The notes under the pieces: model-generated | Told to the model about the DNA's origin: nothing | What the model saw: the letters and a program-made list of their open reading frames with translations, nothing else | Database searches by the model: none | Assembly (NCBI GenBank): GCA_964552755.1 | Contig: CAZKHX010000001.1 | Location: forward strand, 18,007 to 82,006 | Reading direction: 5' to 3' | Length of the DNA stretch: 64,000 nucleotides | Source of the DNA: Candidatus Micrarchaeota archaeon | GTDB taxonomy: Archaea; Micrarchaeota; Micrarchaeia; Anstonellales; Bilamarchaeaceae | Part shown: positions 1-64,000 of the stretch, piece after piece | Layout of the letters: the number at the start of each line of letters is the position of its first letter | Position numbering within the stretch: position 1 is the stretch's first letter | Program-made: the position numbers and the translations under genes

Positions 1-182
1 TTCCTCCAGAGCCTGCTGTCGGGGATTCTCCGCACATCGGTGCGCTGCGCATTGGCTGCCTTGTTCATGGATATATATACCGTCAAAGACATATTTAAAC
101 ATTTCTCCCCACCTAAAAACCACCGAAACCCTTTAAAAACCACATAATTTGCTTTAAACCGCTTTCGGGCTATTGAATATGC

Positions 183-1634
183 ATGGCCATTCCGGGTGCA
201 GCCACCTCAGGCAAAATCCTCAGTGGGATAAAGGACGGCACCTACCAAAAGCTCGTCTACAGGAGGATACCCGCATTCGTCATGCTCTCCATGGGCATGC
301 GGGTGGGGGACGAGGAATCCAACCATAAGGAGCTCGGCTACCCTCACGTACTGCCCACCGACCTGAACGTGGGCAACACGGTCCTCTTCTCGAAGCAGGA
401 ATGGGACAGGGACTTCGAGGCGGTTTCCGCTATGGCGGAAAAAGACCCGAATTTCCTGCACAGGGTTCTTGAGGGCGGCACTGCGCTCGGGGAGAAGCTC
501 ATGGGCATGGGAGACGAGATATTCTCCACCAGTTTTGAAGGCGAGAGAGAAGTCCGCCTTTACGAAGAATTCGGCAGCTTCTACTTCGAATGGATAAGGA
601 TATTCAGCTACCTCGATTCCATCCTCAACATCGAAAAATATATTGAATCCAAAATGAGGCAAATCCTCGAAGTGCGGGGCTGCAAGGATGTGGAAGGCAC
701 CCTCTACGCAATGGCCAAGCCGTCCAAGAAGACAATCGACGCGAACGAGCGGCTGGACATGCTCCGCATCGCTTCGGAATGCAAGCAGGGAATAAGCGAA
801 GAGAAGCTCAGCGGGCTTATAGACGAACACATTGAGAAATACTGGTTCACCAGCTTCTCCTGGGGCTCCGGCTCCCCCATGAGCCGTGGGGACCTCCTAC
901 TGCGCATCAAAGAGGCAAAAGAGCCGGATGCGGAACTGGAGAAGCTCGCGTATGAGGAAGAGATGCAAATAGATGACATGGAACTACGCAGGTGGTCGGA
1001 CCTCGGCCGCGGCTACGCCTGGCTCCGCACCGCCCGGCACCAGGCCGCAAGTTTTTCCCTTGTGAAAGTCCAGCATTCCCTCCTGAAGGAACTTGGGAGG
1101 AGGAAAGGCATTGAGCCCTGGGACATATTGTGGTCTTACCCCGAAGAGCTCACAGAAGGCAACCTGCAGCCCGCTTCCGTGCTGCGGGAAAGGCAGCGCT
1201 TCCCTGTTTTTGGGACTCTGGAGGGTGAAGTTGTCAAACTATACGGCGATTCTGCAGAGGCCCTCGTGAAAGAGGTAAATAGGTTCTTTATCGGAGAAGT
1301 GGAATTTGCAAAGGGCATTGTTGCGAACAAGGTAATGAATATTTCCGGGAAAGCGAAAATAGTGCGCACCGCGGACGAAATCGGAAAAGTGGAGCACGGC
1401 GACATCCTGATAGCGCCCATGACTGCCCCTTCCTTCGCGCCCGCGCTTGAGCGCGCCGCGGCATTCGTGACCGACGAGGGCGGCATCCTCTGCCACGCGG
1501 CGATAATAAGCAGGGAGATGGGCAAGAGCTGCATAGTCGGCACCAAAAGCGCAACTGCAATTTTCAAGGACGGGGATGTAGTGGAACTGGACATAGACAA
1601 AGGGACAGTGAAGAAGGCAGAGCATTCTAAATAA
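183..1634 (+). CDS. Uncharacterised protein with C-terminal PEP-utilising enzyme mobile (phosphohistidine swivel) domain, paralog 1 of 3
   Basis: C-terminal ~80 aa 'GDILIAPMTAPSFAPA...DEGGILCHAAIISREMGKSCIVG' match the PEP-utilizers swivel domain with the conserved phospho-His. N-terminal ~380 aa are unassigned but share motifs ('YW', 'NYA') with the next two ORFs. Confidence 0.7.
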   Translation: MAIPGAATSGKILSGIKDGTYQKLVYRRIPAFVMLSMGMRVGDEESNHKELGYPHVLPTDLNVGNTVLFSKQEWDRDFEAVSAMAEKDPNFLHRVLEGGTALGEKLMGMGDEIFSTSFEGEREVRLYEEFGSFYFEWIRIFSYLDSILNIEKYIESKMRQILEVRGCKDVEGTLYAMAKPSKKTIDANERLDMLRIASECKQGISEEKLSGLIDEHIEKYWFTSFSWGSGSPMSRGDLLLRIKEAKEPDAELEKLAYEEEMQIDDMELRRWSDLGRGYAWLRTARHQAASFSLVKVQHSLLKELGRRKGIEPWDILWSYPEELTEGNLQPASVLRERQRFPVFGTLEGEVVKLYGDSAEALVKEVNRFFIGEVEFAKGIVANKVMNISGKAKIVRTADEIGKVEHGDILIAPMTAPSFAPALERAAAFVTDEGGILCHAAIISREMGKSCIVGTKSATAIFKDGDVVELDIDKGTVKKAEHSK

Positions 1635-1656
1635 TCTTGCGGGCATAGGTGAGCCA

Positions 1657-3207
1657 ATGGAAGAAATGCAGCTTTTGGGAAAAGTGGACCTCAAGCAGGA
1701 ATGGACGCACAAAAGCTTCCATGGGATACTGCACACTTTTTTCCCTGCGGCAGAGGAAGCGTTCAAGCCCCTCAGGGACTATTATGGTGACTCCTTCACC
1801 AGCCATGTTTTCTTCGTCTCAGAAGACCATGCAAACTGGTATTGGAATACCACGGACATGAAGCGGATGCGGGATTCGCTCATAGCAAAAGTAAACGAAG
1901 ACCCGTCCTTCCTCGATAAGCTGCAGGAGGACTGGCTTGTGCGCGTGAAGGCATTTGAGGAAGCGATGGCAGAAGTTGGTTCGACCGACCTTTCAAAGCT
2001 TGATAATGAGGAGCTTTTCAGCCTTTACAAGAAGCTATACCTGGCATATTTGGATGAGTTTGCCCTGTGCACAGGCCTTCAAGAGTCCTTTTCCATGCAT
2101 GCAGATGAGCTTGTGCTGCCCGCGATAAAGAAGTTCCTTGAGGAAAAGGGCATCGGAGATTATTTCGTGGAGTACTATTCCATCCTCACTGCCCCGGTAG
2201 ACGAATCCTTCATCTTCCAGGAGAGGTTCGACCTCCTCAGGATATTGGAGATGGTGCAGAAAAGCCCGGAATTGACGGATTTGTTCGGGAAGGATGCTGC
2301 GGAGATCGAAGAGGAATTGGAAAAACACAAAAAACTGAAAGCCATGCTGGAGGCGCATGCGGAGAAGTTCTACTGGGTGCAGAACAATTACGCAGTAGCC
2401 AAAGTCCTTGACATGAGGTTCTTCATCAACGAAGTCAAGCGCCTCCTTCTCCCGGAAAATGCAGTTGATGCATCCGGCGAATTGAAGAAAATGGAAGCTC
2501 AGGTCCCTGAAATAAAAGAGAGAAAGAAAAAGCTGATTGAGGAGCTCGGCATTCCTCAGGAACTTCAGAATCTGCTCCGGATAGGGGAAGTTTTCACCTA
2601 CATGCAAGACGTCAAGAAGAAATACACCCTCATCTCAAACCATTACCAGAAATTATTCAGGGATGAAATTGGGAAAAGGCTGGGGCTCAGCGAAGAGGAG
2701 ATGGACTATACTTATATCTGGGAACTTGAAGGGATGCTGATGGATGGGAAAGTGGACAAAGGGGCACTGCGCTCCCGGAAAAAAAATTGCATGGGCATCT
2801 TCACCTTGGGCGGCTACCAGATAATATGCGGCGATGAAGCCGGCAGGATTTATGACCGGCAATTCAGGATTAAAGCCAAGGCAGATGAAATACGGGGAGC
2901 TGTTGCCTCTAAAGGAATCGCGAGAGGGATAGTCCGGGTTGTGAGGAAGACCCACGATTTGGTGAAGGTAATGAAGGGGGACGTGCTGGTCGCAAGCATG
3001 ACCCGGCCCGAGATGGTTACTGCGATGGAGAAGGCCTGCGCAATAGTAACGGACGAAGGGGGGCTGACCTGCCATGCGGCAATTGTTTCACGTGAGCTCG
3101 GCATTCCATGCATAATAGGAACAAAAATCGCTACTACTGTCTTGAAAGATGGAGATGAAGTGGAAGTGAATGCGGACAAGGGAAAGGTAAAAAAGATATC
3201 CGGCTGA
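1657..3207 (+). CDS. PEP-utilising mobile-domain protein, paralog 2 of 3
   Basis: C-terminus 'GDVLVASMTRPEMV...DEGGLTCHAAIVSRELGIPCIIG'. N-terminal region shares 'KFYWVQNNYA' with paralog 3 ('KYYWLRCNYA'). Confidence 0.7.
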   Translation: MEEMQLLGKVDLKQEWTHKSFHGILHTFFPAAEEAFKPLRDYYGDSFTSHVFFVSEDHANWYWNTTDMKRMRDSLIAKVNEDPSFLDKLQEDWLVRVKAFEEAMAEVGSTDLSKLDNEELFSLYKKLYLAYLDEFALCTGLQESFSMHADELVLPAIKKFLEEKGIGDYFVEYYSILTAPVDESFIFQERFDLLRILEMVQKSPELTDLFGKDAAEIEEELEKHKKLKAMLEAHAEKFYWVQNNYAVAKVLDMRFFINEVKRLLLPENAVDASGELKKMEAQVPEIKERKKKLIEELGIPQELQNLLRIGEVFTYMQDVKKKYTLISNHYQKLFRDEIGKRLGLSEEEMDYTYIWELEGMLMDGKVDKGALRSRKKNCMGIFTLGGYQIICGDEAGRIYDRQFRIKAKADEIRGAVASKGIARGIVRVVRKTHDLVKVMKGDVLVASMTRPEMVTAMEKACAIVTDEGGLTCHAAIVSRELGIPCIIGTKIATTVLKDGDEVEVNADKGKVKKISG

Positions 3208-3218
3208 ATGGAATTCGC

Positions 3219-4781
3219 ATGAAGAGCGTAGAGGAAGTGAAGGAAGAAGCAAAGAAGGAATGGTACATACAAGGGTTCAACGGTGCTCCGAATTACATGA
3301 TGCTGGGCGAAGTTTCGGGGATTCGGGCATGCAACCGCATGAGCGGCTACGGCTACACGAAGTTTCTCTCGGAATACAGGAACGACTATTGCGATTTTGG
3401 GTATTACGCAAAGGACCTGGAGAATGTGGGGAGGGAATTCATGCGCAGGCAAAGGGAAAACCCTGCCTACCTTTCGGAAATGATAGCGAAATATGATGCG
3501 GAGGCGGAAAAGCTCTTCTCATTCGTGGAAGAGCTCAGGAAAAAGGACCTTTCCTCCCTCCCGGCCGGCGAGCTTATCGGCATTTACCAGGAATTGTTCA
3601 AGCGCTATTACGGGCCGCTCGGCTACGGCCACCTGCTGGAGGGCCTTGTGATAACCTCGGATGGGGTGATAAAGGCGAAGCTGCTGGACGTTCTGAAGAA
3701 GGCGAGGAGGGAAAGGGAGCTGAACAGGATATTTTCGGTCCTTACTCAGCCGGTTGAGCCGTCCTTCACCAACCTGCAGAACCTGGAGATGCTCAGGCTG
3801 GCAAAATACCTGAGGGACAACGGCTATGCAGGGCTGTTCAGGGGCTCTCCCGCGGAAGCGTGGGAAAAGCTTCCCGAAGGGCCGAAGGAAATGATATGGC
3901 GGCATGTTGAAAAATACTACTGGCTGAGGTGCAACTATGCCTCTGCCGTCCCGCTTGGGCCCGAGGACATAGTGGAGGAGCTTGCCGGGCTCGTGACCGA
4001 GTTGAATCTTGAAGAGCAGATAGAAGCGGAAGAGAAGCGCTATGCGCACATCCGCTCGGAAAAGGAAAAGCTGATGGAGGAGCTTGGCATGCAGGACGAA
4101 GAGCTCAGGTCCTACCTGTCCATGATGGAAACGGTTGCCAAGTGGCAGGACGACCGCAAGATTGAGATACTCGTCGGCATCGCAAACCTCGAGAATGTGC
4201 TTTCCGAAATCGTCCGCAGGTTCGGCCTTAAGCAGGAGCTGATGCGGTACTTAATCCATTACGAAGTGGATGAAGGCACCCTCAGGAAAATGACCAATGA
4301 AATGCTGGAAGAGAGGAGGGATGGCTGCGTAATCTATTCAGAACTGGTGGAAAAGGATGGGCTCCCCGACGTTGAAACCACAATTTTCACCGGGGACGAT
4401 TATAAGGCGCTGCACCGGGCCATCAGCGCGGCAAGAAAGGGCACGAGCGAGGACCTCCACGGGCTTACCGCTTCCACGGGAAAGGTTTCCGGCAGAGTAA
4501 GAATATGCAAGAGCCTTGAAAGCATCCGCGACTTTAAGGAGGGAGACGTGCTCGTTGCCTCCATGACAAGGCCGGAATTCGTGCCCGCGATGAAGAAGGC
4601 CGCCGCGATAGTCACGGACGAAGGCGGCATCACGTGCCACGCCGCCATAGTGAGCAGGGAGCTGGGGATTCCCTGCATAATCGGCACGAAGATGGCTACA
4701 AGGGTGCTCAAGGACGGGGACATCGTCGAGGTGAATGCCAACCACGGACTGGTGAGGGTGCTGGAGAAGAAGGAACAGTAA
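3219..4781 (+). CDS. PEP-utilising mobile-domain protein, paralog 3 of 3
   Basis: C-terminus 'GDVLVASMTRPEFV...DEGGITCHAAIVSRELGIPCIIG'. Same architecture as the two preceding genes and tightly spaced with them. Confidence 0.7.
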   Translation: MKSVEEVKEEAKKEWYIQGFNGAPNYMMLGEVSGIRACNRMSGYGYTKFLSEYRNDYCDFGYYAKDLENVGREFMRRQRENPAYLSEMIAKYDAEAEKLFSFVEELRKKDLSSLPAGELIGIYQELFKRYYGPLGYGHLLEGLVITSDGVIKAKLLDVLKKARRERELNRIFSVLTQPVEPSFTNLQNLEMLRLAKYLRDNGYAGLFRGSPAEAWEKLPEGPKEMIWRHVEKYYWLRCNYASAVPLGPEDIVEELAGLVTELNLEEQIEAEEKRYAHIRSEKEKLMEELGMQDEELRSYLSMMETVAKWQDDRKIEILVGIANLENVLSEIVRRFGLKQELMRYLIHYEVDEGTLRKMTNEMLEERRDGCVIYSELVEKDGLPDVETTIFTGDDYKALHRAISAARKGTSEDLHGLTASTGKVSGRVRICKSLESIRDFKEGDVLVASMTRPEFVPAMKKAAAIVTDEGGITCHAAIVSRELGIPCIIGTKMATRVLKDGDIVEVNANHGLVRVLEKKEQ

Positions 4782-4807
4782 AAAAGATATCCGCCTAATC
4801 TATTTCC

Positions 4808-5719
4808 ATGAAGACTCTTGTTTCTGTTTCAGATTTGAGCAAGGAGGACATCCTGAAAATCCTCGACTATTCGGACAAGTTCGACACCGGGAAGCTTGAG
4901 CCCTACGGATATGCAAAGGGCAAGGCGCTCGGCATAGTCTTCCTGCAGGAGAGCCTGCGCACCTCCGCTTCCCTGAAAGTGGCGATGATAAAGCTGGGCG
5001 GCGGCTGGGTGGACTTTGACCTCAGCTATGTGAAGAGCGGCGAAGAGGACCTGGAGGACAGCCTCGTGGCGATTGCGCCCATGGTGGACATCATAGGCAT
5101 CCGCGGCCCGGCGGACATCGACATCGCGCCCATTGCGAAGGAGATAAGCACGCCGATGGTAAATGCGATGATAGGGATGGAGCACTCAATAGGCGTGATA
5201 TGGATGGCGTACACCGTATGGAAGCGCCTCGGGAAAATGGAGGGGCTGAACGTCGGGGTTTACGGGCTCAGCAGGTACTCCCGGCCGGCGATTGCGCTAT
5301 ACAGGATACTTTCAAAGCTGGGCGCGAACTTCATAGAGGATTCCATCATTGACGAAGCGGGCACGCAGCCGGAGCTGATTGGGGAAATAGAAAAGAACGG
5401 GGGCAAGTTCAGCAGGGGCAAGCTGGAGGATTTCATAGGAAAGGTGGACTTCCTCTTCGTGCCCGAAGGCCTGCCGGTGAAAGGCGCAGACCAGAAGATA
5501 GTGGATGAATTCAACAAAGGGTACAAGCCGCTGAACAATGAAATGCTCAAGGGGCTCAGGGAGGACGCGGTTTTCGAATACTCCATGCCCCGCGCATTGA
5601 CTGACGGGAGATTGGTTGCGGAAAAGGAAGTGGACTCGGACAAGCGCCTCATTACCTACGAGCTGATGGAAAAGGCAATCCCCGTGAACATGGGAATTTT
5701 CGCATGGTGCTTTGAATAG
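4808..5719 (+). CDS. Aspartate/ornithine carbamoyltransferase-fold protein (divergent)
   Basis: N-terminal 'GKALGIVFLQESLRTSASLKVAMIKLGG' resembles the carbamoyl-phosphate-binding region of ATCase/OTCase, with 'SLRTS' in place of 'STRTR'. Canonical HPxQ and HCLP motifs are not recognisable. Confidence 0.45.
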   Translation: MKTLVSVSDLSKEDILKILDYSDKFDTGKLEPYGYAKGKALGIVFLQESLRTSASLKVAMIKLGGGWVDFDLSYVKSGEEDLEDSLVAIAPMVDIIGIRGPADIDIAPIAKEISTPMVNAMIGMEHSIGVIWMAYTVWKRLGKMEGLNVGVYGLSRYSRPAIALYRILSKLGANFIEDSIIDEAGTQPELIGEIEKNGGKFSRGKLEDFIGKVDFLFVPEGLPVKGADQKIVDEFNKGYKPLNNEMLKGLREDAVFEYSMPRALTDGRLVAEKEVDSDKRLITYELMEKAIPVNMGIFAWCFE

Positions 5720-6789
5720 GATATGGCTCACGCTGAGTGCATCATTTTCCGAATAAAAATTCGGGGAAAAGATGACAACAGAAAATTTAGCGTATGTATT
5801 ATGCCTTTAGTAACTGCAGGCTGAAAGCCTCGCTTGCGCTAAGCTCTTACACCCCAGTTCTATCAAACGGATCTGTTATCCGCGGCCTTTGCTTATTCGT
5901 TTTGAGAGTGGCTTCGACCTTAGATGCTTTCAGGTCTTATCCACGTAGAGCGTAGCTGCCCAGCAATGCATTGATACAACTGGTCCACCAGAGGCTCCGA
6001 ATCCCTGTTCCTCTCGTACTCAAGGATCCTTACTCTCAATAAGCAACACTTCCTGAAGATACTACCGTACTGTCTCGCGACGTACTGAACCCAGCTCATG
6101 TGGGACTTTGATGGATGTACAACCCAACCCTTGGTGGCTCCTGCACCACCAGGATGTCCCAAGCCGACAGCGATGTACCAAGCCGCGAGGTCGATGTGTA
6201 CTCTCACCCGCGACGAGCCTGTTACCCCCAGGGTAGCTTGTTTGACAGCTTAAATCCCTACCAATAGGATATTAAGGTTCACTAAGCCCGGCTTTCGCCT
6301 CTGCGTTCCATGCTTTTAAGAACACAGTCAGCCCTGCATTTGTCTTTCACCCTCTACAGCGGATTTCTGACCCGCTTGAGCAGAGCATTGGGCACCCTTG
6401 TTTCCCTATCGAGGGCGTACCGCCCCAGCCAAACTATCCACCTGACGCTGTCCTCTTGCGAGTAAGCAATACCAGAATGATTAAGTGGTGTTACACTTTC
6501 GCCTCCACGCGGCCCGGAAGCCGCGCTTCGAAGGCTCCCACTTACTCTCGGTAACCACCCCGATACCACAACATCAGGCTATAGTAAAGCTCCATGGGGT
6601 CTTCGTTTCCCTCAGGAAGTCCCCGGCATGTTCACCGGGTAGTGAGTTCACCAGGTCCCAAGCAGGGACAGTGGGAGCGACGTTACGCCGTTCATGCAAG
6701 CCGCCAATTAAGCGGCGAGGTATTACGCTCACGTTGTTACTCGCTTCACAAGAAGCGGGGCCGGTCATTTCTGCCGGCCTCCGTGCATC

Positions 6790-7420
6790 GCTGCACGGGT
6801 CGGACTGTATCTTCGGCTTTCGCCGTCTAGCGTTCAGTCTCTGAGGATTCTAGATACTTCGGGATCGGTTTGCGGTTCATCTGGGAGATTATCCGGGCTA
6901 TCCGGTCGAGCCCTTCCCTCCGGAGGTGTTCCTTTTCCTCCATCATGGAAAGAACTTCTTCGAACAGCTCGAAGTTCCTGCGCTTGGAAGTCTGCAGCGG
7001 GTGTTCCTTGAAGAACTCAATGAGTTTCCTCAGGTTTTTCACCCCTCTCACCCGGAACTCCTTTCTGTCTCCATTGTTCTGGGTCACTTTGCCGAATCCG
7101 AAGTAATTCCGGATGCGGTAAAGAACTTCCTCATCGCGCTGGTGCTGCACCACCCTGAATTCGGGCAGCACAGTCCAACCGAGGGTCATTTTCCCGAGCT
7201 TGTTCAAAGCCACGTGGAAACAACCTTCTCCGTCGACGAAACCGGCAATCCACTCAGCATCCAGCCTTTCCTGCTGATTGCCTGCACCCATCGCTTTTTC
7301 ACCACCTTCACGAGCTCTGCAGCGGTTATTAACCGTTGCCTCACCGCATTTCCGGTGGTAGCGTGGGATACACAGGTATTCCAGCATATAGCTAGATTTT
7401 ACTAAGGCAACTTAATTCAC
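6790..7420 (-). mobile_element. 23S rRNA intron (domain IV, about E. coli position 1850-1930) carrying a homing-endonuclease ORF
   Basis: About 600-800 nt of extra sequence lie between 23S landmarks that are adjacent in uninterrupted 23S. The insert contains a LAGLIDADG ORF. Exact splice junctions were not determined. Confidence 0.65.
6827..7387 (-). CDS. LAGLIDADG homing endonuclease (single-motif, I-CreI/I-PorI-like) encoded in the 23S intron
   Basis: 'WIAGFVDGEGCFHV' is a classic LAGLIDADG motif. Size is ~150-185 aa. The true start is probably the internal Met (MGAGNQQ..., ~7291) or the ORF is read through from the exon. Confidence 0.75.
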   Translation of the reverse strand: MLEYLCIPRYHRKCGEATVNNRCRAREGGEKAMGAGNQQERLDAEWIAGFVDGEGCFHVALNKLGKMTLGWTVLPEFRVVQHQRDEEVLYRIRNYFGFGKVTQNNGDRKEFRVRGVKNLRKLIEFFKEHPLQTSKRRNFELFEEVLSMMEEKEHLRREGLDRIARIISQMNRKPIPKYLESSETER

Positions 7421-10025
7421 CTTAAGAGGGTCAGAGTTACCCCCGCTCTTTACCAGCCCTTCTTTCCCTTGGACAGGACTTTCAGGTACTGGCAGTGAGC
7501 AGGCGTCGACCATCGTACGCAGCCTTTCGACCTAGCGATGATCTGTGTTTTTGGTAAACAGTCGCACTCCTCCGGTCTGTGCCACCTGCCCTTTACACAA
7601 AGGCAGGCATCCCTTCTTCCAAAGTTACGGGACCATTTTGCCGAGTTCCCTTGCCTGGGTTATCCTGACACACCTGAGCCTTTTCAGCTAGGGGCACCTG
7701 TACTAGTTCTAGGTACGGTTTCAGAGGATCGGATCAGCTTCTTTTTCACGGGCCACTGGAATCAGCCGAAGAAATTCCCATTAAGGCCTTAATCCCCTTC
7801 TCCTCATAATAAGACTCCGGGGATTTATTGCCCGTAGACAGGGTCTCCCCTGCTCGGCCTATCCAAAAGCGTCGGAAACTGAACTTGCGTTGCCGCATCT
7901 ACCTCCAAAGGGCAGGAATATTAACCTGCTTCCCTTTCCTGCACTAGGAGTTACCTGTGCAGTTAGGATCGCCTAACCCTCAGCTGATTCACATGGCTGA
8001 GGAATCCGTGCCCTATCAGGTGTCCAGGGTTCTCACCTGGATATGCTGCTACTAACGCCAGGATATTCGTACCAGATCGGTCCACAGGAACTCACGCCCC
8101 TGCTTCTCACCAACCCGGTCGCCCCCCTACTCCATAGGCTTTTGGCCTGGGTAAGGTATCGGAATCCGGTTTAGCCCCGTCAATTTTCAGAATCTGCATC
8201 CTCGACTGGTCCGCTATTACGCGTTGTTTAGAGGGTGGCTGCTTCTGAGCCTACCTTCCAGCTGTCTTTGGATAGAGACTCCTTTACGATTAACACTTAA
8301 CCGGAATTTAGGGCCCTTAACCTCACGTACGGTCGTTCCCGTAAGGTTCTACAGGCTTACCCCGTAGAGCCCACCGCCTTCGTCTAAAGAGACAACGGAT
8401 TCGGAGTTTGATAGGAAAGTGACACCTTTCGGAGCCGCTCTTTCCAGTCAGTGCTCTACCCCGCTGTCATCCTCGGAAGACGCTGTGCTGAGACACATTT
8501 CGGAGGGAACCCGCTATTGCTGTGTTCGACAGGACTTTCACCCCTACACCCCGGTCACCCAAGGGGAATATACCACCACTGGTTGCGGGCTTCCACCAGC
8601 CGTCAGGCTGGCTTCACCCTGCCAAGGCGTAGATCACACAGCTTCGGGTCCGTAACATGTGACTGGTCCCCTTTTCAGAGGATGCCCCTCATTGCTTGCG
8701 GGCACTTGCTTTCGCTTCGGCTCTCGCCTTGCCACATGCCATGACTCCCTGGCTCTTGCTTCGAGAAGAAAGATACGACACTGGTTAAACCGCCTCGATC
8801 CCACCCTTGCGGGAGTTCACTTCGGCGGCCCTACCCTTTCGCGCCGTACCTGCCTGTTACCACGTAGTTTCAGGGTCTTTTCGCACCCCTCCCGGGGTCC
8901 TTTTCAGCATTCGCTCGCGCTACTCATTCGCTATCGGTCTAGTGCCCCATATTTAGACTTGGAGATTGGTCTCCCCATATTCCCGTCCTCAAGCCGGAGG
9001 ACGGTACTCTTCATGGATCGCTCCCTTCGCCTTCGCATACGGGACTGTCACCCGCTATGGTATGGCTTTCCATCCAACTTCTGCTCAGCTCAGGGATGCT
9101 CCCCGCCACATCTGCCCTGCATTGCTGCAGGGTATTCGGCTCGGTCTGACCGGCTTTCATTCGCCATTACTAACCGGATCCCAATTGGTTTCTTTTCCAC
9201 CCGGTACTAAGATGTTTCAATTTCCGGGGTTCTTACACCCTCAGCATAACCGAAGGTGCACCGTCAGATCCTAGGATCATAGCTTGCGTGCAGCTACCCT
9301 AGGCGTATCGCCGCTTACCGCGTGACCGTGCGGGCACCAGCCTAGCCATCCACTACGTGGATTGCAACATATCCAAACTTTCTGTTGCCATCTCTTCCTG
9401 AACGTGTTCGCGCATAAAGCGGTCTCAGTAGCTAATGAGCCGCAAAACCTTTTCAGGCCAATGCGCCGCTCTCCCCTGATTGAGGGGACAAGCTAAGTAG
9501 TCTCTTAGTCACCGCGCCATACATGCAGAGGGCGCTCAATAAGAGGTAAGCTAGATATATGAACATACGGCTATTTAAAGGTTTCGTCGGTCCGGAGACG
9601 GGCAGCAGCATTTTTCTTCCTTCTATAACGAAAGCCATTTAACCCCTATTTGCCATAAATAAGCAATTATGCTCGAGCGCATACCCTGATTGTGAAAGTG
9701 GTTGAAAAGAAAGAACACGGGGAGAATGGCGCAGCGAAGAAGCTGGAAGCGCTCGGAGTGGATCCGGCAAGCATATCCCGGAAAAAAGCTTCCATATCCT
9801 ATACTATCCTCGCCCTTTCAAAAGAAGGGGTTGAGCTGCCCATGTCCCTCTCGTTCCCCGATGTGAAGGCGGCAACGGAAGCAAGGCGGGCAGAGCTTGG
9901 GGGCGCGCGCATGGAGATGGCAGGGCGCCTCTGCTTCGGATTCAGCCCGGTGCAATAGGCACATTACAAATTTTTCAGGAAAAACAAAAAACTTAAAAGA
10001 ATCGCGGAATTTATGCTCTCGGTGC

Positions 10026-10280
10026 ATGACCATGTTGAATGCAAAAAGCTTGGGTCTTGCTGCAGGTGTCCTTTGGGGGCTTTCAGTCTTCATAATGGCG
10101 CTTGTGGGAGTAACCGGGTACCTGGCAGGCCTAGTGGCCGGCCTCGGGACAGTGTACATCGGGTATCAGGAGGGAATCGTAGGTGCCATCATCGGGCTCA
10201 TCTACGGATTCATTGACGGATTCATCTTCTTCTACCTCCTCGGCTGGCTGTACAACATGTTTGAAGGCAAGAAGAAGTAG
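10026..10280 (+). CDS. Small glycine-zipper membrane protein (GlsB/YeaQ/YmgE-like)
   Basis: 84-aa ORF 'MTMLNAKSLGLAAGVLWGL...GAIIGLIYGFIDG...' contains two TM helices with GxxxG repeats. A TATA-like 'CTTAAAAGAA' lies upstream. Confidence 0.4.
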   Translation: MTMLNAKSLGLAAGVLWGLSVFIMALVGVTGYLAGLVAGLGTVYIGYQEGIVGAIIGLIYGFIDGFIFFYLLGWLYNMFEGKKK

Positions 10281-10306
10281 GCCTTTCCATTTCTCCTTTT
10301 TCTTTT

Positions 10307-12319
10307 CTATTCTTCCAGGTACATTAAGTAGGTAAAGCCGTCCCTGCTGGAGCCCTCGATGTAGAATTCAAGGAGCGGCAGCCCATAGCCCCTGCCCGCC
10401 TCGAACGGGTTGGCGTTCCCCGGCATCACGAAGACCGCCGGGACCTTCCTTCCTGCCGCAAGGTCATGCTCTCCGGAATACACTTCGAATTTTTCCCTTA
10501 CTCCGAGGTCGCACCCGTCTTCGTAGCACCCGGGGTAATAGTCTGCCTTTATCACAACCGGCCCGTCATCTCCCCCGATGACTATTACCGGCACGGTCGT
10601 TTCCGCCCCGGCAACAACGCCCTTCATCTCATGCGGGCCCTTCACTATGTTCCCGCTGTAGAACGTGGTCCCGGAGACCGCAACCGCCCCGCCGGCGCCG
10701 TTCTCCACTATCAGCTTCGCGCCCACATACCTCTCAAGGGAGCTGTCAAGGTGGTGCGCAAAGGAGAATGGCTTGGGCAGGATGGGCGCAACCGTCCCGT
10801 TGAACACTTCGACGTCATTGTTTGAAACGTTGTAAATCGCAAGCGTGGTTACCGAGAAATCGGAGTTGTTGTAGAGCACTGCATTGGCATCGGCAGTCAC
10901 CGAAACGTCCACGAATTCAGGGGTGGTGACGCTCACCTCAGGCATCTCCGCAATCAGCATCGCCGGGTCCCCGAAGAGCTGGAACTGCATGAGCTGCTCC
11001 TTCCTTTCCGGGGTCATTGATTCGGTAGTTGCAAGCATGCGCTTGTACTGGCTGAGCATGTCCCCGAGGCGGTAGTCGCCCCTCAGGTAGCCATGGTTCC
11101 ACGGGTCAAAGTGCACGGGCGCATGGCTCCTGCTCGCGCCTATGAATGCCACAACGCGGCCGGTTTTGAGAAGCCACTCGGCCAGCACATCACTGCCATG
11201 GTCTATGGCCCCCACCAGGCATGCATATGCAAAATACGCCGGTGGCTTCTCAACCGCCGTACTTGAATAATTCAAGTAGTATCCATATGGCCCCATTTCC
11301 AGGATTCCGTAGGTCCATCCATGGGAAAAGCTGCTTACGAAGTCCGCGCCTTCCTCATTGATGAGGGAGGCAATGTCTCCCCCTTCGTCGGTTGCGCACG
11401 CATGCGGCGCCACATCCTTGACTTCCGGGAGGTTCCCCCGCACGATGCTTTCTTCTATGTTTTCCCTCTCTTCCGTGCTGAATCCATCCTGGCAGTAGCC
11501 TCCCTTGGTGACTAAGTGCACTGGCCGCTCCTGCGGCGCCCAGCCCATAATGGTATCAAGCATGGCCTCAAGCTCCTCAACGGTCTGCACGGGCAGGCGG
11601 CCCACTGCCGTTTCCCCGTCTAGCGAGAACTCGTCCTCCATGAGGCCCATTTCGCCGTAAATGCCGTCTCCATCCGTGTCCCACGTGCCGGAGAAATTGG
11701 CATAGTACTCATCAGCAGGCATGATTGAGTCGTTGTATGACTCCTCCAAGGTACCAAAATCTTCCATCGGCCCTTCGCTATAGTCCGCACCTTCCATGCT
11801 CACATAGCGGGCGTGCACTTCCCACGGCTTGTCGGTTTCGTAATTGGGCCATTCGCCCTGCCGGTAATCGTCAGCGTCAACATCCCCAATAATGAAAAGA
11901 TAATCCATGCCGCCGGAAACCCTGAGCTGTGCAAGGTAATCCCTTATCCTCCCGGGCGGGTCATCCCCGCTCCCTGAGGGGATTTCCTCGACCGTAACCA
12001 CTTCAACCTCAAAGCCTTCCTCGGCCTTTGCATCAACATAGCGCTGGAGGGAACCCTTGAACATTTCGCGCGTGAGCACGACAATCTTTTTTGCCTGCTC
12101 CGGAACCACCGCGGTGATGGGCGGCCTGTTCGCGGTAAAGCCCGGTTGCGGGTCCTTTGGCAAATTCCCGTCCTTGCCGCAGCCCACGAGCCCGCCAACA
12201 ATAATAGAAGCAGTGAGAACCGCTGCGCGGCCGAAAGCCCTTATGCCGCCCGGGCGGCGGTCCGGCTCCCGCTCTGTGCATGGTGCATCGCTGCGTGCCT
12301 TCCTTATGGGGGCCATAGT
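10307..12319 (-). CDS. Secreted lipoprotein with clan CD (gingipain C25/caspase-like) cysteine peptidase-like domain
   Basis: Signal peptide ends in a lipobox-like 'LVGC'. A His-Gly...Ala-Cys dyad ('FSHGW' ... ~35 aa ... 'YACLVGAIDHG') is spaced as in clan CD peptidases. Start is taken at 'MAPIRK'. Confidence 0.45.
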   Translation of the reverse strand, partial: TMAPIRKARSDAPCTEREPDRRPGGIRAFGRAAVLTASIIVGGLVGCGKDGNLPKDPQPGFTANRPPITAVVPEQAKKIVVLTREMFKGSLQRYVDAKAEEGFEVEVVTVEEIPSGSGDDPPGRIRDYLAQLRVSGGMDYLFIIGDVDADDYRQGEWPNYETDKPWEVHARYVSMEGADYSEGPMEDFGTLEESYNDSIMPADEYYANFSGTWDTDGDGIYGEMGLMEDEFSLDGETAVGRLPVQTVEELEAMLDTIMGWAPQERPVHLVTKGGYCQDGFSTEERENIEESIVRGNLPEVKDVAPHACATDEGGDIASLINEEGADFVSSFSHGWTYGILEMGPYGYYLNYSSTAVEKPPAYFAYACLVGAIDHGSDVLAEWLLKTGRVVAFIGASRSHAPVHFDPWNHGYLRGDYRLGDMLSQYKRMLATTESMTPERKEQLMQFQLFGDPAMLIAEMPEVSVTTPEFVDVSVTADANAVLYNNSDFSVTTLAIYNVSNNDVEVFNGTVAPILPKPFSFAHHLDSSLERYVGAKLIVENGAGGAVAVSGTTFYSGNIVKGPHEMKGVVAGAETTVPVIVIGGDDGPVVIKADYYPGCYEDGCDLGVREKFEVYSGEHDLAAGRKVPAVFVMPGNANPFEAGRGYGLPLLEFYIEGSSRDGFTYLMYLEE

Positions 12320-12456
12320 AATACTATTGTGGCTGGAAGTGTTTATAAATGTATTTTTTTGGCAGAAGGTGGTTGTTCGCGCACACCCGTGTTCCCGCCC
12401 GGAAATGGGCAAAAAACCGCAACCTTTATATTACACATCCTTCCCTAAATAACCAT

Positions 12457-13425
12457 ATGGTTTCTGCACTGGACGAACGGCCGCTAATTACCGCCACCTA
12501 CGATGGCGCGTACTTTGACCAGTTCATCGGTAATGCATACAAGACAGAAGGCTACGCGGCAGCACGCGGCTTCTTCGACCTTCTCATCCACAAGGCAAGC
12601 ATGGAGCCGGAGAAGCTCCACCTCGGGGAAGTGGAGAACGGCTGGTATTACATCGCCGCATTCGGGGACACGTTCCTTGACGTTTTTGATGGAGGAGAAA
12701 TTGCGAGGCTTGACACTTCCTTCCGCAGCATAACCGGGATGTCCGACCTTGACGCGAACGACAGCGACCCGCGCGTGGACTTCCTCATGCACTGCATTTC
12801 CAACCTGAATGACATGGATTATTCAGGGCGCCTCATGCTCAACAACCACATGCACCCCGAGGATGATGCAGAGGACATAGGCAGGCTGGGCGAAACCTAC
12901 CCCCGTTGGCTTTCGGAAAATTCGCTGCACATGCTCAGGGAAAACATAGTGATGTTCTACTACCTGATTGATTTGGAGGGAATGAGGCAGTATCTCGAGG
13001 GGAAGATAAAGAGCCTCGATGCGGACGTAATACGCAATTCAAACGAGACGATGCAGAGGCTCATGAACCTGCTGGGCAGAATTCCTCCGGATACAAAAAT
13101 AAAGCGGCTTGCGGAGCAGTCAATCGACTCGATACTGGATGAGATGGACATCGACCCGCAGCTAGTCCTCAATTTCGGCAGGGGCTACGGGGACGACGGC
13201 ATTAGGTTCGTGGTGGGCCTCACCGAGCTCGCCCTGCGCACCGTGCTCTCCGGCTTCACGAAGGAGGCGATGCTCCACTCCCAGATGGAAGAGCTCAGGG
13301 GCGCGGACATGAAATTCATAAGGGGCAGGTTCACGAAGAGGACTTTCCTCGACCGGAAGAGCATTCCCAGGGAAAAGAACCCGGTGCGCATCCCGCGCGA
13401 AGCGGCCGGGAAGCTGCTTGCCTAG
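12457..13425 (+). CDS. Hypothetical protein
   Basis: ORF with TATA-like 'CCTTTATATTA' ~30 nt upstream of ATG at 12457. No recognisable domain. Confidence 0.5.
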   Translation: MVSALDERPLITATYDGAYFDQFIGNAYKTEGYAAARGFFDLLIHKASMEPEKLHLGEVENGWYYIAAFGDTFLDVFDGGEIARLDTSFRSITGMSDLDANDSDPRVDFLMHCISNLNDMDYSGRLMLNNHMHPEDDAEDIGRLGETYPRWLSENSLHMLRENIVMFYYLIDLEGMRQYLEGKIKSLDADVIRNSNETMQRLMNLLGRIPPDTKIKRLAEQSIDSILDEMDIDPQLVLNFGRGYGDDGIRFVVGLTELALRTVLSGFTKEAMLHSQMEELRGADMKFIRGRFTKRTFLDRKSIPREKNPVRIPREAAGKLLA

Positions 13426-13958
13426 GCGAAAAGCGCCGCGCCCAAATACCCGAATATAACATACCTCAGCATGCGCCCAGCCGCGCATGCAACGAAGAAC
13501 TCCCTCTTGGGCATGTTTGCCGCGCCCGCGGCAAGCCCAGCAAGGTCGAAGAACGGGTTCGGGAGGAAAGCAAATACGAAAATGGCGAGCATGTCGTTCC
13601 TCACCATCCACTTCCTGTATTTCCCCAGCATCTTCTGCTTCTCAAGGGTAAGCTCCGTGACGCCTTTCCCGAAAAAGTAGCCGGTGAATTCCCCAAGCGC
13701 GGAGCCGATTCCCGCAATTATGCCCACAATGAACGGATTCAATATGGCGCCCATCGCGAGCACAATCCCCCAGCCGGGCAGGGGTACGAAGATGGTTGCC
13801 GCGGAAAACAGCGAAATCAGGAACACGCCCAAATACCCGTATCCCTCAAACTGCTGGATGTAGCTGCTGAAATAGAGTATTATCCCTGCGACAATGAGGG
13901 CGAAAATTATTTGCAATGCCGCCTGCAGCTTTCCCTCCATGCAGTGGTTTTGGAGCAT
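13422..13958 (-). CDS. DedA/SNARE-associated (TVP38/YqaA) family membrane protein
   Basis: 'NDMLAIFVFAFLPNPFFDLAGLAAGAANMPKREFFVACAAGRMLRYV' matches the DedA-family core. Start approximate. Confidence 0.6.
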   Translation of the reverse strand: MLQNHCMEGKLQAALQIIFALIVAGIILYFSSYIQQFEGYGYLGVFLISLFSAATIFVPLPGWGIVLAMGAILNPFIVGIIAGIGSALGEFTGYFFGKGVTELTLEKQKMLGKYRKWMVRNDMLAIFVFAFLPNPFFDLAGLAAGAANMPKREFFVACAAGRMLRYVIFGYLGAALFA

Positions 13959-13990
13959 TCCTTTATATTTGTATTCGGAGAATCTCTCCC

Positions 13991-15142
13991 ATGTTGCCTT
14001 CCAGAAGAAGCGATAAGGTAAGGTATGCAATCAGGGACATCGCCGCGGAGGCGCGGCTACTCGAACTTGAAGGCAAGGAGATAATCCACCTCAACATAGG
14101 CGACCCGTGCGAGTACGATTTCGACCCGCCTGCGCGCATAAGGGAAGTGGCGAAGGAGGCGCTCTCCCAGAGGTATGCGGCTTATGCTCCCTCGGGGGGC
14201 GACGAGGACCTCCGCGGGCTGGTCGCGAAGATGGAAGGCGTCACAAAGGAGGACGTATTCGTCACCACGGGCCTCAGCGAAGGAATAGACTTCGCAATGA
14301 GCATACTGCTAGACCCCGGGGACGAGATGCTGCTCCCGAACCCGGTCTACCCTCTGTACAGCTCGAAGGCCGAGATGCTGGACGCGAAGCCGGTCTTCTA
14401 CGACTGCGACGGGGAATGGGTGCCCATACTCGAAGACATAAGGAAGAAAATCACCGGTAAAACAAGGGGCATAGTGCTCATCAGCCCGAACAACCCCACG
14501 GGCGCAATCTGGCCCGAAAAGACCGTGAAGGGAATATGCGACATCGCCTCCGAGCACAAGCTCCCCGTATTTGCGGACGAGGTGTACGACCAGATAGTGT
14601 TCGAGGGCTCGTACACGAACGCCCGGAAGGTGCGCGGCGACGCGGTCGTCATGGGGGGGAATTCCATTTCCAAGAACTACTCCTACCCCGGCGCCCGCGT
14701 GGGCTACGTTGCATTCCACGGCGACGCGGAGAAGAAGCTTACCGATGCGTTCCTGCGCATGTGCAACCAGCGCCTTTCGGTGAACTGGGAAATGCAGAGG
14801 GCGGCAATCGCCGCATTCAGCGAGCCCGCGGACCCGGCGTACATTGAAAAATTGAAGAAAAGGCGCGACCTGCTCTACAAATTAATTGAGGAAACAGAAG
14901 GCCTTTCTTCGCCCAAGCCCAACTCCGCGATGTACGCGATGGTCAAGGTGGAGGGCTACCCGGGCAATGACTGGGAATTCGCAAGGCAGCTCATGCGCGA
15001 GGCAGGGGTGCTGGTCGCGCCCGGCTCCGCGTTCCTCAAAGGGAAAGAGGGCGTCTATTTCCGCACCACTTTCCTGCCCACTGAGGAAAAGCTCCAGCAG
15101 GCATACGAGAACATAGGGAAGTTCCTCAAAAGCAAGGCGTAG
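13991..15142 (+). CDS. Class I/II PLP-dependent aminotransferase (AlaT/AspC-like)
   Basis: 'IHLNIGDPCEYDFDPP', the PLP-lysine motif 'SISKNYSYPGARVGY', and overall length match this family. Start taken at 'MLPSRR'. Confidence 0.85.
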   Translation: MLPSRRSDKVRYAIRDIAAEARLLELEGKEIIHLNIGDPCEYDFDPPARIREVAKEALSQRYAAYAPSGGDEDLRGLVAKMEGVTKEDVFVTTGLSEGIDFAMSILLDPGDEMLLPNPVYPLYSSKAEMLDAKPVFYDCDGEWVPILEDIRKKITGKTRGIVLISPNNPTGAIWPEKTVKGICDIASEHKLPVFADEVYDQIVFEGSYTNARKVRGDAVVMGGNSISKNYSYPGARVGYVAFHGDAEKKLTDAFLRMCNQRLSVNWEMQRAAIAAFSEPADPAYIEKLKKRRDLLYKLIEETEGLSSPKPNSAMYAMVKVEGYPGNDWEFARQLMREAGVLVAPGSAFLKGKEGVYFRTTFLPTEEKLQQAYENIGKFLKSKA

Positions 15143-15193
15143 GGGAAAGCAGGGAAGACAGCCCGGCCTGAATTGCAAGCGCCTTGGGAAAAC

Positions 15194-17911
15194 CTAAAGT
15201 CGCTCCCCGTATTCGGTGATGAAGCGCTCGTACTCCGCAAGCAGCCCCGCAGTAATCGAGGGCCGCATGCGCGAGATTATGTCAACAACTTTTTCAGTGG
15301 TCAGCTTCGGCTCCTTGCCCGTTGAGCTCTCCCTGAGCAGGTACATGCGCGCCTGCTGGGCGACCGCAGCGATGTCCGCCCCGGAGAATCCCTCGGAAAC
15401 CTTCGCGAGCTTCTTCAGGTCCAGCCCCGTGGCGAATTCGCCGAGGTGGATGTTGAAGAGCTGCTCGCGCCCGGTGGAGTCCGGCGCGTGCACATAAATT
15501 ATCTTGTCAAAGCGGCCGGGCCTCAGGATTGCGGGGTCGAGCATCTCCGGCTTGTTCGTTGCGCCCACAATCATCACGCCCTCCATTCCCTTTATGCCGT
15601 CCATCTCCACAAGGAACTGGCCGGTGATTTCAGCGCGCCCGATATCCCTAGAAGGCGCAACCGTTTCAATCTCATCTATGAAGATCACGGAAGGCGGGTT
15701 CTCCCGCGCCCGGTTGAAGGTTTCCTTGATTACGTTCACCGCATGGGTGTAGCCGCGTTTCATCAATTGCGCACCGCCCAGCGAAAGGAACGTGATGTCC
15801 AGCTCGTTGGAAGCTGCGCGGACAACAAGCGTCTTGCCGCACCCGGGCGGGCCGAACATCAAAATCCCCTTGGTGGGCTTCACCCCGTACCTCTTCACCA
15901 GCTCGGGGTGCAGCAGCGGCGTCTCAATCGCCTCGCGGAAAGAGCGCTTCACGTCCTCCAAATCCGCAACATCGTTCCAGCCGATTTTCTTCTCCGCCTC
16001 TTTCTCTTTGGGCGCCTTCTCCGCTTCGCGCTCCGCAACCCCTGCGACCGAGCGCTCGAAATCGGTCCTGAACTCATCGTAATCCTCAATCTGCGCAAAA
16101 GTGGTGCTGGGCTTGGTGTGCTCAAGCACAGCGCGCAGCAGATCCATGGTGACCGGCACTACCTTTCCGGTCTTCTTTGCCTGGCCTGCAGCGAGCCCCA
16201 CCGCCTCCTTCACTACGTTTGCGATGTCCGCGCCGGAGTAGCGGTCGCTCTCAGCCGCCAGCTTCCTGTAATCGACCTTTTTCCCGAGTATGCCCTTCTT
16301 TGCGAGCCCTTCCATGTGCACCTTGAATATCGCCTCCCGCGCCTCCTTGTCCGGAAGGTGCATGTACACTATCTTGTCAAAGCGGCCGGGCCTCATGAGC
16401 GCCGGGTCCAGCTTGTTCGGCACATTGGTTGCGCCAACCACGATCACCGGCTTCTTGTTGTCGGTTTTCAGGCCGTCCATTTCCTGGAGGAGGATGCTTA
16501 GCACGCGCGGCCCCACGTCATCTGAAGAGGCTGCCATGCGCTTCTTCCCCAGCGCATCGATTTCATCGAAGAAAAGTATCGCCGGCGCGCTTTCCCGCGC
16601 CTTTGCGAATATCTCGCTTATGTTCTTCTCGCTCTCGCCCACCCATTTGGAGAGGATATCCGAGCTTTTCACATAGTACATGCGGAAGTCCAGCTCCTTT
16701 GAAAGGGCGCGCATGAGCATCGTCTTCCCGGTGCCGGGAGGCCCGAAGAGCAGTATCCCCGAAGGCGGCTTAATCCCGTATGCGCTCGCAAGCTCAACGT
16801 TCTGCAGGGGCAGCACTATGGAGCTGCGCAGCTCATCCTTCACGTCATCGTAGCCGCCCACATCGTCAAGCCCCTCCTCGCCCCCTCCGATGGACATGTC
16901 CTGCAGCCCAAACTTCCCGAATGATTTCATTTTCTCCTTCGCGCTTATCTTGCGCTCGCGGGATACGTGCGCCCCGAGAAAGTCGGCCGCGCCGACCACC
17001 GCAACCGCAAGCAGGAAATAGGGGAACATCATCCAGCTGAATGCGAAGCCCACAAAGGAAAGAAGGAAATATGCAAGGGGCACCAGCAGTATCGCAAGCG
17101 CGGATTTCGTCTGGTTCCACCTCCCCTTCCTGAATACGCGGGGGAGCATCCCCACAACGTAGAGCGCCGCACCCCACACCATCAACTGCACAATGCCGCC
17201 GTCCATGAACAGCAGCGTGACCGAATTGGAGAATATCTTCCCGAGCACCGCCCACACATGGGTTGCGGAGGCGAAGTTGAGTATTGAGCCCAGCGCAGCC
17301 CCGATTTCGGAGCCGAGGGCGCCCAGCTCAACCGGCCCGGCCCTGAGCGCAAGCTGGCCCACCGCGGGCTCATATGCGGAAAGCGTGACCGGCAGGAATG
17401 CGTTGTTCGGCACCAGCCAGAGCGAAGAGAGCAGCAGTATGATGAACACCGCGGGCACGGAAATCAGCACGCTCTTGCGCGAGCCGAAATGGAAGCTGCC
17501 CAGCAGCATGAGCAGGTAAACCATCCCGCCGAGCATTGCAAAGGGTGCGGCGGCAAAGGGCAGGAGGCAGATTACTTCCAGCAGCGCGATTATCCCCCAG
17601 TTGTCGAACATCTCGAAGAAGACAATTGCGAGAAGGAGGAGCCCCAGCCAGCCCCATACGGTGGACTGGAACGCGAATGCGGGGATTGCGAGTATCCATG
17701 TCGCGCCCACCCCGAGGGGCGGCTTCTTCATTGCGATTGCGCCGCAGATGAGCGCGAGGACGAATGCAACCGCAATGGGGTAGAATGGGATTGCGGTGAG
17801 GAGCGCAAGCGCCCCAAGGAATACGAGTATTGCATTCCAGAAGGATTCGCTCTCCTGGAGCTGCTGCGTGTAGGCCACTATCCTTTGCTGAGTGAGCGTC
17901 GCCCCGGCCAT
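15194..17911 (-). CDS. Membrane-anchored tandem AAA+ ATPase (Cdc48/VCP-like D1+D2 with ~330-aa polytopic N-terminal domain)
   Basis: Two Walker A motifs ('GILLFGPPGTGKTML', 'GILMFGPPGCGKTLV'), each followed by Walker B 'DEID/DEIE' and SRH regions. The N-terminal third has ~8-9 predicted TM helices. Confidence 0.85.
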   Translation of the reverse strand: MAGATLTQQRIVAYTQQLQESESFWNAILVFLGALALLTAIPFYPIAVAFVLALICGAIAMKKPPLGVGATWILAIPAFAFQSTVWGWLGLLLLAIVFFEMFDNWGIIALLEVICLLPFAAAPFAMLGGMVYLLMLLGSFHFGSRKSVLISVPAVFIILLLSSLWLVPNNAFLPVTLSAYEPAVGQLALRAGPVELGALGSEIGAALGSILNFASATHVWAVLGKIFSNSVTLLFMDGGIVQLMVWGAALYVVGMLPRVFRKGRWNQTKSALAILLVPLAYFLLSFVGFAFSWMMFPYFLLAVAVVGAADFLGAHVSRERKISAKEKMKSFGKFGLQDMSIGGGEEGLDDVGGYDDVKDELRSSIVLPLQNVELASAYGIKPPSGILLFGPPGTGKTMLMRALSKELDFRMYYVKSSDILSKWVGESEKNISEIFAKARESAPAILFFDEIDALGKKRMAASSDDVGPRVLSILLQEMDGLKTDNKKPVIVVGATNVPNKLDPALMRPGRFDKIVYMHLPDKEAREAIFKVHMEGLAKKGILGKKVDYRKLAAESDRYSGADIANVVKEAVGLAAGQAKKTGKVVPVTMDLLRAVLEHTKPSTTFAQIEDYDEFRTDFERSVAGVAEREAEKAPKEKEAEKKIGWNDVADLEDVKRSFREAIETPLLHPELVKRYGVKPTKGILMFGPPGCGKTLVVRAASNELDITFLSLGGAQLMKRGYTHAVNVIKETFNRARENPPSVIFIDEIETVAPSRDIGRAEITGQFLVEMDGIKGMEGVMIVGATNKPEMLDPAILRPGRFDKIIYVHAPDSTGREQLFNIHLGEFATGLDLKKLAKVSEGFSGADIAAVAQQARMYLLRESSTGKEPKLTTEKVVDIISRMRPSITAGLLAEYERFITEYGERL

Positions 17912-17948
17912 GCTAGAGTAAAAGGTGGAAACTTTTTATACGTGCGCC

Positions 17949-18518
17949 TCAGATGCGCTTGAAGGCGGCGACACCCGCGGCCGTCTTGCGGAACCTGTAG
18001 CCCATCTTCATGAGCACCTTCTCGGTCTTTGTGCCCCTCTGCACAACTATGTCCGCCAGCTGCCCGTCGGGGTTTGTGGGCGAGGTAATGGTCACTGCGA
18101 ACTCGAATTCCGCCTCCTTCCCGCGCTTCTCCCTGCGGTCAACGAGCAGCTCGCGCAGGCCCTTCCCCTCATAGGGAAGCAGCACCGCATCATCCTCAAG
18201 GAAAACCGCGTTCTCCTCCCCCTCGACTATCCCCCCCGAGTCCTCATCAAAGTGCACCCCCCATGCGAGGCCCACTGCAACCAGCATCCTGCCGACAAAT
18301 GCGCCGTAGCTCATGCCGAGCCCAAGCACGTCCCCCACTTCTTTTTCGGTAACGGAGAAGAGACACTTCCGCATGATGCGCGAAACCTCTTCCGTATCAG
18401 AGGGCTCAAGGCGCTTGATTTCCGCCTCCTCGAATTCCAAGGGCGCATGGAACTTCTTCTTTTTCTCTTCCTTTTCCTCCTCTTTCTCGTCCACTACGGG
18501 CCCCTTGAACTCAGACAT
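17949..18518 (-). CDS. Hypothetical protein (acidic, K/E-rich N-terminus)
   Basis: ORF in operon context between the Zn-ribbon gene and the AAA gene. No domain recognised. Confidence 0.45.
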   Translation of the reverse strand: MSEFKGPVVDEKEEEKEEKKKKFHAPLEFEEAEIKRLEPSDTEEVSRIMRKCLFSVTEKEVGDVLGLGMSYGAFVGRMLVAVGLAWGVHFDEDSGGIVEGEENAVFLEDDAVLLPYEGKGLRELLVDRREKRGKEAEFEFAVTITSPTNPDGQLADIVVQRGTKTEKVLMKMGYRFRKTAAGVAAFKRI

Positions 18519-18857
18519 TCACACAAACCTCGTCCTGCATACCGGGCAGCGCGTCATGTACCCGCCCATCTCGTAGCCGCATATCGGGCAGCGCCACACC
18601 GTTTTCTTTGCGCGCTCCATCTCCGCCTTGAAGCTGAAGCCGCACTTTTCGCACACATTCGCGTCAAGGTCGTTGAGCTCCTTGCACTTTGGGCACTTCT
18701 TTTTGAACATGGATTTTATGCGGACCCCGCAGCTCGGGCAGCGCTCCATGTCCAGCGTGACCTGCGCCCCGCAGCTCGGGCACTTGAACTTCTTCCCGGC
18801 GAGGGTTGATTTGCCCTTGCCGCCCACCGCGCCCTTCAGCACGTCTAGTATGCCCAT
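18519..18857 (-). CDS. Triple zinc-ribbon protein
   Basis: Three CxxC...CxxC pairs: 'CPSCGAQ..CPSCGV', 'CPKCKEL..CEKCGF', 'CPICGYE..CPVCRT'. It abuts the upstream gene. Confidence 0.6.
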   Translation of the reverse strand: MGILDVLKGAVGGKGKSTLAGKKFKCPSCGAQVTLDMERCPSCGVRIKSMFKKKCPKCKELNDLDANVCEKCGFSFKAEMERAKKTVWRCPICGYEMGGYMTRCPVCRTRFV

Positions 18858-19870
18858 CTTGCCACCAGCGGCGCAAGCAGTATCAGAAGCGAAACGCAGC
18901 AGACCTTCTTCTCTTCGGGCACTGGCCTGTTGAACGGGTCGAAGCCTTCATCCCCGCCGCCCCCTTCAAGGGAGCCGCTGCCCGGGCTACCCGTTTCCTT
19001 CTCCACGGCGGGCAGCTCCTCCGGGAGCTCCCCCCCGCACTCATTCTCCATCGCGGCGTTCACCACCGAGAGGTCCAAATCGTAATCGCCCGCCTCCAGG
19101 TCGGATTCGAGCGAGGCGATTGCCGCGTCAACCGTGGAGCTGGAGCAGGACCTGTCGCTCTTCACCTTGAGCACGCCGTCAATTTTTTTCACCGCGGCCT
19201 CGCATGCGGCCTTGCCCTCCGAATATTCGCGCGCATCCTCGAGCGCGGGGCCGAGCAGGCTGGCCGCGCTGCTCACCTTGCACTGGCTCAAGAATGTGCG
19301 GGCGCTGCCCGCCTTGCCCGAAAGGCTTTCCACATCAAAGGGGCAGCATGCTCCGCTCGTGGTGCAGTAGTCCCCGCCCTCGAGCCCGGAGTAGAGCGCC
19401 TCCAGCTCGTCCGCATCCTCGATTGCCTGCGATTCGGAAGATGAGGGGTAATGGGTGAGGTTGTCCAGCTCTATAATATAGTAATAGTCGTCCCCGAGCT
19501 CGAACTTGAGCACTTCCACCCCGTCGAGGGTTTCCTCGGGCTCGCCCCCGAACTGGAAGGGCATCTCAAGGTCCTCGTTGTCCCCACACACGCTCCCGTA
19601 GGAGGAAATGCTGCACTCTCCGATTTCCACCCATCCCCCTGTTTCCCGGTCCATGTAGTAGAAGGTTGCGGTTTCGGATTCGCCGTACGGGTTGATTATC
19701 CATATTTCGAAGCTCACTATGGAGGGGCCGCTCGAGCCGCAGTTGGGTATCCTGTAGCCCGGGTGCACGCCCCTTACCTCTACGTCTGAATCGTCCATCT
19801 CGGTTGCGGCAAAAGCAAAGCCGGAAAGCATCAGGAAGCCTGCCAGCAGCAGGAACAGCGGCCTTTTCAT
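18845..19870 (-). CDS. Secreted Cys/acidic-rich protein with N-terminal signal peptide and C-terminal hydrophobic anchor
   Basis: 'MKRPLFLLLAGFLMLSGFAFA' is a signal peptide. The C-terminus 'KKVCCVSLLILLAPLVARWAY' is hydrophobic. First gene of the minus-strand operon. Confidence 0.6.
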   Translation of the reverse strand: MKRPLFLLLAGFLMLSGFAFAATEMDDSDVEVRGVHPGYRIPNCGSSGPSIVSFEIWIINPYGESETATFYYMDRETGGWVEIGECSISSYGSVCGDNEDLEMPFQFGGEPEETLDGVEVLKFELGDDYYYIIELDNLTHYPSSSESQAIEDADELEALYSGLEGGDYCTTSGACCPFDVESLSGKAGSARTFLSQCKVSSAASLLGPALEDAREYSEGKAACEAAVKKIDGVLKVKSDRSCSSSTVDAAIASLESDLEAGDYDLDLSVVNAAMENECGGELPEELPAVEKETGSPGSGSLEGGGGDEGFDPFNRPVPEEKKVCCVSLLILLAPLVARWAY

Positions 19871-19922
19871 GCGTCAGGATTAACCGGCAACCCTTTTTAT
19901 CTTTTTCCTCGAAAGTGGCGCA
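19870..19922. promoter_or_regulatory. Short divergent intergenic region with AT-rich TATA-like element between the two operons of the membrane-system block
   Basis: 'CCTTTTTATCTTTTT' lies ~30 nt upstream of ATG 19922. The same element read on the other strand precedes the minus-strand operon start (19870). Confidence 0.4.
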
Positions 19923-21187
19923 TGCGAAAGGCGCTTCTGCTACTGGCAGTGATTGCCCTGTGCCATGCAGGCGGCGCCTCCCCCAAAGTAGACCTCCCTG
20001 AGCTCGGGTTCGTATTCGTTGGCGCGGCAGTGCTCCTTTCCACGGCATTCATCGCGATAGCGTACATGGTCTCCAGCGCGTTCCAGAACCCGCAGGCGAT
20101 TGCATGGTCGAAGAACCAGCTGCGGGAACTGATTGTCGGGGTGTTCATAGTGGTACTGGTTGTCGGCGCGTACGTGGCGGCGAACGAGCTCATCTCCAGC
20201 ATGACCGGCTACCCCAACGCGGTGGAGCTGGGGGAGGACAACATCCGCGATATACTCGCCCCGATAGAAAAGATATACAAGAAGGTGGGCGAGGCCTATT
20301 TCACGCTCGGCCAGTACCAGGGCTCTTCCACCTCATACGTCTCTGGCAACCTCGGCTACATATACTATCATGAGTCCAAGAGCCCGTATTACGGGGTGAG
20401 CCCGGTGATGGGCAGCCTCAACCAGCAGACCTACCAGCTCACGATGCAGATACTCTCCTTCCGCTTCCTGCTTGTGCTTCTCCAGTACATAGACGTAGTG
20501 GTGCCGAATTTCCTCCTTCCGCTGGGCATGGCCTTCCGCGTGTTCCCGTTCACGAAAAAGATAGGGAACACGCTGATTGCGCTCGCTCTCGGCGCGCTCT
20601 TCATGCTGCCCGCGTCCCTGCTTGTGGTGGACGAGATGCGGAAGGCAATCACGTTCCAGCATGTGGACGCGGCCGCGCTCATGAGCTTCCAGGTGAGCAG
20701 CGCCATGGGCGAGATGACCGGCAGCGCCACAGGAGATGCGCTCTACAGCCTCCTCATATGGCCCTACCTGGTCGCAAAGGAAACCTGCGAAATAGCGACA
20801 GTCCGCACGTTCTTCTCTTTGGGGGAAATAGTGTGGGGCGTCATATATGCGACGCTTGCCGCGATAAAGTGCCTCGCCGGCTATGCGGCCTGCTGGGTGA
20901 TTGAGTTCAACTTCTTCGTGTTCTTCCTGTGGCCGTGGATAATGTTCTTTGCGCAGAACATACTCGCGGTGCTTGTCGCGATAGCCGGCACCCCGTCAGC
21001 GGGGTTCATCTACGACCTGCTGGTCGCGGACATAGTAAAATACCTATTCCCAGCGGTGAGCGAGCTCACCACCTTCTCCATAATGTCAATAATAGTGATA
21101 GCGGTAATCACGTTCACAGGAACGCGCTCGATATCTGTCGCCCTGGGAGGCGAGTACGCCCTTTCAGGGCTTTCGAGGCTGATATGA
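19922..21187 (+). CDS. Polytopic membrane protein, paralog M1 of a 6-member tandem family
   Basis: Signal-like N-terminus, multiple TM helices, core motif 'LLPLGMAFRVFPFTKKIGNTLIALALGALFMLP', C-terminus '...LSGLSRLI'. Stop overlaps the next start (ATGATGA). Confidence 0.75.
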   Translation: MRKALLLLAVIALCHAGGASPKVDLPELGFVFVGAAVLLSTAFIAIAYMVSSAFQNPQAIAWSKNQLRELIVGVFIVVLVVGAYVAANELISSMTGYPNAVELGEDNIRDILAPIEKIYKKVGEAYFTLGQYQGSSTSYVSGNLGYIYYHESKSPYYGVSPVMGSLNQQTYQLTMQILSFRFLLVLLQYIDVVVPNFLLPLGMAFRVFPFTKKIGNTLIALALGALFMLPASLLVVDEMRKAITFQHVDAAALMSFQVSSAMGEMTGSATGDALYSLLIWPYLVAKETCEIATVRTFFSLGEIVWGVIYATLAAIKCLAGYAACWVIEFNFFVFFLWPWIMFFAQNILAVLVAIAGTPSAGFIYDLLVADIVKYLFPAVSELTTFSIMSIIVIAVITFTGTRSISVALGGEYALSGLSRLI

Positions 21188-22074
21188 TGAGGGCCGCGCT
21201 CTTCCTCCTGCTGCTTGCGCCGCTGTGCTCCGCGGCAACCTGCGACTTCGCGAGCGACGTGTTCGCGGATGCAATCCCGATAATCGCCGCTGCGATACTT
21301 TTCTCAGTGGCGCTTGCCGCAATAATGTACATGGCAGGCAGCGTGCTGCACGACCCCGGCCTGCACGTGGGCAGCAAGGACCTGCTGTTCCAGGCATTCG
21401 TCTCCATACTGCTAGTGCTCTTCATACAGGGGCTGTTCACCGGGCTGTGCCTCATGACGGCAGATTTCCTGGGAGGGCAGGATGCCCTCTCCACCGCAAT
21501 CTACGATCTGAGGCAGCTCAAGATTGAGGGTGCGCAGATACTCACCAACCTGATGAAGAAGGTGGTGAACGAGAAGTTCACCGCGGCGTATTTCTCCGGC
21601 TACTACATCCCGCTGAGCGGGGGCGAGACGTTTTTCCCCTACGGGGAGCACAACGCATATGCGCGCCATGCGGAAATCGTCTTCGACATGGCGATGATCG
21701 GCTACGTGAGCGTGGGCATACAGAGCATGATACTGAAAGGGATACGGGACCTCACGCTCGCGATACTGCTCCCGTTCGGGCTGATACTGCGCTCCCTCCC
21801 CAAGCTCAGGGAGGGCGGCAACATCCTCATCGCGCTCGCTCTCGCATTATATGTGGTATTGCCGTTTGCGTATGCTGTGAATTCCACCGCTGCGGACATC
21901 ATCCCTGATTTCTGCGACGGCGATGACGGGGTGTTCGGCGCATGCGGGGATGGGTACGGGTTCGGCACGGTCGGGCTCTACCTGTTCCGTACGGTATTCC
22001 TACCGAACCTCGCGCTGGTGATTTTCGCAACTTCCGCAGGCGCGCTGGTGAAAGTCGCGAAGGTGATTCCATGA
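21184..22074 (+). CDS. Polytopic membrane protein, paralog M2
   Basis: 'MMRAALFLLLLAPLCSA' N-terminus; core motif 'LLPFGLILRSLPKLREGGNILIALALALYVVLP'. ATGA overlap with M3. Confidence 0.7.
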   Translation: MMRAALFLLLLAPLCSAATCDFASDVFADAIPIIAAAILFSVALAAIMYMAGSVLHDPGLHVGSKDLLFQAFVSILLVLFIQGLFTGLCLMTADFLGGQDALSTAIYDLRQLKIEGAQILTNLMKKVVNEKFTAAYFSGYYIPLSGGETFFPYGEHNAYARHAEIVFDMAMIGYVSVGIQSMILKGIRDLTLAILLPFGLILRSLPKLREGGNILIALALALYVVLPFAYAVNSTAADIIPDFCDGDDGVFGACGDGYGFGTVGLYLFRTVFLPNLALVIFATSAGALVKVAKVIP

Positions 22075-23879
22075 ACAGGCGCATAGCGGCATTGCTGCTC
22101 CTCGCGATATTCCTTTTCGGGTGCGCCACGGAAGGCACTGCGACCGAAAGCGCGATAATCGAGGCGCAGGAGCGCGACACGCTCGTAGGCAACATGGTCG
22201 CGAACTGGGAGCTCTTCGCGGTAATGCTGATGCTCATCTCCGTGGGCCTTGTCGCAATGGCGTATGCGATTTCCATCTCCTTCAACCTCCCCGACCTGAG
22301 GGCATGGGCGGACGTTGAGCTCTCGGAAGTGTTCACCACCGCGCTCATAGTGATTTTCATAATCGCGATACTGGTATTCGTGGATGTTACTGCCGGCGCG
22401 ATGGTTGCAAGCGAGCCGATGTTCGCAGGGACGTGCGACCCGATGCTGAATCCCGAGGCCGGGCATGCCTTCTGCCCGTCCCTGCTCGCAAAGGAATACA
22501 TCGGCCAGTACGTGGATGCGGCGGAAACGCTTTACGAAAAGCTCACCAAGCGCGCGATAAACAAGGCGCAGGATGCGACCTACTCCTCCGGGCTCGGCAT
22601 CTCTTACCAGATTTACCTCTACCTCTCCATCTCATGGAGGAACCAGCCGTGGGAGATGATGAATGTGGAGCGGCTGGAGCAGCTAATCAATTTCACCGGC
22701 ATGGTGCTGGGCGCGCTGCACACGCAGAGGTTCCTGATAGATTCCATGTCGCTCGGCTTCGGGCCGATTGCCCTGCTCCTTGGCATAGTGTTCCGCTCGT
22801 TCTTCGTAACGCGCAAGATGGGCGGCCTGCTGATGGCATTTGGAATTGGGTTCATGCTGGTCTACCCCGCGTCGTATGCGCTAGGCTGGTTCACGCTTAA
22901 CGTTGCGATTTACGGAGTGGAGAACGTTGCGAGCGGCCCCACGGGCACATGCCCGCAGTCCTGCCTGCAGGCCCCTCCTTCCGGCTTCTACACCGACACG
23001 CTGGAGCCCGCGGCGTACAATGACGTTTATGCGGCCGCACTGGAAGAGGCGGACGGGGATGCGGAAGCGGCAAATGATGTCCTCCGCGGGTTCTTCAATG
23101 GCTCTACCCAGCGCCTCGGGGGCATTGAGTCGTGCGAATACTACGGCAATGAAGATGCGCTGAACTGCAGCTCCGCATGCAGGAGCCTCCCCTACCCGAT
23201 GCAGTCCTCGGGCTGCGCCGCGCGGGAGGCGGCATGCGCGGAGATGCCCGATGCGTGCATAATTTCGCACTATTACGATTCCGCGGACCCGGTGCTCCAG
23301 AACATAGATGCCGCAGCGGAGGTGAAGGCATGCCCGGCGGACTGCCAGCCCCTCGTGCCGATGAAGAGGGACTGCATCGAGGAATACGGGTATTCATGCC
23401 CGTCCCAGTGCAGGTACGTGATACTGGATACCGGGACCGGCGCGACAAAGACCGAGCCGGGGTGCTGGTGCACCGAATATTACCCAACTAATGCGCTCGA
23501 GCTATGGAGCGGAGCCCGCGCGGAGGAGAGCTGCGTGTACATAATTCCGGAAAAGGTCTATGACCAGCCGACCTACTGCAATGACTGCAGCTACACACTC
23601 GATCCCGGGCTTGCGTACAAGCCGCAGGTGTTCGTGGACTGCACTTCCCTTTGCGGCTCATCCACCAACCCCACCATAAACACCGAGGACCCGGCAACCG
23701 CTTCGAACAAGGTGGACGGGTTCATAGGGAACTCGGACATCAAGTCCGCGGCGAAGCTGGTGGTCCCCGCGTTCCTGCTGCCGCTGTTCAACCTCGCGGT
23801 AACCTTCATATTCATACAGACGCTTTCCCCGATGCTCGGCGGGGACATCGACATACCGGGCATGATGAGGCTGATATGA
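22071..23879 (+). CDS. Polytopic membrane protein, paralog M3, with ~290-aa Cys-rich extracytoplasmic insertion
   Basis: 'MNRRIAALLLLAIFLFGC' lipobox-like N-terminus; core motif 'IALLLGIVFRSFFVTRKMGGLLMAFGIGFMLVYP'; >25 Cys in the 22900-23760 segment; C-terminus '...IPGMMRLI'. Confidence 0.7.
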   Translation: MNRRIAALLLLAIFLFGCATEGTATESAIIEAQERDTLVGNMVANWELFAVMLMLISVGLVAMAYAISISFNLPDLRAWADVELSEVFTTALIVIFIIAILVFVDVTAGAMVASEPMFAGTCDPMLNPEAGHAFCPSLLAKEYIGQYVDAAETLYEKLTKRAINKAQDATYSSGLGISYQIYLYLSISWRNQPWEMMNVERLEQLINFTGMVLGALHTQRFLIDSMSLGFGPIALLLGIVFRSFFVTRKMGGLLMAFGIGFMLVYPASYALGWFTLNVAIYGVENVASGPTGTCPQSCLQAPPSGFYTDTLEPAAYNDVYAAALEEADGDAEAANDVLRGFFNGSTQRLGGIESCEYYGNEDALNCSSACRSLPYPMQSSGCAAREAACAEMPDACIISHYYDSADPVLQNIDAAAEVKACPADCQPLVPMKRDCIEEYGYSCPSQCRYVILDTGTGATKTEPGCWCTEYYPTNALELWSGARAEESCVYIIPEKVYDQPTYCNDCSYTLDPGLAYKPQVFVDCTSLCGSSTNPTINTEDPATASNKVDGFIGNSDIKSAAKLVVPAFLLPLFNLAVTFIFIQTLSPMLGGDIDIPGMMRLI

Positions 23880-24922
23880 TGAGGAAGCTGCTGCTGTTCG
23901 TGCTGCTGGCCGTTGCGGCCTGCTGGGCTGCCGAGCCCTATGAATGGCAGGCGCTCTCCATCATGGCGGTGTTCGTCGCGTTCATAGTCCTGGTAATCCT
24001 GTACATGCTCACCTACCTTGCGAATTCGCCGGAAATGCGCACAATGGTGAGCAGCGAGATGTACCAGGTGATATTCACCCTTTTCATAATCGCGATATTC
24101 ATCGGGGTGGAGGCGTTCTCCGCGGAAGTGATCGGGCCGGCTTTCGGCCTCGATTTCGGGGCGGCGGAGGGCCAGAACCAGATAGACTACGCACTGGAGG
24201 TCACGGGCGGCCCGGACGCATCCGACGGCCTCATCGCCTACCAGTGGGGCGAGATGCTCTCCTTCGCAAACAACGTGGTCTCGCCGCTGGGCACGCTTTC
24301 CGCGCTGAGCGCAAGGTGCTCGTTCCTCGGGTTCTCCTTCGGGTTCGCGGGCTGCGCAGGGCTTGCGGTGCCGTTCGCCTCCGCGTCCCTCGCAATGCGC
24401 GTGCTCTCAACCTCGCTGCTTATGCTCAATTCACAATACTTCCTGCTGAAGCTCGCGCAGGGCTTCTTCTTCCCGGTGCTGCTGCCGGTGGGGCTGTTCC
24501 TGCGCTCGTTCCACGTCACTAGGGGCGCGGGCGCCCTCCTCATTGCAATTGCCGCGGCATTCTATTTCATGTACCCGGTCGGCGTGCTCGTGACAAAGGG
24601 GATGGCGGACATGGTGGACTACCCGGACCCGGACATCCCGCACTTCGAGGCGCCGGACCCGACCGAGGCAGGGGAAATCCTTGGCGTGGACCTGCCCCCG
24701 GACGTCGACTGCAACCCCTTCGACAATGACTACAAATACACGAAAAGCGCGATGAACAAGCTGCTTGATGACGATTTCCTGCAGCCCATGCTGTTCCACT
24801 TCATGATTGCCGGCCTGCTGAATACTGCCCTGAGCCTTATGATAGCCCTCTCCGTTGTCGGGGGGCTTGCGAGGCTGTTCGGCGCGGAGGTTGACGTTTC
24901 CGCGCTTGCGAGGATGATATGA
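23877..24922 (+). CDS. Polytopic membrane protein, paralog M4
   Basis: 'MMRKLLLFVLLAVAACWA' N-terminus; core 'LLPVGLFLRSFHVTRGAGALLIAIAAAFYFMYP'; C-terminus '...SALARMI'. ATGATGA overlaps at both ends. Confidence 0.75.
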
Positions 24923-25932
24923 TGGGATGCCCTATTGACCTTTCAGGAGTTTACGGCCTTTCGGTGCTGGCACTGGGCATTACATTGATTGCCGTGGGGC
25001 TTGCTTATGCGCTCGGGCAGATGCTCAGGAACCCGCGCTTCAACGTTTGGGCAAAGACGGAAGTGTTCCAGGTATTCGTTACATTCGTGCTGGTGATTGT
25101 CACGCTTTTCCTTGTGGACAGCCTGTGCACGTTCCAGTATGGCGCGCTCACCTCGCTTGCGCCCATCTCGGTTGAGGCGTATGAGCATCCCGCAATATCG
25201 GATACGGACGTGGTGGCGGACGCCGCGGGAGGCTACCTCAAGAACCTCGCGTATTTCGCGCACATAGCAATGGGCAACTCCCGCGCGGTTTACGGCGGGC
25301 TGGAGAAGGCGCTGCGCTATAGCCGCTCCCCATGCATGCCCGCGTGGCTCCTCTGCATGCTCGGGCCGAACGGGTACACGCTCGCGCCCTACAGGGGCGG
25401 CTCCGGATGGATACAGGTCGCGAACCTCACCCTCTACACAGACACAATCTCATATCTCACGGTGCTTGCGCAGCTTGCGCTGCTGCAGTTCATACTCGGG
25501 GGCGGGCTCGCGGTGCTGATGCCCGCGGCAATAATCATACGCTCCCTCCCGTTCATGCGGATATTCGGGGGAGGCCTGCTCGCGATATGCATATCCCTGC
25601 TCATAGTCTACCCGTTCCTGCTGATGGCGGAATCGCTTTTCTGGAACCCGTATGAGATGATAGGGCAGGAGAATTTCGATGGCCTGGAAGACCTTGCAGG
25701 GAAGGCGCGCGATGCCAGCCACTCCGATGACCTCACGCTTTGGTCGGGAGGCGACGGCTATTCCAAGCTGCAGAGGTACTTCGACCAGGTGTTCCTCGGC
25801 TCGTCCGCCACATTCATGTCCTCGACTTTCCTGTTCATGCTGAACGTGCTTGTGATTACTGCCTCCGCGAGGGAGTTCGGCCGCGTGCTCGGAGTCGAGG
25901 TTGACATGAGCCGGCTGATGCAGATAGTGTAG
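24919..25932 (+). CDS. Polytopic membrane protein, paralog M5
   Basis: Core 'LMPAAIIIRSLPFMRIFGGGLLAICISLLIVYP'; C-terminus '...SRLMQIV'. Confidence 0.7.
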   Translation: MMGCPIDLSGVYGLSVLALGITLIAVGLAYALGQMLRNPRFNVWAKTEVFQVFVTFVLVIVTLFLVDSLCTFQYGALTSLAPISVEAYEHPAISDTDVVADAAGGYLKNLAYFAHIAMGNSRAVYGGLEKALRYSRSPCMPAWLLCMLGPNGYTLAPYRGGSGWIQVANLTLYTDTISYLTVLAQLALLQFILGGGLAVLMPAAIIIRSLPFMRIFGGGLLAICISLLIVYPFLLMAESLFWNPYEMIGQENFDGLEDLAGKARDASHSDDLTLWSGGDGYSKLQRYFDQVFLGSSATFMSSTFLFMLNVLVITASAREFGRVLGVEVDMSRLMQIV

Positions 25933-25940
25933 GTGATGAG

Positions 25941-26954
25941 ATGACTGCAGGCGTTGATGAGATGCTCGGGACGGTTTTCCTCAGCCAGTGGGTTGCGCAA
26001 ATGGGCTGGTTCACCAATGCGGTGCTCGCGGTCATCGTCACCGCCTTCATATTCGGGATAATCTACGTGATTGCGTACGCAATCAACTCCTTCCCGCTGA
26101 GGAGGTACGCGACATCGGAGTTCCTGCAGCTCGCGGCTACCGCGCTGATGGTAATCGGGCTGGTGGCCTTCATCCAATTGGGCTCTGCCGCGGTTTCCAC
26201 CTCCCTCGAGGGACTGGGCGTGCCATGCATGGGCGAAACATATGTTGAGCCGATAAGCGCCGCGATGTGCAAGACGGAAGAGCGGCTGATATTCTTCGAT
26301 GAGGCATGGAGCTTCCTGCGCGAGGACGTGCGCGGGGCGGAATGGTTCTACTACTTCACGATTTCCTATTACGGCGTGCCGCTGTTCCAGGGGCTTTGGG
26401 TGGCGTCAATCCACAGGCAGGTGGAGACCGCGCACTACCTTGCGTACAAGATAGTGTCCATACAGCTTTCCCTCAATGCGCAGATGTTCCTGCTGAAATA
26501 CATACGGGAAAACATGCTCACCATCTTCCTGCCGCTGGGGATAATACTGCGCACGTTCTATTTCACGCGCGGCATAGGCGGGTTCTTCATAGCGCTGGCG
26601 CTGTCCCTGTATTTCATATACCCCACAGCGCTGTTCATCATGACCGCGGTTTCCATCGGGCCGCCGGCCGTGCCGGTCCCCTCGCTTACCACAGTGGGCA
26701 TCTGCGACCTTCCAATGTACTCCGGAATGGCGTTCGGCTCCGCGAACCTTGCGACCATGGCCGGCACGGGCGGGAGCACGATGGCCTCCGCAAGCGTGAA
26801 CACAATCGCATCCTTTGTGAATACGGTATTCGTGAGGATGTTCTATGAGAACATGGTCGCGTTTGCGATTGCGCTTACCGCGCTCCGCTACGCAGGGGTG
26901 CTGCTTGGCACCGAGACAGGGGTGTTCCTGCACATGGTTTCGAGGTGGATATGA
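25941..26954 (+). CDS. Polytopic membrane protein, paralog M6
   Basis: Core 'FLPLGIILRTFYFTRGIGGFFIALALSLYFIYP'; C-terminus '...HMVSRWI'. ATGA overlap with the next gene. Confidence 0.7.
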   Translation: MTAGVDEMLGTVFLSQWVAQMGWFTNAVLAVIVTAFIFGIIYVIAYAINSFPLRRYATSEFLQLAATALMVIGLVAFIQLGSAAVSTSLEGLGVPCMGETYVEPISAAMCKTEERLIFFDEAWSFLREDVRGAEWFYYFTISYYGVPLFQGLWVASIHRQVETAHYLAYKIVSIQLSLNAQMFLLKYIRENMLTIFLPLGIILRTFYFTRGIGGFFIALALSLYFIYPTALFIMTAVSIGPPAVPVPSLTTVGICDLPMYSGMAFGSANLATMAGTGGSTMASASVNTIASFVNTVFVRMFYENMVAFAIALTALRYAGVLLGTETGVFLHMVSRWI

Positions 26955-29900
26955 TGAAAAAGCTTCTTGCGCTGCCCGCAATCGCCTTCCTTTTCCTTCT
27001 GGGGTGCAACGCGCCCACTTACCAGGATTGCTGCCTTTACGCGAACGCAAGCGATAGCGGCATCTGCGTGATGCTGAACGGCACAATCTACGATGACAGC
27101 ACCTGCGACATGGAACTGCTCACCTGCAACGTGACGCTGGACGACAGGGAGCTGGAGATCCCCCTCTGCCCGAAAGTGGACAAGGTTAGATGCAACACCT
27201 CCTGCGTGGGCGTGTTCTGCGGCAGCTTCGACTACGACCCGAGGCCGCTGCCCAGCCCCGCGGATGACATGCAGAGCGACGATGAGGAATCGCAGGAGCG
27301 GGTGACTGCAGGCTCCGCTTCCGAGCGCGGGCCGATAAACCTTTTCCAGTCCGAGTGCAGGGTGAAGAACATCACCCCCGCGTTCCTGCGCGCCGCGAAG
27401 AGCACGGGCGGGTTCACGCTCAACGTGTTTCGCTTCGGGGTCGGGAACTCCTTCGCGGAATTCGACGAGGCGATGGCATACTTCCCGCTCACCGACCTCT
27501 CCTGCAGGATAAACATGTACGGGACGAAGGACCGCTACGTGAACTACGTGCTGCCGAACAGCATAGACGGCTCGGAAAAGCTGTGCAGGTTCACCGGCAT
27601 CCTTGACGCGATGTATATCTGCAATATTGATTCCACAATCGAGTCGCACAGCTATTACGACTGCGCGAGCAGATGCGCGCTCGCATACCAGGGCTACGAG
27701 CCCAATGTGGACCCGGACAACCCCTACCCTACGGAGAACGAGGCCGGGGAGCTCGTGGGCAACCCGTTCTCGTACGGGATTTACGGCACCTATTCGCTTG
27801 CTCCGGCCGAGCCGCTTGTGCTGAGCAGCAAGTACCGCGACCAGGTTGACATGTCCGGCATCACGTTCACTTCCACCTCGCCATTCAAGGACGAGTACCA
27901 GCCGGGCTACAACTTCTACGGCGCGACCTTCAGGAAATCCGATTCGCTCAGCGCGGAGAGGGGGGGAATAGACTGGGCAGTCGCAAGATACGGCCTGCCC
28001 ATTTTCTTCACCGATTCCATATACGACTATTACTCCGGGGAGATGGAGGACACGGACTCCATGGAGTTCTCCGGCTCCACCACCGTTTTCACCACCGCGG
28101 AGCAGGACCTGCACGGCGCGTACATCCCGCTGCTCACCCACCACTCGGTTTATGCGGACCAGCTTGCCGAGGGCCACAGGCTAGACAACGGCTCATGGAT
28201 GCCGGGCGCGGAGTTCGAGTGTGCGGACAATTCCGAATGCATCTCCGGCTTCTGCAACACTTTCGACTACCACCGGGGCAACTGCATCCCCAAGGACAAG
28301 TGGATTCTGGGCGAATATATCTCCAACTATGAAGTGCCGTGCGGCTGCTGGGAATACCAGGGCGAGACGCTCTGCCCAGGGATGCAGAGCTATGAGGCGC
28401 AGGCATGGGACGACACAAGCGAAAGGGTGCGCGCGACCGCAGCGCTTTCCGCCCCCGTGCGTGCGCACAAAGAGCTGGAGGTGCTCACCCCGCTGCGGAG
28501 CATGCCCTCCAAGGGCCGCGTGTTTTCCCATGAGGATGATGAGACCGGGGAAACCATCCCCTACGTAGTGATACAGGTCGGCGGGGAAAGCAGGCACCCT
28601 ACTTACGGGTACACTAATTTCGGAGCCCTGGACATGGCAGGCGTGTTCGATGATGAATCGTACAGGGCCGCGATGGCAGCATGGCTCATGGCCGTCGATG
28701 CAAGAACCCTTACCATCGACCAGGCGCTTTCCCGTGACAAGTGGGGCCAGTGCGGCACGGACTGCGGCAAGTTCTACACGACCTTTGCGGAGGCATGCAT
28801 GCCCGAATGGGATTCCGACCCGGATGCGTATGACTATTTCCACATGTGCAGGGAGTTCCCCGAGGTTTCCGGCGGCTCTGCACCCCCCGCCGCAGTCTAC
28901 GGGAAAAAAGTGTCCCCTTCCACCGGGGAAGCGGTGGATTCCGGCTTCTGCGCCTCCCTCAACGGGAACAGCGAGCTGTACGATGAGGTCTTCTGCTATG
29001 AGCGCAACATAGACGATGACTGCGTAGCATGGTCCACTACCGCGATAGTTGTAGAGCCGCGCCCGGTTACTTACCGCGATGAGGAGGGCAGGGAAATTGC
29101 AGGCTATGCTTTCGGCAACTGCCTTGCGGACGAGGACGGCACGGAGCTGCTCACGCACACCTACGGGATTTGCGAGCAGTGCACCTTCCTCACGCTCGCG
29201 AAGCAGGAAATCGTTCCCCTCCCGCAGGACGAGGACGACCCGGGCTACCCAGGGAGCGGCGACAGGGAGGACAACAAGTACTGCCCGAACGTGGTGGTGG
29301 AGACGCCCTACGAGCCGAACGACCCTGCAGTAACGAAATTCGGGAGCCTCGGCCCTTATGACGAGTGGCAGGTTGGCGGCACTCACGGCACCGAGGACTA
29401 TTCTCAGTGCTACATGCCGGACTATTCCGAGAACGGCCTGCAGGAAGCCTGGGCCGACTACCTGCCCAACGCATACTACCTTAAGAGGAAAACCGAGAGC
29501 TACCTAGTGCGGGGCGTGATGCCCGTAATCGTCGCGACCAACGACAGCCTCTGGGAGGCATACACGAGCCCCGGGGGCGAGAGAGACTGGGCGCTGATGG
29601 CGTATTATTGGAACCACATCACGAGGGATGACGAAGGATATGCGCGGGTAACTATAGACGCGAGCCACCCCTACATGATTGAGCTTGCGGAGAACGAGCC
29701 GCAGCTGCTGGAGCAGTTCGCGCAGCATGACGAGGCCGGGGAATACTATGCCTTCGGAGGCCCGCTGCTCCTGAACGGCATACAGGACATGGGCGCCGCG
29801 ATAATCATCGTCGGGAACCAGGACCTTGGCGACTGGAGCAGCATACCCCTGTTCGGCGCTTACAGTGCCGGGGGCGGGGCAAGCAACAGGGACAGGGCCA

Positions 29901-31108
29901 GGGCGGTCCGCCTCATCTGCCCCAACTGCATGGTCGCAGTGGGCGCGGGTTATACCGGATACGGGGGGGATGCCGAGAACAGCTACCAGCGCCGGCTCGA
30001 TTTCGCGAACTTCCTTTTCCGCTACCAGAACGAATCAACGCATTACATACTCAACGGGCCGGACAGCTACAACCTGACCATCCCGTGCGAAGACCCGCGG
30101 CTTGAATGCGACAACGAGGCCCTGAACCTGGTGGACGTGCTTGCGATGAAATGGGAGCTCAGCAAGGAGGATTCCTTCTGCGAAATAGAAAATGAGCAGG
30201 AGCGCTTCCAGGCAATCCTTGACGCGGAAACCGGCCTCGGCTCGCGCATGCTTGCGCGCTTCCACAAGCCGGTCGTGATTACGGACTTCAGCATAGTGCT
30301 CACCGAGTTCGATACCTGCTGGGACGCGGAGAGCGCCGCACGCTTCATGGTATTCCTTTCGGAGCACACGCAGGAGCTTGCGGAGAGCGGCCACCTAGGC
30401 ATAATCTATGATGCATGGACGAAGGAGCGGGCGGAGGCCGCGCCCACGGGCACCGCCACCGCTGCGGAGCAGGGCCGCGCCTACATCCGCGTGGACTCGG
30501 GCGACGTGGACGGCAGGAGGGGCACGTTCTATGAGGGCGCCTTCATCGCCTCGCGCATCTTTGCGGGCTACGAGCACAAGACCTATTTCAACGAGGTGAG
30601 CGCAACCGAGGAATGCTACTGCGAGCCCTGCCTGCCCTCCGACCCGGATGAGATTTGCAACGGCCGCTACCGCGGGGTTGGCTATGAGTGCAAGGACTAT
30701 GACGGCTCGCGCAGCAAATGGTCTGAAATGTGCGTCTCGCTCAACCAGTGCACCCTCCCCGGCGAGGATGATTATGAGATTGAATGCGACGTGATATACA
30801 ACAACGGCACCCGCACCACGGAAACCTACCATTCTGATGACATTGCGGAAACCCCTCAGCTCTACATGGACGTGATTGCCTCAATCGAGGAGGGCTACGG
30901 CACGCCCTGCTTCAACTTCAGCGGCAATTACATAAGCTATGTGAAGATTGGCGAGCCGATTTTCCAGGCAACGCCCACGATGTTCAGGACCGATGGCGAC
31001 ACCGCCAAGTCCTGCACCCCGCTGGAGGGCTTCGACCTTTCCTTCTGCGGCTACACGCCGCCCGTGAGCGACAGGGAGATGCACTGTGAAATACTAGGGG
31101 TGAGGTGA
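26951..31108 (+). CDS. Giant (1387-aa) secreted cysteine-rich lipoprotein
   Basis: 'MMKKLLALPAIAFLFLLGC' is a signal peptide plus lipobox. The protein is very Cys/Asp/Tyr/Asn/Gly-rich throughout and has no TM after the signal. It is translationally coupled to M6. Confidence 0.75.
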   Translation: MMKKLLALPAIAFLFLLGCNAPTYQDCCLYANASDSGICVMLNGTIYDDSTCDMELLTCNVTLDDRELEIPLCPKVDKVRCNTSCVGVFCGSFDYDPRPLPSPADDMQSDDEESQERVTAGSASERGPINLFQSECRVKNITPAFLRAAKSTGGFTLNVFRFGVGNSFAEFDEAMAYFPLTDLSCRINMYGTKDRYVNYVLPNSIDGSEKLCRFTGILDAMYICNIDSTIESHSYYDCASRCALAYQGYEPNVDPDNPYPTENEAGELVGNPFSYGIYGTYSLAPAEPLVLSSKYRDQVDMSGITFTSTSPFKDEYQPGYNFYGATFRKSDSLSAERGGIDWAVARYGLPIFFTDSIYDYYSGEMEDTDSMEFSGSTTVFTTAEQDLHGAYIPLLTHHSVYADQLAEGHRLDNGSWMPGAEFECADNSECISGFCNTFDYHRGNCIPKDKWILGEYISNYEVPCGCWEYQGETLCPGMQSYEAQAWDDTSERVRATAALSAPVRAHKELEVLTPLRSMPSKGRVFSHEDDETGETIPYVVIQVGGESRHPTYGYTNFGALDMAGVFDDESYRAAMAAWLMAVDARTLTIDQALSRDKWGQCGTDCGKFYTTFAEACMPEWDSDPDAYDYFHMCREFPEVSGGSAPPAAVYGKKVSPSTGEAVDSGFCASLNGNSELYDEVFCYERNIDDDCVAWSTTAIVVEPRPVTYRDEEGREIAGYAFGNCLADEDGTELLTHTYGICEQCTFLTLAKQEIVPLPQDEDDPGYPGSGDREDNKYCPNVVVETPYEPNDPAVTKFGSLGPYDEWQVGGTHGTEDYSQCYMPDYSENGLQEAWADYLPNAYYLKRKTESYLVRGVMPVIVATNDSLWEAYTSPGGERDWALMAYYWNHITRDDEGYARVTIDASHPYMIELAENEPQLLEQFAQHDEAGEYYAFGGPLLLNGIQDMGAAIIIVGNQDLGDWSSIPLFGAYSAGGGASNRDRARAVRLICPNCMVAVGAGYTGYGGDAENSYQRRLDFANFLFRYQNESTHYILNGPDSYNLTIPCEDPRLECDNEALNLVDVLAMKWELSKEDSFCEIENEQERFQAILDAETGLGSRMLARFHKPVVITDFSIVLTEFDTCWDAESAARFMVFLSEHTQELAESGHLGIIYDAWTKERAEAAPTGTATAAEQGRAYIRVDSGDVDGRRGTFYEGAFIASRIFAGYEHKTYFNEVSATEECYCEPCLPSDPDEICNGRYRGVGYECKDYDGSRSKWSEMCVSLNQCTLPGEDDYEIECDVIYNNGTRTTETYHSDDIAETPQLYMDVIASIEEGYGTPCFNFSGNYISYVKIGEPIFQATPTMFRTDGDTAKSCTPLEGFDLSFCGYTPPVSDREMHCEILGVR

Positions 31109-31118
31109 GGGTGATTTA

Positions 31119-34100
31119 ATGTTTTGTCCCGAAATAAAGGCGATGAGGCCCGCCGCATTCCTTGCGCTCCTGATTCTCGTTTCCCTAGCCTTTTCCACGA
31201 CCGGCCGGCTGCCCATGCAGATCGACCAGCCGCCGCTTATACCCGGGATGGGCGTCCCGCCCATGCACGTCCCTCCCCCTTGCGAGGAATGCCCTGCAGA
31301 GGGTTCCCTGCAGCCGTTCATGTTCTCCTCCCTAAATGAGGAGGCGGAGATTACCACTGTTACGATGGGGGTGCAGGCTGCGGACGAGCGCTACCCCGTG
31401 GAGGGCGCCACAATTTTTGCATATGTTTACGACCGTGACGGGTTCGAAACTGACAAGTGCAGGATGTACACCGATTCATCCGGCACCGCGGAATTCGACT
31501 TCAGCGGCATCCCGGAATGCACCGGAGGGGACGGGTGTACGATGCGCTTCATCTTCTGCTGCCCGAACCCCGGGCAGGGGTGCCTCATCGCAAGCTGCCT
31601 TGACGAGCCGATTACCGATTATACTGATTTCCCAATGTGCGCAGATTACAGCGGCGGGATATGGCCCGAGGCCGCAACGGTAGACGGTTCAGAGGAGCCG
31701 CTTTTCCCTGCGTATACCGAAACGGTGAGGCCGCCCGAAGAGGTGGTGATTGGCACCGCATTCGAGTTCGACCTCTGCTTCCCGGTGCTTGTCATTTTCG
31801 GCTTCCTTGCGGCCGCGATGTTTGCCGCGGGCAGGAATCCCTTCTCTGCATTTTCCATCTACACCCCGCGCTACACGCGGGGCGCGGAGCGCGCAATCAG
31901 TGCCCGCGGGTTTTCAATTGACGCGGCAAGCGTCGCGAGCGCGCTCGGCCTCGCCATGGCAGGGGGCAAGGCGCTCAAGAAGGCCGCGAAAAAGGCCGCG
32001 GCAAAGGCCAAGAAAGCGGGAGTGAGCGCCAAAAAGGTGCAGATGGCGGTGAAAGGCGCACAGACCCCTTCCAAGAAGCTGGGAGTGCAAGAAGGAGAAG
32101 AGGCAAAAGGGGGCGCGCAGGCCCAAAAGGCCGAATTGACCGGGGCGGGGGGGCCGACGCAGGCGGAAATAGCGATGGGCGCGGCCGCAGGAAAAGCGAT
32201 GCCCGGAGGCACCGCGATGGCCTTCGGAAAGTCCTTCTTCAAGGCAATATTCTCAATATTCAAGGGCGGCGATGCCGCAAGGGCAGCATGGGCGGAATTC
32301 GGGCAGCTGATGTCTGCCGGCAAGTTCAGGGGAGACATGGCGGCCCAATACCAGGGAGCAGGGGTAAGGGAGGCAGGGCTCGCATTCCTGGATACCCTCC
32401 TGCTGTTCGCAACCCCCTTCGGCCTTTACTATGCATTCGGGCAGCTGGGCCCGGTCAAGAAGCAGCTTGCCAAATACCAGGGCCAGAGGAACGCTCTTGT
32501 CGCGGCAGGCCTCATAAACCAGTTCAAGGAAGGCACCGCCTACATAAAGGAGAAGGACGGCATAGTCACGGTGCAGTTCGACAACGTCGCCACCGGGGAA
32601 ACAGTAAAGGAAACGTTTGACATAACCACAGAAAAGGGCATGAAGGCCTACCAGCACTTCCTCAACATCAACATAGTGATGCCTATCCAGATAGGCACCT
32701 CATTCATCCAGAGCCAGATGCAGGAAGGCCAGCAGGAAATGGCAAAGCAGGGGAACGGGGCGCTTACAGGGGATTCCGGGGACCTGCTCACCCAGTTCTA
32801 CCTTGTCGAGCAGGGCATGAACGTTGCGGAGCTCCAGAAATACTCCGACGCAAAGGCAGTCGACGCGGTGCTCACAGACCGCAAGGCCACTTCCGAGCAG
32901 AAGCTCTTCGCATTCCTTGCCTACATGTCCTCGGACAAGGCGAACCTTGCGAAGGCATCAAAGGAATACACGAGCTTCAACAGCTTCCTGCTCGGCTACG
33001 GGGGGGCCGCGGACCTAGTGGGCGAAGACGGCAAATTCAACGTTTCCGCCCTTACCGGAGCAATGCTGCTCTCGGGCCAGCTGGAAGGGGTATCCGAGAA
33101 GAAAGTCAGCGGCATAGCCGCGTTCAAGGCGAACCTTGAGGGGACCGTTGACCGGACAACCGGAGCGGCGCAAAACGAGGCAATAGAATCCCAGCTGCTG
33201 GCAATGGAAGCGCAGATGCTGCTTGAGGGAAAGGGCGAAAGGGAAATCGCGGTTGCGAAAAACAGGCAGGAGGCATACCTGCGCGGGAAGGGCATGGGGA
33301 TTTCCTCCGTCCTCGCGACCGAAGGCATGGGCGAGGACAGCAAGGCCGTCCAATTGGGCATACTCTCCCTGGGCTTTGCGAACATGGCCTATTCCGAGCA
33401 GCTTGGGAACAAGTCAATTGCGGAAACCGGCACCGGCAAGCTGAACAAATACTCTGCGGAGTATGCCGCGTGGAAGAAGCTCGAGATAGACGTAAGCGAG
33501 AGGAAGGGGGAGAAGCTGGAGCAGTTTGCGGATTCCTATAAGGATTATCAGGCATTCCTCGGGTATTCGCAGGAGATTGCGCTCGCGCTCCCGGAAATGC
33601 CCCCCGCGCTGCAGTACAAGCCGGAGGGCTCGCCCTCTGCCATGGCAATCGGCGTGGTTTCTGGGCAGGCGAAGCTGGAGAGCGTCCCGAAGGTGAGCGT
33701 CGGGGACGTTGCGGTTGCAGGCACCTACCAGATAGTGGGCAACCAGCAGGAAGCCGCGACGTATCTCAAAAACCTTGGGCAGATAGGCAATGCGTTCGAA
33801 ACGATGGGAATGCTCCTGCAGCCGATGGCAGTGGCCAACAACATAAACGCAATGAGTGTAGGCGGGGACCCGGAAACCGGCAAGGAAGGCAAGCCAGTTT
33901 ACGAACTGCTCGTTTCGGGAGAGCCGAAAGGCAAGAAGAAGGGAGAACTGTACGACTCGGCCATCTATGTAATGATGAGCACGCTGGAAACCTCATTCGG
34001 CGAGCCGCTTTCCACGCGGGGGGCGGAGGAGTATAAACAATTCGACTACATAAACTCCGGCGCGAAAAAGGCAGGGGAAAAGCCGCCGGAATATAAGGGC

Positions 34101-35156
34101 GCGGAGCTGCAGAAGCAGCTGGATGCGCAGGCAGCCATAATACTTGACCCTGCCGCAGACCCGGATGCAAAAGCCAAGGCGCTTGAGCAGTTTGGGTACC
34201 TTGCGCTGGGCACAATCCAGAGCTCCGGCAGCGCCAAGAAGGACAGGGGCATTGCGCTGGATGCAATTGCAGAGCTCGGCGTGACCAAGGCAACAAACCA
34301 ATATACGGACGCAACCCTTGGCCCAGAATACCTCCCCACATTCGAGACGACGACTGCCGAAACCGCCGCGGCGGAGCAGATACAAATAACAAAGGTGCAA
34401 TACCAGGCCCCCCAGCCCGAATATTCGAAGCCGGAAACCTCAGGGATGCTTACGACTTACCTCACCATGGGAAATACTTTCGCTGGCACTGAATCAATCC
34501 CCGGGGGGAGGGACCTGAAGAAAGAGATTGACTCCCAGACAAAGGTAGCGACTGACCCGAATTCCTCCCCGGACCAGGTAGCCGAATCGTTGCTTGTGCT
34601 TGGGCCGCTGACGCTTGGCGTTCTGCAGAACCCTGAAAGCAGCGCACAGGACAAGGCGCTGGCAAGGGCGGCCCTCACAGGCCTTGCGGACAAGGTGCCT
34701 GCTGACAACCTGCTGCCTCCCGAAGAAACGGTTGCCGAAACCACAGCAGGGGAACAGTTCAAAATCACGAAAAAAGGTTATGGCGCTCCGCCCCCCGCAT
34801 ATGCTCCCCCGGAGCCGGGCGCGAAGCCTCCCCTGGCCGGGGTGGAAGGCCTCGACCCGATGCAGAATTTCCAGAACATATACAACCTGCCGTCAGCGCA
34901 GAAGGCAATTGGCAAATACATGGAAGACCCAAAGATCCATGATGAAGCATTCAAGATGGAAAAAACCGCGAAGGAAACCTACGAAAGCATACCTGTGGGC
35001 GGCTACATAAGCAAGGAAGAGAAAGAGACCGTGCCCTTCCTTGAAGAACGCCCGTTGCCAAGGGCTACTGAGAGGTTTGAAGCGCCGCACGAAGCGACCG
35101 GCCCAAAAACAAGGGAGGAAAAGGCCGCAGGGCATTCCAAAGGCGGTAAGAAATGA
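31119..35156 (+). CDS. Giant (1345-aa) membrane protein: signal peptide, Cys-rich ~200-aa ectodomain, TM helix, then ~1100-aa K/A/E/Q-rich helical low-complexity domain with internal repeats
   Basis: Strong SD 'GGTGAGGTGAGGGTGAT' lies before ATG 31119. TM 'FEFDLCFPVLVIFGFLAAAMFAAG' at ~aa 215-238; 'KKAAKKAAAKAKKAG' tracts; ~130-aa internal repeat ('TAETAAAEQIQITKVQYQAPQPE' / 'TVAETTAGEQFKITKKGYGAPPPAY'). Confidence 0.75.
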   Translation: MFCPEIKAMRPAAFLALLILVSLAFSTTGRLPMQIDQPPLIPGMGVPPMHVPPPCEECPAEGSLQPFMFSSLNEEAEITTVTMGVQAADERYPVEGATIFAYVYDRDGFETDKCRMYTDSSGTAEFDFSGIPECTGGDGCTMRFIFCCPNPGQGCLIASCLDEPITDYTDFPMCADYSGGIWPEAATVDGSEEPLFPAYTETVRPPEEVVIGTAFEFDLCFPVLVIFGFLAAAMFAAGRNPFSAFSIYTPRYTRGAERAISARGFSIDAASVASALGLAMAGGKALKKAAKKAAAKAKKAGVSAKKVQMAVKGAQTPSKKLGVQEGEEAKGGAQAQKAELTGAGGPTQAEIAMGAAAGKAMPGGTAMAFGKSFFKAIFSIFKGGDAARAAWAEFGQLMSAGKFRGDMAAQYQGAGVREAGLAFLDTLLLFATPFGLYYAFGQLGPVKKQLAKYQGQRNALVAAGLINQFKEGTAYIKEKDGIVTVQFDNVATGETVKETFDITTEKGMKAYQHFLNINIVMPIQIGTSFIQSQMQEGQQEMAKQGNGALTGDSGDLLTQFYLVEQGMNVAELQKYSDAKAVDAVLTDRKATSEQKLFAFLAYMSSDKANLAKASKEYTSFNSFLLGYGGAADLVGEDGKFNVSALTGAMLLSGQLEGVSEKKVSGIAAFKANLEGTVDRTTGAAQNEAIESQLLAMEAQMLLEGKGEREIAVAKNRQEAYLRGKGMGISSVLATEGMGEDSKAVQLGILSLGFANMAYSEQLGNKSIAETGTGKLNKYSAEYAAWKKLEIDVSERKGEKLEQFADSYKDYQAFLGYSQEIALALPEMPPALQYKPEGSPSAMAIGVVSGQAKLESVPKVSVGDVAVAGTYQIVGNQQEAATYLKNLGQIGNAFETMGMLLQPMAVANNINAMSVGGDPETGKEGKPVYELLVSGEPKGKKKGELYDSAIYVMMSTLETSFGEPLSTRGAEEYKQFDYINSGAKKAGEKPPEYKGAELQKQLDAQAAIILDPAADPDAKAKALEQFGYLALGTIQSSGSAKKDRGIALDAIAELGVTKATNQYTDATLGPEYLPTFETTTAETAAAEQIQITKVQYQAPQPEYSKPETSGMLTTYLTMGNTFAGTESIPGGRDLKKEIDSQTKVATDPNSSPDQVAESLLVLGPLTLGVLQNPESSAQDKALARAALTGLADKVPADNLLPPEETVAETTAGEQFKITKKGYGAPPPAYAPPEPGAKPPLAGVEGLDPMQNFQNIYNLPSAQKAIGKYMEDPKIHDEAFKMEKTAKETYESIPVGGYISKEEKETVPFLEERPLPRATERFEAPHEATGPKTREEKAAGHSKGGKK

Positions 35157-35464
35157 CCGGAACCCGGCCGATGAGGCGCCTGAGGCGCCACCTCACGGTT
35201 GAGAACCTCTGGCTATACATCCTCTCATTAATCAGGAAAAAGAAGGAAGTTTACGCATATGCGCTCCCGGAAGAGATAGAGAAGCGCTATTCCTTCAAGC
35301 CCAGCAGGGTGATGATGTACATAGTATTGCACATGCTGGAGGATGAGGGGCTTATTACAAGCAAAATGAAGGAGCGCAGGAAATATTACAGGCTTACGAA
35401 GAAAGGCAACGAAGCGCTGAAAGAATCCAGGAAAATGCTCACATCCCTTTCAAGGAAGCTCTGA
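35153..35464 (+). CDS. PadR-family winged-helix transcriptional regulator
   Basis: 'ENLWLYILSLI...YAYAL...MYIVLHMLEDEGLI...RKYYRLTKKGNEAL' is a PadR signature. ATGA overlap with the giant gene. Confidence 0.75.
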   Translation: MTGTRPMRRLRRHLTVENLWLYILSLIRKKKEVYAYALPEEIEKRYSFKPSRVMMYIVLHMLEDEGLITSKMKERRKYYRLTKKGNEALKESRKMLTSLSRKL

Positions 35465-35517
35465 CCGGTGCGGAAGCGCCATGCTGGCACCCTCCGGCGC
35501 AATGGGCCGCGGGAGCC

Positions 35518-36546
35518 CTAATCAATGCGGAAGCGCAAAAGCGCAACCAGCCCGCCGAAGCCCTTGAGCTTCTGCGCGGCATCGCTTTCCGAGAAGAAAA
35601 CCACTTCCGCCTTTTTCTTTTCAGCGGCTTCGACTATGTCCTCTACTTCTTTGCTCTTGCGCAACGCCTCGTCAAGGACGAGCAATTTCTCCACAGCAGA
35701 GGCGGCAACCGCATCCTTCACCTTCCCAAGGCCGTAGCATGCAAGGCCGCTGTCCCTGTGCAGCTCCACCATGAACTCCTCCATGAGTGTCTCTTCCCTT
35801 TCCACCTGCGCCTCCCCCGCGACGCGGGCGACAACCCCTCCCTTGAGGAGCTCATTCACCCCGGTGCGCTCGGCATAGGAACAGGTTTCGAAGACCATCC
35901 GCTCAAGCAGGGCGGGCTCCTTTTTCTTTATGAAATCCCTGAGCCCGTCCTTTGCAAAGCCAGGGCCGGCAACTATGAATTTCTCCGGGTGCTTGGAGAT
36001 GAAGGCCGCAACGTCCCCGTAATACTGCAAAAGCTTCTCCTCATATTTTCCCTCTTTTTTCGAGCCGTGGAATTCGAATTCAGGGCCGTAGGAGACCCCG
36101 TAGCCGCGCAGGACCGCGGTGAGCGCGTGCTCCTCGTCCATCGCTATTATGCGGAGCACCGGCCTCTTGGTCTCTTCTACTGCTTTTTTCAGCCGCGAGA
36201 CCTCGAACTCCTTCCACTTCTTGGTAACCTTGGGCTTGCTGCCGGGCCCGAATTCAAACGTATGGTGCCGGCCCCTCTGCACGAATTCCTCGGGCGTGCC
36301 CGCTTCAATCGTGCCGCCCACCCGCAGCCGGTTCGCATACTCCGCGAATTCAGCGCTTTCCATGCGAAGTGCAATCGTAACCGGCTTTTTCTCCTCTTTT
36401 CCTTCCCCAAATTTCACGCTGCGCCACGTCCTTGCGGTAACGAGGTCGCCGGGGCGCAGCACCCTCTCAAGGTGCCACAGGTCCTCCAGCCGCTCAAGCA
36501 GGAGCTTCATCTCGCCGGTTTTCCGGTCGAAGTGCACTATGCGCAT
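35518..36546 (-). CDS. pelA: Pelota (aPelota/Dom34) mRNA surveillance factor
   Basis: N-terminus 'MRIVHFDRKTGEMKLLLERLEDLWHLERVLRPGDLV' and ~340-aa length are typical of archaeal Pelota. Confidence 0.8.
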   Translation of the reverse strand: MRIVHFDRKTGEMKLLLERLEDLWHLERVLRPGDLVTARTWRSVKFGEGKEEKKPVTIALRMESAEFAEYANRLRVGGTIEAGTPEEFVQRGRHHTFEFGPGSKPKVTKKWKEFEVSRLKKAVEETKRPVLRIIAMDEEHALTAVLRGYGVSYGPEFEFHGSKKEGKYEEKLLQYYGDVAAFISKHPEKFIVAGPGFAKDGLRDFIKKKEPALLERMVFETCSYAERTGVNELLKGGVVARVAGEAQVEREETLMEEFMVELHRDSGLACYGLGKVKDAVAASAVEKLLVLDEALRKSKEVEDIVEAAEKKKAEVVFFSESDAAQKLKGFGGLVALLRFRID

Positions 36547-36572
36547 GGGAAGGATTAGCATGGAAAAGGCAT

Positions 36573-37067
36573 TTAATCAGAGCGGGAAAGCCGCTCGAGA
36601 ATCGCTTTTTTCTCCTCTTCCGGGATGCCTTCGTCGTCCCTGAAGAAGTCATTGTAGAATTCGCGGAGCAGCTTGCGCGTGCGCTCCGGGTCGATGCGCC
36701 ATGCTTCGCGTATGTGCAGCCGTGCCTTTGGGGAATCCAGGAATAGGTAGCATACGCCGAGCATAAAGTTTACGTCAGCATCCTTTTTGAGCCCAAGCGC
36801 ACGGTGGAGGTGGTTGGCGGCCGCCTCGAACTCGAACCGCTCCATGTGCAGGTGCGCGATTGCCTTCAGGTACTTTTGGGAAACCTTGGAATAGAGCGCG
36901 CGGGTATAGCATTCCATCGCGCGCATGGAGTCGCCCTCGTGCTTTGCGGCCATGCCGAGCATGAACCACGCTTCCGCATCCCCCTTGTCCTTCGCGAGGC
37001 GCTCCTTTGCAATCCTGCGCACTTCCCCTGCCTTTCCCTTGCTGAGAAGCGCAAGAAGCTCATCCAT
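36573..37067 (-). CDS. TPR-repeat protein
   Basis: Repeated 'AWFMLGMAAKHEGD...AMECYTRAL' and 'FMLGVCYLF' TPR-like helices. Confidence 0.5.
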   Translation of the reverse strand: MDELLALLSKGKAGEVRRIAKERLAKDKGDAEAWFMLGMAAKHEGDSMRAMECYTRALYSKVSQKYLKAIAHLHMERFEFEAAANHLHRALGLKKDADVNFMLGVCYLFLDSPKARLHIREAWRIDPERTRKLLREFYNDFFRDDEGIPEEEKKAILERLSRSD

Positions 37068-37122
37068 GATTTTCCTTCCACATCCGCTTTTAAAAATAGT
37101 TGTGCTCCTTTCCAATACGAAA

Positions 37123-37274
37123 AGCCCCGTCGTCTAGTTGGTCTAGGATAGCAGGCTTTGGAAAGCCTTTTTGGCTTTCGGGTGTCTCAGGGCAAAAAGC
37201 CTTGGGAAAAACCCTTAGGTACGCCAAAGGCTTGGGGAAACCTGCAGGCACCAGTTCGAATCTGGTCGGGGCTA
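37123..37274 (+). tRNA. tRNA-Gln(TTG) with ~78-nt intron in the anticodon loop
   Basis: Acceptor AGCCCCG/CGGGGCT, D-arm GUCU-AGUUGGUCUA-GGAU, anticodon stem GCAGG...CCTGC separated by ~85 nt, loop 'CUUUGG^...^A' (anticodon UUG), T-arm ACCAG-TTCGAAT-CTGGT. Isotype depends on junction placement. Confidence 0.6.
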
Positions 37275-37371
37275 AGACAACCGCGGAGGGGGATGCCCCC
37301 TCCCTGGTTTTTCTTTGATTCCCGACCCTCCCCCATATTAGTAATGTTTATAAAGATTGGAAGTGGAATAT

Positions 37372-37671
37372 ATGTGTGCGAAAATGGCATTTAAGGAGAT
37401 GCTTAGAGAAAAAGAGGCAAAATCCGAGAAGCTTGGCCTCATACCGAAAATCGCAAAGGCAGACTATACCATGCACTCCCTGAAGCACCTTGCAGGGAAC
37501 GTGCGCGAGATGGAGCACGAAAGCAGGCACTACGGGAATGCGCATTCCGCATGGGAGCATGTCGCCCTGAGGGAGAAATGGGAAGGCCTGCCCATGAATG
37601 CGAGCCACCAGTCCTATTCGCACAACCACGTCCTTAGGCTTTTTGAGAATTTCAGGGGTGCAGTGCTCTAG
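37372..37671 (+). CDS. Hypothetical His-rich small protein
   Basis: ORF downstream of the tRNA. No domain recognised. Confidence 0.35.
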   Translation: MCAKMAFKEMLREKEAKSEKLGLIPKIAKADYTMHSLKHLAGNVREMEHESRHYGNAHSAWEHVALREKWEGLPMNASHQSYSHNHVLRLFENFRGAVL

Positions 37672-38628
37672 TCATTCCATCTCTATTGTTGAAGGCGGCT
37701 TATTGGTAATGTCATAAACTACGCGCCCGGCCCCGCGTATTTCGTTCGTAATCCTTGTGGAAATCTTCGCGAGCACTGAGTGCGGGATTTCCGAGAAGTT
37801 CGCAGTCATGCCGTCAAGGCTGCGCACCGCCCTTACTATTATGGTATATTTGTATATGCGCTCATCCCCTGCGACGCCGACTGTTTTTGCGGGCAGCACC
37901 GCCGCAAAGTACTGCCATGGGCGCTCCATCTCCCCGCGTTCCGAGGCGCGGTCGATTTCCTCTTCGGCGATTGCGCAGGCCTCGCGCACTATCTCCAGCT
38001 TTTCACGCGTAATCTCCCCCACTACCCGCACCGCAAGGCCCGGGCCGGGGAATGGCTGGCGCTCGTAGACGAACTCCGGGATGCCCAGTTCCTTGGCTGC
38101 CATGCGCACCTCATGCTTGTAGAGCTCGCGCAGGGGCTCGCATAGCTTGAGCTTCATCCCCTCCGGGAGGCCGCCGACGTTGTGGTGGCTCTTTATCGTG
38201 TCCCGGCCCATGCCGCCGCTCTCGATCCAGTCGGGCGCAATCGTCCCCTGTATGAGGTATTCCACCCCCTCCTTCTCCGCAATCTCGTCGAAAACCTCTA
38301 TGAACATCGCGCCTATTTTCTTCCTCTTCTCCTCGGGGTCGGAAACGCCTTCGAGCTTTGAGATGAAATATTCCTGCCTGTCCACCACACGCAGGGGGAT
38401 GCCCGCCTTTTCCGCAGCTTCAAGGGCGCGCTCCGCCTCATTCTTCCGCATGAAGCCGGTATCCACAAAAACAGCGACCAGCTGGCCGGGCACCGCGCGC
38501 GCGGCGAGCGCAGCTGCGGTCATGGAATCCACTCCCCCCGAGACGGCGGTGATGCACCTTGCGCTGCCCACCTTCTCCTTCATCTCCTTCTCCCCATCCT
38601 CCACGAATTTCGCAGGGTCGAACGCCAT
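37672..38628 (-). CDS. guaAB: GMP synthase (glutamine-hydrolysing) subunit B, ATP-pyrophosphatase
   Basis: PP-loop 'AVSGGVDSMTAAAL' and the conserved C-terminal dimerisation region. Archaeal split GuaA. Confidence 0.9.
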   Translation of the reverse strand: MAFDPAKFVEDGEKEMKEKVGSARCITAVSGGVDSMTAAALAARAVPGQLVAVFVDTGFMRKNEAERALEAAEKAGIPLRVVDRQEYFISKLEGVSDPEEKRKKIGAMFIEVFDEIAEKEGVEYLIQGTIAPDWIESGGMGRDTIKSHHNVGGLPEGMKLKLCEPLRELYKHEVRMAAKELGIPEFVYERQPFPGPGLAVRVVGEITREKLEIVREACAIAEEEIDRASERGEMERPWQYFAAVLPAKTVGVAGDERIYKYTIIVRAVRSLDGMTANFSEIPHSVLAKISTRITNEIRGAGRVVYDITNKPPSTIEME

Positions 38629-38657
38629 ATTGGATATTCGCGTTTCCTTATTTAAAC

Positions 38658-39911
38658 ATGACGTGCCCAATCCATCCCATGGAGCTGATTGCCGACCTGC
38701 ATATACACTCCAAATATTCGCGCGCCACCAGCCCGCAGTGCGATCTTGAAGGGCTTTCGGAATGGGCCCGCATAAAGGGCATAGGCCTTCTGGGCACAGG
38801 AGATTTCACGCACCCGAAGTGGAGGAAGGAGCTGAAGCAGAAGCTCAAGCCCGCGGAAGACGGCCTTTTCATGCACAATGAAATAAAGTATGTGCTGCAG
38901 GCAGAGGTGAGCAACATCTTCCGCAGGGGCGAGAAGCTCAAGAAGCTGCATACAATCCTCTATTCGCCTTCTTTTGAGGTTGCGGAGCAGGTTTCTGATG
39001 CGATTGGGAAACACGGCAATCTTGCGGAGGATGGCAGGCCCATCCTCACAATGGATGTCATGGAGATGCTGGATACGTTTTTTTCGCTTTCCGATGAGCT
39101 TGTGGTTGTGCCTGCGCACGCCTGGACCCCCTGGTTCGGCATATTTGGCTCGAAATCGGGCTTTGATTCGCTGAAAGAAGCGCTGGGAAAGCATGCGAAG
39201 CGCATATTTGCAATTGAAACAGGCCTGAGCAGCGACCCGGGGATGAACTGGATGCTCAGCGGATTGGATGGCGTCTCCCTCATTTCCAACAGCGACGCGC
39301 ACTCGCCGCCGAAGCTCGGGAGGGAGGCAAACGTTTTCTCGCTCCCGGAGCTTTCCTACAAAGCATTGATGGATGCGATAAGGACGCACAAGGGATTCGT
39401 GAAAACATACGAATTCTATCCAGAGGAGGGAAAATACCATTGGGACGGGCACAGGAACTGCGGGATATTCATGTCCCCCCGGGAGGCAATGAAGCACAGG
39501 GACATATGCCCGAAATGCAGGAAGCCGCTTACAGTGGGGGTACTGCACCGCGTGGTGGCGCTTGCCGACCGCAGGGAAGGGGAGAAGCCCGAAGGCGCGG
39601 TTCCGTACACCAGCCTGGTTCCGCTCGCCACAGTGATTTCCGCGGTGCGGGGCAGGGGCGAGCAGACAAAAGGCGTTAAAGACGAGTATTTCAAGCTCGT
39701 GAACTACTTTGGCACAGAGTTTGCGGCGCTGGAGGCGCCGGAGAGCGAGCTCGCGCTGGCCTCCGATGCGGAATTGGCGCGCGGGGTCGTTGCCGCAAGG
39801 GAGGGGAAGGTGCACTGGAGGCCGGGCTACGATGGGGTTTTCGGGGAGCTTTCCTTTTCCGCGCAGGTGCCCCAGCAGGACAAATCCCAGACGGCGCTTA
39901 CCGATTTTTAA
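38658..39911 (+). CDS. PHP-domain protein, endonuclease Q (EndoQ)-like
   Basis: N-terminal 'ELIADLHIHSKYSRATS' PHP metal-binding motif, C-terminal Zn-finger 'CPKCRKPL', ~420 aa. TATA-like 'CTTATTTAAAC' lies immediately upstream (leaderless?). Confidence 0.5.
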   Translation: MTCPIHPMELIADLHIHSKYSRATSPQCDLEGLSEWARIKGIGLLGTGDFTHPKWRKELKQKLKPAEDGLFMHNEIKYVLQAEVSNIFRRGEKLKKLHTILYSPSFEVAEQVSDAIGKHGNLAEDGRPILTMDVMEMLDTFFSLSDELVVVPAHAWTPWFGIFGSKSGFDSLKEALGKHAKRIFAIETGLSSDPGMNWMLSGLDGVSLISNSDAHSPPKLGREANVFSLPELSYKALMDAIRTHKGFVKTYEFYPEEGKYHWDGHRNCGIFMSPREAMKHRDICPKCRKPLTVGVLHRVVALADRREGEKPEGAVPYTSLVPLATVISAVRGRGEQTKGVKDEYFKLVNYFGTEFAALEAPESELALASDAELARGVVAAREGKVHWRPGYDGVFGELSFSAQVPQQDKSQTALTDF

Positions 39912-39943
39912 AACCACCCATCCAAATCAGAGCAGGTGTGAGC

Positions 39944-40282
39944 ATGATTGAGACCATGAAGGAGCTCAAGTCCGAATTGCGTGGGATAAGGCAGGACATA
40001 CGCAGGTCAGGGATGCGCGCAGACCCGGTGATAGTGGCCAGCTGGCTTGACAGGATGGTCATCTGCATGGAGAAGGCGATGGATTCCGTGGACCTCATGC
40101 AGGAGCGTGTTGACGTAATGAGCGGCCCCGCATTCAGGGCTTCGGGCGCGGCAAGGAAGGCGGGGGCGGGGAAGCCCGCGCGGAGGAAAGCCGCGAAGAA
40201 GCCCGAGAGGAAAAAAACTGCGAAGAAGAAAGCTTCCAGGGCGAAGAAGGCAAAAAGGCCTGCAAGGAAAAGGAAGAGGTAG
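39944..40282 (+). CDS. Small protein with helical N-domain and highly basic K/R/A-rich C-terminal tail
   Basis: '...KAGAGKPARRKAAKKPERKKTAKKKASRAKKAKRPARKRKR' is a histone-H1-like tail. Confidence 0.45.
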   Translation: MIETMKELKSELRGIRQDIRRSGMRADPVIVASWLDRMVICMEKAMDSVDLMQERVDVMSGPAFRASGAARKAGAGKPARRKAAKKPERKKTAKKKASRAKKAKRPARKRKR

Positions 40283-40293
40283 GTGTTTCAACG

Positions 40294-41778
40294 ATGGATT
40301 TGCACGAGCGCATCTACGAGCTTGCGCTGACACGCTCGTTTTTCTTTCCCGGGAATGAGCCGTACGGCCAGGTTTCGGGATTTTATGATTACGGCCCCAC
40401 AGGAGTGCTCATAAAGAAGAAAATAGAGGACCTCTGGAGGAGGAAGTTCCTCAGGAATGAAGGATTCCATGAGGTGGAAACCGCACTCATCACGCCCGAG
40501 CCGGTGCTGGTCGCTTCGGGCCACGTAAAGAGCTTCGGCGACCCGGTGGCCGAGTGCATGGGGTGCAAATCCAAAGTGCGCGCGGACTTGCTTTACGAGG
40601 AATACGCAAAGAAGAGGTGGGACGGCAAGATGGAGACCCTTGCAAAGGAATTTGCGAAGGGAGGGATAACCTGCCCGGCCTGCGGGGGGAAATTCGAAGA
40701 GCCCTACATGTTCAACCTTATGTTCAAAACGGGCATCGGCGGCTCGCTGGCGCCAGCTTATTCGCGGCCCGAGACCGCGCAGGGGATATTCACCGCATTC
40801 CCGCGGATATTCCGCAACCACGGGATGAAGCTCCCGCTTGCCGTCGGGCAGGTGGGGAGGAGCTTCAGGAACGAGATTTCGCCCAGGAAGGGGCTTGTGC
40901 GCATGAGGGAATTCACCCAGCTCGAGCTGGAGTATTTCTTCGACCCGGAGGACAGGAGCTTCCCGAAGTTCAAGGAGGTGGAAAAGGAGAAGGTCAGGAT
41001 ACTGCCGCCCGGGGAAAATGGGCCTGTGGAGGCGACGCTCAGGGAAATCGTGAAGAAGAAATGGGCAACTGATGAAATAATGGCCTACTTCCTGCTCAAG
41101 CAGTGGGATTTCTACCGCTCGCTGAACATCCCGGAAGAGAAAATGTGGTTCAGGGTCCTTGAGCAGGGCGAGGTGCCGCATTATTCAATGGGGAACGTGG
41201 ACATGGAAGTGGACACTTCCTACGGGGTGATTGAAACCACGGGCAATGCATACCGCACGGATTTCGACCTTTCCGCGCATGCGAAAGAAAGCGGCAAGGA
41301 CATGGGCGTGCACGTGGAGGGCAAGAAAGGAAAGATAATCCCGCACGTGTTCGAGCTTTCGATGGGCGTGGACCGGCTTTTCTTCGTGCTGCTTGAGAGC
41401 TGCTACCGGCCGAAAAATGAGGAGAAGGACTGGGAATGGTTTGACTTCCCTCCTGCGATTGCGCCCTATGACGCCTGCGTGTTTCCCCTGATGAAAAAGG
41501 ACGGGCTTGCGGAGAAGGCGCAGGAGGTTGCGGGGATGCTCAGGGATGCGGGGCTCGACGTGTTCTACTATGCTTCCGGAAGCATCGGCAAGAGGTATGC
41601 CCGCGCGGACGAAATAGGCGTCCCTTACGCCATTACCATAGATTATGACACGCTGGAAGGGGATACTGTAACCGTGCGCTTCAGGAACGACGGGAAGCAG
41701 GAGCGCCTCAAGATACAGGAGCTTGCGGCGAAAATAAGGGAATTCAAAAAAGAAGGGAAAGTTTCCCTCGGTGATTAG
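40294..41778 (+). CDS. glyS: Glycyl-tRNA synthetase (class II, archaeal/eukaryotic type)
   Basis: 'FFFPGNEPYGQVSGFYDYGPTGV', 'RNEISPRKGLVRMREFTQLELEYF', and anticodon-binding C-domain. Confidence 0.9.
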   Translation: MDLHERIYELALTRSFFFPGNEPYGQVSGFYDYGPTGVLIKKKIEDLWRRKFLRNEGFHEVETALITPEPVLVASGHVKSFGDPVAECMGCKSKVRADLLYEEYAKKRWDGKMETLAKEFAKGGITCPACGGKFEEPYMFNLMFKTGIGGSLAPAYSRPETAQGIFTAFPRIFRNHGMKLPLAVGQVGRSFRNEISPRKGLVRMREFTQLELEYFFDPEDRSFPKFKEVEKEKVRILPPGENGPVEATLREIVKKKWATDEIMAYFLLKQWDFYRSLNIPEEKMWFRVLEQGEVPHYSMGNVDMEVDTSYGVIETTGNAYRTDFDLSAHAKESGKDMGVHVEGKKGKIIPHVFELSMGVDRLFFVLLESCYRPKNEEKDWEWFDFPPAIAPYDACVFPLMKKDGLAEKAQEVAGMLRDAGLDVFYYASGSIGKRYARADEIGVPYAITIDYDTLEGDTVTVRFRNDGKQERLKIQELAAKIREFKKEGKVSLGD

Positions 41779-42058
41779 ATGACTATGATAGTAGCGCCAG
41801 AAGACCTCGTCCTGAAAGTTGCCGCGGGAATGATGTCGCAGGATGATGCGCTCCTTGTCCTAAAGCGCCTGGAAAAAGGCGAGGAAGGGACTCCCGAGGC
41901 TGTGGAGCGGTTCAGGGAAATCAGGAAGGACATAATCTCGGCGAATGTGCTCCGCTGCACAAGGGAAGGGAATTGCAGCATCTTCGTAAAAAGAACAAGG
42001 AGGGATGCTGCCGGGCAGCCCCCAGCGCGCGGCAGCAAAATGAAGAATCGAACCGGAG

Positions 42059-42457
42059 CTACCTCCTGATTCCGAGGGCCTCTTTCGTTTTTTCAACCTG
42101 CGCGCCCGCAGGCTTTACCGCAACTTCGGTGTGCTCATTGCTCCTGCTCACAATGTACAAGCTCTGCAGGTCTACGCCCCTGTTCGCAAGCTTTCGCGTG
42201 AGCTTGCCGAGCTCGCCCGGCCTGTTCGGGAGCTTCACCACGACCACTTCGGAGAGGGACACACCGCTTACGCCCGGGACCTTCTCCACGAGCTTCTTTG
42301 CGCTGTTGGGGTCCCCGGTAAGCACCCGGAATACCGCATTGCCGCCCTGCTCGTACGCGGAAATCGCCTCTATGTTCACCCCTGCCCCCCCGAGGGCTTC
42401 CGCAATCGCCGCGAGGGCGCCTACCCTGTTGTCCGTAATAATGGTCACTTCATCCAT
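42059..42457 (-). CDS. Tandem ACT-domain protein
   Basis: Two repeats of ACT-like 'VxxxNRxGxLxxIxxxLxxxGVNI'. Confidence 0.55.
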   Translation of the reverse strand: MDEVTIITDNRVGALAAIAEALGGAGVNIEAISAYEQGGNAVFRVLTGDPNSAKKLVEKVPGVSGVSLSEVVVVKLPNRPGELGKLTRKLANRGVDLQSLYIVSRSNEHTEVAVKPAGAQVEKTKEALGIRR

Positions 42458-42566
42458 GCCTGCCACCAAGTAGGTTTTCCAGCGAGAGTTTTTAACCCTA
42501 CTGAAAACCTTAAAAACCCTTGAACACACAATTATAACTTAGACCACTAGCAGGGGCTGGGATGAC

Positions 42567-43565
42567 ATGAAAGGCGACAAAATGATGTTCTGCAAAGCGG
42601 CACTCAGCGGCGGCATCAGGGACGGCCGCATGCCGCTCTATGCAATTTCAAAGTTCATACGCCATTTCCGGGGCTCTCCGGACGCTTCGGAAATTGCGCG
42701 CATAACAGCGGGCAGGCTCGCGGACCTCAGGCAGTACCGGCTTTCCGCAGTTTTTTACATGCACGGCGGGGACAATGCCGCTGCCGCGGCGCAGCTCCGC
42801 ACCGGAGGGATGTATTACCCGGCCGTTTACAACCTCTTGCTTGCAGGGAAGGAAGGCGAAGCGTTCCGGCTCGCGGAAAGGATTGCCGGGCAGGGGAACA
42901 GCCGCGTCCAGGGCTTCTTCGACACGATGTCTTCGCGGGCGCATGAGGCGGATATGCTGCTCTCAGACGGAAAGTATGCGGATGCAGTGCCTTCACTGCT
43001 TTCTTTCATGCTCATGCGCGAGGCAACCGGGTGCGCGGAGATGCTGGAACAGGGCAGGCCATACCAGGCATTGGACACATATCTCATGACAGGCATGCTG
43101 AGCGCGGCATTTGAGGTTTTCTTCAGTACCATGGGTACCGCGCTCAGGACAAAGGGCGCAGCTGACCCGCGCGCGCAGGCGCTTGAGCTCATGGGATTTT
43201 CAGCACAGAGCCTTTCTGACAGCTGCCTCAGGCGCGAACTGCACTTTGAAAGCGCCACCTTCAATATACTCGGCCTTGATTTCCTTACGCTGCTTGGGGA
43301 AGCGGTTGAAGTGATGCCCGACATGGGCCTCAGGAACCCTCTTGCCGCGGGCCGTATGGCCCTGGAAAAAGGGAATGCGGAGCTTGCGCTCGAGCTGGGG
43401 AAGAAAATGGAAGAGATGGGGCTTCACCTGTCTGCGGCCGAAATATACGGCGAAATGGGGCAGCTGCCGCTGCAGGCGGCGAACCTTGCGCTTGCAGGGG
43501 AGTTTGAGCGCGCAAATGAGCACCGGCTTAGCATGGAGCGGAAAGCAACCGCAAGGGAAGCGTAA
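42567..43565 (+). CDS. Hypothetical alpha-helical (TPR/HEAT-like) protein
   Basis: Long ORF with helical-repeat composition. No catalytic motif. Confidence 0.4.
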   Translation: MKGDKMMFCKAALSGGIRDGRMPLYAISKFIRHFRGSPDASEIARITAGRLADLRQYRLSAVFYMHGGDNAAAAAQLRTGGMYYPAVYNLLLAGKEGEAFRLAERIAGQGNSRVQGFFDTMSSRAHEADMLLSDGKYADAVPSLLSFMLMREATGCAEMLEQGRPYQALDTYLMTGMLSAAFEVFFSTMGTALRTKGAADPRAQALELMGFSAQSLSDSCLRRELHFESATFNILGLDFLTLLGEAVEVMPDMGLRNPLAAGRMALEKGNAELALELGKKMEEMGLHLSAAEIYGEMGQLPLQAANLALAGEFERANEHRLSMERKATAREA

Positions 43566-43680
43566 ACATTTTTCAAAAATTTATTTGCGGATTTTTTTGC
43601 GCAAAAGAACGGAATTCATTTGTTTTTGGGTTTTTTTGCGCGTTTTTTTGCAAAAAACAGCGAAAGGTTTATTTAATTAA
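43566..43680. repeat. T-rich repeat block with three copies of 'TTTTTTTGCGC'
   Basis: 'GGATTTTTTTGCGCAAAAG', 'GGGTTTTTTTGCGCGTTTTTTTGCAAAAAAC'. Candidate oligo-T terminators or regulatory repeats. Confidence 0.4.
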
Positions 43681-43706
43681 TTGCAATTAGTTCCCCAGTG
43701 ATTGAG

Positions 43707-43802
43707 ATGGCAGCAAAAAAGAAGAAAGCCACAAAAAAGAAAGCAACAAAGAAAAAGACCAAGAAGAAAACGACCAAGAAAAAAGCAAAGAAGAAGAGAT
43801 AG
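43707..43802 (+). CDS. Lysine-rich micro-protein (31 aa), paralog 1
   Basis: 'MAAKKKKATKKKATKKKTKKKTTKKKAKKKR'. Preceded by promoter-like 'GAAAGGTTTATTTAATTAATT'. Not in the ORF track (<60 aa). Confidence 0.45.
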   Translation: MAAKKKKATKKKATKKKTKKKTTKKKAKKKR

Positions 43803-43924
43803 GTCTTTCTAAGGTCGTGTATTCGGTCTTTCTTTGTCTAATTTTGTTTTTTCACCGCCCCAGAATTTTTGCCGCAGCGGAAAGGTTTAATTAGATTTCT
43901 GCATTATCTGCGCAGGTGTTTTGC

Positions 43925-44035
43925 ATGGCAGCAAAGAAAAAAAAGGCAACAAAGAAGAAAACAACAAAGAAGACTGCAAAAAAGAAATCCGCAAAAAACA
44001 AGTCCATGAAAAAGAAGGGCTGCAGCTGTTGCTGA
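43925..44035 (+). CDS. Lysine-rich micro-protein (36 aa) with C-terminal GCSCC, paralog 2
   Basis: 'MAAKKKKATKKKTTKKTAKKKSAKNKSMKKKGCSCC'. Preceded by the same 'GAAAGGTTTAATTAGATTT' element. Confidence 0.45.
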   Translation: MAAKKKKATKKKTTKKTAKKKSAKNKSMKKKGCSCC

Positions 44036-44131
44036 TTTCCCCCTAATTCTTCCTGATTTTTTCCGGGTCGGAGCAAGCATTCAAAGTTGCTGTGCGCAAT
44101 CCAGCTGGCAATTGCATTGGCGGATGCAAAG

Positions 44132-44215
44132 CGCCGGGGGTGGGATTTGAACCCACGAATCCTTGCGGAAAACAGGTTAGCAACCTGCCGCCCTGCCGGA
44201 CTAGGCGACCCCAGC
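44132..44215 (-). tRNA. tRNA-Ser(GCT)
   Basis: Reverse complement folds as acceptor GCUGGGG/CCCCGGC, anticodon stem CAGG/CCUG with loop UUGCUAA, long variable arm 'UUUUCCGCAAGGAUUC', T-arm GUGGG-UUCAAAU-CCCAC. Confidence 0.8.
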
Positions 44216-44293
44216 AAAAGTATACCCTTAGTTCAGTGTAGTTATTAAAAACCATTCCAGCCGCGCGCAGGGGAAGCGTTATAAATTTTATAT

Positions 44294-44608
44294 TTGTATA
44301 GTTGGGCAGGCGATCAGTTGGGAACGGCAGTGCGGCAGTACTATAGTATCGAGATGTGCAGGTTGCGTATGCTACAGCGCAGGAAGAATGGCCGCAAGCC
44401 CTTTTTGTCCGAAGAAAAGCTTTCCAAGATGCAAAAGCGCCTCCTTAGCGCCTTTGCCGAAGAGGCGGATCCGGAAAGGAAGCAGCGCCTTCATTCCCAG
44501 CTTAGTTACGTGCTTTCGGAGCTCTACAACCTTAGGGAAGGCCGCGATCCGCTGGTGGACCCTGTGACAGAAAAGCAGATGAATTTTTCAGGGTACTTCA
44601 TGGAATAG
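44294..44608 (+). CDS. Hypothetical small protein
   Basis: ORF 'MQKRLLSAFAEEADPERKQRLHSQLSYVLSELYNLREGRDPL...' has plausible codon usage. No domain recognised. Confidence 0.3.
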   Translation: MYSWAGDQLGTAVRQYYSIEMCRLRMLQRRKNGRKPFLSEEKLSKMQKRLLSAFAEEADPERKQRLHSQLSYVLSELYNLREGRDPLVDPVTEKQMNFSGYFME

Positions 44609-44842
44609 CGGATTTTTGTCCATGGGGAACAATATGTAAAAGTAAATATGGACTCATGGGGATTCAGTTGCGCCCTGCGCTCCAATCCAACGGCAGAGCC
44701 GTTGGTCACACCCCCGTAGAAAAATTCGACGATTAGGCCTCATGGTTTTGAGATGCCTGCTTCGCCACCGCAGTGGCGAGTTGGAGTGAGTGAAACGAAC
44801 GACTGATTGCCCGCAGAACGCCGTAGGACAAAAGCGGGTAGT

Positions 44843-44914
44843 TGGACTCAGGGGGATTCGCACCCCCGGCCTCTCGCGTGCGAGGCGAGCGCTCTACTGC
44901 TGAGCTATGAGCCC
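44843..44914 (-). tRNA. tRNA-Ala(CGC)
   Basis: Acceptor GGGCUCA/UGAGUCC with the G3:U70 Ala identity pair, anticodon stem CUCGC/GCGAG with loop CUCGCAC, T-arm GGGGG-UGCGAAU-CCCCC. Confidence 0.85.
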
Positions 44915-45116
44915 GAAAGCCCGATGAATGGGCGTGAGCGGCATCAGTGCAAAACCACGAGCGGGATGACTCCCTTCGCCAGCTCTTCCTTGGCCACGGA
45001 GAGGAAATCCATCCCCTCATCCGGCTTTATGAGCGGCGGGGCGCCAAGCGAAAGCTGGAGCGACCTTGCGCCGATTATCCTGGCGAGCTCGAAGTTGTTC
45101 AGTTCTTCCATAACAA

Positions 45117-45782
45117 TCAACCCTTCGGAAACGGCTTCCGAGGCTTAGAAGTCTTGCCCATAACTTTTTTTAACTCTTTCAATTCCTCAAGAATCTCCTT
45201 CAGGTAGTTTATTTCGTCTTCCGATGCCGCCTTTTTCGGCTCAATGGCCCCCATCTCTTCCCGCTTTATCTCCCTCTTCTTCCTCTCCACTATCTCCATT
45301 GCCTTCTGGACGAAGTCCTGCGGGTCGGCCACCCCCTCTATTACGCCTTCGGCCTTGGGGTTCCCTCCGGCGGTCTCGATTTTCACAGTCGCTATCCCGA
45401 GCACCCTCTCAAGCACGCTCCTCATTACGTAGAGGTTCTGTATCTTCGTGTACGGGATGATCACCCTCTCCCTGTTGAACACTCCCTTGCTTATCCTTAT
45501 CCTCTTCTTGCCGAATTCGTAGGTATAATTCTGGTAGTTGAGCTCGACCCAGACTATATGGGGGAGCACTATCACGAGGGTAATGGAGAAGAACAGCAGT
45601 GGGAAGAACCCGCGGTCTATCCCGATGAGGGAGGTGAACAGCGCACCGGCGACCATTGTTGCCACTACCCAGAACAGAAGCCCGGCCCCGAGGATGTGCA
45701 GGGACCATGCTATCCTTACCCGAGGGTCCGGGTGGTGCACAAGGTGCTCCCCTGCCTCATCCACTTCGAGCTTGTCCACCAT
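45117..45782 (-). CDS. Membrane protein with bacterial PH-like (bPH_2/YdbS-YdbT) domain
   Basis: Two TM helices followed by 'RERVIIPYTKIQNLYVMRSVLERVLGIATVKIETAGG'. The start abuts the tRNA-Trp gene and may use an alternative start codon. Confidence 0.55.
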   Translation of the reverse strand: MVDKLEVDEAGEHLVHHPDPRVRIAWSLHILGAGLLFWVVATMVAGALFTSLIGIDRGFFPLLFFSITLVIVLPHIVWVELNYQNYTYEFGKKRIRISKGVFNRERVIIPYTKIQNLYVMRSVLERVLGIATVKIETAGGNPKAEGVIEGVADPQDFVQKAMEIVERKKREIKREEMGAIEPKKAASEDEINYLKEILEELKELKKVMGKTSKPRKPFPKG

Positions 45783-45783
45783 A

Positions 45784-45889
45784 TGGGGCTGTAGGGATTT
45801 GAACCCTAACATGCAGGTTTCTTGAGAGAACTCCGCCGAAGCGGATCTCGCCTGGAGCCTGCCGCGCTACCTGGTTACGCCACAGCCCC
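45784..45889 (-). tRNA. tRNA-Trp(CCA) with ~33-nt intron
   Basis: Acceptor GGGGCUG/CAGCCCC, D-stem GCGU/GCGC, anticodon stem GCAGG...CCUGC, loop 'CUCCAG^intron^A', T-arm UAGGG-UUCAAAU-CCCUA. The intron is a hairpin 'GGAGAUCCGC-UUCG-GCGGAGUUCUC' with no obvious box C/D. Confidence 0.75.
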
Positions 45890-46025
45890 TGCCCTTCCAT
45901 ATAGTTGTTATTAGGGCTTAAAAACCATTTGTTTGTGGGCGTTGATTAACTTTTGTTCAAAATAATCTCTGAATAGAAAACTCATTTATTTAAACATATA
46001 CTTAGATATCACCTGCGGTGGGCCA

Positions 46026-46139
46026 ATGTCTCCTCAGGAAAAGATAAAAAACGGGATTTGCCCGGTGTGTGACAATTCGCTTGTTTTCCAGGAAGGCTGC
46101 AAACTCTGCTACGGTTGCGGCTGGGAAGCATGCAGCTGA
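46026..46139 (+). CDS. Small zinc-ribbon protein (37 aa)
   Basis: 'MSPQEKIKNGICPVCDNSLVFQEGCKLCYGCGWEACS' has two CxxC pairs. It overlaps convergently the 3' end of the DHH gene. Not in the ORF track. Confidence 0.3.
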   Translation: MSPQEKIKNGICPVCDNSLVFQEGCKLCYGCGWEACS

Positions 46140-47485
46140 GAGAGAATATCCACTATCTCATCCACTATCTCCTTAGTGAACTCCCTCCTTACCCTCAGCG
46201 AAGCGGCCCTGCCGTGGCCTCCGCCCCCGAGGACGAGCTCGCCCATCCTTTTCTTCAAGTCCTCTATCACCATGTTGGCGTTTGCGCCCATTTCTGCCGC
46301 GCCGGCCGAGATTCGGATGGACATGCCGCCCTGCCATGCCCCGATTACCACTACCGGGTCTTCTGAAGCCACCAGGTCGAAGGCGCGGGTGGTGAGTTTC
46401 CCCCTCCCGGGGAATTCCTTCTGCCCCAGACCTTCCAAGTCTACGGTGTAAATGGCCGGCTTTCCACCGGAGCGCTTCTTCATCCTCTTTTTCAGCTCAT
46501 GCCTCACGTTTTCCAGCTTTTCCTTTGCCTGCACGAGGATGGAGGCGTAGGTTTCATTGTTTTCCAGCGCGTTGCGGTAGGATTCCAGGCTGTTGCCGAA
46601 TTCGGGGTGAGTGGCCATGAAGTCAATCGCAAGGGCCGTGTCCCGGTCTTCCCCCGTTACTTCCATTATTTCGCTTCTGTCGCCTGCGCAGGAAACTGCC
46701 GCGAGGGGCTCGAGCCCGGAGGAGCCGCAGGCGCGCGCCGCCTCCAGCGCAAGGTAGCCTGCAGGGTAGGTTGAGGCGCTTTCCTCTTTCCTTACTGCCC
46801 ACGGGGAAAGGAACACCGAACAGTATTCCTCTACTCTTTCGCAGGGCGGATGATGGTCGATGAGCAGCACTTCCGCGCCCCCTGCCTTCAGGAGGCGGAG
46901 CCCTTCCTCGCTTTCCTCCCCGGAGCCGATATCCACAAGTATCGCAAGGGGTTTCTTCTCGTGCCTTAGCACGCCCATGTCCTGCATTGCGTCATGGATG
47001 CGGTAGATTGCGGAATTCTGCTGGAAAGAGCGGGTTTTGAGCACGGAATCTATGGAAATTGCGCCAACTATGCCGTCCGCGTCGCTGTGGAAGCGGAGCA
47101 GGCAGAACCTGCCGGTCTTTTTGGCAGCAAGCAGCTTCCGGGCGGCCAGTTCTATGCGCGGCGCCAGCTCCTCCATAAGGCCGTCCGCAATGGGCTCCCG
47201 CACCTCCACCTGCGCATTTTCCTCCGCCCTCCCGAGGATCCCTTCGTAGGCGCCTTCCCGCTCCTGCACGAACTCGGGCTTCAGCTTCAGCGCCCCATCC
47301 TCTTCAATTACCGTGCCTTTTACGAACAGCTCCGTGCCCGGGCGGTAATTTTCCTCGGAGGATAACGCAATTTCACCTATGCCGTCCGTAATTGTGTGTT
47401 CGAAGCCGGTGCGGCCCTTCCTCTGGCCGGAGACCACGCATTCCTCGGCTATCTCCTGCCCTTCGGCAAGGTTCTTGAGGGGCAT
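46109..47485 (-). CDS. DHH-family phosphoesterase (RecJ/GAN-like)
   Basis: DHH motif I 'LLRFHSDADGIVGA', motif III 'LLIDHHPP', and Gly-rich DHHA1-like C-terminus 'GGGGHGRAAS'. Confidence 0.6.
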   Translation of the reverse strand: MPLKNLAEGQEIAEECVVSGQRKGRTGFEHTITDGIGEIALSSEENYRPGTELFVKGTVIEEDGALKLKPEFVQEREGAYEGILGRAEENAQVEVREPIADGLMEELAPRIELAARKLLAAKKTGRFCLLRFHSDADGIVGAISIDSVLKTRSFQQNSAIYRIHDAMQDMGVLRHEKKPLAILVDIGSGEESEEGLRLLKAGGAEVLLIDHHPPCERVEEYCSVFLSPWAVRKEESASTYPAGYLALEAARACGSSGLEPLAAVSCAGDRSEIMEVTGEDRDTALAIDFMATHPEFGNSLESYRNALENNETYASILVQAKEKLENVRHELKKRMKKRSGGKPAIYTVDLEGLGQKEFPGRGKLTTRAFDLVASEDPVVVIGAWQGGMSIRISAGAAEMGANANMVIEDLKKRMGELVLGGGGHGRAASLRVRREFTKEIVDEIVDILSQLHASQPQP

Positions 47486-47538
47486 GCTGATATTACGGGC
47501 CGCATAACCCTTAAAAAACGGCGAGCAGAAAACGCACC

Positions 47539-47934
47539 ATGCATAGGTTCCTGGAGCACACCTCGGACGAGCTCCTCGAGGTGAAGAGCCCTGATTTTGC
47601 AAGCGCGTTCCGGGAGCTTGCGGAAGCGACGTTTACGCTTATAGGGAAAGGCGGGAGCGAAGGGCATTCCATCACCATAAAGGCGTCGGCCGATGATTTC
47701 GGGGCACTCGCGGTGAAGCTGCTTGAGGACCTCGTGGTTCAGTGCGAGCTCACGCCCCTTTCTCCGGTGCGTGCCGAAGTGGTGAGGGCGGACCCTGAGA
47801 AGAAGGAAGTGGAGATGAAAATCCACGGGGAGAGGAAGAACCCGAAGAACGTGATAAAGGCGGTTACTTACGGGATGCTCATTGCGGAGAAGACGGCAGA
47901 GGGATGGCACTTCCAGGTGCTTTTTGACATATAA
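47539..47934 (+). CDS. Archease
   Basis: 'MHRFLEHTSDELLEV' (HTAD/HTSD motif) and ~130-aa size. Confidence 0.7.
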   Translation: MHRFLEHTSDELLEVKSPDFASAFRELAEATFTLIGKGGSEGHSITIKASADDFGALAVKLLEDLVVQCELTPLSPVRAEVVRADPEKKEVEMKIHGERKNPKNVIKAVTYGMLIAEKTAEGWHFQVLFDI

Positions 47935-47964
47935 CTGAATTACGGGGAGTCTATGTAACCCTGG

Positions 47965-48573
47965 TTACATTGGCTCATACCGGACCTTCCTGTTTTCTAC
48001 AATAAAGCGGCCCTTGCAGAAGTCCGCCACCACTTTCCTCATGAGCTTGTGCTCATAGGGCAGAATCTTCTCGGAAACCTCATCCGCGCTTTTGCAGCCC
48101 CCGATGTAAACTGCGGTCTGCTCGATTATCGGCCCGGTATCCATGCCCCCGTCCACGAAATGCACTGTGCAGCCCGAAACCTTCACCCCGTAATCAAATG
48201 CCTGCCCCTGTGCGTGCAGCCCCGGGAAAGAGGGCAAAAGCGCAGGGTGGATATTTATCATTTTCCACTTGAACGGCTCAAGCAGCGTTTCAGTAACTAT
48301 GCGCATGTACCCCGCAAGCACAACGAGCCCGACCCCTTTCTCCTTCATTATCTCAGCGGTGCGCGCATCCATCTCCTTCTTGCTCCCAAAACCTTTCCTC
48401 TCAACCACTTCTACGGGGATGCCGTTGCTCTCTGCCCGCTCTATCGCCTTTGCCTCAGGATTATCGGTAACGAGCACAACAATTTCCGCATCGATGTCTT
48501 CTTCCTTTATCCCGTCTATTATCGACTGGAAATTGCTCCCCCTCCCGCTAGCAAGCACGCCTATCTTGAGCAT
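47965..48573 (-). CDS. purN: Phosphoribosylglycinamide formyltransferase (GAR transformylase)
   Basis: 'IGVLASGRGSNFQSII' and 'NIHPALLPSFPG'. Confidence 0.9.
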   Translation of the reverse strand: MLKIGVLASGRGSNFQSIIDGIKEEDIDAEIVVLVTDNPEAKAIERAESNGIPVEVVERKGFGSKKEMDARTAEIMKEKGVGLVVLAGYMRIVTETLLEPFKWKMINIHPALLPSFPGLHAQGQAFDYGVKVSGCTVHFVDGGMDTGPIIEQTAVYIGGCKSADEVSEKILPYEHKLMRKVVADFCKGRFIVENRKVRYEPM

Positions 48574-48603
48574 GATTAGAATGCGCAGCCCGCTCTTAAA
48601 AAC

Positions 48604-49152
48604 CTATTTCCTGCAGCGGATTATTTCCTTCTCGGTGACTATGATGTCTACGGGCACATCATGCTTCTCCTTTGGCAGCGAGTCCACCACCTGGAATGAG
48701 AATGCAATCCCGACCTTCAGCACATTCCTCTTCCCCTTCAGGTACTTGTCATAATAAGCGCGCCCGCGGCCTATTCGGTTGCCCTTGCGGTCAAAAACCA
48801 CCCCGGGCACGATTACGAGGTCCTTTCCCGTTGCGTATTCCTTCTTTGCAGGCTCGGGGACGTTGTACGACCCGTTCTTGGTCTGGTGCACGGGGCTGTA
48901 CTTCACGAATTTCATGTCCTCGCCCTCGACCACCGGCACGAGCACGTTTTTTCCCCCCACCCAGCAGTGCTTTATCATAGCGAGCGTCTGCACCTCGTCG
49001 TCTTTTGCAAGGTAGAAGCCGATTTTTTTCGCCTTCCTGAACTCCGGGAGGCCGAGGAGCTTCTGCATCACCTTCTCGCTGAGGAACTCGCGCTCCTCCT
49101 CCGCAAGCTCCTTCCTCTTTTTGAGCATCTCATTCCTGAGGGACTGCTTCAT
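48604..49152 (-). CDS. 5-formyltetrahydrofolate cyclo-ligase (MTHFS)
   Basis: 'VIVPGVVFDRKGNRIGRGRAYYDKYL' is the conserved C-terminal motif. Confidence 0.8.
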   Translation of the reverse strand: MKQSLRNEMLKKRKELAEEEREFLSEKVMQKLLGLPEFRKAKKIGFYLAKDDEVQTLAMIKHCWVGGKNVLVPVVEGEDMKFVKYSPVHQTKNGSYNVPEPAKKEYATGKDLVIVPGVVFDRKGNRIGRGRAYYDKYLKGKRNVLKVGIAFSFQVVDSLPKEKHDVPVDIIVTEKEIIRCRK

Positions 49153-50365
49153 ACACTTCCTCCATCATGTAGAAAGTACCTGTTGCCACTACCATTCCAT
49201 CTTTTGGCGTTTTGGAGAGTGCAAGCCGCATTGCTTCCGCAGGGCTTTCAGCAGCCTCTGCAGCACAGTATTTTGCGGCTTCTTCAGCCAAAACATCAGG
49301 CTCTTCTGCTCTTTCCGTTTTTGGCTTTGTTAATATAAACCTTTGTGCCACCCCCGAAAGCAGCCCCAGCATTCTCTTCCAGTCCTTGTCCTTCATGCAG
49401 CCGAACACGACTGTGGCATCCTTTTTCCCGAAGAGCCGCACCGCCTCCACGAGCGCCTCCACCGCTGCCGGGTTGTGCGCCACGTCCGCCACCACCAGCG
49501 GCTTTGTCCGAAGCACCTCCATCCGCCCCCTTATCCTTGCCCCCGCAAGCCCCTTCCTTATCGCATCCTCAGGGCACCCGAGAAGCTCCGCACCGCATAC
49601 CGCGAGCCCGGCATTCGCCACCTGGTGCGCCCCCACAAGCTTAGTGCTGAGGCTCTCATAAGAGCCCTTCCCCGAATAGCCGAACACGCACCCCCCGGGA
49701 TTCACTGAGAGCGGGAAGCATTCGAAGTCCTCCCCGTAGGCGCTGAGGGGCACGCCCCTCTTCCTCGCTTCCCTCCGTATCACTTCGAGCCCGTTCCCCG
49801 CGCCGGTCACTGCAGGGCCGGACTTCATTATCCCGGCCTTCTCGAATGCAATCTTATCGACAGTGTCTCCGAGCCAGCGCGAATGCTCAATCGAAACATT
49901 GGTAACTATCGAAAGCGCCTCCTCCGCAACGTTCGTTGCGTCAAGGCGCCCGCCCATCCCTACCTCCATTACTGCGAATTCCGCACCCTCTTTCGCAAAC
50001 CAGTCGTACGCCATAGCAGTAACTGCCTCAAAATAGGTAATCGCATGCCCGGAATCCACCCATTCCCTCACCCTTCTTTCATACCCCTCAATCTCCCCCG
50101 GGCCCATCCCCTTTCCATCTACGCTCAGCCTCTCTGAAAACCTGAGCAGGTGCGGGGAATAATACGAGCCGGTGCGGAAGCCCTGCGCCTGAAGGATGGA
50201 GCTGAGCATCGCGGTTACCGAGCCCTTGCCGTTGGTCCCGCCCACCAGCACGGCCTTCATTTCCCCCTGCGGGTCCCCCCAATCCGACAGCAGGGCTTCC
50301 ACCCTTTCAAGCCCCGGGATTGAGCCGAACCGCTCAAGGAAAGAAAAATGTTCCATGTTGTTCAT
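49130..50365 (-). CDS. folC: Folylpolyglutamate synthase/dihydrofolate synthase (Mur-ligase family)
   Basis: P-loop 'VGGTNGKGSVTAM' and 'YYSPHLLRFSERL'. Confidence 0.85.
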   Translation of the reverse strand: MNNMEHFSFLERFGSIPGLERVEALLSDWGDPQGEMKAVLVGGTNGKGSVTAMLSSILQAQGFRTGSYYSPHLLRFSERLSVDGKGMGPGEIEGYERRVREWVDSGHAITYFEAVTAMAYDWFAKEGAEFAVMEVGMGGRLDATNVAEEALSIVTNVSIEHSRWLGDTVDKIAFEKAGIMKSGPAVTGAGNGLEVIRREARKRGVPLSAYGEDFECFPLSVNPGGCVFGYSGKGSYESLSTKLVGAHQVANAGLAVCGAELLGCPEDAIRKGLAGARIRGRMEVLRTKPLVVADVAHNPAAVEALVEAVRLFGKKDATVVFGCMKDKDWKRMLGLLSGVAQRFILTKPKTERAEEPDVLAEEAAKYCAAEAAESPAEAMRLALSKTPKDGMVVATGTFYMMEEVYEAVPQE

Positions 50366-50409
50366 TCGAGGTGGGCAACACTTAAAAATCCCATCTTCCC
50401 AGTAGGCGC

Positions 50410-50880
50410 ATGCAGAAGTTTTACCGCCTTCTGTACCCCATGAGGGTCTGCCTCATCTCCAGCGCTTACGGGAGGAAGGAGGATGTGATGCCTGCCGCAT
50501 GGGTTTTCCCGCTTTCCGCAGACCCTCCCTATTTCGGGGTCTGCGTGACCAAAAAGCGGCATACTTACTCCCTCATCCGGAAGAGGAAAGCATTTGGCAT
50601 AAATACTGCAGGGCCGCGCATGAAGAAGCTCATTGGGCAGGCCGGCACCACGACCGGCTCCAAGGTGGACAAGTTTTCGCAATTCAAAATCCCGAAAGAG
50701 TATGGGCAATTGAGAGTGCCCCTTCTCAAGAACTCGCCCGTGAGCATCGAATGCAGGCTCGTGAAGGAAATCGAAATGGGCGACCACATTCTGCTTGTGG
50801 GCGAGGTGGTGGGCGCGGTGCAGAGGAAGAAGGCAAAGGGGATTTACCAGTCTGAAGGCTCCAAATTGGTGGAATTCTAG
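50410..50880 (+). CDS. Flavin reductase-like (FMN-binding split-barrel) protein
   Basis: 'RVCLISS...DVMPAAWVFPLSADPPYFGVCV' matches the Flavin_Reduct family pattern. Confidence 0.65.
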   Translation: MQKFYRLLYPMRVCLISSAYGRKEDVMPAAWVFPLSADPPYFGVCVTKKRHTYSLIRKRKAFGINTAGPRMKKLIGQAGTTTGSKVDKFSQFKIPKEYGQLRVPLLKNSPVSIECRLVKEIEMGDHILLVGEVVGAVQRKKAKGIYQSEGSKLVEF

Positions 50881-51692
50881 GGCTTTGCGCACTCCAGCAC
50901 GTTTTCCATGAGCATTGCGACTGTGAGCGGCCCGACGCCTCCAGGCACAGGGCTCACGTTCGCCCTCTGCGAAACCCCCTCAAAATCAACATCCCCCACG
51001 ACTTTCCCTTCCACGCGGTTTATTCCCACGTCCACGACAAAGGCCCCTTCCTTCACCATTTCCGCAGTGATAATGCCTGGCTTCCCAACTGCGGCAACCA
51101 GCACGTCCGCCCTGCGCGCATGCTCCGCAAGGCCCTTTGTGCGCGAATGGCACAGCGTTACGGTCGCATTTGCATTAGTAAGCAGGTAGGAAACCGGCTT
51201 GCCGACCATGCTGCTCCTGCCCACGACGATAGCTTCGGAACCCGCAAGCTCCGCGCCATAGTGCCTGAGCATCTCCATCACCCCTTTTGGGGTGGCCGGC
51301 ACGATGGAAGGGCTCCCCTGCGCAAGCCTCCCCACATTGAGCGGGTGCAGGCCGTCCGCGTCGCGCGCGGGAGAAACCGCCTCCACGACCTTCTGCGCAT
51401 CCAGGTGCACGGGCAGGGGCAGCTGCACTATCATGCCCCCGGTTTCCTTCTTGTTCAATTCCTCAATGAGCGAAAGCAATTCCTCTTCAGGGCAATCTTC
51501 CGGGAGCTCGTGCGCCTCGCCCTTTATCCCCAGCTCCCCAGCCTTCTTCACCTTCTTCTTCACGTAAATTTCCGAAGCCGGGTCAAAGCCGACCTTCACA
51601 ACATCCAGCGTGGGCTGGAAATCCAGCGCCTCCACCGCTTCCTTCACCCTCTGCTCCACCTTCTCTGCAACCGGCTTTCCTTCAAGAATCAT
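50877..51692 (-). CDS. folD: Bifunctional methylene-THF dehydrogenase/methenyl-THF cyclohydrolase
   Basis: '[11 protein letters not shown]', 'YVKKKVKKAGELGI', 'LPLPVHLD', 'VVGRSSMVGKP'. Confidence 0.9.
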   Translation of the reverse strand: MILEGKPVAEKVEQRVKEAVEALDFQPTLDVVKVGFDPASEIYVKKKVKKAGELGIKGEAHELPEDCPEEELLSLIEELNKKETGGMIVQLPLPVHLDAQKVVEAVSPARDADGLHPLNVGRLAQGSPSIVPATPKGVMEMLRHYGAELAGSEAIVVGRSSMVGKPVSYLLTNANATVTLCHSRTKGLAEHARRADVLVAAVGKPGIITAEMVKEGAFVVDVGINRVEGKVVGDVDFEGVSQRANVSPVPGGVGPLTVAMLMENVLECAKP

Positions 51693-52639
51693 GCGCTTGC
51701 CTCCTTCTTTTCCGCCTTCGCCTCTTTCCCCACTTCATCTATTATCATGCTCAGCTGCTCGTCCATGTACCTTGCATTGCCCGCTATCGCAGTGTATGTC
51801 TCAAGCTTTTCCTGGGATTGTATCTCTTCCGCAAGCGGGGCCTGCTTCATTTTCCCCCCAGGGGTTATCTCAAATTCGTAAAGGTGGGCCAGCCCCAGTT
51901 TTTTAAGCAATAAATCCCTCTCGCTGCGTGCCTCTTCAAGGTCGGCCTTCACTCCCTCGAGGTCCGCCTCCATCTGCTCCATCTTGGCGGTTTCCTCCGG
52001 GGTGCGGTCTTTTTTGCCCTTGAGCAGGTTCATCGCCTCTTCAGCGGCCAGCCCGTAATCCGCCAGCCATACTGCGCTTTTATATACGTACGCGTTCAGC
52101 TCCTTGAGCTCCTTCAGGTCGTCAAGCACAGTGGTTATCTCGGCCTCGTCCTCTGCCTCCTTGGGCTCAATCTTCCCCGCCTTCTTCCCTTTCTTCACTT
52201 CAGGCCCAACCCCATAATCCTTGCCCTGCAGGTACTCAAGCGCTATCCTGTACCCCTTGAACCCGCCTATCAATTCCGCCTTCTTTACGGCCTCAAGCTC
52301 CACCTTGGAAGGGATGTCCTTGCCCTTTTCCCTGTATTCAGCGATGTCTATCTTTATCGCAGAAGCCGGGTCCTTGCTCATAATCAGCTTCTTGAGCTCC
52401 CAGTTGAGCGCTGAGAATGGGCTGCTGCTTTTCGCGGCCTTGTCCACAAGCCCCTTTTTCTCCCCGGCAGTCAGCTTGATGTGCACATCTATGTACTCGT
52501 ACTTGTGCAGGAGCCAGTCTACCTTGTCCTCAAGCACTTTTCTCTTTTTGGCGAGGCCTCCCCCCTTTTTCTGCACCTGCGTCTGGGCGCCCATAAGAAT
52601 ATTGCTGAACGATTGTTTAAATTGGTTACCTTCCGGCAT
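51689..52639 (-). CDS. Hypothetical coiled-coil protein
   Basis: K/E-rich heptad-like composition. Translationally coupled between glyA and folD. Confidence 0.45.
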
Positions 52640-53861
52640 AGAGCGGGAACTGGCCGCAAAGCGCCTTCACTTCCTCCTTTATCTTGGCGAGCAGTATCTC
52701 ATCCACTTTCCTGCCCAGGACCCTTGCAATCATCTGCCCGATTTCCTTCATCTCGCTTTCCTTCAGCCCGCGGGTGGTGAGCGCAGGGGTGCCGAGGCGT
52801 ATGCCGCTTCCTATGAACGGCTTCTGCTTGTCATACGGGATTGTGTTCCGGTTGCACACGATGCCTGCCTTTTCGAGCGCCTGCTCCGCCTCCTTGCCCG
52901 TGATCCCCTTGTCAGAAAGGTCCACAAGCAGGAGGTGATTGTCCGTGCCGCCCGAAACAAGGCGGAAGCCGCGCGCCTGCAATTCCTCTGCGAGCGCCTG
53001 CGCGTTCCTCACAATCTGCTGTGCGTACTCACTGAATTCCGGCTCCATCGCATTGTGGAAGCATACTGCCTTCGCCGCGGTCACATGGTTGAGCGGCCCT
53101 CCCTGCGAGCCCGGGAACACCGCCTTGTCTATCTGCTTCGCGAGCCCCTCCCTGCACATTATCATCGCGCCCCTCGGGCCCCTCAGGCTCTTGTGCGTGG
53201 TGGTGGTGATGACGTCCGCATACTTTGCGGGCGATGGGTGCGCACCCCCTGCGATGAGCCCTGCAATGTGCGCAATGTCCGCCATGAGATAGGCGCCGCA
53301 CGCATCTGCAATCTCCCTGAATTTGTCGAAATGCACTGCCCTCGGGTAGGCGGTGTAGCCGCACACGATTACTTTGGGCTTCTCCTCTTCCGCCTGCTTC
53401 CTTATCGCATCGTAATCCAGCTGCTCGGTCTCCTCGTCTACCGCATAGCTTACCGCATTGTACCTCTTCCCGGAGAAGTTTACCGGGCTGCCGTGCGTGA
53501 GGTGGCCGCCCTGCGAGAGCTCAAGGCCCATGAGCTTGTCCCCGGTTTCCATGAGCGCGAAGTAGGCGGCATAGTTCGCAATGGAGCCGGAGTAGGGCTG
53601 CACGTTTGCGTGGTCCACCCCGAAAAGCTCTTTTGCGCGGGTGCGCGCAAGGTCCTCCACCGCGTCTATGTATTCGTTGCCCCCGTAATACCTCTTGTAG
53701 GGGTAGCCCTCTGAGTACTTGTTCGTGAGCACCGAGCCGGTTGCCTCCAGCACCTCCTGCGGCGCATAGTTTTCCGAGGCAATGAGGTTGATTGTGCCCC
53801 TCTGCCTGTCCAGCTCCTTCCTCACCAATGAGTAGACCTCAGGGTCTGCATCCTTCAGCAT
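52626..53861 (-). CDS. glyA: Serine hydroxymethyltransferase
   Basis: '[15 protein letters not shown]' and PLP site '[12 protein letters not shown]'. Confidence 0.95.
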
Positions 53862-53930
53862 AAGCCCACATGGGAACTATTGGGCAGATGGTTAAAAAAA
53901 GCAACGCTCTGCCCTTCCCGGAGGTTCCTT

Positions 53931-55316
53931 CTACTGATAGGGATTTATGGTGTCGAGAGTACTGGTTGGCACCGTGCCGGTGTACGGCACGATCTTAATC
54001 TGCCCGGCGCGCACTGCCGCCTCGAGCGCCTCGAGGTCCGCCTTGGAAACCTCCTTCCCGTCAATATAGGCAGTTTTCATTTTTGCCATCTGCAGAACGC
54101 CCATGACGGTCATGTCCGTGGGCTTAGCACCTATCCTGCCCTCTTTAAGCGCCTTATTGAAGGACTTAACCCTGCCTTCAAAAGCGGTATCCGCTCCCCA
54201 TTCTATCATGATGCTGTGAGTTTCGCCCCCGCTTTCGAACGTATATGGCACATGGACGGTTGTTTCCATCGGGGCGATATATGAAGGCCATTCAAGCTCT
54301 TCCCCTGCGGCTTTTTCCGCCCCTTTTTCCTTTGCTTTCACTTCCACCTCTTTCTTGCCCCCCGCCTTTACCTTCCCGGTTGCCGCTTTGCCGGCCTGCG
54401 CCTCTGAAAGTTCGGCTGCTTTTGACTCGCCCCCCGCGATTTCGCCGAGGCCGCCTTTCCCCGTCTCAGCCTTCTTCGCCTTTTTGGCCTTCTCGATAAC
54501 TTCCTCAATGTCAGAAGCGGATTCCTCCTTTTTCTTCGTAACAGGAGGAGCGCCAAGCGATGCAAGCAGCGCATCCGCCTCCTTGCTGTATTTCGGCTTG
54601 CCTTTGCCTTTTTTCGCCTTTGGCGCAGGTTTCGCGGCAGTTTCCTTCTCAATAGCGGCAACGATGCCCGCGCCCTTGGCTGCCTCGGCAGCCTTCTTTT
54701 TCTTCTCTTCCTCTTCCTTGAACTGCCCCGGCATCACCGTGGGCTCGAAAGTCCCCCTCGCCTCCGCGAGCAGGCCCTCCTTCTTCTTGCCCGTTGCGGG
54801 CTTTTTCTTCGGGGCCTTCGCAACCTTGGTTTCCGGCGCCTTCTCCGCCTTTGCCTTTTCCGGCTCCATCGCGGCAAGGAGACCAGCGCCTTTCGCCGCT
54901 GCCTCGGCTTCCTTGCTTACAGGGCCCGTGGAGGCCACCAGCTTGCGCCTTTCGGAAATGCTTACGACTTCCCCGCCTTCGCCATAAACCTTGACATCCA
55001 TGGTCTTGGCGAGCAGCTCCTTTGCGGAAAGTTTCTCCATTTCCCCCACTGTTGTGGAGAACAAGTATGCCGTCCCCTGGTATTCCTTCTCAAAGTTGTA
55101 GGCCTCTTCCCGCATTTCCTCCCGTTCGAATGGGCTGAGCCAGTGCTCGCCCTCCTTGAACGCAACGCCCTTCTGCAGGAGCAAATCATCCATTTTTGCT
55201 CCCTCCGGGATTGGCTCCTTTGAATAGACCTCTAGCTTGTGCCCTTTGTAATCAGTCTCGAACTGAAGCTCCATCTTCTTTTCCGGCCCTTTTGCTTTCT
55301 GCTTGGCATCAGCCAT
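53931..55316 (-). CDS. Hypothetical protein with central K/A/E-rich low-complexity region
   Basis: Globular N- and C-terminal regions flank 'KAKAEKAPETKVAKAPKKKPATGKKK...' tracts. Confidence 0.45.
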   Translation of the reverse strand: MADAKQKAKGPEKKMELQFETDYKGHKLEVYSKEPIPEGAKMDDLLLQKGVAFKEGEHWLSPFEREEMREEAYNFEKEYQGTAYLFSTTVGEMEKLSAKELLAKTMDVKVYGEGGEVVSISERRKLVASTGPVSKEAEAAAKGAGLLAAMEPEKAKAEKAPETKVAKAPKKKPATGKKKEGLLAEARGTFEPTVMPGQFKEEEEKKKKAAEAAKGAGIVAAIEKETAAKPAPKAKKGKGKPKYSKEADALLASLGAPPVTKKKEESASDIEEVIEKAKKAKKAETGKGGLGEIAGGESKAAELSEAQAGKAATGKVKAGGKKEVEVKAKEKGAEKAAGEELEWPSYIAPMETTVHVPYTFESGGETHSIMIEWGADTAFEGRVKSFNKALKEGRIGAKPTDMTVMGVLQMAKMKTAYIDGKEVSKADLEALEAAVRAGQIKIVPYTGTVPTSTLDTINPYQ

Positions 55317-55373
55317 GTTGAACACCATGCTGATATTTGCTCATCCGCCCTTAAAAATAGTATCTTTGGCCCC

Positions 55374-56261
55374 CTACTCCTTCCCCTCTGAGCCTACTCC
55401 CTGGATAATATCGGCCAATATCTTGGTGAGCGGCTCCTTTGCGCCCTTCTTGGGCACTTTCACCTCCACCACTTTGCCGCCCACACGAATGTGGAACTTG
55501 CCCTCCCCGCCGTCAAAGAGGGAAAAGCCCTGCTTAAGCAGCATCCCGAGCTCTATCTCCTCAACGTCCCAGTTGCCGTCCTTGTCCTGCGCCAGCGCAA
55601 CCAGGCTGGATGAGCCCGGCTCCATTATGAAGAGCAGGCCGTTCTTGGAAAAGATTTTCACGCCCTTCTTGGGCTTCCAGGGCAGCTCTATCTCCATGGG
55701 CTGCGCTCCGGTATACTCGGACTTCACGAAGTCCCAGTATTTGAGCGTCCCGTTGCTGCACAGGAGGTACAGCCTCCCGTCCGCAGCGGCCCACGCCGCA
55801 AGGTTGTCGCCCTGTGCCTCCCCGGAGAGCTTGAGCCGGTATTCCGTGCTCATTGAGAAGCCGCCCTTTTCTTCCATCATGAGTGCGTTCCCAAGCATCT
55901 GCGCCCAGCCGGGCGCAATCACCGCATAGTTGTCAGAAATTATGAGCGTATGGGTGGCCGAAGGCTCAACAGCCTTCACCTTGCCCAGCTCCTGTGCGGT
56001 GGGCGTGATGAAGGTGGAATTGGAAATCCCCTCCTTCTTTTCGGTGAAGCTGAGCTCGCGGGTGACCTTGCTGAATTCCACCCACACCTCCATCGTCTTG
56101 TAGGAAAGGACGTGCGTCCAGTGCTTTTTCTCGCCCTTCGCGTACGGGAGCGGCTTCTTCAGGCTGTGGTGCGGCACAACCTCTTCCGCCTCGGGCCCTT
56201 TGGGCTTTTTCTTCGGGACCGCCTTCTTCTGCTTCTTCGCCCCTCCCTTTTTTTCAGGCAT
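55374..56261 (-). CDS. Hypothetical protein (lysine-rich N-terminus)
   Basis: ORF with 'MPEKKGGAKKQKKAVPKKKPKGPE' N-terminus. No domain recognised. Confidence 0.45.
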   Translation of the reverse strand: MPEKKGGAKKQKKAVPKKKPKGPEAEEVVPHHSLKKPLPYAKGEKKHWTHVLSYKTMEVWVEFSKVTRELSFTEKKEGISNSTFITPTAQELGKVKAVEPSATHTLIISDNYAVIAPGWAQMLGNALMMEEKGGFSMSTEYRLKLSGEAQGDNLAAWAAADGRLYLLCSNGTLKYWDFVKSEYTGAQPMEIELPWKPKKGVKIFSKNGLLFIMEPGSSSLVALAQDKDGNWDVEEIELGMLLKQGFSLFDGGEGKFHIRVGGKVVEVKVPKKGAKEPLTKILADIIQGVGSEGKE

Positions 56262-56333
56262 GCTACCGCTCCGTAATGATTTGCCTTATTCTAATTTTTA
56301 AACGGTTATGTTCACAATAATATTGGTGTTTGC

Positions 56334-56717
56334 ATGTGCCCCAAGTTCAAGCCCAAGAAAGCCGAGGAATTCGTATATGTGGACCTCAAGATGAATGATG
56401 CAGGCCTTGCCCAGAACATAATCGGAGACAATAAAGTGCTCGAAGGCCTTCAGAATGGGGACAAGGTGAAGGTCTCCCTCACGGTGGAAACATTCGGGGG
56501 GCAGTACAAGACAATGGAGTTCGATGCAATTTTCTACGCAGAAGGTGGACGCAGCGCAAGCGGCAAGAAGAAATATACGTTCAAGCTTGAGAAGGACCTG
56601 AGTGCAGATGAGCTGGCGCACGTGAATGAGTTCGCGGCGCAGAGCGGCACCAACGCATTCAAGACCGTTTCGCAGGACAAGCTGCCCGGGGGCGGCGCGA
56701 AAGTGCACAAGGGCTGA
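56334..56717 (+). CDS. Hypothetical protein
   Basis: 127-aa ORF. No domain recognised. Confidence 0.4.
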   Translation: MCPKFKPKKAEEFVYVDLKMNDAGLAQNIIGDNKVLEGLQNGDKVKVSLTVETFGGQYKTMEFDAIFYAEGGRSASGKKKYTFKLEKDLSADELAHVNEFAAQSGTNAFKTVSQDKLPGGGAKVHKG

Positions 56718-56757
56718 GCGCATAAACCTTTTAATTCCTTATTCATGAGGTTATCCC

Positions 56758-57888
56758 ATGATTCCTCCGATGGAAACCTACTACTCGGACTTTATCGCAT
56801 TCCTGCAGACGCTGCCCGGCGGCCAGCCGACTGTGGCGTTCGTGCTGTTCGCGATAATGGCGATACTGCTCTATTCACTGGTCGTGCTCGTCATTTCAGC
56901 AATAAGAAGGCTGAGCGGCAAGACCAAGACCGAGCTGGACGACATAATCGTGGACCGGATAAGGAGGCCGCTCAAATACTTCGCCATAATAACCGCAATA
57001 TATCTCTCCATAGGGCTGGTGTACCCCGGCTTCGCCTTTGGGGACTATTCGCTGGAAAAGGTCTTTCTTATCGCACTGCTGCTGGGCGGCGCCTATGGCC
57101 TGGACCGGGTGATTGACGGCCTCATGCTTTGGTACGGCACGGAAATTGCGCCCAAGACCACCAGCAAATTCGATGACGAGGTATTCCCGCTGTTCAGGAA
57201 AATCGTGCGCGCGATAATCTATATACTCGTGCTCCTGATAATCCTCAGTGAGCTTGGGGTGGAGATTGCGCCGCTCATTGCCGGCCTCGGGATAGCGGGC
57301 CTTGCGGTTGCACTTGCCCTCCAGGACACCCTCCAGAACTTCTTCTCCGGGGTGTACATACTCGCGGACAAGCCCATCAAGCCCGGGGACTACATAGAGA
57401 TGGAGGGCATTGCGGGCACGGTTGAGGAAGTGGGCTGGAGGACCACCCGGGTCACCACCTGGGACAACAACAACGTCTACATACCCAACTCCAAGGTCGC
57501 GCAGAGCATAATCACCAACTACTACACCCCGGACATGGAGATGGGATATGCGATGGAGTTCGGCGCATCCTATGACGACGACCCGGACAAGGTCCTAGCG
57601 GCGCTGCTCAAAGCCGCCCAGGAGACCGCCAAGCGGACCGGCAAGGTTGTCGGTGAGCCCAGCGCCCGGGCGGACAGCTTCGGGGAAAGCTCGGTGAACT
57701 ACAAGGTTTTCGTGAAGGTGCCCACCAGGGTGGACAAGTTCACCGTTAAGGGGGAGATGATCAAGGAAGTCTACAATCAGTTCAAGAAGGCAGGCCTCAC
57801 CATACCGTTCCCCACGAGGACCGTCTACATTGAGGGCGAGGAAAAGCCGGTGAAGCTGGTGAAGAAAAAGAAGCGCCGCTCATCTTAG
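56758..57888 (+). CDS. Mechanosensitive ion channel (MscS family)
   Basis: TM3 and beta-domain 'IAGLGIAGLAVALALQDTLQNFFSGVYILADKPIKPGDYIEMEGIAGTVEEVGWRTTRV'. Confidence 0.9.
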   Translation: MIPPMETYYSDFIAFLQTLPGGQPTVAFVLFAIMAILLYSLVVLVISAIRRLSGKTKTELDDIIVDRIRRPLKYFAIITAIYLSIGLVYPGFAFGDYSLEKVFLIALLLGGAYGLDRVIDGLMLWYGTEIAPKTTSKFDDEVFPLFRKIVRAIIYILVLLIILSELGVEIAPLIAGLGIAGLAVALALQDTLQNFFSGVYILADKPIKPGDYIEMEGIAGTVEEVGWRTTRVTTWDNNNVYIPNSKVAQSIITNYYTPDMEMGYAMEFGASYDDDPDKVLAALLKAAQETAKRTGKVVGEPSARADSFGESSVNYKVFVKVPTRVDKFTVKGEMIKEVYNQFKKAGLTIPFPTRTVYIEGEEKPVKLVKKKKRRSS

Positions 57889-58205
57889 TCCTTGCCAATC
57901 TTCTTTATTTTCTTCCCCGCCTTTTTGGCGGTCTTCCCCACTTCCGAGGCGGCCTCCACCACGGTGTCCGCGGCCTCGCCTATCACGTGCAGCTCCCTCC
58001 GCAGGCCGAGCAGGTAGAGACCGAGCACTACCATTATCAATGCAAAGGATACCCTCCACAGCGGAGACTCATGCATCTGGCTGACGATTTCCTGCGCGAT
58101 TACGAAAATGCCGGTAACGAAAAATGCGGCGCCTATGTTGTGCCTCGCCCTGTAGACTGCGCGCCTGAACTTCCCCAAAATTCCGCCGTTCTCCGCCTTG
58201 GCCAT
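57885..58205 (-). CDS. Small membrane protein, hypothetical
   Basis: Two TM helices and a K-rich C-terminus. Confidence 0.4.
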   Translation of the reverse strand: MAKAENGGILGKFRRAVYRARHNIGAAFFVTGIFVIAQEIVSQMHESPLWRVSFALIMVVLGLYLLGLRRELHVIGEAADTVVEAASEVGKTAKKAGKKIKKIGKD

Positions 58206-58233
58206 AGGGAACCATCGGAAAAAAGGTTAAAAG

Positions 58234-58689
58234 CTATTCCGAACCATCTCCTGACTTCTGGAACAGCTTCGCAATCTTCCTCTTGATGGTGGTGGGGATG
58301 GGCACGGCCATGTCCACGAACTCCACCACGAGCTCGTCCTTGTTCTCGTCTATCTTGGTGATCTTGCCCTTTTCGCCCTTGAACGGCCCGCTCTTTATCT
58401 CCACGATGTCTCCGATTTCCATCTTCAGGGCAGCGGGCTTCTCGGCCTTTATCATCTTCTCTATTTCGCCGATGGTGATGTTCTTCTTGAGCATGCCCTT
58501 AACGTGGCGGGTGTTGTGCGCAAGCTTCACCGCCGCCTCGTCGCTCTCCGCCTCTATGAAGATGTAGCCCTTCACGTTTTCGGGCACGAGTATCGAGTAA
58601 ATCGGCAGCTTCATCACTTTTGCCTTCTTCTCAAGCATCTGGGAGACGATTTTTTCCTGCCCGGTCGTCACCCTGTAGATGTATATCAA
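58234..58689 (-). CDS. spt5: Transcription elongation factor Spt5 (NusG-like, NGN+KOW)
   Basis: 'IYIYRVTTGQEKIVSQ' (NGN) and KOW 'GDIVEIKSGPFKGEKGKI'. Probable TTG start. Downstream of secE as in most archaea. Confidence 0.8.
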   Translation of the reverse strand: MIYIYRVTTGQEKIVSQMLEKKAKVMKLPIYSILVPENVKGYIFIEAESDEAAVKLAHNTRHVKGMLKKNITIGEIEKMIKAEKPAALKMEIGDIVEIKSGPFKGEKGKITKIDENKDELVVEFVDMAVPIPTTIKRKIAKLFQKSGDGSE

Positions 58690-58697
58690 CGCATCAC

Positions 58698-58856
58698 CTA
58701 TATCACTGAGAATACCAGGAACATCACAAGCCCCACGAACCCGACGAACAGCATGCCCATGCCCGTGATTTTGATTATCTGGCGGTACTCCTTGCTTGTG
58801 GGCCTGCGGGCAATCTGCAGGAGCCTTATGCATTTCCCGACTATCTCAAACAACAT
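58698..58856 (-). CDS. secE: Preprotein translocase subunit SecE (Sec61 gamma)
   Basis: 52-aa ORF 'MLFEIVGKCIRLLQIARRPTSKEYRQIIKITGMGMLFVGFVGLVMFLVFSVI' with a single C-terminal TM. Sits in the conserved ftsZ-secE-spt5 position. Below the ORF-track length cutoff. Confidence 0.7.
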   Translation of the reverse strand: MLFEIVGKCIRLLQIARRPTSKEYRQIIKITGMGMLFVGFVGLVMFLVFSVI

Positions 58857-58857
58857 C

Positions 58858-59973
58858 TCACCCTATTATGTCCAGGTCTATGCCCTCGAGGCTGCTCGTG
58901 GGCGAGGCGTCCAGGGAGTACTTCGGTATCTTCACTCCCCCAAGCACCACCAGCACCTTTATGGAGGCCTTCTGGAGGTGCGCGTCAAGCCGCGAGCCCC
59001 AGATGATGTGCGCTGACGGGTGTATCCTTTTGCCCGTCTCCGCGACAATCACCTCAGCTTCCTTCAGCGTCATGTCCTCCCCTCCTACAACGTTTATAAG
59101 CGCTCTGTTGGCCGAGGAGATATCCGCATCCAGCAGCGGCGAGTTGAGCGCGGTCTCGATTGCAATCGTGGAGCGGTCCTCGCTCTTCGCATCCACCGAT
59201 GCTTCGCCGATGCCGATTACCGCGTAGCCCGCGCCGCTGAGTATCGTCTTCAGGTCTGCGAAATCAACGTTCACGAGGCCGGACTTTGTAATCAGTTCCG
59301 CAATTCCCTTCACAGAGCCCGCAAGCACTTCGTCGCACACTTTGAACGCGGTGTTGAGCGGAAGGTCCGGCGCAAGCGAAAGCAGCTTGTCGTTCCTGAT
59401 TACTATAAGGGTGTCCGTATGCCTCCTGAGCTTCTCGAGCCCCTGCAGCGCGTTCTCCATGCGAACCCTCCCCTCCGAGGAGAATGGCAGGGTGACCACC
59501 GCAACGCAGAGGGCGCCGCTCTTCTGCACCTCCTCCGCAATGACCGGCGCGGAGCCCGTGCCCGTGCCGCCCCCGAGGCCGCATGTGATGAATACCATGT
59601 TCGCGTCCTTGAGCGACTCGGTCATCTCGCTCATCGCCTCCTTTGCGGCGTTCATGCCCACGTCGGGGTCGCTGCCTGCGCCGCGCCCCTTCGTCAGCTG
59701 CTTTCCAAGGAGTATCTTCTTGTTCGCTTTTATCTTGAGGAGGTGCTTCGCGTCGGTGTTCATGCCCACGAGATTCACGCCCTCAATCCCGAGGTCATAG
59801 AGGCGGTCCAGCGTGTTTGTGCCGCTGCCCCCCGTCCCTACCACGTAAACGCGGGGCTTGCTCTCCTCTATGAATTTCAATAGCTCCTCATCGTCCTTCG
59901 TCTGCGAGGAAGTCAACTCTTTTGCGATTTGCTCTTCTCCTGTCACATCATCCCCTCTGAAAGAAATATGCAA
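58858..59973 (-). CDS. ftsZ: Cell division GTPase FtsZ
   Basis: 'VVGTGGSGTNTL', tubulin signature 'GGGTGTGSAPV', 'NVDFADL'. Confidence 0.95.
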   Translation of the reverse strand: MHISFRGDDVTGEEQIAKELTSSQTKDDEELLKFIEESKPRVYVVGTGGSGTNTLDRLYDLGIEGVNLVGMNTDAKHLLKIKANKKILLGKQLTKGRGAGSDPDVGMNAAKEAMSEMTESLKDANMVFITCGLGGGTGTGSAPVIAEEVQKSGALCVAVVTLPFSSEGRVRMENALQGLEKLRRHTDTLIVIRNDKLLSLAPDLPLNTAFKVCDEVLAGSVKGIAELITKSGLVNVDFADLKTILSGAGYAVIGIGEASVDAKSEDRSTIAIETALNSPLLDADISSANRALINVVGGEDMTLKEAEVIVAETGKRIHPSAHIIWGSRLDAHLQKASIKVLVVLGGVKIPKYSLDASPTSSLEGIDLDIIG

Positions 59974-60068
59974 CAGATGAGTTGTTAAGAAATGCTTATA
60001 AAACCGCTATACCCGTCCGGAATTCCTCAATGCTCAGGTATATAAATCTTTTATGTGTTATAATAAGT

Positions 60069-60911
60069 ATGATTTCACGGAGAGTGAGCCCCACCCACAG
60101 GCTGCCGAAGCATCCGGCCGAGAGCTACCGCCCCCCAAAAGGCAGCTGGAAGATACTGTGCATTGACAAGCCCGTCGTGGAGAGCTACAGGCCGGTCCTC
60201 GCGGACCCGCGCATGGATTCCTCGAAGCTTGAGGCGGACCTCTGGAAATCCGAGCTCGAGCGCAGGAGAATGCTCGCGCAGGCGCCTGGCAGGTTCGAGG
60301 GCAGGCTGCGGAGCATCGCATTCGAGCGGCTGATGGCAGGTGAAGGGAAAGAGGCGTTCCCAAACGCAAAATGCCCCAGGGACATCGCGGAATCCCTCCT
60401 CAGGCACGGGAGCCGCGGGATGCCCGGAGACCTCCTGAAGATGGCGTTCAATGCCGCGACGCTCGGCATGGGCGTTTCCACTTACGAGCACATGCTTGCA
60501 GGGAGCACTACTAATATGATGTGCGACCCGTTCATCCCCGAGATGGTTTCTACGGGCCTGCTTTCCGTTTCGGAAATCGCGGAGCTCAGGGAGATGGTTT
60601 CCCCAATGGGGAGCACGCTGCTCTCCTTCCTTGAGCCCGTGGAAAGCCTCATGCCCGAAGAATCAGGGGAAGGCATACTGGCGATCATGGGCAAATACAC
60701 AGTCCAGTTCTTGGAGAACGGCAGGATGGCAGATTACCCTGTAATTACCGGTCTGGACGTAACTCTGGATTCCTTTGAGGCCGTCAGAGTGCGTTCCCCG
60801 GAAGTGCTCAGCAAAGTGGCCACCCCGCGGGTGAAAATTGACAGGTACCACAACTGCGTGTGGGTTTACGACTTCGACAAGGGCCTGCGCGCCGTGAAGC
60901 TTGAGGAATGA
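60069..60911 (+). CDS. Hypothetical protein
   Basis: ORF with TATA-like 'TATATAAAT' ~28 nt upstream of ATG 60069. No domain recognised. Confidence 0.45.
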   Translation: MISRRVSPTHRLPKHPAESYRPPKGSWKILCIDKPVVESYRPVLADPRMDSSKLEADLWKSELERRRMLAQAPGRFEGRLRSIAFERLMAGEGKEAFPNAKCPRDIAESLLRHGSRGMPGDLLKMAFNAATLGMGVSTYEHMLAGSTTNMMCDPFIPEMVSTGLLSVSEIAELREMVSPMGSTLLSFLEPVESLMPEESGEGILAIMGKYTVQFLENGRMADYPVITGLDVTLDSFEAVRVRSPEVLSKVATPRVKIDRYHNCVWVYDFDKGLRAVKLEE

Positions 60912-60953
60912 GAGTACTCTTTTTAAGCAGTTCTTTGCCTAATCAGAAACCTA

Positions 60954-61027
60954 GCCCCCGTAGTCTAGCCTGGATAGGATGTGAGCTTGCGGAGCTTGAG
61001 ACCTGGGTTCGAATCCCAGCGGGGGCG
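60954..61027 (+). tRNA. tRNA-Arg(GCG)
   Basis: Acceptor GCCCCCG/CGGGGGC, anticodon stem UGAGC/GCUUG (two G-U pairs), loop UUGCGGA, T-arm CUGGG-UUCGAAU-CCCAG. Confidence 0.75.
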
Positions 61028-61034
61028 TTGTTCT

Positions 61035-61370
61035 TCAAAGCATCCACTCCGGCTTCCGGCCCTTCTTTTTCTTCGCCATCTCTTTGGCGAATTCCGCGCT
61101 GACATCGAACACTTCGCCGCCACCGCTTTTCGGGGGCGCAAATTCGGGCTTTTTCCTTTGGGTAGGCGGAGTCTCTTTGAGGGAAGGCGCCTTCGGATTA
61201 GAAGCCGGCTTCGGTTTTGGCTCAGTCGGCCTTTTGGCCCCCAACGCGCCAGGCCTCTGGCGCCCCTCCTTCTCCACTTCCGCGGCAGGCGGCTCCCGCA
61301 CCTTCACCGGAACAATGCCGCTGAGCGCGCCTCTTTTCGTTTTTTTCTTCACAGCGGACTCTACGGGCAT
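61035..61370 (-). CDS. Hypothetical K/P-rich basic protein
   Basis: Low-complexity ORF 'MPVESAVKKKTKRG...KPKPASNPKAPSLKETPPTQRKKPEF'. Could be spurious. Confidence 0.25.
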   Translation of the reverse strand: MPVESAVKKKTKRGALSGIVPVKVREPPAAEVEKEGRQRPGALGAKRPTEPKPKPASNPKAPSLKETPPTQRKKPEFAPPKSGGGEVFDVSAEFAKEMAKKKKGRKPEWML

Positions 61371-61476
61371 CTGCTCACCATGCGCATATTCCAGTCGCCT
61401 GCTTAAAGCCCTAAGCGGCAATAATTAAAAAGGGTTCCTCAAAAGAATAGGATAACTCATCTTAGGTGATGTGCTC

Positions 61477-61623
61477 ATGAAAAGATGCATAAGCTGCGGA
61501 AGGCTCACCAAGGACTTTGCGGATTTCCCGTGCCCGGAGTGCACTGAAAAGGTTGTCAGGTGCTTCCACTGCAGGGAGACCAGGGCGCCCTACTCCTGCA
61601 AGTGCGGGTTCGAGGGCCCATAG
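61477..61623 (+). CDS. Zn-ribbon protein associated with EF-1beta (COG2888-like)
   Basis: 'MKRCISCGRLTKDFADFPCPECTEKVVRCFHCRETRAPYSCKCGFEGP' has four CxxC pairs and lies immediately upstream of the aEF-1beta gene, as in many archaea. Not in the ORF track. Confidence 0.7.
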   Translation: MKRCISCGRLTKDFADFPCPECTEKVVRCFHCRETRAPYSCKCGFEGP

Positions 61624-61632
61624 GTGGTTTGC

Positions 61633-61881
61633 ATGGCAGAGGTTATGGTTACCCTCAAGGTCTTCCCGGAAGACCCCGAAAAGCTGGAAGAGATAAGGCA
61701 GGAAATCTCCAAGATAGTGAGCGTTGACAAGCTTGAGGAGGAAGAGATCGGCTTCGGAGTGAAGGCGCTCCTCGTGCATTTCCGCACTGAAGAGGAAGGC
61801 GGCCTCGACCCGATTGAGGAAAAGATAGCCGCGCTTGACTCGGTTTCGCAGGTGCAGGTCACCCGCGTGGACAGGCTCTAG
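61633..61881 (+). CDS. ef1b: Translation elongation factor aEF-1beta
   Basis: 'MAEVMVTLKVFPEDPEKLEEIRQEI...IGFGVKALLV...' and ~83-aa size. Confidence 0.85.
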   Translation: MAEVMVTLKVFPEDPEKLEEIRQEISKIVSVDKLEEEEIGFGVKALLVHFRTEEEGGLDPIEEKIAALDSVSQVQVTRVDRL

Positions 61882-63446
61882 GCTTTCTTCCTTATTACGA
61901 AAATGTAGATGTACGCCGCCAGCGCAAGCAGGAACAGGAACCCGAAAACATACGCGAGCGTGGGCTGGGAGCGCACAATCACCCTCACTTCCTCATCCGC
62001 ATACCCTGTCTTGCCCACGGTTATTGCCTTGTCCCCCGAGCTGCCAATTGTAATCTCTATTGTCCCGTCACCGGTGAACTCTTTCCCGTCCACAGTTGCC
62101 TTCACATCGCTGAGCGTGTTCCCGTAAGTGTCGGTGGCGCGTATCTCAAATGGCTCGCCCTCCTTTACCTGGCTCGGGTAATATACAATGATGCCTGGCT
62201 TTGCCGCGTCTGAGGCCTTGATGAATGTGAGCTCGGTGTATGGCGCGGACTCGCTGCCCGCGCCGCCCGAAACATAGCATTCCACGGTGTGCACCCCGTA
62301 CGCAAGCGCGGCCGGAGCAACTTTGTATTCCCAGTCCTCCCCGGAAACGTCCTCCCATGGGCCTTCGTTGAGCCTGATGCGCGTTGCCGGCGCGCCGCCG
62401 GAGGAATAGCTCCTGCCGGTGATTGCGAATTCAGCGTCCCCGACAATGGAGTCCTGAGGGGGGTATATGAAGCTGCAGCCCCTCTTCGGGTCTATTGCAT
62501 GCACCTTGGAATCCTCCGTGCCGACGATGATGAGCCCGCTGATGAACGCAGGGGAAAGCGGCCAGTCCGCGAAGCCCCTCTTGATGAGCACGCTGCCGTC
62601 ACCCGGGCTTATGCCATAGAGCGCACTGCGCGTGGAGGCAATCAGCAGCGGGCTGCCATCAATGGTCTTTACCATCTTTTCGCCCACCATGCCGTCGAGC
62701 TGGGATGCCCATGCGACCTCGTCGTCCGAAGTCGCATACAGCATCCCCCCTGCTGTGCCGAAAACGATGTATGCGCCGTAGTCAGTCGGGGTGGTGGTTA
62801 TCTGCTCGCCAACTGCGAGCACCCACCTCTCTTCCCCGGTATATATCCTGTAGGAGTGCAAGTTTCCGTCACCTGTGCCCACATAGATGTTGCCTGCGTT
62901 CACGAAGGGCGCGGTGTTCCATGCCTCCCCGACTTCTGCCTCCCAGAAGAGCTCGCCCGTGCTGCGCAGGCACACGAGCTTCTCCCCTGCGGAAAATACT
63001 ATGTATGACTCCGAAGTCGCAGGTTCGTTCGCCGCCTCTTCGGTATTATAAATCCACGCAATTGTGCCGTCCGTGTTAAGCGCATGCACCCCTGTTTCGG
63101 AGGCGACGTAAACCTTGTCCGAGGCAGCCACCCCGCGCACGCTTACCACCGGCGCGCTCCAGGTGATGCCGCCCGCGGAATTCACCGCATAAACCCTATT
63201 CTCCGTTGGAATTATTGCGGCTTCCCCAAAAAGCGCAGCATCGCCCACAACGGGCGCCTCAAGCTGCTGCGTCCACACAATCTGCCCGTCCGCAATCCCG
63301 TGCAGCGCCCCCTTGTCCGTGCCTGCTATAATGCGGCCGCCAAGCTCCACCGGCTTGCCCACCGGGGCGCCGTCCGTGTTCACGTCCCACACTTCGCCCG
63401 CAAAGGAAAGCGAAACCAGCAGGAGCATCAGCACGGCGCGCTTCAT
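61878..63446 (-). CDS. Secreted PQQ-like beta-propeller repeat protein with C-terminal TM anchor
   Basis: Signal peptide 'MKRAVLMLLLVSLSFA'. Repeated 'G.L.A....G...W' beta-propeller blades. C-terminal 'LAYVFGFLFLLALAAYIYIFVIRKKA'. Confidence 0.65.
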   Translation of the reverse strand: MKRAVLMLLLVSLSFAGEVWDVNTDGAPVGKPVELGGRIIAGTDKGALHGIADGQIVWTQQLEAPVVGDAALFGEAAIIPTENRVYAVNSAGGITWSAPVVSVRGVAASDKVYVASETGVHALNTDGTIAWIYNTEEAANEPATSESYIVFSAGEKLVCLRSTGELFWEAEVGEAWNTAPFVNAGNIYVGTGDGNLHSYRIYTGEERWVLAVGEQITTTPTDYGAYIVFGTAGGMLYATSDDEVAWASQLDGMVGEKMVKTIDGSPLLIASTRSALYGISPGDGSVLIKRGFADWPLSPAFISGLIIVGTEDSKVHAIDPKRGCSFIYPPQDSIVGDAEFAITGRSYSSGGAPATRIRLNEGPWEDVSGEDWEYKVAPAALAYGVHTVECYVSGGAGSESAPYTELTFIKASDAAKPGIIVYYPSQVKEGEPFEIRATDTYGNTLSDVKATVDGKEFTGDGTIEITIGSSGDKAITVGKTGYADEEVRVIVRSQPTLAYVFGFLFLLALAAYIYIFVIRKKA

Positions 63447-63447
63447 G

Positions 63448-63924
63448 TCATTTCCCCGCAAGGACCGAGTCGTGCTTCCCCTCGTTGACTTCCCATATGA
63501 ATTTCCGCGCGCCCACTCCGCCTATGGTAATGCCGAGGGACTTGCAGGTGCCTGCCACTTCTTTCAGCACATCTTTCGTGCTCTTGCCGAGTGCCGAGCT
63601 CTTCTTGCCGACCGCAATCTTCACGAGCTCCTCAACGGAAATGTCTCCGACCGTTTCCTTTGTGCCGGTGCCCTTGTCCACGCCCGCCGCCTTTTTTATC
63701 ATCTCGGATGCAGGAGGGCTGCCGACCTCGACCTCAAAGGACTTGTCTTCGGTCTCCACAATGACCTTCACCGGGACCTTCATCCCCTTGAAATTCTTGG
63801 TAAGCTCATTGATTTTCGCAATCACCTGGCCTGCGTTCACGCCCATGGGGCCGAGCGCCGGGCCAAGGGGCGGCCCTGCTGATGCCGCTCCGCCTTCAAC
63901 GATAGCACTTATTGTTTTCTTCAT
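63448..63924 (-). CDS. rpl11: 50S ribosomal protein uL11
   Basis: 'GGAASAGPPLGPALGPMGVNAGQV' is the uL11 signature. Confidence 0.9.
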   Translation of the reverse strand: MKKTISAIVEGGAASAGPPLGPALGPMGVNAGQVIAKINELTKNFKGMKVPVKVIVETEDKSFEVEVGSPPASEMIKKAAGVDKGTGTKETVGDISVEELVKIAVGKKSSALGKSTKDVLKEVAGTCKSLGITIGGVGARKFIWEVNEGKHDSVLAGK

Positions 63925-64000
63925 TCTATCCACCAATGGGACAATATGATTGGGGTTTTGTTTTTTAAACAGTTTCTATGCCTTCGCAACCCATTCCGCC

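Follow-up and report, generated by a model that had tools for sequence, protein, structure and literature searches.

An archaeal 23S rRNA gene very probably interrupted by a mobile IB4-type group I intron, with an endonuclease frame that overlaps the predicted ribozyme core

Introduction

An archaeal 23S rRNA gene split by an insertion that contains a LAGLIDADG gene raises the question of what kind of element the insertion is, and how it would be removed from the rRNA. Group I introns of the IB4 type at position 1931 of the archaeal large subunit (LSU/1931) were described in 2018 (Nawrocki, Jones & Eddy, NAR 46:7970, PMC6125680), with examples such as IB4.12 in AQRL01000028.1 and IB4.24 and IB4.25 in Micrarchaeota, and DPANN archaea commonly have their rRNA genes unlinked (PMC8997704). 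Here, we analyse a 64-kb stretch of DNA (hereafter the window) and conclude, with a probability of roughly 0.93, that it holds the stand-alone 23S gene of a DPANN archaeon resembling Micrarchaeota, and that a mobile IB4-type group I intron interrupts this gene at E. coli position 1931/1932. Both archaeal IB4 introns at this site and unlinked DPANN rRNA genes being already published, current understanding is unchanged.

Results

The 23S rRNA gene and its host

The minus strand of the window carries a 23S gene that covers the archaeal LSU model over its full length (Table 1). The sequence-only reading of this DNA had placed the gene at 5797-9397, correctly as to the gene but with ends off by 9 and 21 nt and no strand given; it had also described the gene as unlinked from 16S, with an intron in domain IV and an intact single-motif LAGLIDADG gene, in a small-genome host of the DPANN type, and these points are borne out below. 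No SSU or 5S rRNA match occurs in the 64-kb window (54.6 kb 5' of the 23S gene and 5.8 kb 3' of it), so that no 16S adjoins the 23S, as in an unlinked organisation, and the gene is flanked by protein-coding ORFs. No second 23S copy was found in the window. The TATA-like box TTTAAATA is a possible promotor of the gene's own. The same 23S with the same intron recurs in four independent metagenome assemblies (100%, 100%, 100% and 98.8% identity over the 23S), which excludes an assembly artefact. The intron is present in each of these four environmental copies, with neither an intron-less allele nor ongoing homing seen among them.

As to the host, those SHMT homologues that have names all belong to Micrarchaeota or Iainarchaeota and point to a Micrarchaeota-like DPANN archaeon. 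The mature 23S gave no taxonomic signal, being 66-70% identical (blastn) to all of the fetched loci alike. A halophile signature was sought in the pI of the proteome and was not found (median 5.7).

Between ...GACCCUCUUA and GUGAGCGUAAUACC, the covariance-model (CM) alignment of the 23S has its single insertion, 690 nt against one consensus position. With the consensus CUUAAGGU|AGCGUAAUACC restored, the intron comes to lie at 6730-7418 (689 nt), where it splits ...CUCUUAAGGU|AGCGUAAUACC..., the equivalent of E. coli U1931|A1932. In a sample of at least 80 archaeal and bacterial genome loci, the same ...TAAGGT|AGCG... junction was parsed in 60 of the 80 fetched, and a looser junction rule recovered most of the remaining loci of the 80 listed. 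Our splice-site rule also gives exactly the published coordinates of IB4.12 (30565-31289 at LSU/1931).

Unusual insertions are known in DPANN and CPR rRNAs (PMC11270868), and the insert could in principle be an expansion segment or inserted foreign DNA retained in mature rRNA, or the gene could be a dead rRNA pseudogene. We give this reading a negligible probability, as the exons match the archaeal LSU model over their whole length (2343 bits) and show no further defect, and the insert lies in the universally conserved H69-H71 region and bears all the marks of a group I intron that can be removed.

Table 1. Features of the 23S rRNA gene and its intron (window coordinates; partner strands in parentheses).
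Feature	Position	Strand	Evidence
23S (LSU) rRNA gene, archaeal type, intron included	5788-9376	-	RF02540, 2343.1 bits, model 1-2987
23S 5' exon, ending ...CUCUUAAGGU (U1931 equivalent)	7419-9376	-	CM alignment
23S 3' exon, first bases AGCGUAAUACC	5788-6729	-	CM alignment
22-bp processing stem, 5' strand, abutting mature 23S (partner 5765-5787)	9377-9398	-	cofold and sequence reading
TATA-like box TTTAAATA, ~195 nt upstream of mature 5' end	9572-9579	-	sequence reading only
Group I intron (IB4-like), 689 nt, at LSU/1931; final base 6730 = G (omega-G)	6730-7418	-	
LAGLIDADG_1 homing-endonuclease ORF, 154 aa, single domain	6827-7291	-	Pfam E=1.9e-24
P1 5' strand UUAAGGU, last 7 nt of 5' exon	7419-7425	-	98% paired (helix 1)
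Internal guide sequence GCCUUAG, P1 3' strand	7402-7408	-	kept in archaeal and bacterial homologues
P3 5' strand UCUAGC (partner GCUAGA 6826-6831, ~560 nt away)	7391-7396	-	double-sided changes at 5/6 pairs, 99.2% paired
J3/4 UAUA	7387-7390	-	
P4 5' strand UGCUGG (partner UCAGCA 7272-7277, inside ORF, codons N-Q-Q)	7381-7386	-	100% paired
J4/5 AA	7379-7380	-	conserved
P5 5' strand CCUGU (partner GCAGG 7281-7285)	7372-7376	-	covaries as UCUG/CAGA, UCCG/CGGA (helix 4)
P5a extension hairpin	7287-7367	-	outer stem: double-sided changes at 7/7 pairs, 95.9% paired
P5a outer stem CCCACGC (partner GCG(A)UGGG 7287-7294)	7361-7367	-	
P5a inner stem UACCAC (partner GUGGUG 7300-7305)	7355-7360	-	
P6 3' strand UCC (partner GGA 7269-7271)	6845-6847	-	homology to L051 Rfam alignment (helix 7)
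J6/7 UCA	6842-6844	-	
P7 5' strand G(A)GACUG, bulged A, guanosine-binding helix (partner CAGUCC 6802-6807)	6835-6841	-	100% paired
P8 hairpin CGGC-GAAA-GCCG	6814-6825	-	double-sided changes at 4/4 pairs (helix 9)
J8/7 AAGAUA	6808-6813	-	
P9, GCGA loop	6781-6798	-	double-sided changes at 6/7 pairs, 100% paired (helix 10)
P9.1 hairpin	6759-6779	-	read in window sequence; homologues poorly aligned here (helix 11)
P9.2 hairpin	6742-6757	-	read in window sequence; homologues poorly aligned here
GUAACA, conserved, 3' of P9.2	6735-6740	-	

The fold of the intron and its covariation

The insertion has the complete set of group I features. All 21 of 21 homologues have the U·G wobble that P1 (UUAAGGU/GCCUUAG) places at the 5' splice site, and the terminal G occurs in all 21 aligned archaeal homologues and nearly all bacterial ones. 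The P3-P7 pseudoknot, which encloses P8, is 96-100% paired with covariation; within it, P7 has double-sided changes at two of its six pairs, and its region agrees with the RF00028 consensus UCAaAGACUA...AAGAUAUAGUC. Core elements R (UCAGAGACU) and S (AAGAUAnAGUCC) and the bulged P7 nucleotide align to RF00028 at high posterior probability, R and S being invariant across homologues. The P4-P5-P6 domain with its J4/5 adenosines is likewise present, P6 by homology to the bacterial intron L051 only, and the positions of P4 and P4' agree with the Rfam alignment of L051. P4 shows one compensatory change (UGCGGG/UCCGCA in homologue L035), while P5 covaries at two pairs.

In order to quantify this, the 63 proposed pairs were scored in 21 archaeal homologues aligned independently with MAFFT. 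Paired bases filled 91.4% of cells, against 33.6-44.3% for slid partners, a contrast inflated by the fact that the structure was partly derived from sequences that also test it. Double-sided changes were found at 35 of the 63 pairs (21.5±1.9 in shuffles) with a covariation score of 0.385 (vs 0.132), and none of 500 shuffles came up to these values. P6 (3 bp), most of P1 and most of P4 are invariant and hence carry no covariation evidence, the GGA/UCC of P6 being identical in 21/21 sequences. The formal test was limited to the archaeal type because bacterial and archaeal introns, when aligned together with MAFFT, came out misaligned in their 3' halves, the ORF lying in P8 in one type and in L6 in the other.

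Some assignments were tried and discarded. Pairing of UGCUGG as P4 with a nearby CCACGC (like Tetrahymena CCACGCA) gave way when all-against-all covariation paired CCCACGC with GCG(A)UGGG, the strand that spans the start codon; the true P4' is UCAGCA inside the ORF, an assignment supported by the compensatory change in L035. The candidate P4 CUGGA/UCUAG showed no compensatory changes and several mismatches, and left no space for P6. Similarly, a placement of the ORF in J6/7 was replaced by one in L6 with overlap of the core.

The window intron stays below the RF00028 gathering threshold of 50 bits (20.4 bits, E=0.009), its match falling on the core UCAGAGACUGAACGCUAGAC...GAAGAUACAGUCC. Archaeal homologues score 28-31 bits, while two bacterial introns, L073 and L051, clear the threshold with 67.2 and 61.7 bits. 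RF00028 is blind to archaeal introns, for which IB4- and IA3-specific models are needed (Nawrocki et al., PMC6125680).

The endonuclease gene

The ORF at 6827-7387 on the minus strand encodes one LAGLIDADG_1 domain (PF00961, 86.9 bits against a cut-off of 23.1). Its true start is likely the ATG at 7291, giving 154 aa, the same protein that gene callers picked on metagenome contigs of identical sequence. The protein has every column that is invariant in a 25-sequence family alignment, including GFxDGEGCF; its own motif reads IAGFVDGEGCF, of which the family keeps D20, G21, E22 and G23 without exception. Homologues number 2257, and among the matches listed the closest protein is 97% identical in a large database and 75% identical in species-representative genomes.

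Over about 60 nt, the same bases serve as this frame and as the ribozyme core. The P5a hairpin encloses an SD-like GGUGA (7299-7303) and the AUG start codon (7289-7291), from which the ORF runs through P5a', P5', P4', P6, L6, P6', J6/7 and P7 to a UAG stop (6827-6829) in P3'. Codons N-Q-Q-E form P4' and P6, and codons L-E-S-S-E-T-E-R-stop (L-E-S-S-E-T-x-R-stop in the subtype) form P6', J6/7, P7 and P3'. The N- and C-termini of the protein family are near-invariant because the coding sequence overlaps the core. We suggest, tentatively and at somewhat less than even odds, that the overlap acts as a built-in switch, where the folded, splicing-competent RNA would go untranslated, a ribosome moving along the frame would undo the fold of the catalytic core, and endonuclease would arise only from RNA that is misfolded or has already been excised.

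The ORF might alternatively be kept for splicing and not for homing, if the ribozyme has lost the ability to splice by itself and the protein has become, or also serves as, a maturase that the RNA needs in order to fold. LAGLIDADG maturases are known from fungal mitochondria, for example I-AniI, which is a weak PDB match of the window protein. The intron appears fixed in the four environmental copies, thousands of homologues show high conservation of the ORF, and 420 nt of coding sequence are set into a small P4-P6 domain with 4-5 bp in P5 and 3 bp in P6, all of which would suit a maturase. However, the catalytic residues of the LAGLIDADG motif are all kept, including the invariant acidic E22, which argues that nuclease function has been retained, and in the literature the related L1931 introns of Thermotoga bacteria are given as self-splicing. 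We accordingly consider a dependence on the protein for splicing unlikely.

Relatives and the mode of splicing

The intron shares its site, core sequences, helices and host superphylum with the archaeal IB4 introns, and those that carry a homing-endonuclease gene fall in the same length class (680-760 nt). The endonuclease of IB4.12 (AQRL01000028.1) is of the same LAGLIDADG_1 lineage and 67% identical in amino acids to that of the window. In contrast, the species differ, as do P5a, P9.1 and P9.2 in sequence and length, and PMC6125680 does not describe the overlap of ORF and core mapped here.

Site and guide GCCUUAG are shared with the bacterial L1931 introns (RF00028 members) as well, together with J3/4-P4 (UAUAUGCGGGAA vs UAUAUGCUGGAA), J6/7-P7 AAUCCUCAGAGACU and J8/7 AAGAUAnAGUCC. 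The endonucleases of L073 (Pseudothermotoga) and L051 (Chlamydiales) are 48-50% identical to the window's, and this bacterial class is known from Thermotoga and Simkania. In the bacterial introns, however, the gene sits in the P8 loop and P4'-P6 is non-coding, whereas in the window type it begins in P5a and runs through P4', P6, L6, P7 and P3'. That the homologous gene lies in P8 in bacteria would imply a move of the gene between loops of the same ribozyme. The bacterial introns also have no P9.1 and P9.2 and score above the Rfam threshold, unlike the window intron.

The sequence-only reading had expected BHB junctions and a circular intron. By this route, EndA would cut two 3-nt bulges, a ligase would join the exons and a circle would be released. 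The Desulfurococcus I-DmoI intron is one example of BHB splicing. Another is Vdi141.L1927, which lies in domain IV of an archaeal 23S, 4 nt from the window site, and whose enzyme I-Vdi141I is a single-motif homodimeric LAGLIDADG protein of 169 aa (154 in the window) from introns of ~600-700 nt (PMC2602781). Archaeal 23S introns with single-motif LAGLIDADG genes are thus known right beside our site, and the host must have EndA, because a tRNA-Trp gene in the window contains an intron, with a relaxed BHB motif.

Nevertheless, we regard BHB splicing as very improbable here. Scanning for the motif (two 3-nt bulges with 4 bp between) at the CM junctions gave a best fit of 2/4 central and 5/12 total pairs, a fit equalled or bettered by 95.5% of position pairs drawn at random from the same rRNA, and a slack of ±3 nt raised the fit to 10/12 pairs, reached by 12% of random pairs, at the price of leaving six extra nt in a universally conserved region; the scan ran without a clean positive control, the tRNA-Trp intron having failed as one owing to its relaxed motif. 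The junction sequences allow no BHB and are taken up by P1, and the insertion instead folds as a group I intron with strong covariation and is homologous to the IB4 introns at LSU/1931. The endonuclease is moreover only a distant relative of I-Vdi141I (E=2.6e-11), its match to the I-OnuI type reaching 1e-47. Whereas Vdi141.L1927 is spliced by a protein endonuclease at a BHB, the window intron is thus a predicted ribozyme that lacks one. The earlier reading had itself named an expansion segment without a BHB as what would refute it; of this, the missing BHB is borne out and the expansion segment is not.

Discussion

If the window intron behaves as established group I chemistry would predict, its RNA would fold as a P1-P10 ribozyme. 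Transcription of the 23S gene is probably driven by its own promoter, and the 22-bp flanking stem would lead to excision of the 23S. The guide GCCUUAG would pair with the exon end UUAAGGU and set the U·G wobble at the 5' splice site, which an exogenous guanosine held in P7 would attack; the terminal G (6730) would take the place of that guanosine in P7, and exon ligation would restore the conserved H69-H71 region. The single-domain LAGLIDADG_1 endonuclease, acting as a homodimer, would cut intron-less 23S rDNA near ...CTCTTAAGGT|AGCGTAATACC..., and the intron would be copied into that allele (homing).

The locus adds one more clean, well-anchored archaeal group I intron with a covariation-tested structure and exact splice sites, and indicates that a LAGLIDADG intron in archaeal rRNA should not be taken as a BHB intron by default. 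In practice, rRNA annotation and 23S phylogeny of this Micrarchaeota lineage must drop 6730-7418. The overlap of ORF and core is also a case in which a conflict between translation and RNA folding could be tested.

Each half of I-OnuI, I-PanMI, I-AabMI and I-SmaMI aligns to the whole of the window protein (E=1e-42 to 1e-47; PDB match E=2.4e-47), and PDB 5gkk is a single-domain relative of 170 aa (E=2.2e-40). The I-OnuI family consists of two-domain monomers, whereas the window protein has a single domain and so would need to dimerise. Its predicted target is rDNA, as opposed to the mitochondrial protein genes targeted by the I-OnuI family, and it is a candidate rDNA-specific meganuclease.

The 23S rRNA gene and its insertion

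A full-length match to the archaeal LSU rRNA model of Rfam (RF02540) was found at 5788-9376 on the minus strand (2343.1 bits), spanning 3589 nt as compared with the 2987 positions of the model. Focused covariance-model alignment revealed a single insertion in this gene, of 690 nt versus one consensus position, bounded by ...GGGGGUAACUCUGACCCUCUUA and GUGAGCGUAAUACCUCGCCG. The intron was placed at 6730-7418 (689 nt) because this restores the consensus CUUAAGGU|AGCGUAAUACC; the exons then meet the intron at 7419 (U, 5' exon) and 6729 (A, 3' exon), and the predicted spliced junction would read ...CUCUUAAGGU joined to AGCGUAAUACC. The same intron-bearing locus is present in four independent metagenome assemblies, with 23S identities of 100% in three and 98.8% in the fourth. 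Accordingly, the LSU match and the single insertion confirm the interrupted 23S gene proposed by the sequence-only reading, whose coordinates (5797-9397) were roughly right, if slightly off and lacking the strand, which is minus according to Rfam.

No 16S or 5S rRNA was detected by the Rfam scan across the whole 64 kb, in agreement with the earlier observation that no 16S adjoins the gene. Its neighbours are protein-coding ORFs, and the 23S gene is thus unlinked on either side, for at least 54.6 kb in the upstream direction and 5.8 kb in the downstream one. Unlinked rRNA genes have been reported to be prevalent in DPANN (PMC8997704).

An IB4 group I intron at LSU/1931

Scanned permissively against Rfam, the intron matched RF00028, the group I model, below threshold (20.4 bits, E=0.009); the stretch aligned with high confidence corresponds to the core shared by all group I introns, UCAGAGACUGAACGCUAGAC-[P8]-GAAGAUACAGUCC. 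U is the last base of the 5' exon and G that of the intron. GCCUUAG, at intron positions 11-17, base-pairs with UUAAGGU at the end of this exon, so that a U·G pair falls at the splice site.

Homologues of the intron-encoded protein were found at no fewer than 559 loci in species-representative genomes, 80 of which were fetched, from archaea (Micrarchaeota, Nanoarchaeota, Woese- and Pacearchaeota, Aenigmatarchaeota, Nitrososphaerota) and bacteria (Chlamydiales, Pseudothermotoga, Gammaproteobacteria, CPR and others). A simple parsing rule placed the insertion exactly at ...TAAGGT|AGCG... in 60 of these 80 loci, and most of the other 20 were recovered once the 3'-exon rule was loosened. Applied to AQRL01000028.1, the splice-site rule yielded 30565-31289, the exact published coordinates of the archaeal group I intron IB4.12 (LSU/1931; PMC6125680), a correspondence that by homology identifies the intron as subtype IB4 and its site as L1931 in E. 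coli numbering. The Rfam gathering score for group I introns is exceeded, along the full intron, by two bacterial introns, L073 (67.2 bits) and L051 (61.7 bits), which encode endonucleases sharing 48-50% identity with that of the window; archaeal homologues score 28-31 bits. RF00028 was previously reported to find nothing in archaea, subtype models being needed, and several Micrarchaeota IB4 introns were listed at LSU/1931 (Nawrocki, Jones & Eddy 2018, PMC6125680). The feature is an IB4 group I intron that sits at LSU/1931, in the unlinked 23S of a DPANN archaeon, and carries a LAGLIDADG_1 homing-endonuclease gene. This kind of intron is already known; only the explicit map of an ORF threaded through the ribozyme core is new, and mildly so.

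The sequence-only reading had instead expected bulge-helix-bulge (BHB) splicing, reasonably, since the archaeal intron Vdi141.L1927, which encodes I-Vdi141I, lies 4 nt away at L1927 (PMC2602781). An enumeration of the two conceivable BHB geometries, made precisely at the junctions, gave as its best arrangement 2/4 central and 5/12 total pairs, a result equalled or bettered by 95.5% of random site pairs from the same rRNA. A slack of ±3 nt raised the maximum to 10/12 pairs, a value that 12% of random pairs reach; this arrangement would leave extra bases within universally conserved sequence. The intron-containing tRNA-Trp of the window, intended as a positive control, has a predicted fold with only a relaxed, non-canonical BHB. 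The rejection of BHB splicing, which does not apply to this intron, hence rests on the enumeration together with the positive evidence for group I structure.

Secondary structure and covariation

A helix model of the group I intron was built from 25 archaeal-type introns by aligning their non-coding ends and scanning all column pairs for covariation, guided by the L051 alignment to Rfam (Table).

Table. Elements of the intron fold and other minus-strand features (window positions).
Feature	Position	Strand	Sequence or remarks
P1	7419-7425 with 7402-7408	-	
P3	7391-7396 with 6826-6831	-	
J3/4		-	UAUA
P4	7381-7386 with 7272-7277	-	
J4/5		-	AA
P5	7372-7376 with 7281-7285	-	
P5a	7287-7367	-	long hairpin
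P6	7269-7271 with 6845-6847	-	
J6/7		-	UCA
P7	6835-6841 with 6802-6807	-	bulged A in 6835-6841
P8	6814-6825	-	
J8/7		-	AAGAUA
P9, P9.1, P9.2	6742-6798	-	
omega-G	6730	-	
tRNA-Trp gene	45784-45889	-	anticodon CCA; intron of ~33 nt after position 37; Rfam 54.4 bits; missed by ARAGORN
TATA-like box	9572-9579	-	TTTAAATA; ~195 nt upstream of mature 23S 5' end; CGAAACC before box

When 21 sequences were realigned with MAFFT, 91.4% of cells over the 63 pairs were compatible with pairing, versus 33.6-44.3% when partners were slid by 1-3 columns, for a model derived in part from the sequences on which it was tested. Double-sided changes occurred in 35/63 pairs (21.5±1.9 in shuffled data) and the covariation score was 0.385 (0.132), values reached by none of 500 shuffles. 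Such changes affected 5/6 pairs of P3, 7/7 of the P5a outer stem, 4/4 of P8 and 6/7 of P9, as well as 2/6 of P7, 2/5 of P5 and 1/6 of P4. P1 and P6 were invariant or almost so among the 21 sequences, and P9.1 aligned badly among homologues.

The endonuclease and its gene

The single-motif LAGLIDADG ORF noted from sequence stands: the 154-aa product of 6827-7291 (minus strand) has one Pfam LAGLIDADG_1 domain (E=1.9e-24) and retains all columns that do not vary among 25 aligned members of the family, the motif GFxDGEGCF among them. At E<=1e-5, 2257 homologues were identified, and many share 60-79% identity with it. When compared with solved structures, the whole protein is matched separately by either half of the two-domain I-OnuI-type enzymes (E=1e-42 to 2.4e-47); a single-domain relative of 170 aa, 5gkk, gives E=2.2e-40, and I-Vdi141I reaches only E=2.6e-11. 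The candidate intron-less target would be 5'-GGGGGTAACTCTGACCCTCTTAAGGTAGCGTAATACCTCGCCG-3'.

The likely start codon (AUG, 7289-7291) and a GGUGA 5 nt upstream (7299-7303) both fall within P5a, a covarying helix, on its 3' strand. P5' (GCAGG), P4' (UCAGCA) and P6 (GGA) are read in frame as G-A-G-N-Q-Q-E, the bulk of the gene sits in L6, and P6', J6/7, P7 and P3' are read as L-E-S-S-E-T-E-R, with the UAG stop inside P3'. Owing to this overlap with the ribozyme core, N5, Q7, E8, R9, L10 and the C-terminal LESSET are invariant or nearly so in the family. Two compensatory changes of the RNA also show in the protein: the window has G4 where the consensus is D4, in P5 (CCUG/CAGG versus UCUG/CAGA), and L035, a homologous locus, has N-P-Q instead of N-Q-Q, with P4 as UGCGGG/UCCGCA. 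The overlap might regulate translation or splicing. In bacterial L1931 introns (L051:1298-1937), by contrast, a related LAGLIDADG gene lies in the P8 loop and starts at about residue 9-10 in window numbering, whereas in the archaeal type it runs from P5a' to P3', mostly in L6, indicating that the gene was relocated within one ribozyme lineage.

Flanks of the 23S gene and host

A perfect 22-bp inverted repeat (9377-9398/5765-5787, minus strand; GGAAGAGAUGGCAACAGAAAGU/AAUUUUCUGUUGUCAUCUUUUCC) abuts the mature 23S ends, and no 3-nt BHB bulges are visible in this stem. An archaeal rRNA processing stem devoid of such bulges is unusual. The TATA-like TTTAAATA is a candidate promoter of the stand-alone gene, and stem and box are consistent with a 23S gene that is independently transcribed and processed. 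Just downstream, three tandem paralogues with PEP-utilizers domains (483, 516 and 520 aa; 183-4781, plus strand) are followed by a gene for a 303-aa OTCace_N-domain protein (4808-5719).

The best named homologues of the window's serine hydroxymethyltransferase (64-76% identity) are all from Micrarchaeota, Micrarchaeia or Iainarchaeota, and the closest genome-borne endonuclease among the 80 fetched of at least 559 loci (75%) is from a Micrarchaeota MAG. Two contigs labelled as bacterial, SKHL01000283.1 (Limnochordia bacterium) and NZCP01000004.1 (Woesebacteria; L035), carry archaeal LSU rRNA (RF02540 scores of 1960 and 1826 bits) together with archaeal-type L1931 introns, and are probably archaeal contigs mis-binned into bacterial MAGs. 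In a 2266-nt Micrarchaeota locus on JBBILJ010000028.1, the Rfam LSU match covers only 997-1414 (model 2153-2713); 23S exons clearly flank its L1931 intron, and the gene may contain further insertions. Finally, the window encodes a large predicted secreted protein with a Peptidase_C25 domain (669-701 aa; 10307-12412, minus strand) and, at 20-35 kb, several very large signal-peptide proteins (1345, 1385 aa), a repertoire that would fit an episymbiotic DPANN lifestyle.

Follow-up and report, generated by a model that had tools for sequence, protein, structure and literature searches.

The block at positions 15194-35464 is chromosomal DNA of an archaeon of the Micrarchaeota (DPANN), and the window, the whole 64-kb stretch of DNA that was analysed, also holds an archaeal 23S rRNA gene. 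The ORF listing and inspection of the junctions confirm 13 tightly packed genes in the arrangement given by an earlier note on this DNA: two divergent sets, nine genes on the plus strand and four on the minus strand, separated by a 51-bp gap (Table 1). Neighbouring plus-strand genes overlap by 4 nt (ATGA) or lie no more than 10 nt apart. Public gene calls for the same organism yield identical proteins throughout, of 421, 296, 602, 348, 337, 337, 1384, 1345, and 103 aa on one strand and of 341, 112, 189, and 905 aa on the opposite strand. Because the block is conserved in at least 27 other genomes, it is far more than a run of chance ORFs.

Table 1. Genes and control region of the block (positions within the window)
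Feature	Position	Strand	Description
AAA	15194-17911	-	905-aa membrane-anchored double AAA+ ATPase, Cdc48/VAT/p97 type; 37-nt gap to H189
H189	17949-18518	-	Conserved soluble protein, 189 aa, abuts ZnR; no TM segment, one Cys
ZnR	18519-18857	-	112 aa, three zinc ribbons (12 Cys); 13-nt overlap with Sec341
Sec341	18845-19870	-	341-aa surface protein: signal peptide, 12-Cys ectodomain, C-terminal TM anchor
Intergenic control region	19871-19921	.	51 bp, divergent; one AT-rich TATA-like tract TTTTTATCTTTTT
M1	19922-21187	+	Hexad position 1, 421 aa; signal-peptide-like N terminus, five predicted TM helices, tail LGGEYALSGLSRLI
M2	21184-22074	+	Hexad position 2, 296 aa; ends KVAKVIP
M3	22071-23879	+	Hexad position 3, 602 aa; lipobox-like LFGC
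M4	23876-24922	+	Hexad position 4, 348 aa
M5	24919-25932	+	Hexad position 5, 337 aa
M6	25941-26954	+	Hexad position 6, 337 aa; best-conserved paralog
G1	26951-31108	+	Giant surface protein, ~1385 aa; signal peptide, conserved lipobox-like LLGC
G2	31119-35156	+	Giant single-pass protein, 1345 aa; signal peptide, TM helix 219-237
PadR	35153-35464	+	Winged-helix regulator, 103 aa; 4-nt overlap with the end of G2

The six membrane paralogs M1-M6 (the hexad) are the core of the block; they stand in fixed order and are co-oriented and tightly packed here with G1, G2, and PadR. Their proposed paralogy is borne out by pairwise BLASTP E values of 1e-12 to 1e-3 and by the common motif LLPLGIILRSFPFTRxxGG. 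Exactly six tandem M genes occur in 27 loci besides the window, where the matrix of position against class is near-diagonal (26/27, 27/27, 24/27, 16/27, 18/27, and 27/27 for positions 1-6), and complete loci keep exactly one of each of M1-M6 in fixed order. The family comprises 2999 clusters at 50% identity (E at most 1e-3), and G200, R204, R210, G213, and P228 are nearly invariant among 42 diverse members. M3, which is identical to P0001 on a 237-kb public contig, carries an insert of ~300 aa in a predicted outer loop and 23 Cys over the whole protein. M1-M6 match nothing in Pfam, NCBIfam, PADLOC, or PHROGs, and Pfam and NCBIfam reveal no recognisable permease or nucleotide-binding domain in them. 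A PDB profile search with the M6 family was also without a match, and no homology to a housekeeping transporter emerged from the Pfam, NCBIfam, and PDB profile searches.

Each M protein is predicted to cross the membrane five times, from an outer N terminus to an inner C terminus, because the short loops are basic and Cys-free and the long loops are acidic and Cys-bearing. The outer domain is probably helical, acidic, and Cys-bearing. The M6 model consists of long helices and has two small beta-hairpins in its outer domain (confidence in the AF2 models is moderate, at 72.7 and 63.7). With this topology, the best-conserved features of the family would face the cytoplasm, namely the loop LRxFxxTRxxGG and the terminal tail of five of the six paralogs. 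The tail is strictly terminal, with the consensus LGG[DE]x[DE][IL]xxLx[RK]L[IV]-COOH, and M2 alone among the paralogs lacks the LGG[DE] tail. An overlapping ribosome-binding site was dismissed as the only source of the R-L-I ending of this tail, which is retained at positions 1, 3, 4, 5, and 6 even where no same-strand gene follows.

G1 is a Cys-rich protein (53 Cys) with beta-rich domains. The giant ORF reported for it stands; its length of 1387 aa, counted from GTG 26945, is less likely than 1385 or 1384 aa from ATG 26951 or 26954. G1 has no Pfam match at E up to 0.1 and no membership in a CAZy or Pfam GH family, and a PDB profile search returned chance matches only; NCBIfam, PADLOC, and PHROGs yielded nothing usable for it either. 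In the fold test, residues ~840-1160 form a clan GH-A-like (beta/alpha)8 barrel. The earlier statement that no motif in the membrane paralogs and giant proteins can be assigned to a known family is upheld for M1-M6 and G2 and gives way for G1 at the level of fold, in this single domain only. The barrel fold is shared with the GH26, GH53, GH10, GH5, and GH128 families of clan GH-A, whereas sequence-family membership is not, and the G1 barrel differs in being embedded in a protein of ~1385 aa with a lipobox-like signal peptide. From the alignment and the model strands, the invariant Asp1114 (VVTDF) is judged to lie where the strand-7 nucleophile would sit; no invariant Glu follows candidate strand 4, and the canonical catalytic Glu/Glu pair was not recognised.

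The G2 ectodomain (~190 aa) contains 11 Cys. The protein also has a conserved juxtamembrane motif and a tail of ~1100 aa that is rich in A/G/K/Q/E and free of Cys. Self-BLAST detected no internal repeats, and Pfam, NCBIfam, PADLOC, and PHROGs returned nothing usable. G2 orthologues are 28-48% identical in local alignments, and the TM helix and juxtamembrane motif are common to giant proteins encoded divergently upstream of the hexad in three other loci (L024, L030, and L032). The Cys distribution and the conserved TM motif support both the single-pass topology and this wider linkage.

Sec341 carries its hydrophobic segments at residues 5-23 and 323-341 (hydropathy), has no family match in Pfam or NCBIfam and nothing usable in PADLOC or PHROGs, and evolves fast, with 26-29% identity in relatives. 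ZnR is 62-71% identical in relatives, and Pfam matches to Zn_ribbon_3, DZR, and UPF0547 agree with its description as a triple Zn-ribbon protein. H189 is 51-65% identical in nine relatives and is without a match in Pfam, NCBIfam, or PDB profiles; PADLOC and PHROGs likewise gave nothing usable. Its assignment as a GNAT acetyltransferase, suggested by the motif YEGKGLRELL, was dropped for want of profile support. PadR is a regulator as proposed, matching Pfam PF03551 at 9.2e-14 over profile positions 1-75 (score 51.6 bits, cut-off 27). Its gene is the last of the operon in the near clade; in L017 and L021 it stands immediately upstream of M1 in divergent orientation. Within the control region, the TATA-like tract is 20 nt from the M1 start codon and 23 nt from the Sec341 start codon, and relatives contain TTTATATA at the equivalent position with a spacing of ~50 bp. 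The tract may be a shared bidirectional TATA serving leaderless mRNAs.

AAA contains two AAA domains behind ~340 hydrophobic residues (Pfam, hydropathy), in agreement with its earlier description as a membrane-embedded double-AAA+ ATPase, and its hydrophobic segments lie within residues 43-317. Pfam identifies AAA at 1.6e-76 in two stretches, AAA_lid_3 in two stretches, and Vps4_C, and residues 344-865 align with the PDB sequences of VAT (5g4g, 1e-111) and p97/Cdc48 (~1e-106). AAA thus resembles Cdc48, VAT, and p97 in its D1 and D2 domains with lids, but ~340 aa of transmembrane helices stand in place of their substrate- and adaptor-binding N domain, which would make it a membrane-embedded double ring. 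Pfam finds no CDC48_N or N-terminal double-psi barrel in AAA, and the PDB alignments begin at residue 344. PADLOC hits of AAA to IetA and TRIP13 were set aside as generic AAA+ similarity. Only in this genome is the gene part of the minus-strand operon; seven relatives carry it tail-to-tail with H189 on the opposite strand, so the four-gene operon of the earlier note holds as a layout here but not as one conserved operon. H189, ZnR, and AAA are linked to the array in nearer clades only, and the Cdc48-like gene, which relatives do not co-transcribe, is missing from the neighbourhood of the hexad in clades further away.

Ten loci, which represent two or more divergent Micrarchaeota groups, encode a HerA/VirB4-like ATPase within the hexad operon. 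This member of the FtsK/HerA superfamily matches Pfam DUF87, AAA_10, and a TraG P-loop as well as PDB 4ag5 (VirB4-like), and its match to HerA is about as good as that to VirB4. The variant operon also encodes two bitopic membrane proteins, a 6-TM protein, and a coiled-coil protein with a weak, sub-threshold CdvB_HTH-like winged helix. A tblastn search of the window with the HerA-like ATPase of these distant loci found nothing. Homology between the membrane domain of AAA and the 12-TM or 6-TM proteins of the variant operon was considered and rejected, as no similarity was detected. The HerA/VirB4-like ATPase of other hexad operons lends indirect support to an ATPase-served membrane machine, and the proposed links between ATPase and hexad are drawn, for both motor types, from gene adjacency only.

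The core of the block matches no known machinery and recurs across Micrarchaeota. All 37 of 37 related GTDB loci and every labelled homologue belong to this phylum, and gene order is kept in many other genomes, in line with a coherent, conserved module. The flanking genes are housekeeping genes, with Pelota following PadR in seven relatives, and several genomes carry the hexad alone between housekeeping genes such as those for LeuRS and LysRS. The locus is a vertically inherited chromosomal site beside Pelota and not a mobile element. The predicted outer proteins Sec341 and G1 are 26-39% identical to their relatives, and the predicted inner proteins ZnR, H189, PadR, and AAA are 48-71% identical. 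No description of the cluster was found in the literature searched.

Mycobacterial Mce lipid transport is built on six tandem MCE paralogs that form a hetero-hexamer. The block resembles it in having six non-redundant tandem paralogs with extended helices outside the membrane, which suggests a pseudo-six-fold arrangement with one copy of each, and the likeness is relevant to organisms that must import lipids. However, each M protein is predicted to span the membrane five times, where the MCE paralogs have a single anchor, and assembly of the hexad is here putative. Pfam found no MCE/MlaD domain, YrbE permease, or MceG ATPase, and the M6 model offers only two short beta-hairpins for comparison with the MCE domain. 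Type IV secretion or conjugation systems with VirB6-like proteins and the archaeal Ced system for DNA import (CedA, CedA1, CedA2, CedB) likewise have tandem-encoded polytopic membrane components, and in some Micrarchaeota only, the likeness extends to an operon with a hexameric ATPase of the FtsK/HerA/VirB4 superfamily and small bitopic proteins. By contrast, six fixed-order paralogs and the giants G1 and G2 have no counterpart there, the ATPase beside this cluster is a Cdc48-type AAA+, and the locus belongs to the chromosomal core. Nanohaloarchaeota possess giant membrane-anchored SPEARE-type surface proteins with VirB4/TraG-like domains (PMC10266531). These also belong to DPANN symbionts, combine giant envelope proteins with neighbouring ring ATPases, and have been proposed to act in host interaction, but they occur in another phylum and their description does not include the hexad (PMC10266531). 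Pfam reveals neither Ig-like repeats nor an ATPase domain in G1 and G2, nor any other domain in common with these proteins.

These comparisons bear on what kind of machine the block encodes. A system for the transfer of DNA or protein, of the type IV secretion, conjugation, or Ced kind but strongly diverged, with the M proteins as a VirB6- or CedA-like channel, would account for the FtsK/HerA-superfamily ATPase, the two bitopic proteins, and the 6-TM protein of the ten variant operons, and the VirB4/TraG-like domains of the nanohaloarchaeal giants point the same way (PMC10266531). It is nevertheless quite unlikely. The cluster and the whole window lack a VirB4- or HerA-like gene: no CagE_TrbE_VirB or AAA_10 domain occurs in the 13 cluster proteins or the other scanned large ORFs, and no TraG/VirD4 or relaxase domain in the scanned window proteins. 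Pfam found no VirB6/TrbL-type channel protein in the cluster and no match to the VirD4, relaxase, or pilin families, and the roughly equal resemblance of the variant ATPase to HerA weakens the case further. The likeness to VirB6 arrays drawn in the earlier note thus remains an analogy, with VirB4, VirB6/TrbL, a coupling protein, and a relaxase all missing from the window. The immobility of the locus also speaks against a transfer system. An integrated virus, plasmid, or defence island is a reading that is effectively refuted. Large genes without assigned function and a GC content slightly above that of the flanks might have suggested such an island, but composition is otherwise close, codon usage matches the flanks (r = 0.92), the gene order that includes Pelota and other housekeeping genes is maintained in relatives, and no integrase or tRNA was seen at the borders. 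The phage, plasmid, and IMG/VR collections contain no match to the locus, PHROGs gave no hits, and PADLOC gave generic AAA+ and zinc-ribbon hits only.

An ordinary solute transporter or permease family diverged beyond recognition would fit polytopic membrane proteins in an operon and the need of reduced symbionts for uptake systems. It is very improbable, since neither a transporter family (Pfam, NCBIfam) nor a partner gene for nucleotide or substrate binding is present, and six non-redundant fixed-order paralogs with giant envelope proteins correspond to no known transporter architecture. A self-directed complex for envelope biogenesis or maintenance, which would anchor or remodel the S-layer or glycans of the cell itself or serve in its shaping or division, is a weightier alternative, although still an unlikely one. 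The phylum-wide, vertically inherited locus among housekeeping genes favours it, and it would explain phylum-wide conservation as well as host contact does; the glycosidase-like barrel of G1 could act on the cell's own glycans, and the Vps4_C-type C terminus of AAA and the CdvB_HTH-like winged helix of the variant operon hint at division. Yet these division-related hints are weak, sub-threshold domain matches, a general envelope function is hard to square with a module restricted to one symbiotic phylum, and fast evolution of the exposed parts with large, variable, Cys-rich inserts is more typical of interaction surfaces.

The reading preferred here, tentatively and as a possibility among others, is that the block encodes a new, phylum-specific envelope complex in which a hetero-hexameric platform or pore works with ring ATPases, probably for host contact and exchange. 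Because one copy of each paralog is strictly retained, M1-M6 may form, in a 1:1:1:1:1:1 ratio, a membrane platform or pore with pseudo-six-fold symmetry. Their cytoplasmic loops and tails could dock ring-shaped hexameric motors or scaffolds. Candidates in this lineage are the membrane-anchored Cdc48-like unfoldase encoded next to the hexad operon and the cytoplasmic G2 tail; in other Micrarchaeota the candidate motor is the HerA/VirB4-like ATPase of the same operon. Against this reading stand the genomes in which the hexad lies alone among housekeeping genes and the clades in which no Cdc48-like gene is found near it. Outside the cell, the putatively lipid-anchored G1 and Sec341 might bind or cut surface glycans, and PadR may autoregulate the operon through the shared TATA of the divergent region. 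The complex would make contact with a partner cell and transfer material from or to it. Micrarchaeota are reduced, host-dependent episymbionts, and this role is suggested because the module is confined to such a phylum and its exposed parts evolve fastest. More specifically, although this is doubtful, the hexad pore with interchangeable Cdc48-like and HerA/VirB4-like motors, a glycan-binding G1, and the scaffold G2 could form the base of an intercellular conduit through which lipids, metabolites, or DNA are taken from hosts.

The module bears on the question of how DPANN archaea hold on to their hosts and obtain material from them. Contact structures and nanotubes have been seen by cryo-tomography, but the literature searched names no genes responsible for them in Micrarchaeota. 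The module is a testable candidate for a surface apparatus, possibly host-directed, that is phylum-wide, phylum-restricted, envelope-rich, linked to ring ATPases, and equipped with its own regulator. Even if self-directed, it would represent a large new family of membrane proteins (~3000 clusters at 50% identity) for which no relative could be detected in the PDB, the unusual principle that six ancient paralogs are held in fixed order, and a rare membrane-embedded Cdc48-type ATPase. If the conduit reading is true, the block would encode a new class of archaeal machinery for translocation from cell to cell and would give the DPANN-host connection its molecular identity.

The six membrane proteins of the plus-strand operon (M1-M6, the hexad) are true paralogs, with 18-24% identity to M6 and BLASTP E-values down to 1e-12, and share the motif LLPLGIILRSFPFTRxxGG. 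They lie within a divergent block of 13 genes, a layout claimed in the earlier note and reproduced by the ORF map and junction sequences; gene calls in this organism's public assemblies yield identical products for all 13. Pfam confirms the PadR regulator, the zinc ribbons, and two AAA domains.

Features of the divergent block, with genes placed by the ORF map and junction sequences
Feature	Position	Strand	Description
AAA	15194-17911	minus	905-aa ATPase
H189	17949-18518	minus	189-aa protein
ZnR	18519-18857	minus	zinc-ribbon protein
Sec341	18845-19870	minus	surface protein
51-bp spacer	19871-19921		between divergent Sec341 and M1
M1	19922-21187	plus	membrane paralog
M2	21184-22074	plus	membrane paralog
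M3	22071-23879	plus	membrane paralog
M4	23876-24922	plus	membrane paralog
M5	24919-25932	plus	membrane paralog
M6	25941-26954	plus	membrane paralog
G1	end at 31108	plus	giant protein
G2	31119-35156	plus	giant protein
PadR	35153-35464	plus	regulator

On the plus strand, neighbouring genes either overlap at ATGA or are separated by 10 nt or less. The pattern AGG-NTG-ATA-TGA-TG recurs at 21176-21187, 23868-23879, 24911-24922, and 26943-26954, where the last three codons of the upstream gene (R-[LMW]-I) and its stop run into the next ATG and look like a Shine-Dalgarno site. The junction bases may thus double as a conserved protein tail and a translational coupling signal. Judged by the other junctions, the likeliest start codon of G1 is an ATG (26951 or 26954) rather than the GTG at 26945.

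The same M-protein topology emerges from hydropathy, from loop statistics for 22 orthologues, and from an AF2 model of M6 (pLDDT 72.7, the AF2 models having moderate confidence). A cleavable signal-like N terminus is predicted in M1-M4. The predicted order is TM1, a short basic loop, TM2, and an outer domain, acidic and ~100 residues long, that bears conserved cysteines and consists of long helices plus two beta-hairpins; next come TM3, the short basic loop RSFPFTRxxGG, and TM4. A variable outer loop then follows, which in M3 (23 Cys over the entire protein) carries an insert of ~300 residues, and the proteins finish with TM5 and a predicted cytoplasmic tail. Only G200, R204, R210, G213, and P228 are nearly invariant across 42 diverse members, and all five lie in or beside the inferred cytoplasmic TM3-TM4 loop. 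The tail LGG[DE]x[DE][IL]xxLx[RK]L[IV] ends at most 2 residues from the C terminus at positions 1, 3, 4, 5, and 6 of the array, and proteins at position 2 never end in it. The final codons of the tail resemble the ribosome-binding site of the next gene; the tail is retained in two related loci (L026 and L033) in which that gene is on the opposite strand, so the constraint is on the protein.

HMMs made from the proteins of the window were used to class the ORFs called in all related loci. Of these loci, 27 have a tandem array of exactly six M genes, and position in the array predicts class at positions 1-6 in 26/27, 27/27, 24/27, 16/27, 18/27, and 27/27, respectively. On this near-diagonal match, the six-fold duplication predates the split of the sampled Micrarchaeota lineages, and one ordered copy of each paralog has been retained since. 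Such single ordered copies would be the signature of a non-redundant hetero-oligomer. An exhaustive HMMER search over 1.84 billion representatives places the M family in 2999 clusters at 50% identity (E <= 1e-3; 2175 at E <= 1e-10), many with large insertions of up to ~1700 aa. In several other genomes, the hexad is isolated, flanked by LeuRS or LysRS and further housekeeping genes. One MAG, CSMAG_931, holds two different hexad-G1 loci (L009 and L014) whose M6 proteins are 42% and 40% identical to that of the window, reflecting either two copies per genome or a mixed bin. In another relative (L021), M6 and G1 are separated by a 292-aa ORF (11056-11934, plus strand); its N terminus looks, by eye, like a DNA-binding domain of phage type and would point to a small mobile insertion in the operon.

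G2 has 11 Cys before its single TM helix and 0 in the 1100 A/G/K/Q/E-rich residues after it, which fits a short ectodomain with a long cytoplasmic tail. In three distant loci, giants that diverge from the hexad on its upstream side share the TM and juxtamembrane motif of G2. PadR is last in the operon in the near clade and divergent upstream of M1 in L017 and L021, a placement expected of a dedicated regulator. A single TATA-like tract lies in the spacer between the divergent operons, 23 nt from the Sec341 start codon and 20 nt from that of M1; relatives carry TTTATATA at this position. A TATA-like tract also lies ~20-27 nt from both divergent starts upstream of M1 in eight related loci (L002, L007, L008, L010-L013, L015), which suggests one bidirectional promoter for both operons, with leaderless mRNAs.

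AAA is a double AAA+ ATPase of the Cdc48/VAT/p97 type (VAT 1e-111) in which membrane helices spanning ~340 residues stand in place of the N domain. It adjoins H189 in the window and in seven relatives (L003, L004, L008, L010, L012, L013, L015), where it is on the opposite strand, tail-to-tail with H189; this difference points to a local inversion of the single gene. In more distant clades, AAA is not near the hexad. Its link to the hexad is therefore a conserved neighbourhood within one superclade and not a conserved operon.

Ten loci belonging to two or more divergent groups (L022, L023, L034-L037, L040-L043) pair the hexad with another type of ring ATPase; here the hexad sits mid-block and co-directional in a variant operon of 14-16 genes. 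Its order is a 12-TM protein, a 6-TM protein, the six M genes, two paralogous bitopic proteins of ~270 aa, a DUF87/AAA_10/TraG-P-loop ATPase of ~500 aa, small proteins including one resembling the C terminus of that ATPase, a coiled-coil protein with a weak CdvB_HTH-like winged helix, and a ~776-aa membrane protein. The best PDB relatives of this ATPase are HerA and the VirB4-like 4ag5. In L040-L043, a MoxR-type AAA gene lies just upstream of the operon and Topo VI-B just downstream.

The related loci come from a scan with a single genome for each GTDB species, motif-based and hence uninformative on absences; 37/37 are labelled Micrarchaeota. Among the minority of protein-search homologues that carry taxon labels, all named ones are Micrarchaeota, Micrarchaeia, or "Ca. 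ainarchaeum", save one partial "bacterium" protein. The genes flanking the cluster are housekeeping (aminotransferase, Pelota, GMP synthase, ProRS, SHMT). Synteny, a check named in the earlier note, holds, with Pelota next after PadR in seven relatives. On the GC/codon check that it also proposed, the cluster has a slightly raised GC3, yet its codon usage and that of the flanks correlate at r = 0.92. The cluster has no match in phage, plasmid, and IMG/VR collections, and family library scans return no defence or phage family for its proteins. Given these flanks, synteny, codon usage, and negative searches, the block is a chromosomal locus that this DPANN archaeon has inherited vertically, rather than a mobile element.

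Elsewhere, the window contains an unlinked archaeal 23S rRNA gene (5788-9376, minus strand; 3589 nt against a 2987-position model) with no adjoining 16S gene. An ORF within it (6827-7387, minus strand) encodes a 186-aa LAGLIDADG homing endonuclease (Pfam 1.9e-24), which indicates an rRNA intron. A 106-nt tRNA match at 45784-45889 (minus strand), found by Rfam and missed by ARAGORN, is probably an intron-containing archaeal tRNA. Three tandem paralogs of ~500 aa (183-1634, 1657-3207, and 3219-4781, plus strand) have a C-terminal PEP-utilising-enzyme mobile domain as their sole recognisable feature. A possible surface protease, 701 aa long and bearing a Peptidase_C25 (gingipain-type) domain, is encoded ~3 kb away from the cluster (10307-12412, minus strand), and a Mur-ligase family protein with middle and C-terminal domains is encoded at 49130-50365 (minus strand) in this archaeal genome.

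The module is undescribed in the literature on Micrarchaeota and DPANN cell biology covered by the search, which takes in part of the journals. It is phylum-restricted and vertically inherited, with an invariant core, namely six paralogous membrane proteins in fixed order that match no known family, and lineage-specific links to giant envelope proteins, PadR, and two kinds of hexameric ATPase. Among the closest analogies are the mycobacterial Mce lipid-transport systems, which are six-paralog systems, and the T4SS and archaeal Ced systems; when tested, the cluster fails the defining features of each. It likewise fails those of the nanohaloarchaeal giant proteins, which bear VirB4/TraG domains (PMC10266531).

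Every functional link rests on gene neighbourhood. The six paralogs would build a pseudo-six-fold membrane platform or pore, whose conserved cytoplasmic loops and tails would recruit ring motors or scaffolds, while G1 and Sec341 would handle surface glycans outside the cell and the whole machine would serve contact and exchange with a host. This full reading is tentative, at somewhat under an even chance. The main rival, a self-directed role in the envelope or in division, is unlikely, and a diverged T4SS or Ced-like transfer system is improbable; the one observation in its favour is the HerA/VirB4-like ATPase of other lineages. An ordinary transporter is very improbable. A mobile or defence element deserves almost no credence, and mobile origin was dismissed on the flanks, Pelota synteny, codon usage, and empty phage, plasmid, and IMG/VR searches.

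A role in host contact and exchange is proposed because Micrarchaeota are reduced episymbionts (PMC5498576, PMC8975820, PMC11329633) and because parts predicted to be exposed evolve faster than those predicted to be cytoplasmic. Identity to relatives is 26-39% for Sec341 and G1, 28-48% in local alignments for G2, and 48-71% for ZnR, H189, PadR, and AAA. The hexad and its partners may thus form a machine through which these episymbionts would contact their hosts and exchange material with them.

Follow-up and report, generated by a model that had tools for sequence, protein, structure and literature searches.

Background

Membrane-anchored AAA unfoldases play a key part in the quality control of membrane proteins, as do FtsH in bacteria and organelles, Msp1, and Cdc48 together with Derlin/Hrd1 in ERAD. 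Archaea are thought to depend on the membrane-bound LonB, and we know of no archaeon that has FtsH. For Cdc48, VAT, Msp1 and FtsH/Yme1 it is established that polypeptides are threaded from the N-face to the C-face, and Msp1 extracts tail-anchored proteins through threading.

The archaeal protein that we describe here shares some features with these systems. As in FtsH, Yme1 and AFG3L2, an N-terminal membrane anchor is followed by a short linker and a classic AAA ring, and the presumed activity is the extraction of membrane proteins. However, FtsH combines two transmembrane (TM) helices and a single AAA ring with an M41 protease, whereas the fusion has about ten helices, two rings and no protease. 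Msp1/ATAD1 and Bcs1 are likewise N-terminally membrane-anchored AAA machines that act on membrane proteins, but they are eukaryotic and have a single TM helix, a single AAA module and no conserved polytopic domain. What distinguishes the fusion from FtsH, Msp1 and the Cdc48 of ERAD is that one polypeptide holds both the motor and a membrane module with a putative role in recruiting and dislocating substrates, with no built-in protease.

The only archaeal membrane-bound AAA group that our literature search found named previously is MBA ("membrane-bound AAA"). According to what Serek-Heuberger et al. are said to have described in 2009, MBA proteins combine a pair of N-terminal TM helices with one AAA module and reportedly occur in Sulfolobales only; by this description they are set apart from the fusion, with its roughly ten TM helices and two AAA modules. 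PMC3493965, which cites that study, gives MBA as a group of Sulfolobales. We did not find a description of the fusion protein in the Micrarchaeota literature on AAA proteins, Cdc48 and the proteasome or in the ARM-1 papers.

An intact gene

The gene occupies positions 15194..17911 of the reverse strand (as do all features given below, positions being those of the window, that is, of the whole 64,000-nucleotide stretch that we analysed). It is a single open reading frame for 905 amino acids plus stop, which runs without interruption from an ATG to a stop at 15194-15196 and encodes, in this order, a polytopic membrane domain, a linker and the AAA modules D1 and D2. A protein from a JGI metagenome (P0001) is 100% identical to it. 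The first-pass annotation had placed a tandem AAA protein and a large polytopic membrane domain in one reading frame, and the intact frame with two PF00004 matches bears this out.

Such a fusion could be an artefact, in which a membrane-protein gene and a Cdc48-like ATPase gene were merged by a frameshift or a misassembly. We consider this extremely improbable and discarded it: the frame is continuous, and the same fusion is found in more than 120 clusters from independent assemblies (JGI, ENA, NCBI and Logan), which are collinear over the junction including the FGKFG linker. Nor is the N-terminal region a separate upstream gene, since all of the 120 best homologs, each from an independent assembly and with 99-100% of the query aligned, reach the first Walker A motif only after about 380-400 residues. 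This is thus a real gene for a two-ring unfoldase ATPase that is permanently joined to a large membrane domain.

Upstream of the ATG, with its centre about 25 nt away, there is a TATAAAAA box (17933..17940), found by reading the sequence. Its consensus spacing suggests that it is probably a TATA box and that the AAA gene has its own archaeal promoter; by the same spacing, the transcript is probably leaderless or has a short leader. The gap between the stop of the upstream gene, which encodes 189 amino acids, and the ATG is 37 nt.

Distribution of the family

The full architecture occurs in more than 120 database clusters, nearly all of which are labelled Micrarchaeota (DPANN); the fusion is conserved over a whole lineage, across orders of Micrarchaeia. 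A profile of the N-terminal domain alone, without any AAA sequence, retrieved only 76 clusters in an exhaustive HMM search of 1.84e9 proteins, among them divergent Micrarchaeota (ARM1_0067) and rare forms from Thermoplasmatota. The phyletic range is therefore narrow. Nearly every full-length match to this profile is followed by AAA modules, which means that the membrane module and the motor form an obligate pair. Profile scans with the full-length alignment returned mostly generic AAA genes, with at least 7 and at least 9 family loci among the matches listed. The N-terminal domain merits a family definition of its own for annotation. Furthermore, the near-exclusive and lineage-wide conservation of the protein in Micrarchaeota makes it a candidate for a machine characteristic of this host-dependent DPANN group of tiny symbiotic cells.

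Linker and AAA modules

The last membrane helix ends at about residue 311 and the AAA part begins at about residue 350. In the alignments, the two are connected by a basic cytosolic linker (residues 318-349, 16865..16960), in which K329, K333-F-G335 (FGKFG) and D338 are conserved; the AF2 model has a helix at 319-338, and the family sequences carry on average 6.8 lysines and arginines in residues 312-345. Pfam finds two AAA domains (PF00004), two lids (AAA_lid_3, PF17862) and Vps4_C at the C-terminus. D1, the membrane-proximal ring, covers residues 350-625 (16037..16864, PF00004 and AAA_lid_3), and D2, which ends in a Vps4_C-like C-terminal helix, covers residues 637-905 (15197..16003, PF00004, AAA_lid_3 and Vps4_C). 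We found no M41 or other peptidase domain by Pfam in the window protein, which has a second AAA module instead.

The two Walker A motifs named in the first-pass annotation are in place, GPPGTGKT at residues 390-397 of D1 (16721..16744) and GPPGCGKT at residues 687-694 of D2 (15830..15853). Of 102 family members, 27 share the cysteine of the latter and 75 have T in its place. Walker A, Walker B (DE), sensor-1 and the arginine fingers are invariant in both rings in 102/102 members, in D1 with sensor-1 at T495-N496 and the arginine fingers at R507/R510; judged by these motifs, both rings are catalytically complete.

The rings differ in pore loop 1. In D1 this is S-K-W-V-G-E-S-E (residues 421-428, 16628..16651), a canonical threading loop of the aromatic-hydrophobic-Gly type; the consensus of 102 members is S-x-W-[YVF]-G-E-S-E, with W423 and G425 invariant throughout. 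Nineteen homologs carry an intein precisely at E426|S427, which indicates that the site is critical. The corresponding position of D2, which we set against SKWVGESE of VAT D2 by inspection of the pairwise alignment, reads M-K-R-G-Y-T-H-A (residues 717-724, 15740..15763) and is non-canonical, as it does not have the aromatic-hydrophobic-Gly order. Its consensus is M-K-[KR]-G-Y-[TS]-x-A, where G720 is invariant and Y721 is found in 90/102 members. Thus only D1 has a canonical pore loop and that of D2 is degenerate, the reverse of the asymmetry in eukaryotic p97.

Both modules have their best sequence matches in the PDB among VAT, Cdc48 and p97 (E ~1e-107 to 1e-114), with which the fusion shares the tandem of classic AAA modules, each with a lid, and the Vps4_C-like helix. 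The best match of D2 is D2 of VAT/Cdc48 (E 2e-114). The best match of D1 is also the D2 module of VAT/Cdc48/p97; D1 scores 200 bits against VAT D2 and 162 bits against VAT D1, and is thus closer to D2 of Cdc48 than to its D1. In a module tree (a simple distance-based NJ tree without outgroups from other AAA families) the D1 and D2 modules of the fusion do not pair with those of Cdc48: D1 grouped with Cdc48 D1 in 0/100 bootstraps, and fusion D1+D2 were split from canonical Cdc48 D1+D2 in 100/100. The NCBIfam model for CDC48 (TIGR01243) gives 476.3 bits, below its cutoff of 802.65, with the best stretch being D1 on the D2 part of the model; on the AAA part, the model for FtsH (TIGR01241) gives 397.7 bits, below its cutoff of 600. 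Moreover, the N-domain of Cdc48 (double-psi barrel and beta-clam; PF02359/PF02933) is absent, and a helical membrane domain of about ten helices stands in its place. The label "Cdc48-like" that the protein had been given therefore holds loosely, in that both modules are nearest to D2 of Cdc48/VAT, but not in the sense of family membership.

The membrane domain

Hydropathy and the AF2 model assign residues 1-339 (16895..17911) to the N-terminal membrane domain and the start of the linker. The model is confident (pLDDT 91.3, pTM 0.87). The polytopic domain has a size of about 315 residues and begins with a predicted cytosolic amphipathic helix (residues 6-20), after which helices follow at 22-40, 46-62, 64-82, 84-119, 124-142, 144-165, 215-235, 239-259, 266-285 and 295-311. 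By hydropathy and the model these amount to 9-10 membrane-length helices in residues 22-311; the domain is polytopic, as had been noted at first, and the count is slightly higher than the 8-9 proposed then. An analysis of 102 sequences by the positive-inside rule and sequons favoured an outside location of residues 166-238, whereas the AF2 helix assignment favoured one long helix at 84-119 and residues 215-235 spanning the membrane. The K/R-rich loops, together with the layout of the Thermoplasmatota relatives, in which a signal peptide, a domain on the outside and one additional TM helix occur, point to a cytoplasmic location of the N-terminus and the AAA part.

Pfam gave no match for residues 1-339 of the window protein, nor for this region in 24 family members at E<=1. 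We were not able to find a counterpart of the whole domain among solved structures, and a search for structural similarity to the Rhomboid/Derlin, YidC/Oxa1, TatC and SecY folds had no success. In the family alignments the domain has a median identity of 42%, with invariant polar and aromatic residues; the polar residues in intramembrane or interfacial positions include Q82, S83, the conserved E100, S144, S162, D237 and the near-invariant Q242. As read from these alignments, its conservation is well above what a simple anchor needs. We conclude that the region counts as a separate conserved domain, previously undescribed.

These observations bear on two further explanations. Firstly, the protein could do the work of a general unfoldase or segregase of the cytosol and just be tethered to the membrane, with the membrane domain as an anchor or regulator and with soluble proteins or complexes at the surface of the membrane as substrates, for example factors of cell division or envelope biogenesis. 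The AAA modules are indeed standard ones, nearest to Cdc48/VAT, and we recognised neither a substrate channel nor a catalytic motif in the membrane domain. On the other hand, ten helices with invariant polar residues exceed an anchor, the membrane module almost never occurs without the AAA module, and Micrarchaeota already have a separate, soluble canonical Cdc48, ending in [ST]MYR, for cytosolic work. We regard this explanation as unlikely.

Secondly, the protein could be an AAA-powered importer, in which the membrane domain serves as the binding site of a small molecule or lipid, in the manner of an ECF S-component, or forms a polypeptide channel, maybe for the uptake of host material by these obligate symbionts. 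We did see a resemblance to the S-components ThiT, RibU, BioY, FolT and PanT, but it is partial, covering about 140 of 339 residues at an identity of 9-16%. It was not seen by Foldseek, it vanished in a second model of residues 1-172 alone, and there are no ECF T or A components near the AAA gene. Furthermore, we know of no AAA-driven small-molecule transporter. Homology to S-components is thus a weak lead, and import is in our opinion quite unlikely.

Gene neighbourhood

In the window, the gene lies next to a divergent array of genes for giant proteins, and it had been suggested that the ATPase powers the assembly, extraction or secretion of these proteins. The array, the 189-aa gene and a Zn-ribbon gene are found no more than 2 kb from the AAA gene, both in the window and in the related loci L001/L002 and L007, and the array proteins have no recognisable ATPase of their own, nor a recognisable Pfam family. 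However, a tblastn comparison of 15 neighbours from the window with 22 independent family loci showed that the array adjoins the fusion gene in only three of them, namely the window and the two sampled loci most closely related to it. The orientation is not kept even there, as in the window the AAA gene points the same way as the 189-aa gene, while in L001 and L007 it is convergent, and it is thus inverted relative to its array partners; in addition, the AAA gene appears to have its own TATA box. An all-against-all clustering of neighbours without prior assumptions gave no family that came up in more than 3 of the 13 loci. Neither the tblastn comparison nor the clustering found a conserved operon partner.

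The range of the fusion, across orders of Micrarchaeia, is far wider than the detectable range of the array. A widespread fusion that has no link to the cluster in other loci is what the original proposal had named as evidence against itself, and it is what we observe. Finally, the characterised threading motors among classic AAA proteins work inward and not outward; a pull from the N-face to the C-face would free the chain from the membrane on the cytoplasmic side and speaks against a role in secretion. Taken together, we find a functional link between the ATPase and the array very unlikely.

A possible mechanism

The most likely explanation, which we put forward tentatively, is that the protein is a classic AAA+ unfoldase of the double-ring type (type II), integral to the membrane and specific to Micrarchaeota, which extracts membrane proteins into the cytoplasm in the way of FtsH and Msp1 and has no built-in protease. 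The catalytic residues complete in both rings, the threading loop of D1 and the lineage-wide fusion fit this part of the original proposal, a membrane-embedded extractor with two rings. If it assembles like other classic AAA proteins, the protein would form a hexamer of six subunits, with sixty membrane helices around or beside the entrance of the D1 pore, which would hang directly below the membrane on the basic linker of about 35 residues. The substrates would most likely be membrane or membrane-associated proteins. The tryptophan-bearing pore loops of D1 may grip them, ATP hydrolysis in both rings could pull them from the bilayer to the cytoplasm, and the extracted chain would then be released for cytosolic proteolysis.

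If this is correct, the firm coupling of a tandem-ring unfoldase to a large and conserved membrane module, one that lacks a structural description, would represent a third design by which proteins are removed from the bilayer; as a single polypeptide, it should be well suited to cryo-EM.

One may go a step further and suppose that the hexamer is a self-contained retrotranslocon, in which the ring of sixty helices is itself the polypeptide path and the double AAA ring pulls chains inward to the cytoplasm, be it from the membrane or from the outside of the cell. We find this doubtful. If true, it would be an ERAD-like dislocation machine in one archaeal polypeptide, which in these obligate symbionts might also import host polypeptides that arrive via cell-cell bridges or nanotubes and, in family members with an HbYX motif, pass them on to the proteasome.

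Returning to the extractor, the fate of the chain may differ between family members. The C-terminus Y-G-E-R-[RKH] is nearly invariant across the family, and the window protein ends in ...EYGERL, with no HbYX motif. As in archaeal Cdc48, an added tail that fits the HbYX pattern ([LVIMGAPFYW][FY]x, as defined in PMC3493965) is found in a minority. In these members the chain could go straight to a docked 20S proteasome, and their tails suggest a direct recruitment of the proteasome to the archaeal membrane. They make up 9 of 120 members (about 8%), with the tail ending in GMYR in six, HYR in two and PMFG in one.

Architecture and authenticity of the fusion

The AAA gene (15194..17911, minus strand) is one unbroken open reading frame of 905 codons with an ATG start. 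It lies in an archaeal window, which contains an archaeal 23S rRNA, and the genes around it are ordinary chromosomal housekeeping genes. In the protein, Pfam detects two AAA modules (PF00004 twice, combined E 1.6e-76), two AAA lids and a Vps4_C-like terminal helix, with no match in the first ~340 residues. Hydrophobic segments run unbroken through residues 22-317 and are followed by a strongly basic stretch. The first-pass annotation, which described a tandem AAA+ ATPase fused to a large polytopic membrane domain, is thus borne out, as are both of its Walker A motifs (GPPGTGKT, residues 390-397; GPPGCGKT, residues 687-694).

A full-length search of a 5.8-billion-sequence collection returned a JGI metagenome protein identical to the query, together with more than 120 clusters (888-957 aa) whose alignments cover 99-100% of the query with 49-70% identity. 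Every homolog has 380-400 residues ahead of the first Walker A, save one with 454 (a spurious extension), and the domain junction is collinear in the alignment, including a conserved linker motif K-x3-K-F-G. Because the homologs are full-length and collinear over the junction, a frameshift or misassembly can be excluded: the N-terminal region is not a separate gene, and there is hardly any chance that the fusion is an artefact.

The named sources of full-length homologs are almost all Micrarchaeota, Micrarchaeia, Bilamarchaeaceae or Anstonellales; NCBI taxonomy places the Micrarchaeia in phylum Microcaldota, kingdom Nanobdellati, within the DPANN group. The sole non-Micrarchaeota label among the fetched family loci belongs to a full-length member on a contig labelled Candidatus Marsarchaeota (L014), which may reflect mis-binning or transfer.

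We were not able to find a description of a membrane-fused tandem-AAA family in the searchable literature, and database names are nothing more specific than 'AAA family ATPase', 'SpoVK/Ycf46/Vps4 family' or 'transitional endoplasmic reticulum ATPase'. The MBA proteins of Sulfolobales are said to have two TM helices and one AAA module. They are the only named archaeal membrane-bound AAA group (PMC3493965), and plant Spaf-like proteins with a C-terminal TM have been mentioned (PMC5070193). A membrane-anchored AAA unfoldase is already known as a kind of machine; what is new is a tandem ring with a large, conserved and structurally unmatched polytopic domain, restricted to one DPANN lineage.

The membrane domain and its range

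The membrane part forms a distinct domain. In 24 diverse members it is 36-54% identical to the window sequence and has 23 invariant positions, among them W25, F43, P45, Q82, S83, F99, W105, P118, F119, F142-G143-S144, S162, D237, W246 and L250. Pfam families are absent from it in all 24 members, even at E<=1, and Foldseek found nothing in the PDB (best E 0.7, TM ~0.2). AlphaFold2 gave a confident model from the N-domain alignment (pLDDT 91.3, pTM 0.87), with ten membrane-length helices between a short amphipathic helix at the N-terminus and a linker helix; this is slightly more than the 8-9 TM helices proposed at first pass. Several conserved polar residues lie inside membrane helices or at their ends (Q82/S83, E100 in most members, S162/S163, D237 and Q242) and could line a substrate-binding site or a hydrophilic path.

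The AAA part has to lie in the cytoplasm, and the Thermoplasmatota architecture described below puts the start of the conserved module on the same side; with both ends inside, the number of membrane crossings is even, and ten is the simplest count. Loops 61-66, 141-148 and 258-269 are rich in K/R and region 166-214 has a net acidic charge; the density of N-x-S/T sequons in 166-238 is about four times that of the AAA part. The sequence suggests that region 166-238 lies outside, in which case residues 84-119 must cross twice; this conflicts with the AlphaFold2 model, where they form one 36-residue helix.

When an N-domain profile that contained no AAA sequence was run exhaustively with HMMER against 1.84 billion representatives, just 76 clusters were returned, and in nearly every full-length match one or two AAA modules follow the membrane domain. 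Membrane module and motor are thus an obligate pair of narrow range. The matches sort into four groups. Divergent Micrarchaeota proteins of ~930 aa are represented by ARM1_0067 from cultivated ARM-1 (hhalign probability 98.8% over 291 columns), single-AAA forms by at least one protein that seems complete (P0159), and a third group consists of short fragments lacking AAA, most of which look like truncated contigs. There are also rare long forms labelled Thermoplasmatota or Thermoplasmata (P0186, P0188, P0193). These have the first ~four helices in common with the family, including the IPFYP, AYKxP and AYQSP motifs (probability 97.7%), and carry ahead of these helices a signal peptide, a domain of ~330 aa that probably lies outside, and one further TM. 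Since some hosts of Micrarchaeota belong to the Thermoplasmatota, horizontal transfer is possible. None of the N-domain relatives adds a protease or other informative catalytic domain.

The AAA modules

Both AAA modules match VAT, Cdc48 and p97 best (E ~1e-107 to 1e-114), which agrees only loosely with the "Cdc48-like" of the first reading: the whole protein scores 476 bits against the NCBIfam CDC48 model, under the cutoff of 802, and D1 is nearer to VAT D2 (200 bits) than to VAT D1 (162 bits). In a bootstrapped neighbour-joining distance tree of single modules, which held no other AAA families as outgroups, family D1/D2 paired with Cdc48 D1/D2 in 0 of 100 replicates and stood apart from canonical archaeal Cdc48 modules in all 100. 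Three Micrarchaeota genomes also encode, separately, a soluble Cdc48 that has a normal N-domain and the HbYX ending [ST]MYR. Given this simple tree and the additional soluble Cdc48, we take the fusion to be a further, distinct lineage of tandem-AAA proteins rather than a Cdc48 with a swapped N-domain.

Both rings retain, without exception in 102 intein-free members, the Walker A and Walker B (DE) motifs, sensor-1 (TN) and the two arginines of the second region of homology. Pore loop 1 of D1 is canonical (S-x-W-[YVF]-G-E-S-E, with W423 and G425 invariant), whereas D2 has M-K-[KR]-G-Y-[TS]-x-A at this position; the gripping ring would thus be the membrane-proximal D1. Inside this D1 loop, exactly at E426|S427, 19 homologs carry an intein, which is the only one in 18 of them; P0126 has a second just ahead of the D1 Walker B. 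The inteins measure ~490 aa, apart from two mini-inteins of ~160-180 aa, and their bearers are P0016, P0023-P0030, P0032, P0075, P0079, P0081, P0082, P0094, P0097, P0098, P0106, P0112 and P0126. Inteins typically home to indispensable, invariant sites.

The C-terminus of the family is nearly invariant (F-x3-Y-G-E-R-[RKH]). The window protein ends in YGERL, which does not fit the proteasome-docking HbYX motif as defined in PMC3493965. Nine of 120 members (P0053, P0056, P0061, P0063, P0066, P0079, P0089, P0092, P0120; loci L036, L040, L042) have an extra tail of ~15-20 residues ending in GMYR, HYR or PMFG, which fits HbYX and matches the MYR ending of the Micrarchaeota's own canonical soluble Cdc48 ([ST]MYR). 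Given this distribution, a minority of the family may plausibly dock to the proteasome directly; for the window protein this is not plausible.

Genomic context

Four minus-strand genes (341 aa, Zn-ribbon of 112 aa, 189 aa, AAA) end with the AAA gene and are divergent from a plus-strand array of eight proteins, two of them >1300 aa. None of the eight has a Pfam family; the 421-aa and 645-aa proteins are paralogs of each other. With partners on one strand (the 189-aa, a double-Zn-ribbon and a ~340-aa protein), this conserved Micrarchaeota gene array spans window 17949-35156, L001 12695-22694 and L007 13504-22673.

It had been proposed that the ATPase serves the adjacent giant proteins. The array and the 189-aa and Zn-ribbon partners do adjoin the fusion gene also in L001/L002 (63% identity) and L007 (55%). 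A further 19 independent family loci, drawn from isolate MAGs and metagenomes, yielded no detectable array genes; several of these have 5-10 kb of flank on both sides with known, unrelated genes. The AAA gene is co-directional with the 189-aa gene in the window, but inverted and convergent with it in L001/L002 and L007. Moreover, ~25 nt ahead of the ATG, inside the 37-nt gap after the 189-aa gene, there is a TATAAAAA box, at the usual spacing for an independent, leaderless transcript in archaea. When all neighbours were clustered without prior assumptions, no family turned up in more than 3 of the 13 loci. Local synteny within the nearest subclade best explains the adjacency, and we regard an array-specific motor as improbable.

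Other neighbours are small patches of residual synteny: a VTT/DedA-domain membrane protein with an uncharacterised ~355-aa protein (window 12349-14030; L003 12711-14334, L003/L004) and a class I/II aminotransferase (window, L005, L013). A block of SHMT, MscS channel, FtsZ and PQQ beta-propeller is directly upstream of the fusion gene in L001 (2244-9296) and 35-45 kb from it in the window (52626-63461), which indicates rearrangement around the locus.

Possible function

Of the proposed roles, the membrane-embedded unfoldase or extractor is the reading we favour, tentatively and at somewhat less than even confidence, as a membrane-protein extractor or dislocase. An obligate, conserved membrane module would sit on the N-terminal face of a threading-competent D1 ring, with a second active ring, D2, beneath it. 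Characterised classic AAA motors (Cdc48, VAT, Msp1, FtsH/Yme1) thread from the N-face to the C-face, and by analogy this polarity would draw chains from the membrane into the cytoplasm. We think a general unfoldase tethered to the membrane unlikely, and an importer or transporter driven by the AAA part a little more doubtful still. We prefer the extractor or dislocase because of the N-face module, the two active rings, this polarity and the family subset that seems equipped for docking to the 20S proteasome.

Other features of the window

The archaeal 23S rRNA gene (5788-9376, minus strand) is 3589 nt long against a model of 2987 nt, and a 186-aa ORF within it (6827-7387, minus strand) has a LAGLIDADG_1 homing-endonuclease domain (E 1.9e-24), which points to a probable rRNA intron and its homing endonuclease. 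Three tandem paralogous genes of 483, 516 and 520 aa (183-4781, plus strand) have a C-terminal PEP-utilising-enzyme mobile domain (PF00391) as their sole recognisable feature, their ~400-aa N-terminal parts being without a Pfam match. A 106-nt tRNA at 45784-45889 (minus strand), found by Rfam (54 bits) and not called by ARAGORN, is probably an intron-containing archaeal tRNA. Finally, a 701-aa protein (10307-12412, minus strand) has a peptidase C25 (gingipain-like) domain (E 8.7e-36), which is unusual in a reduced DPANN genome.
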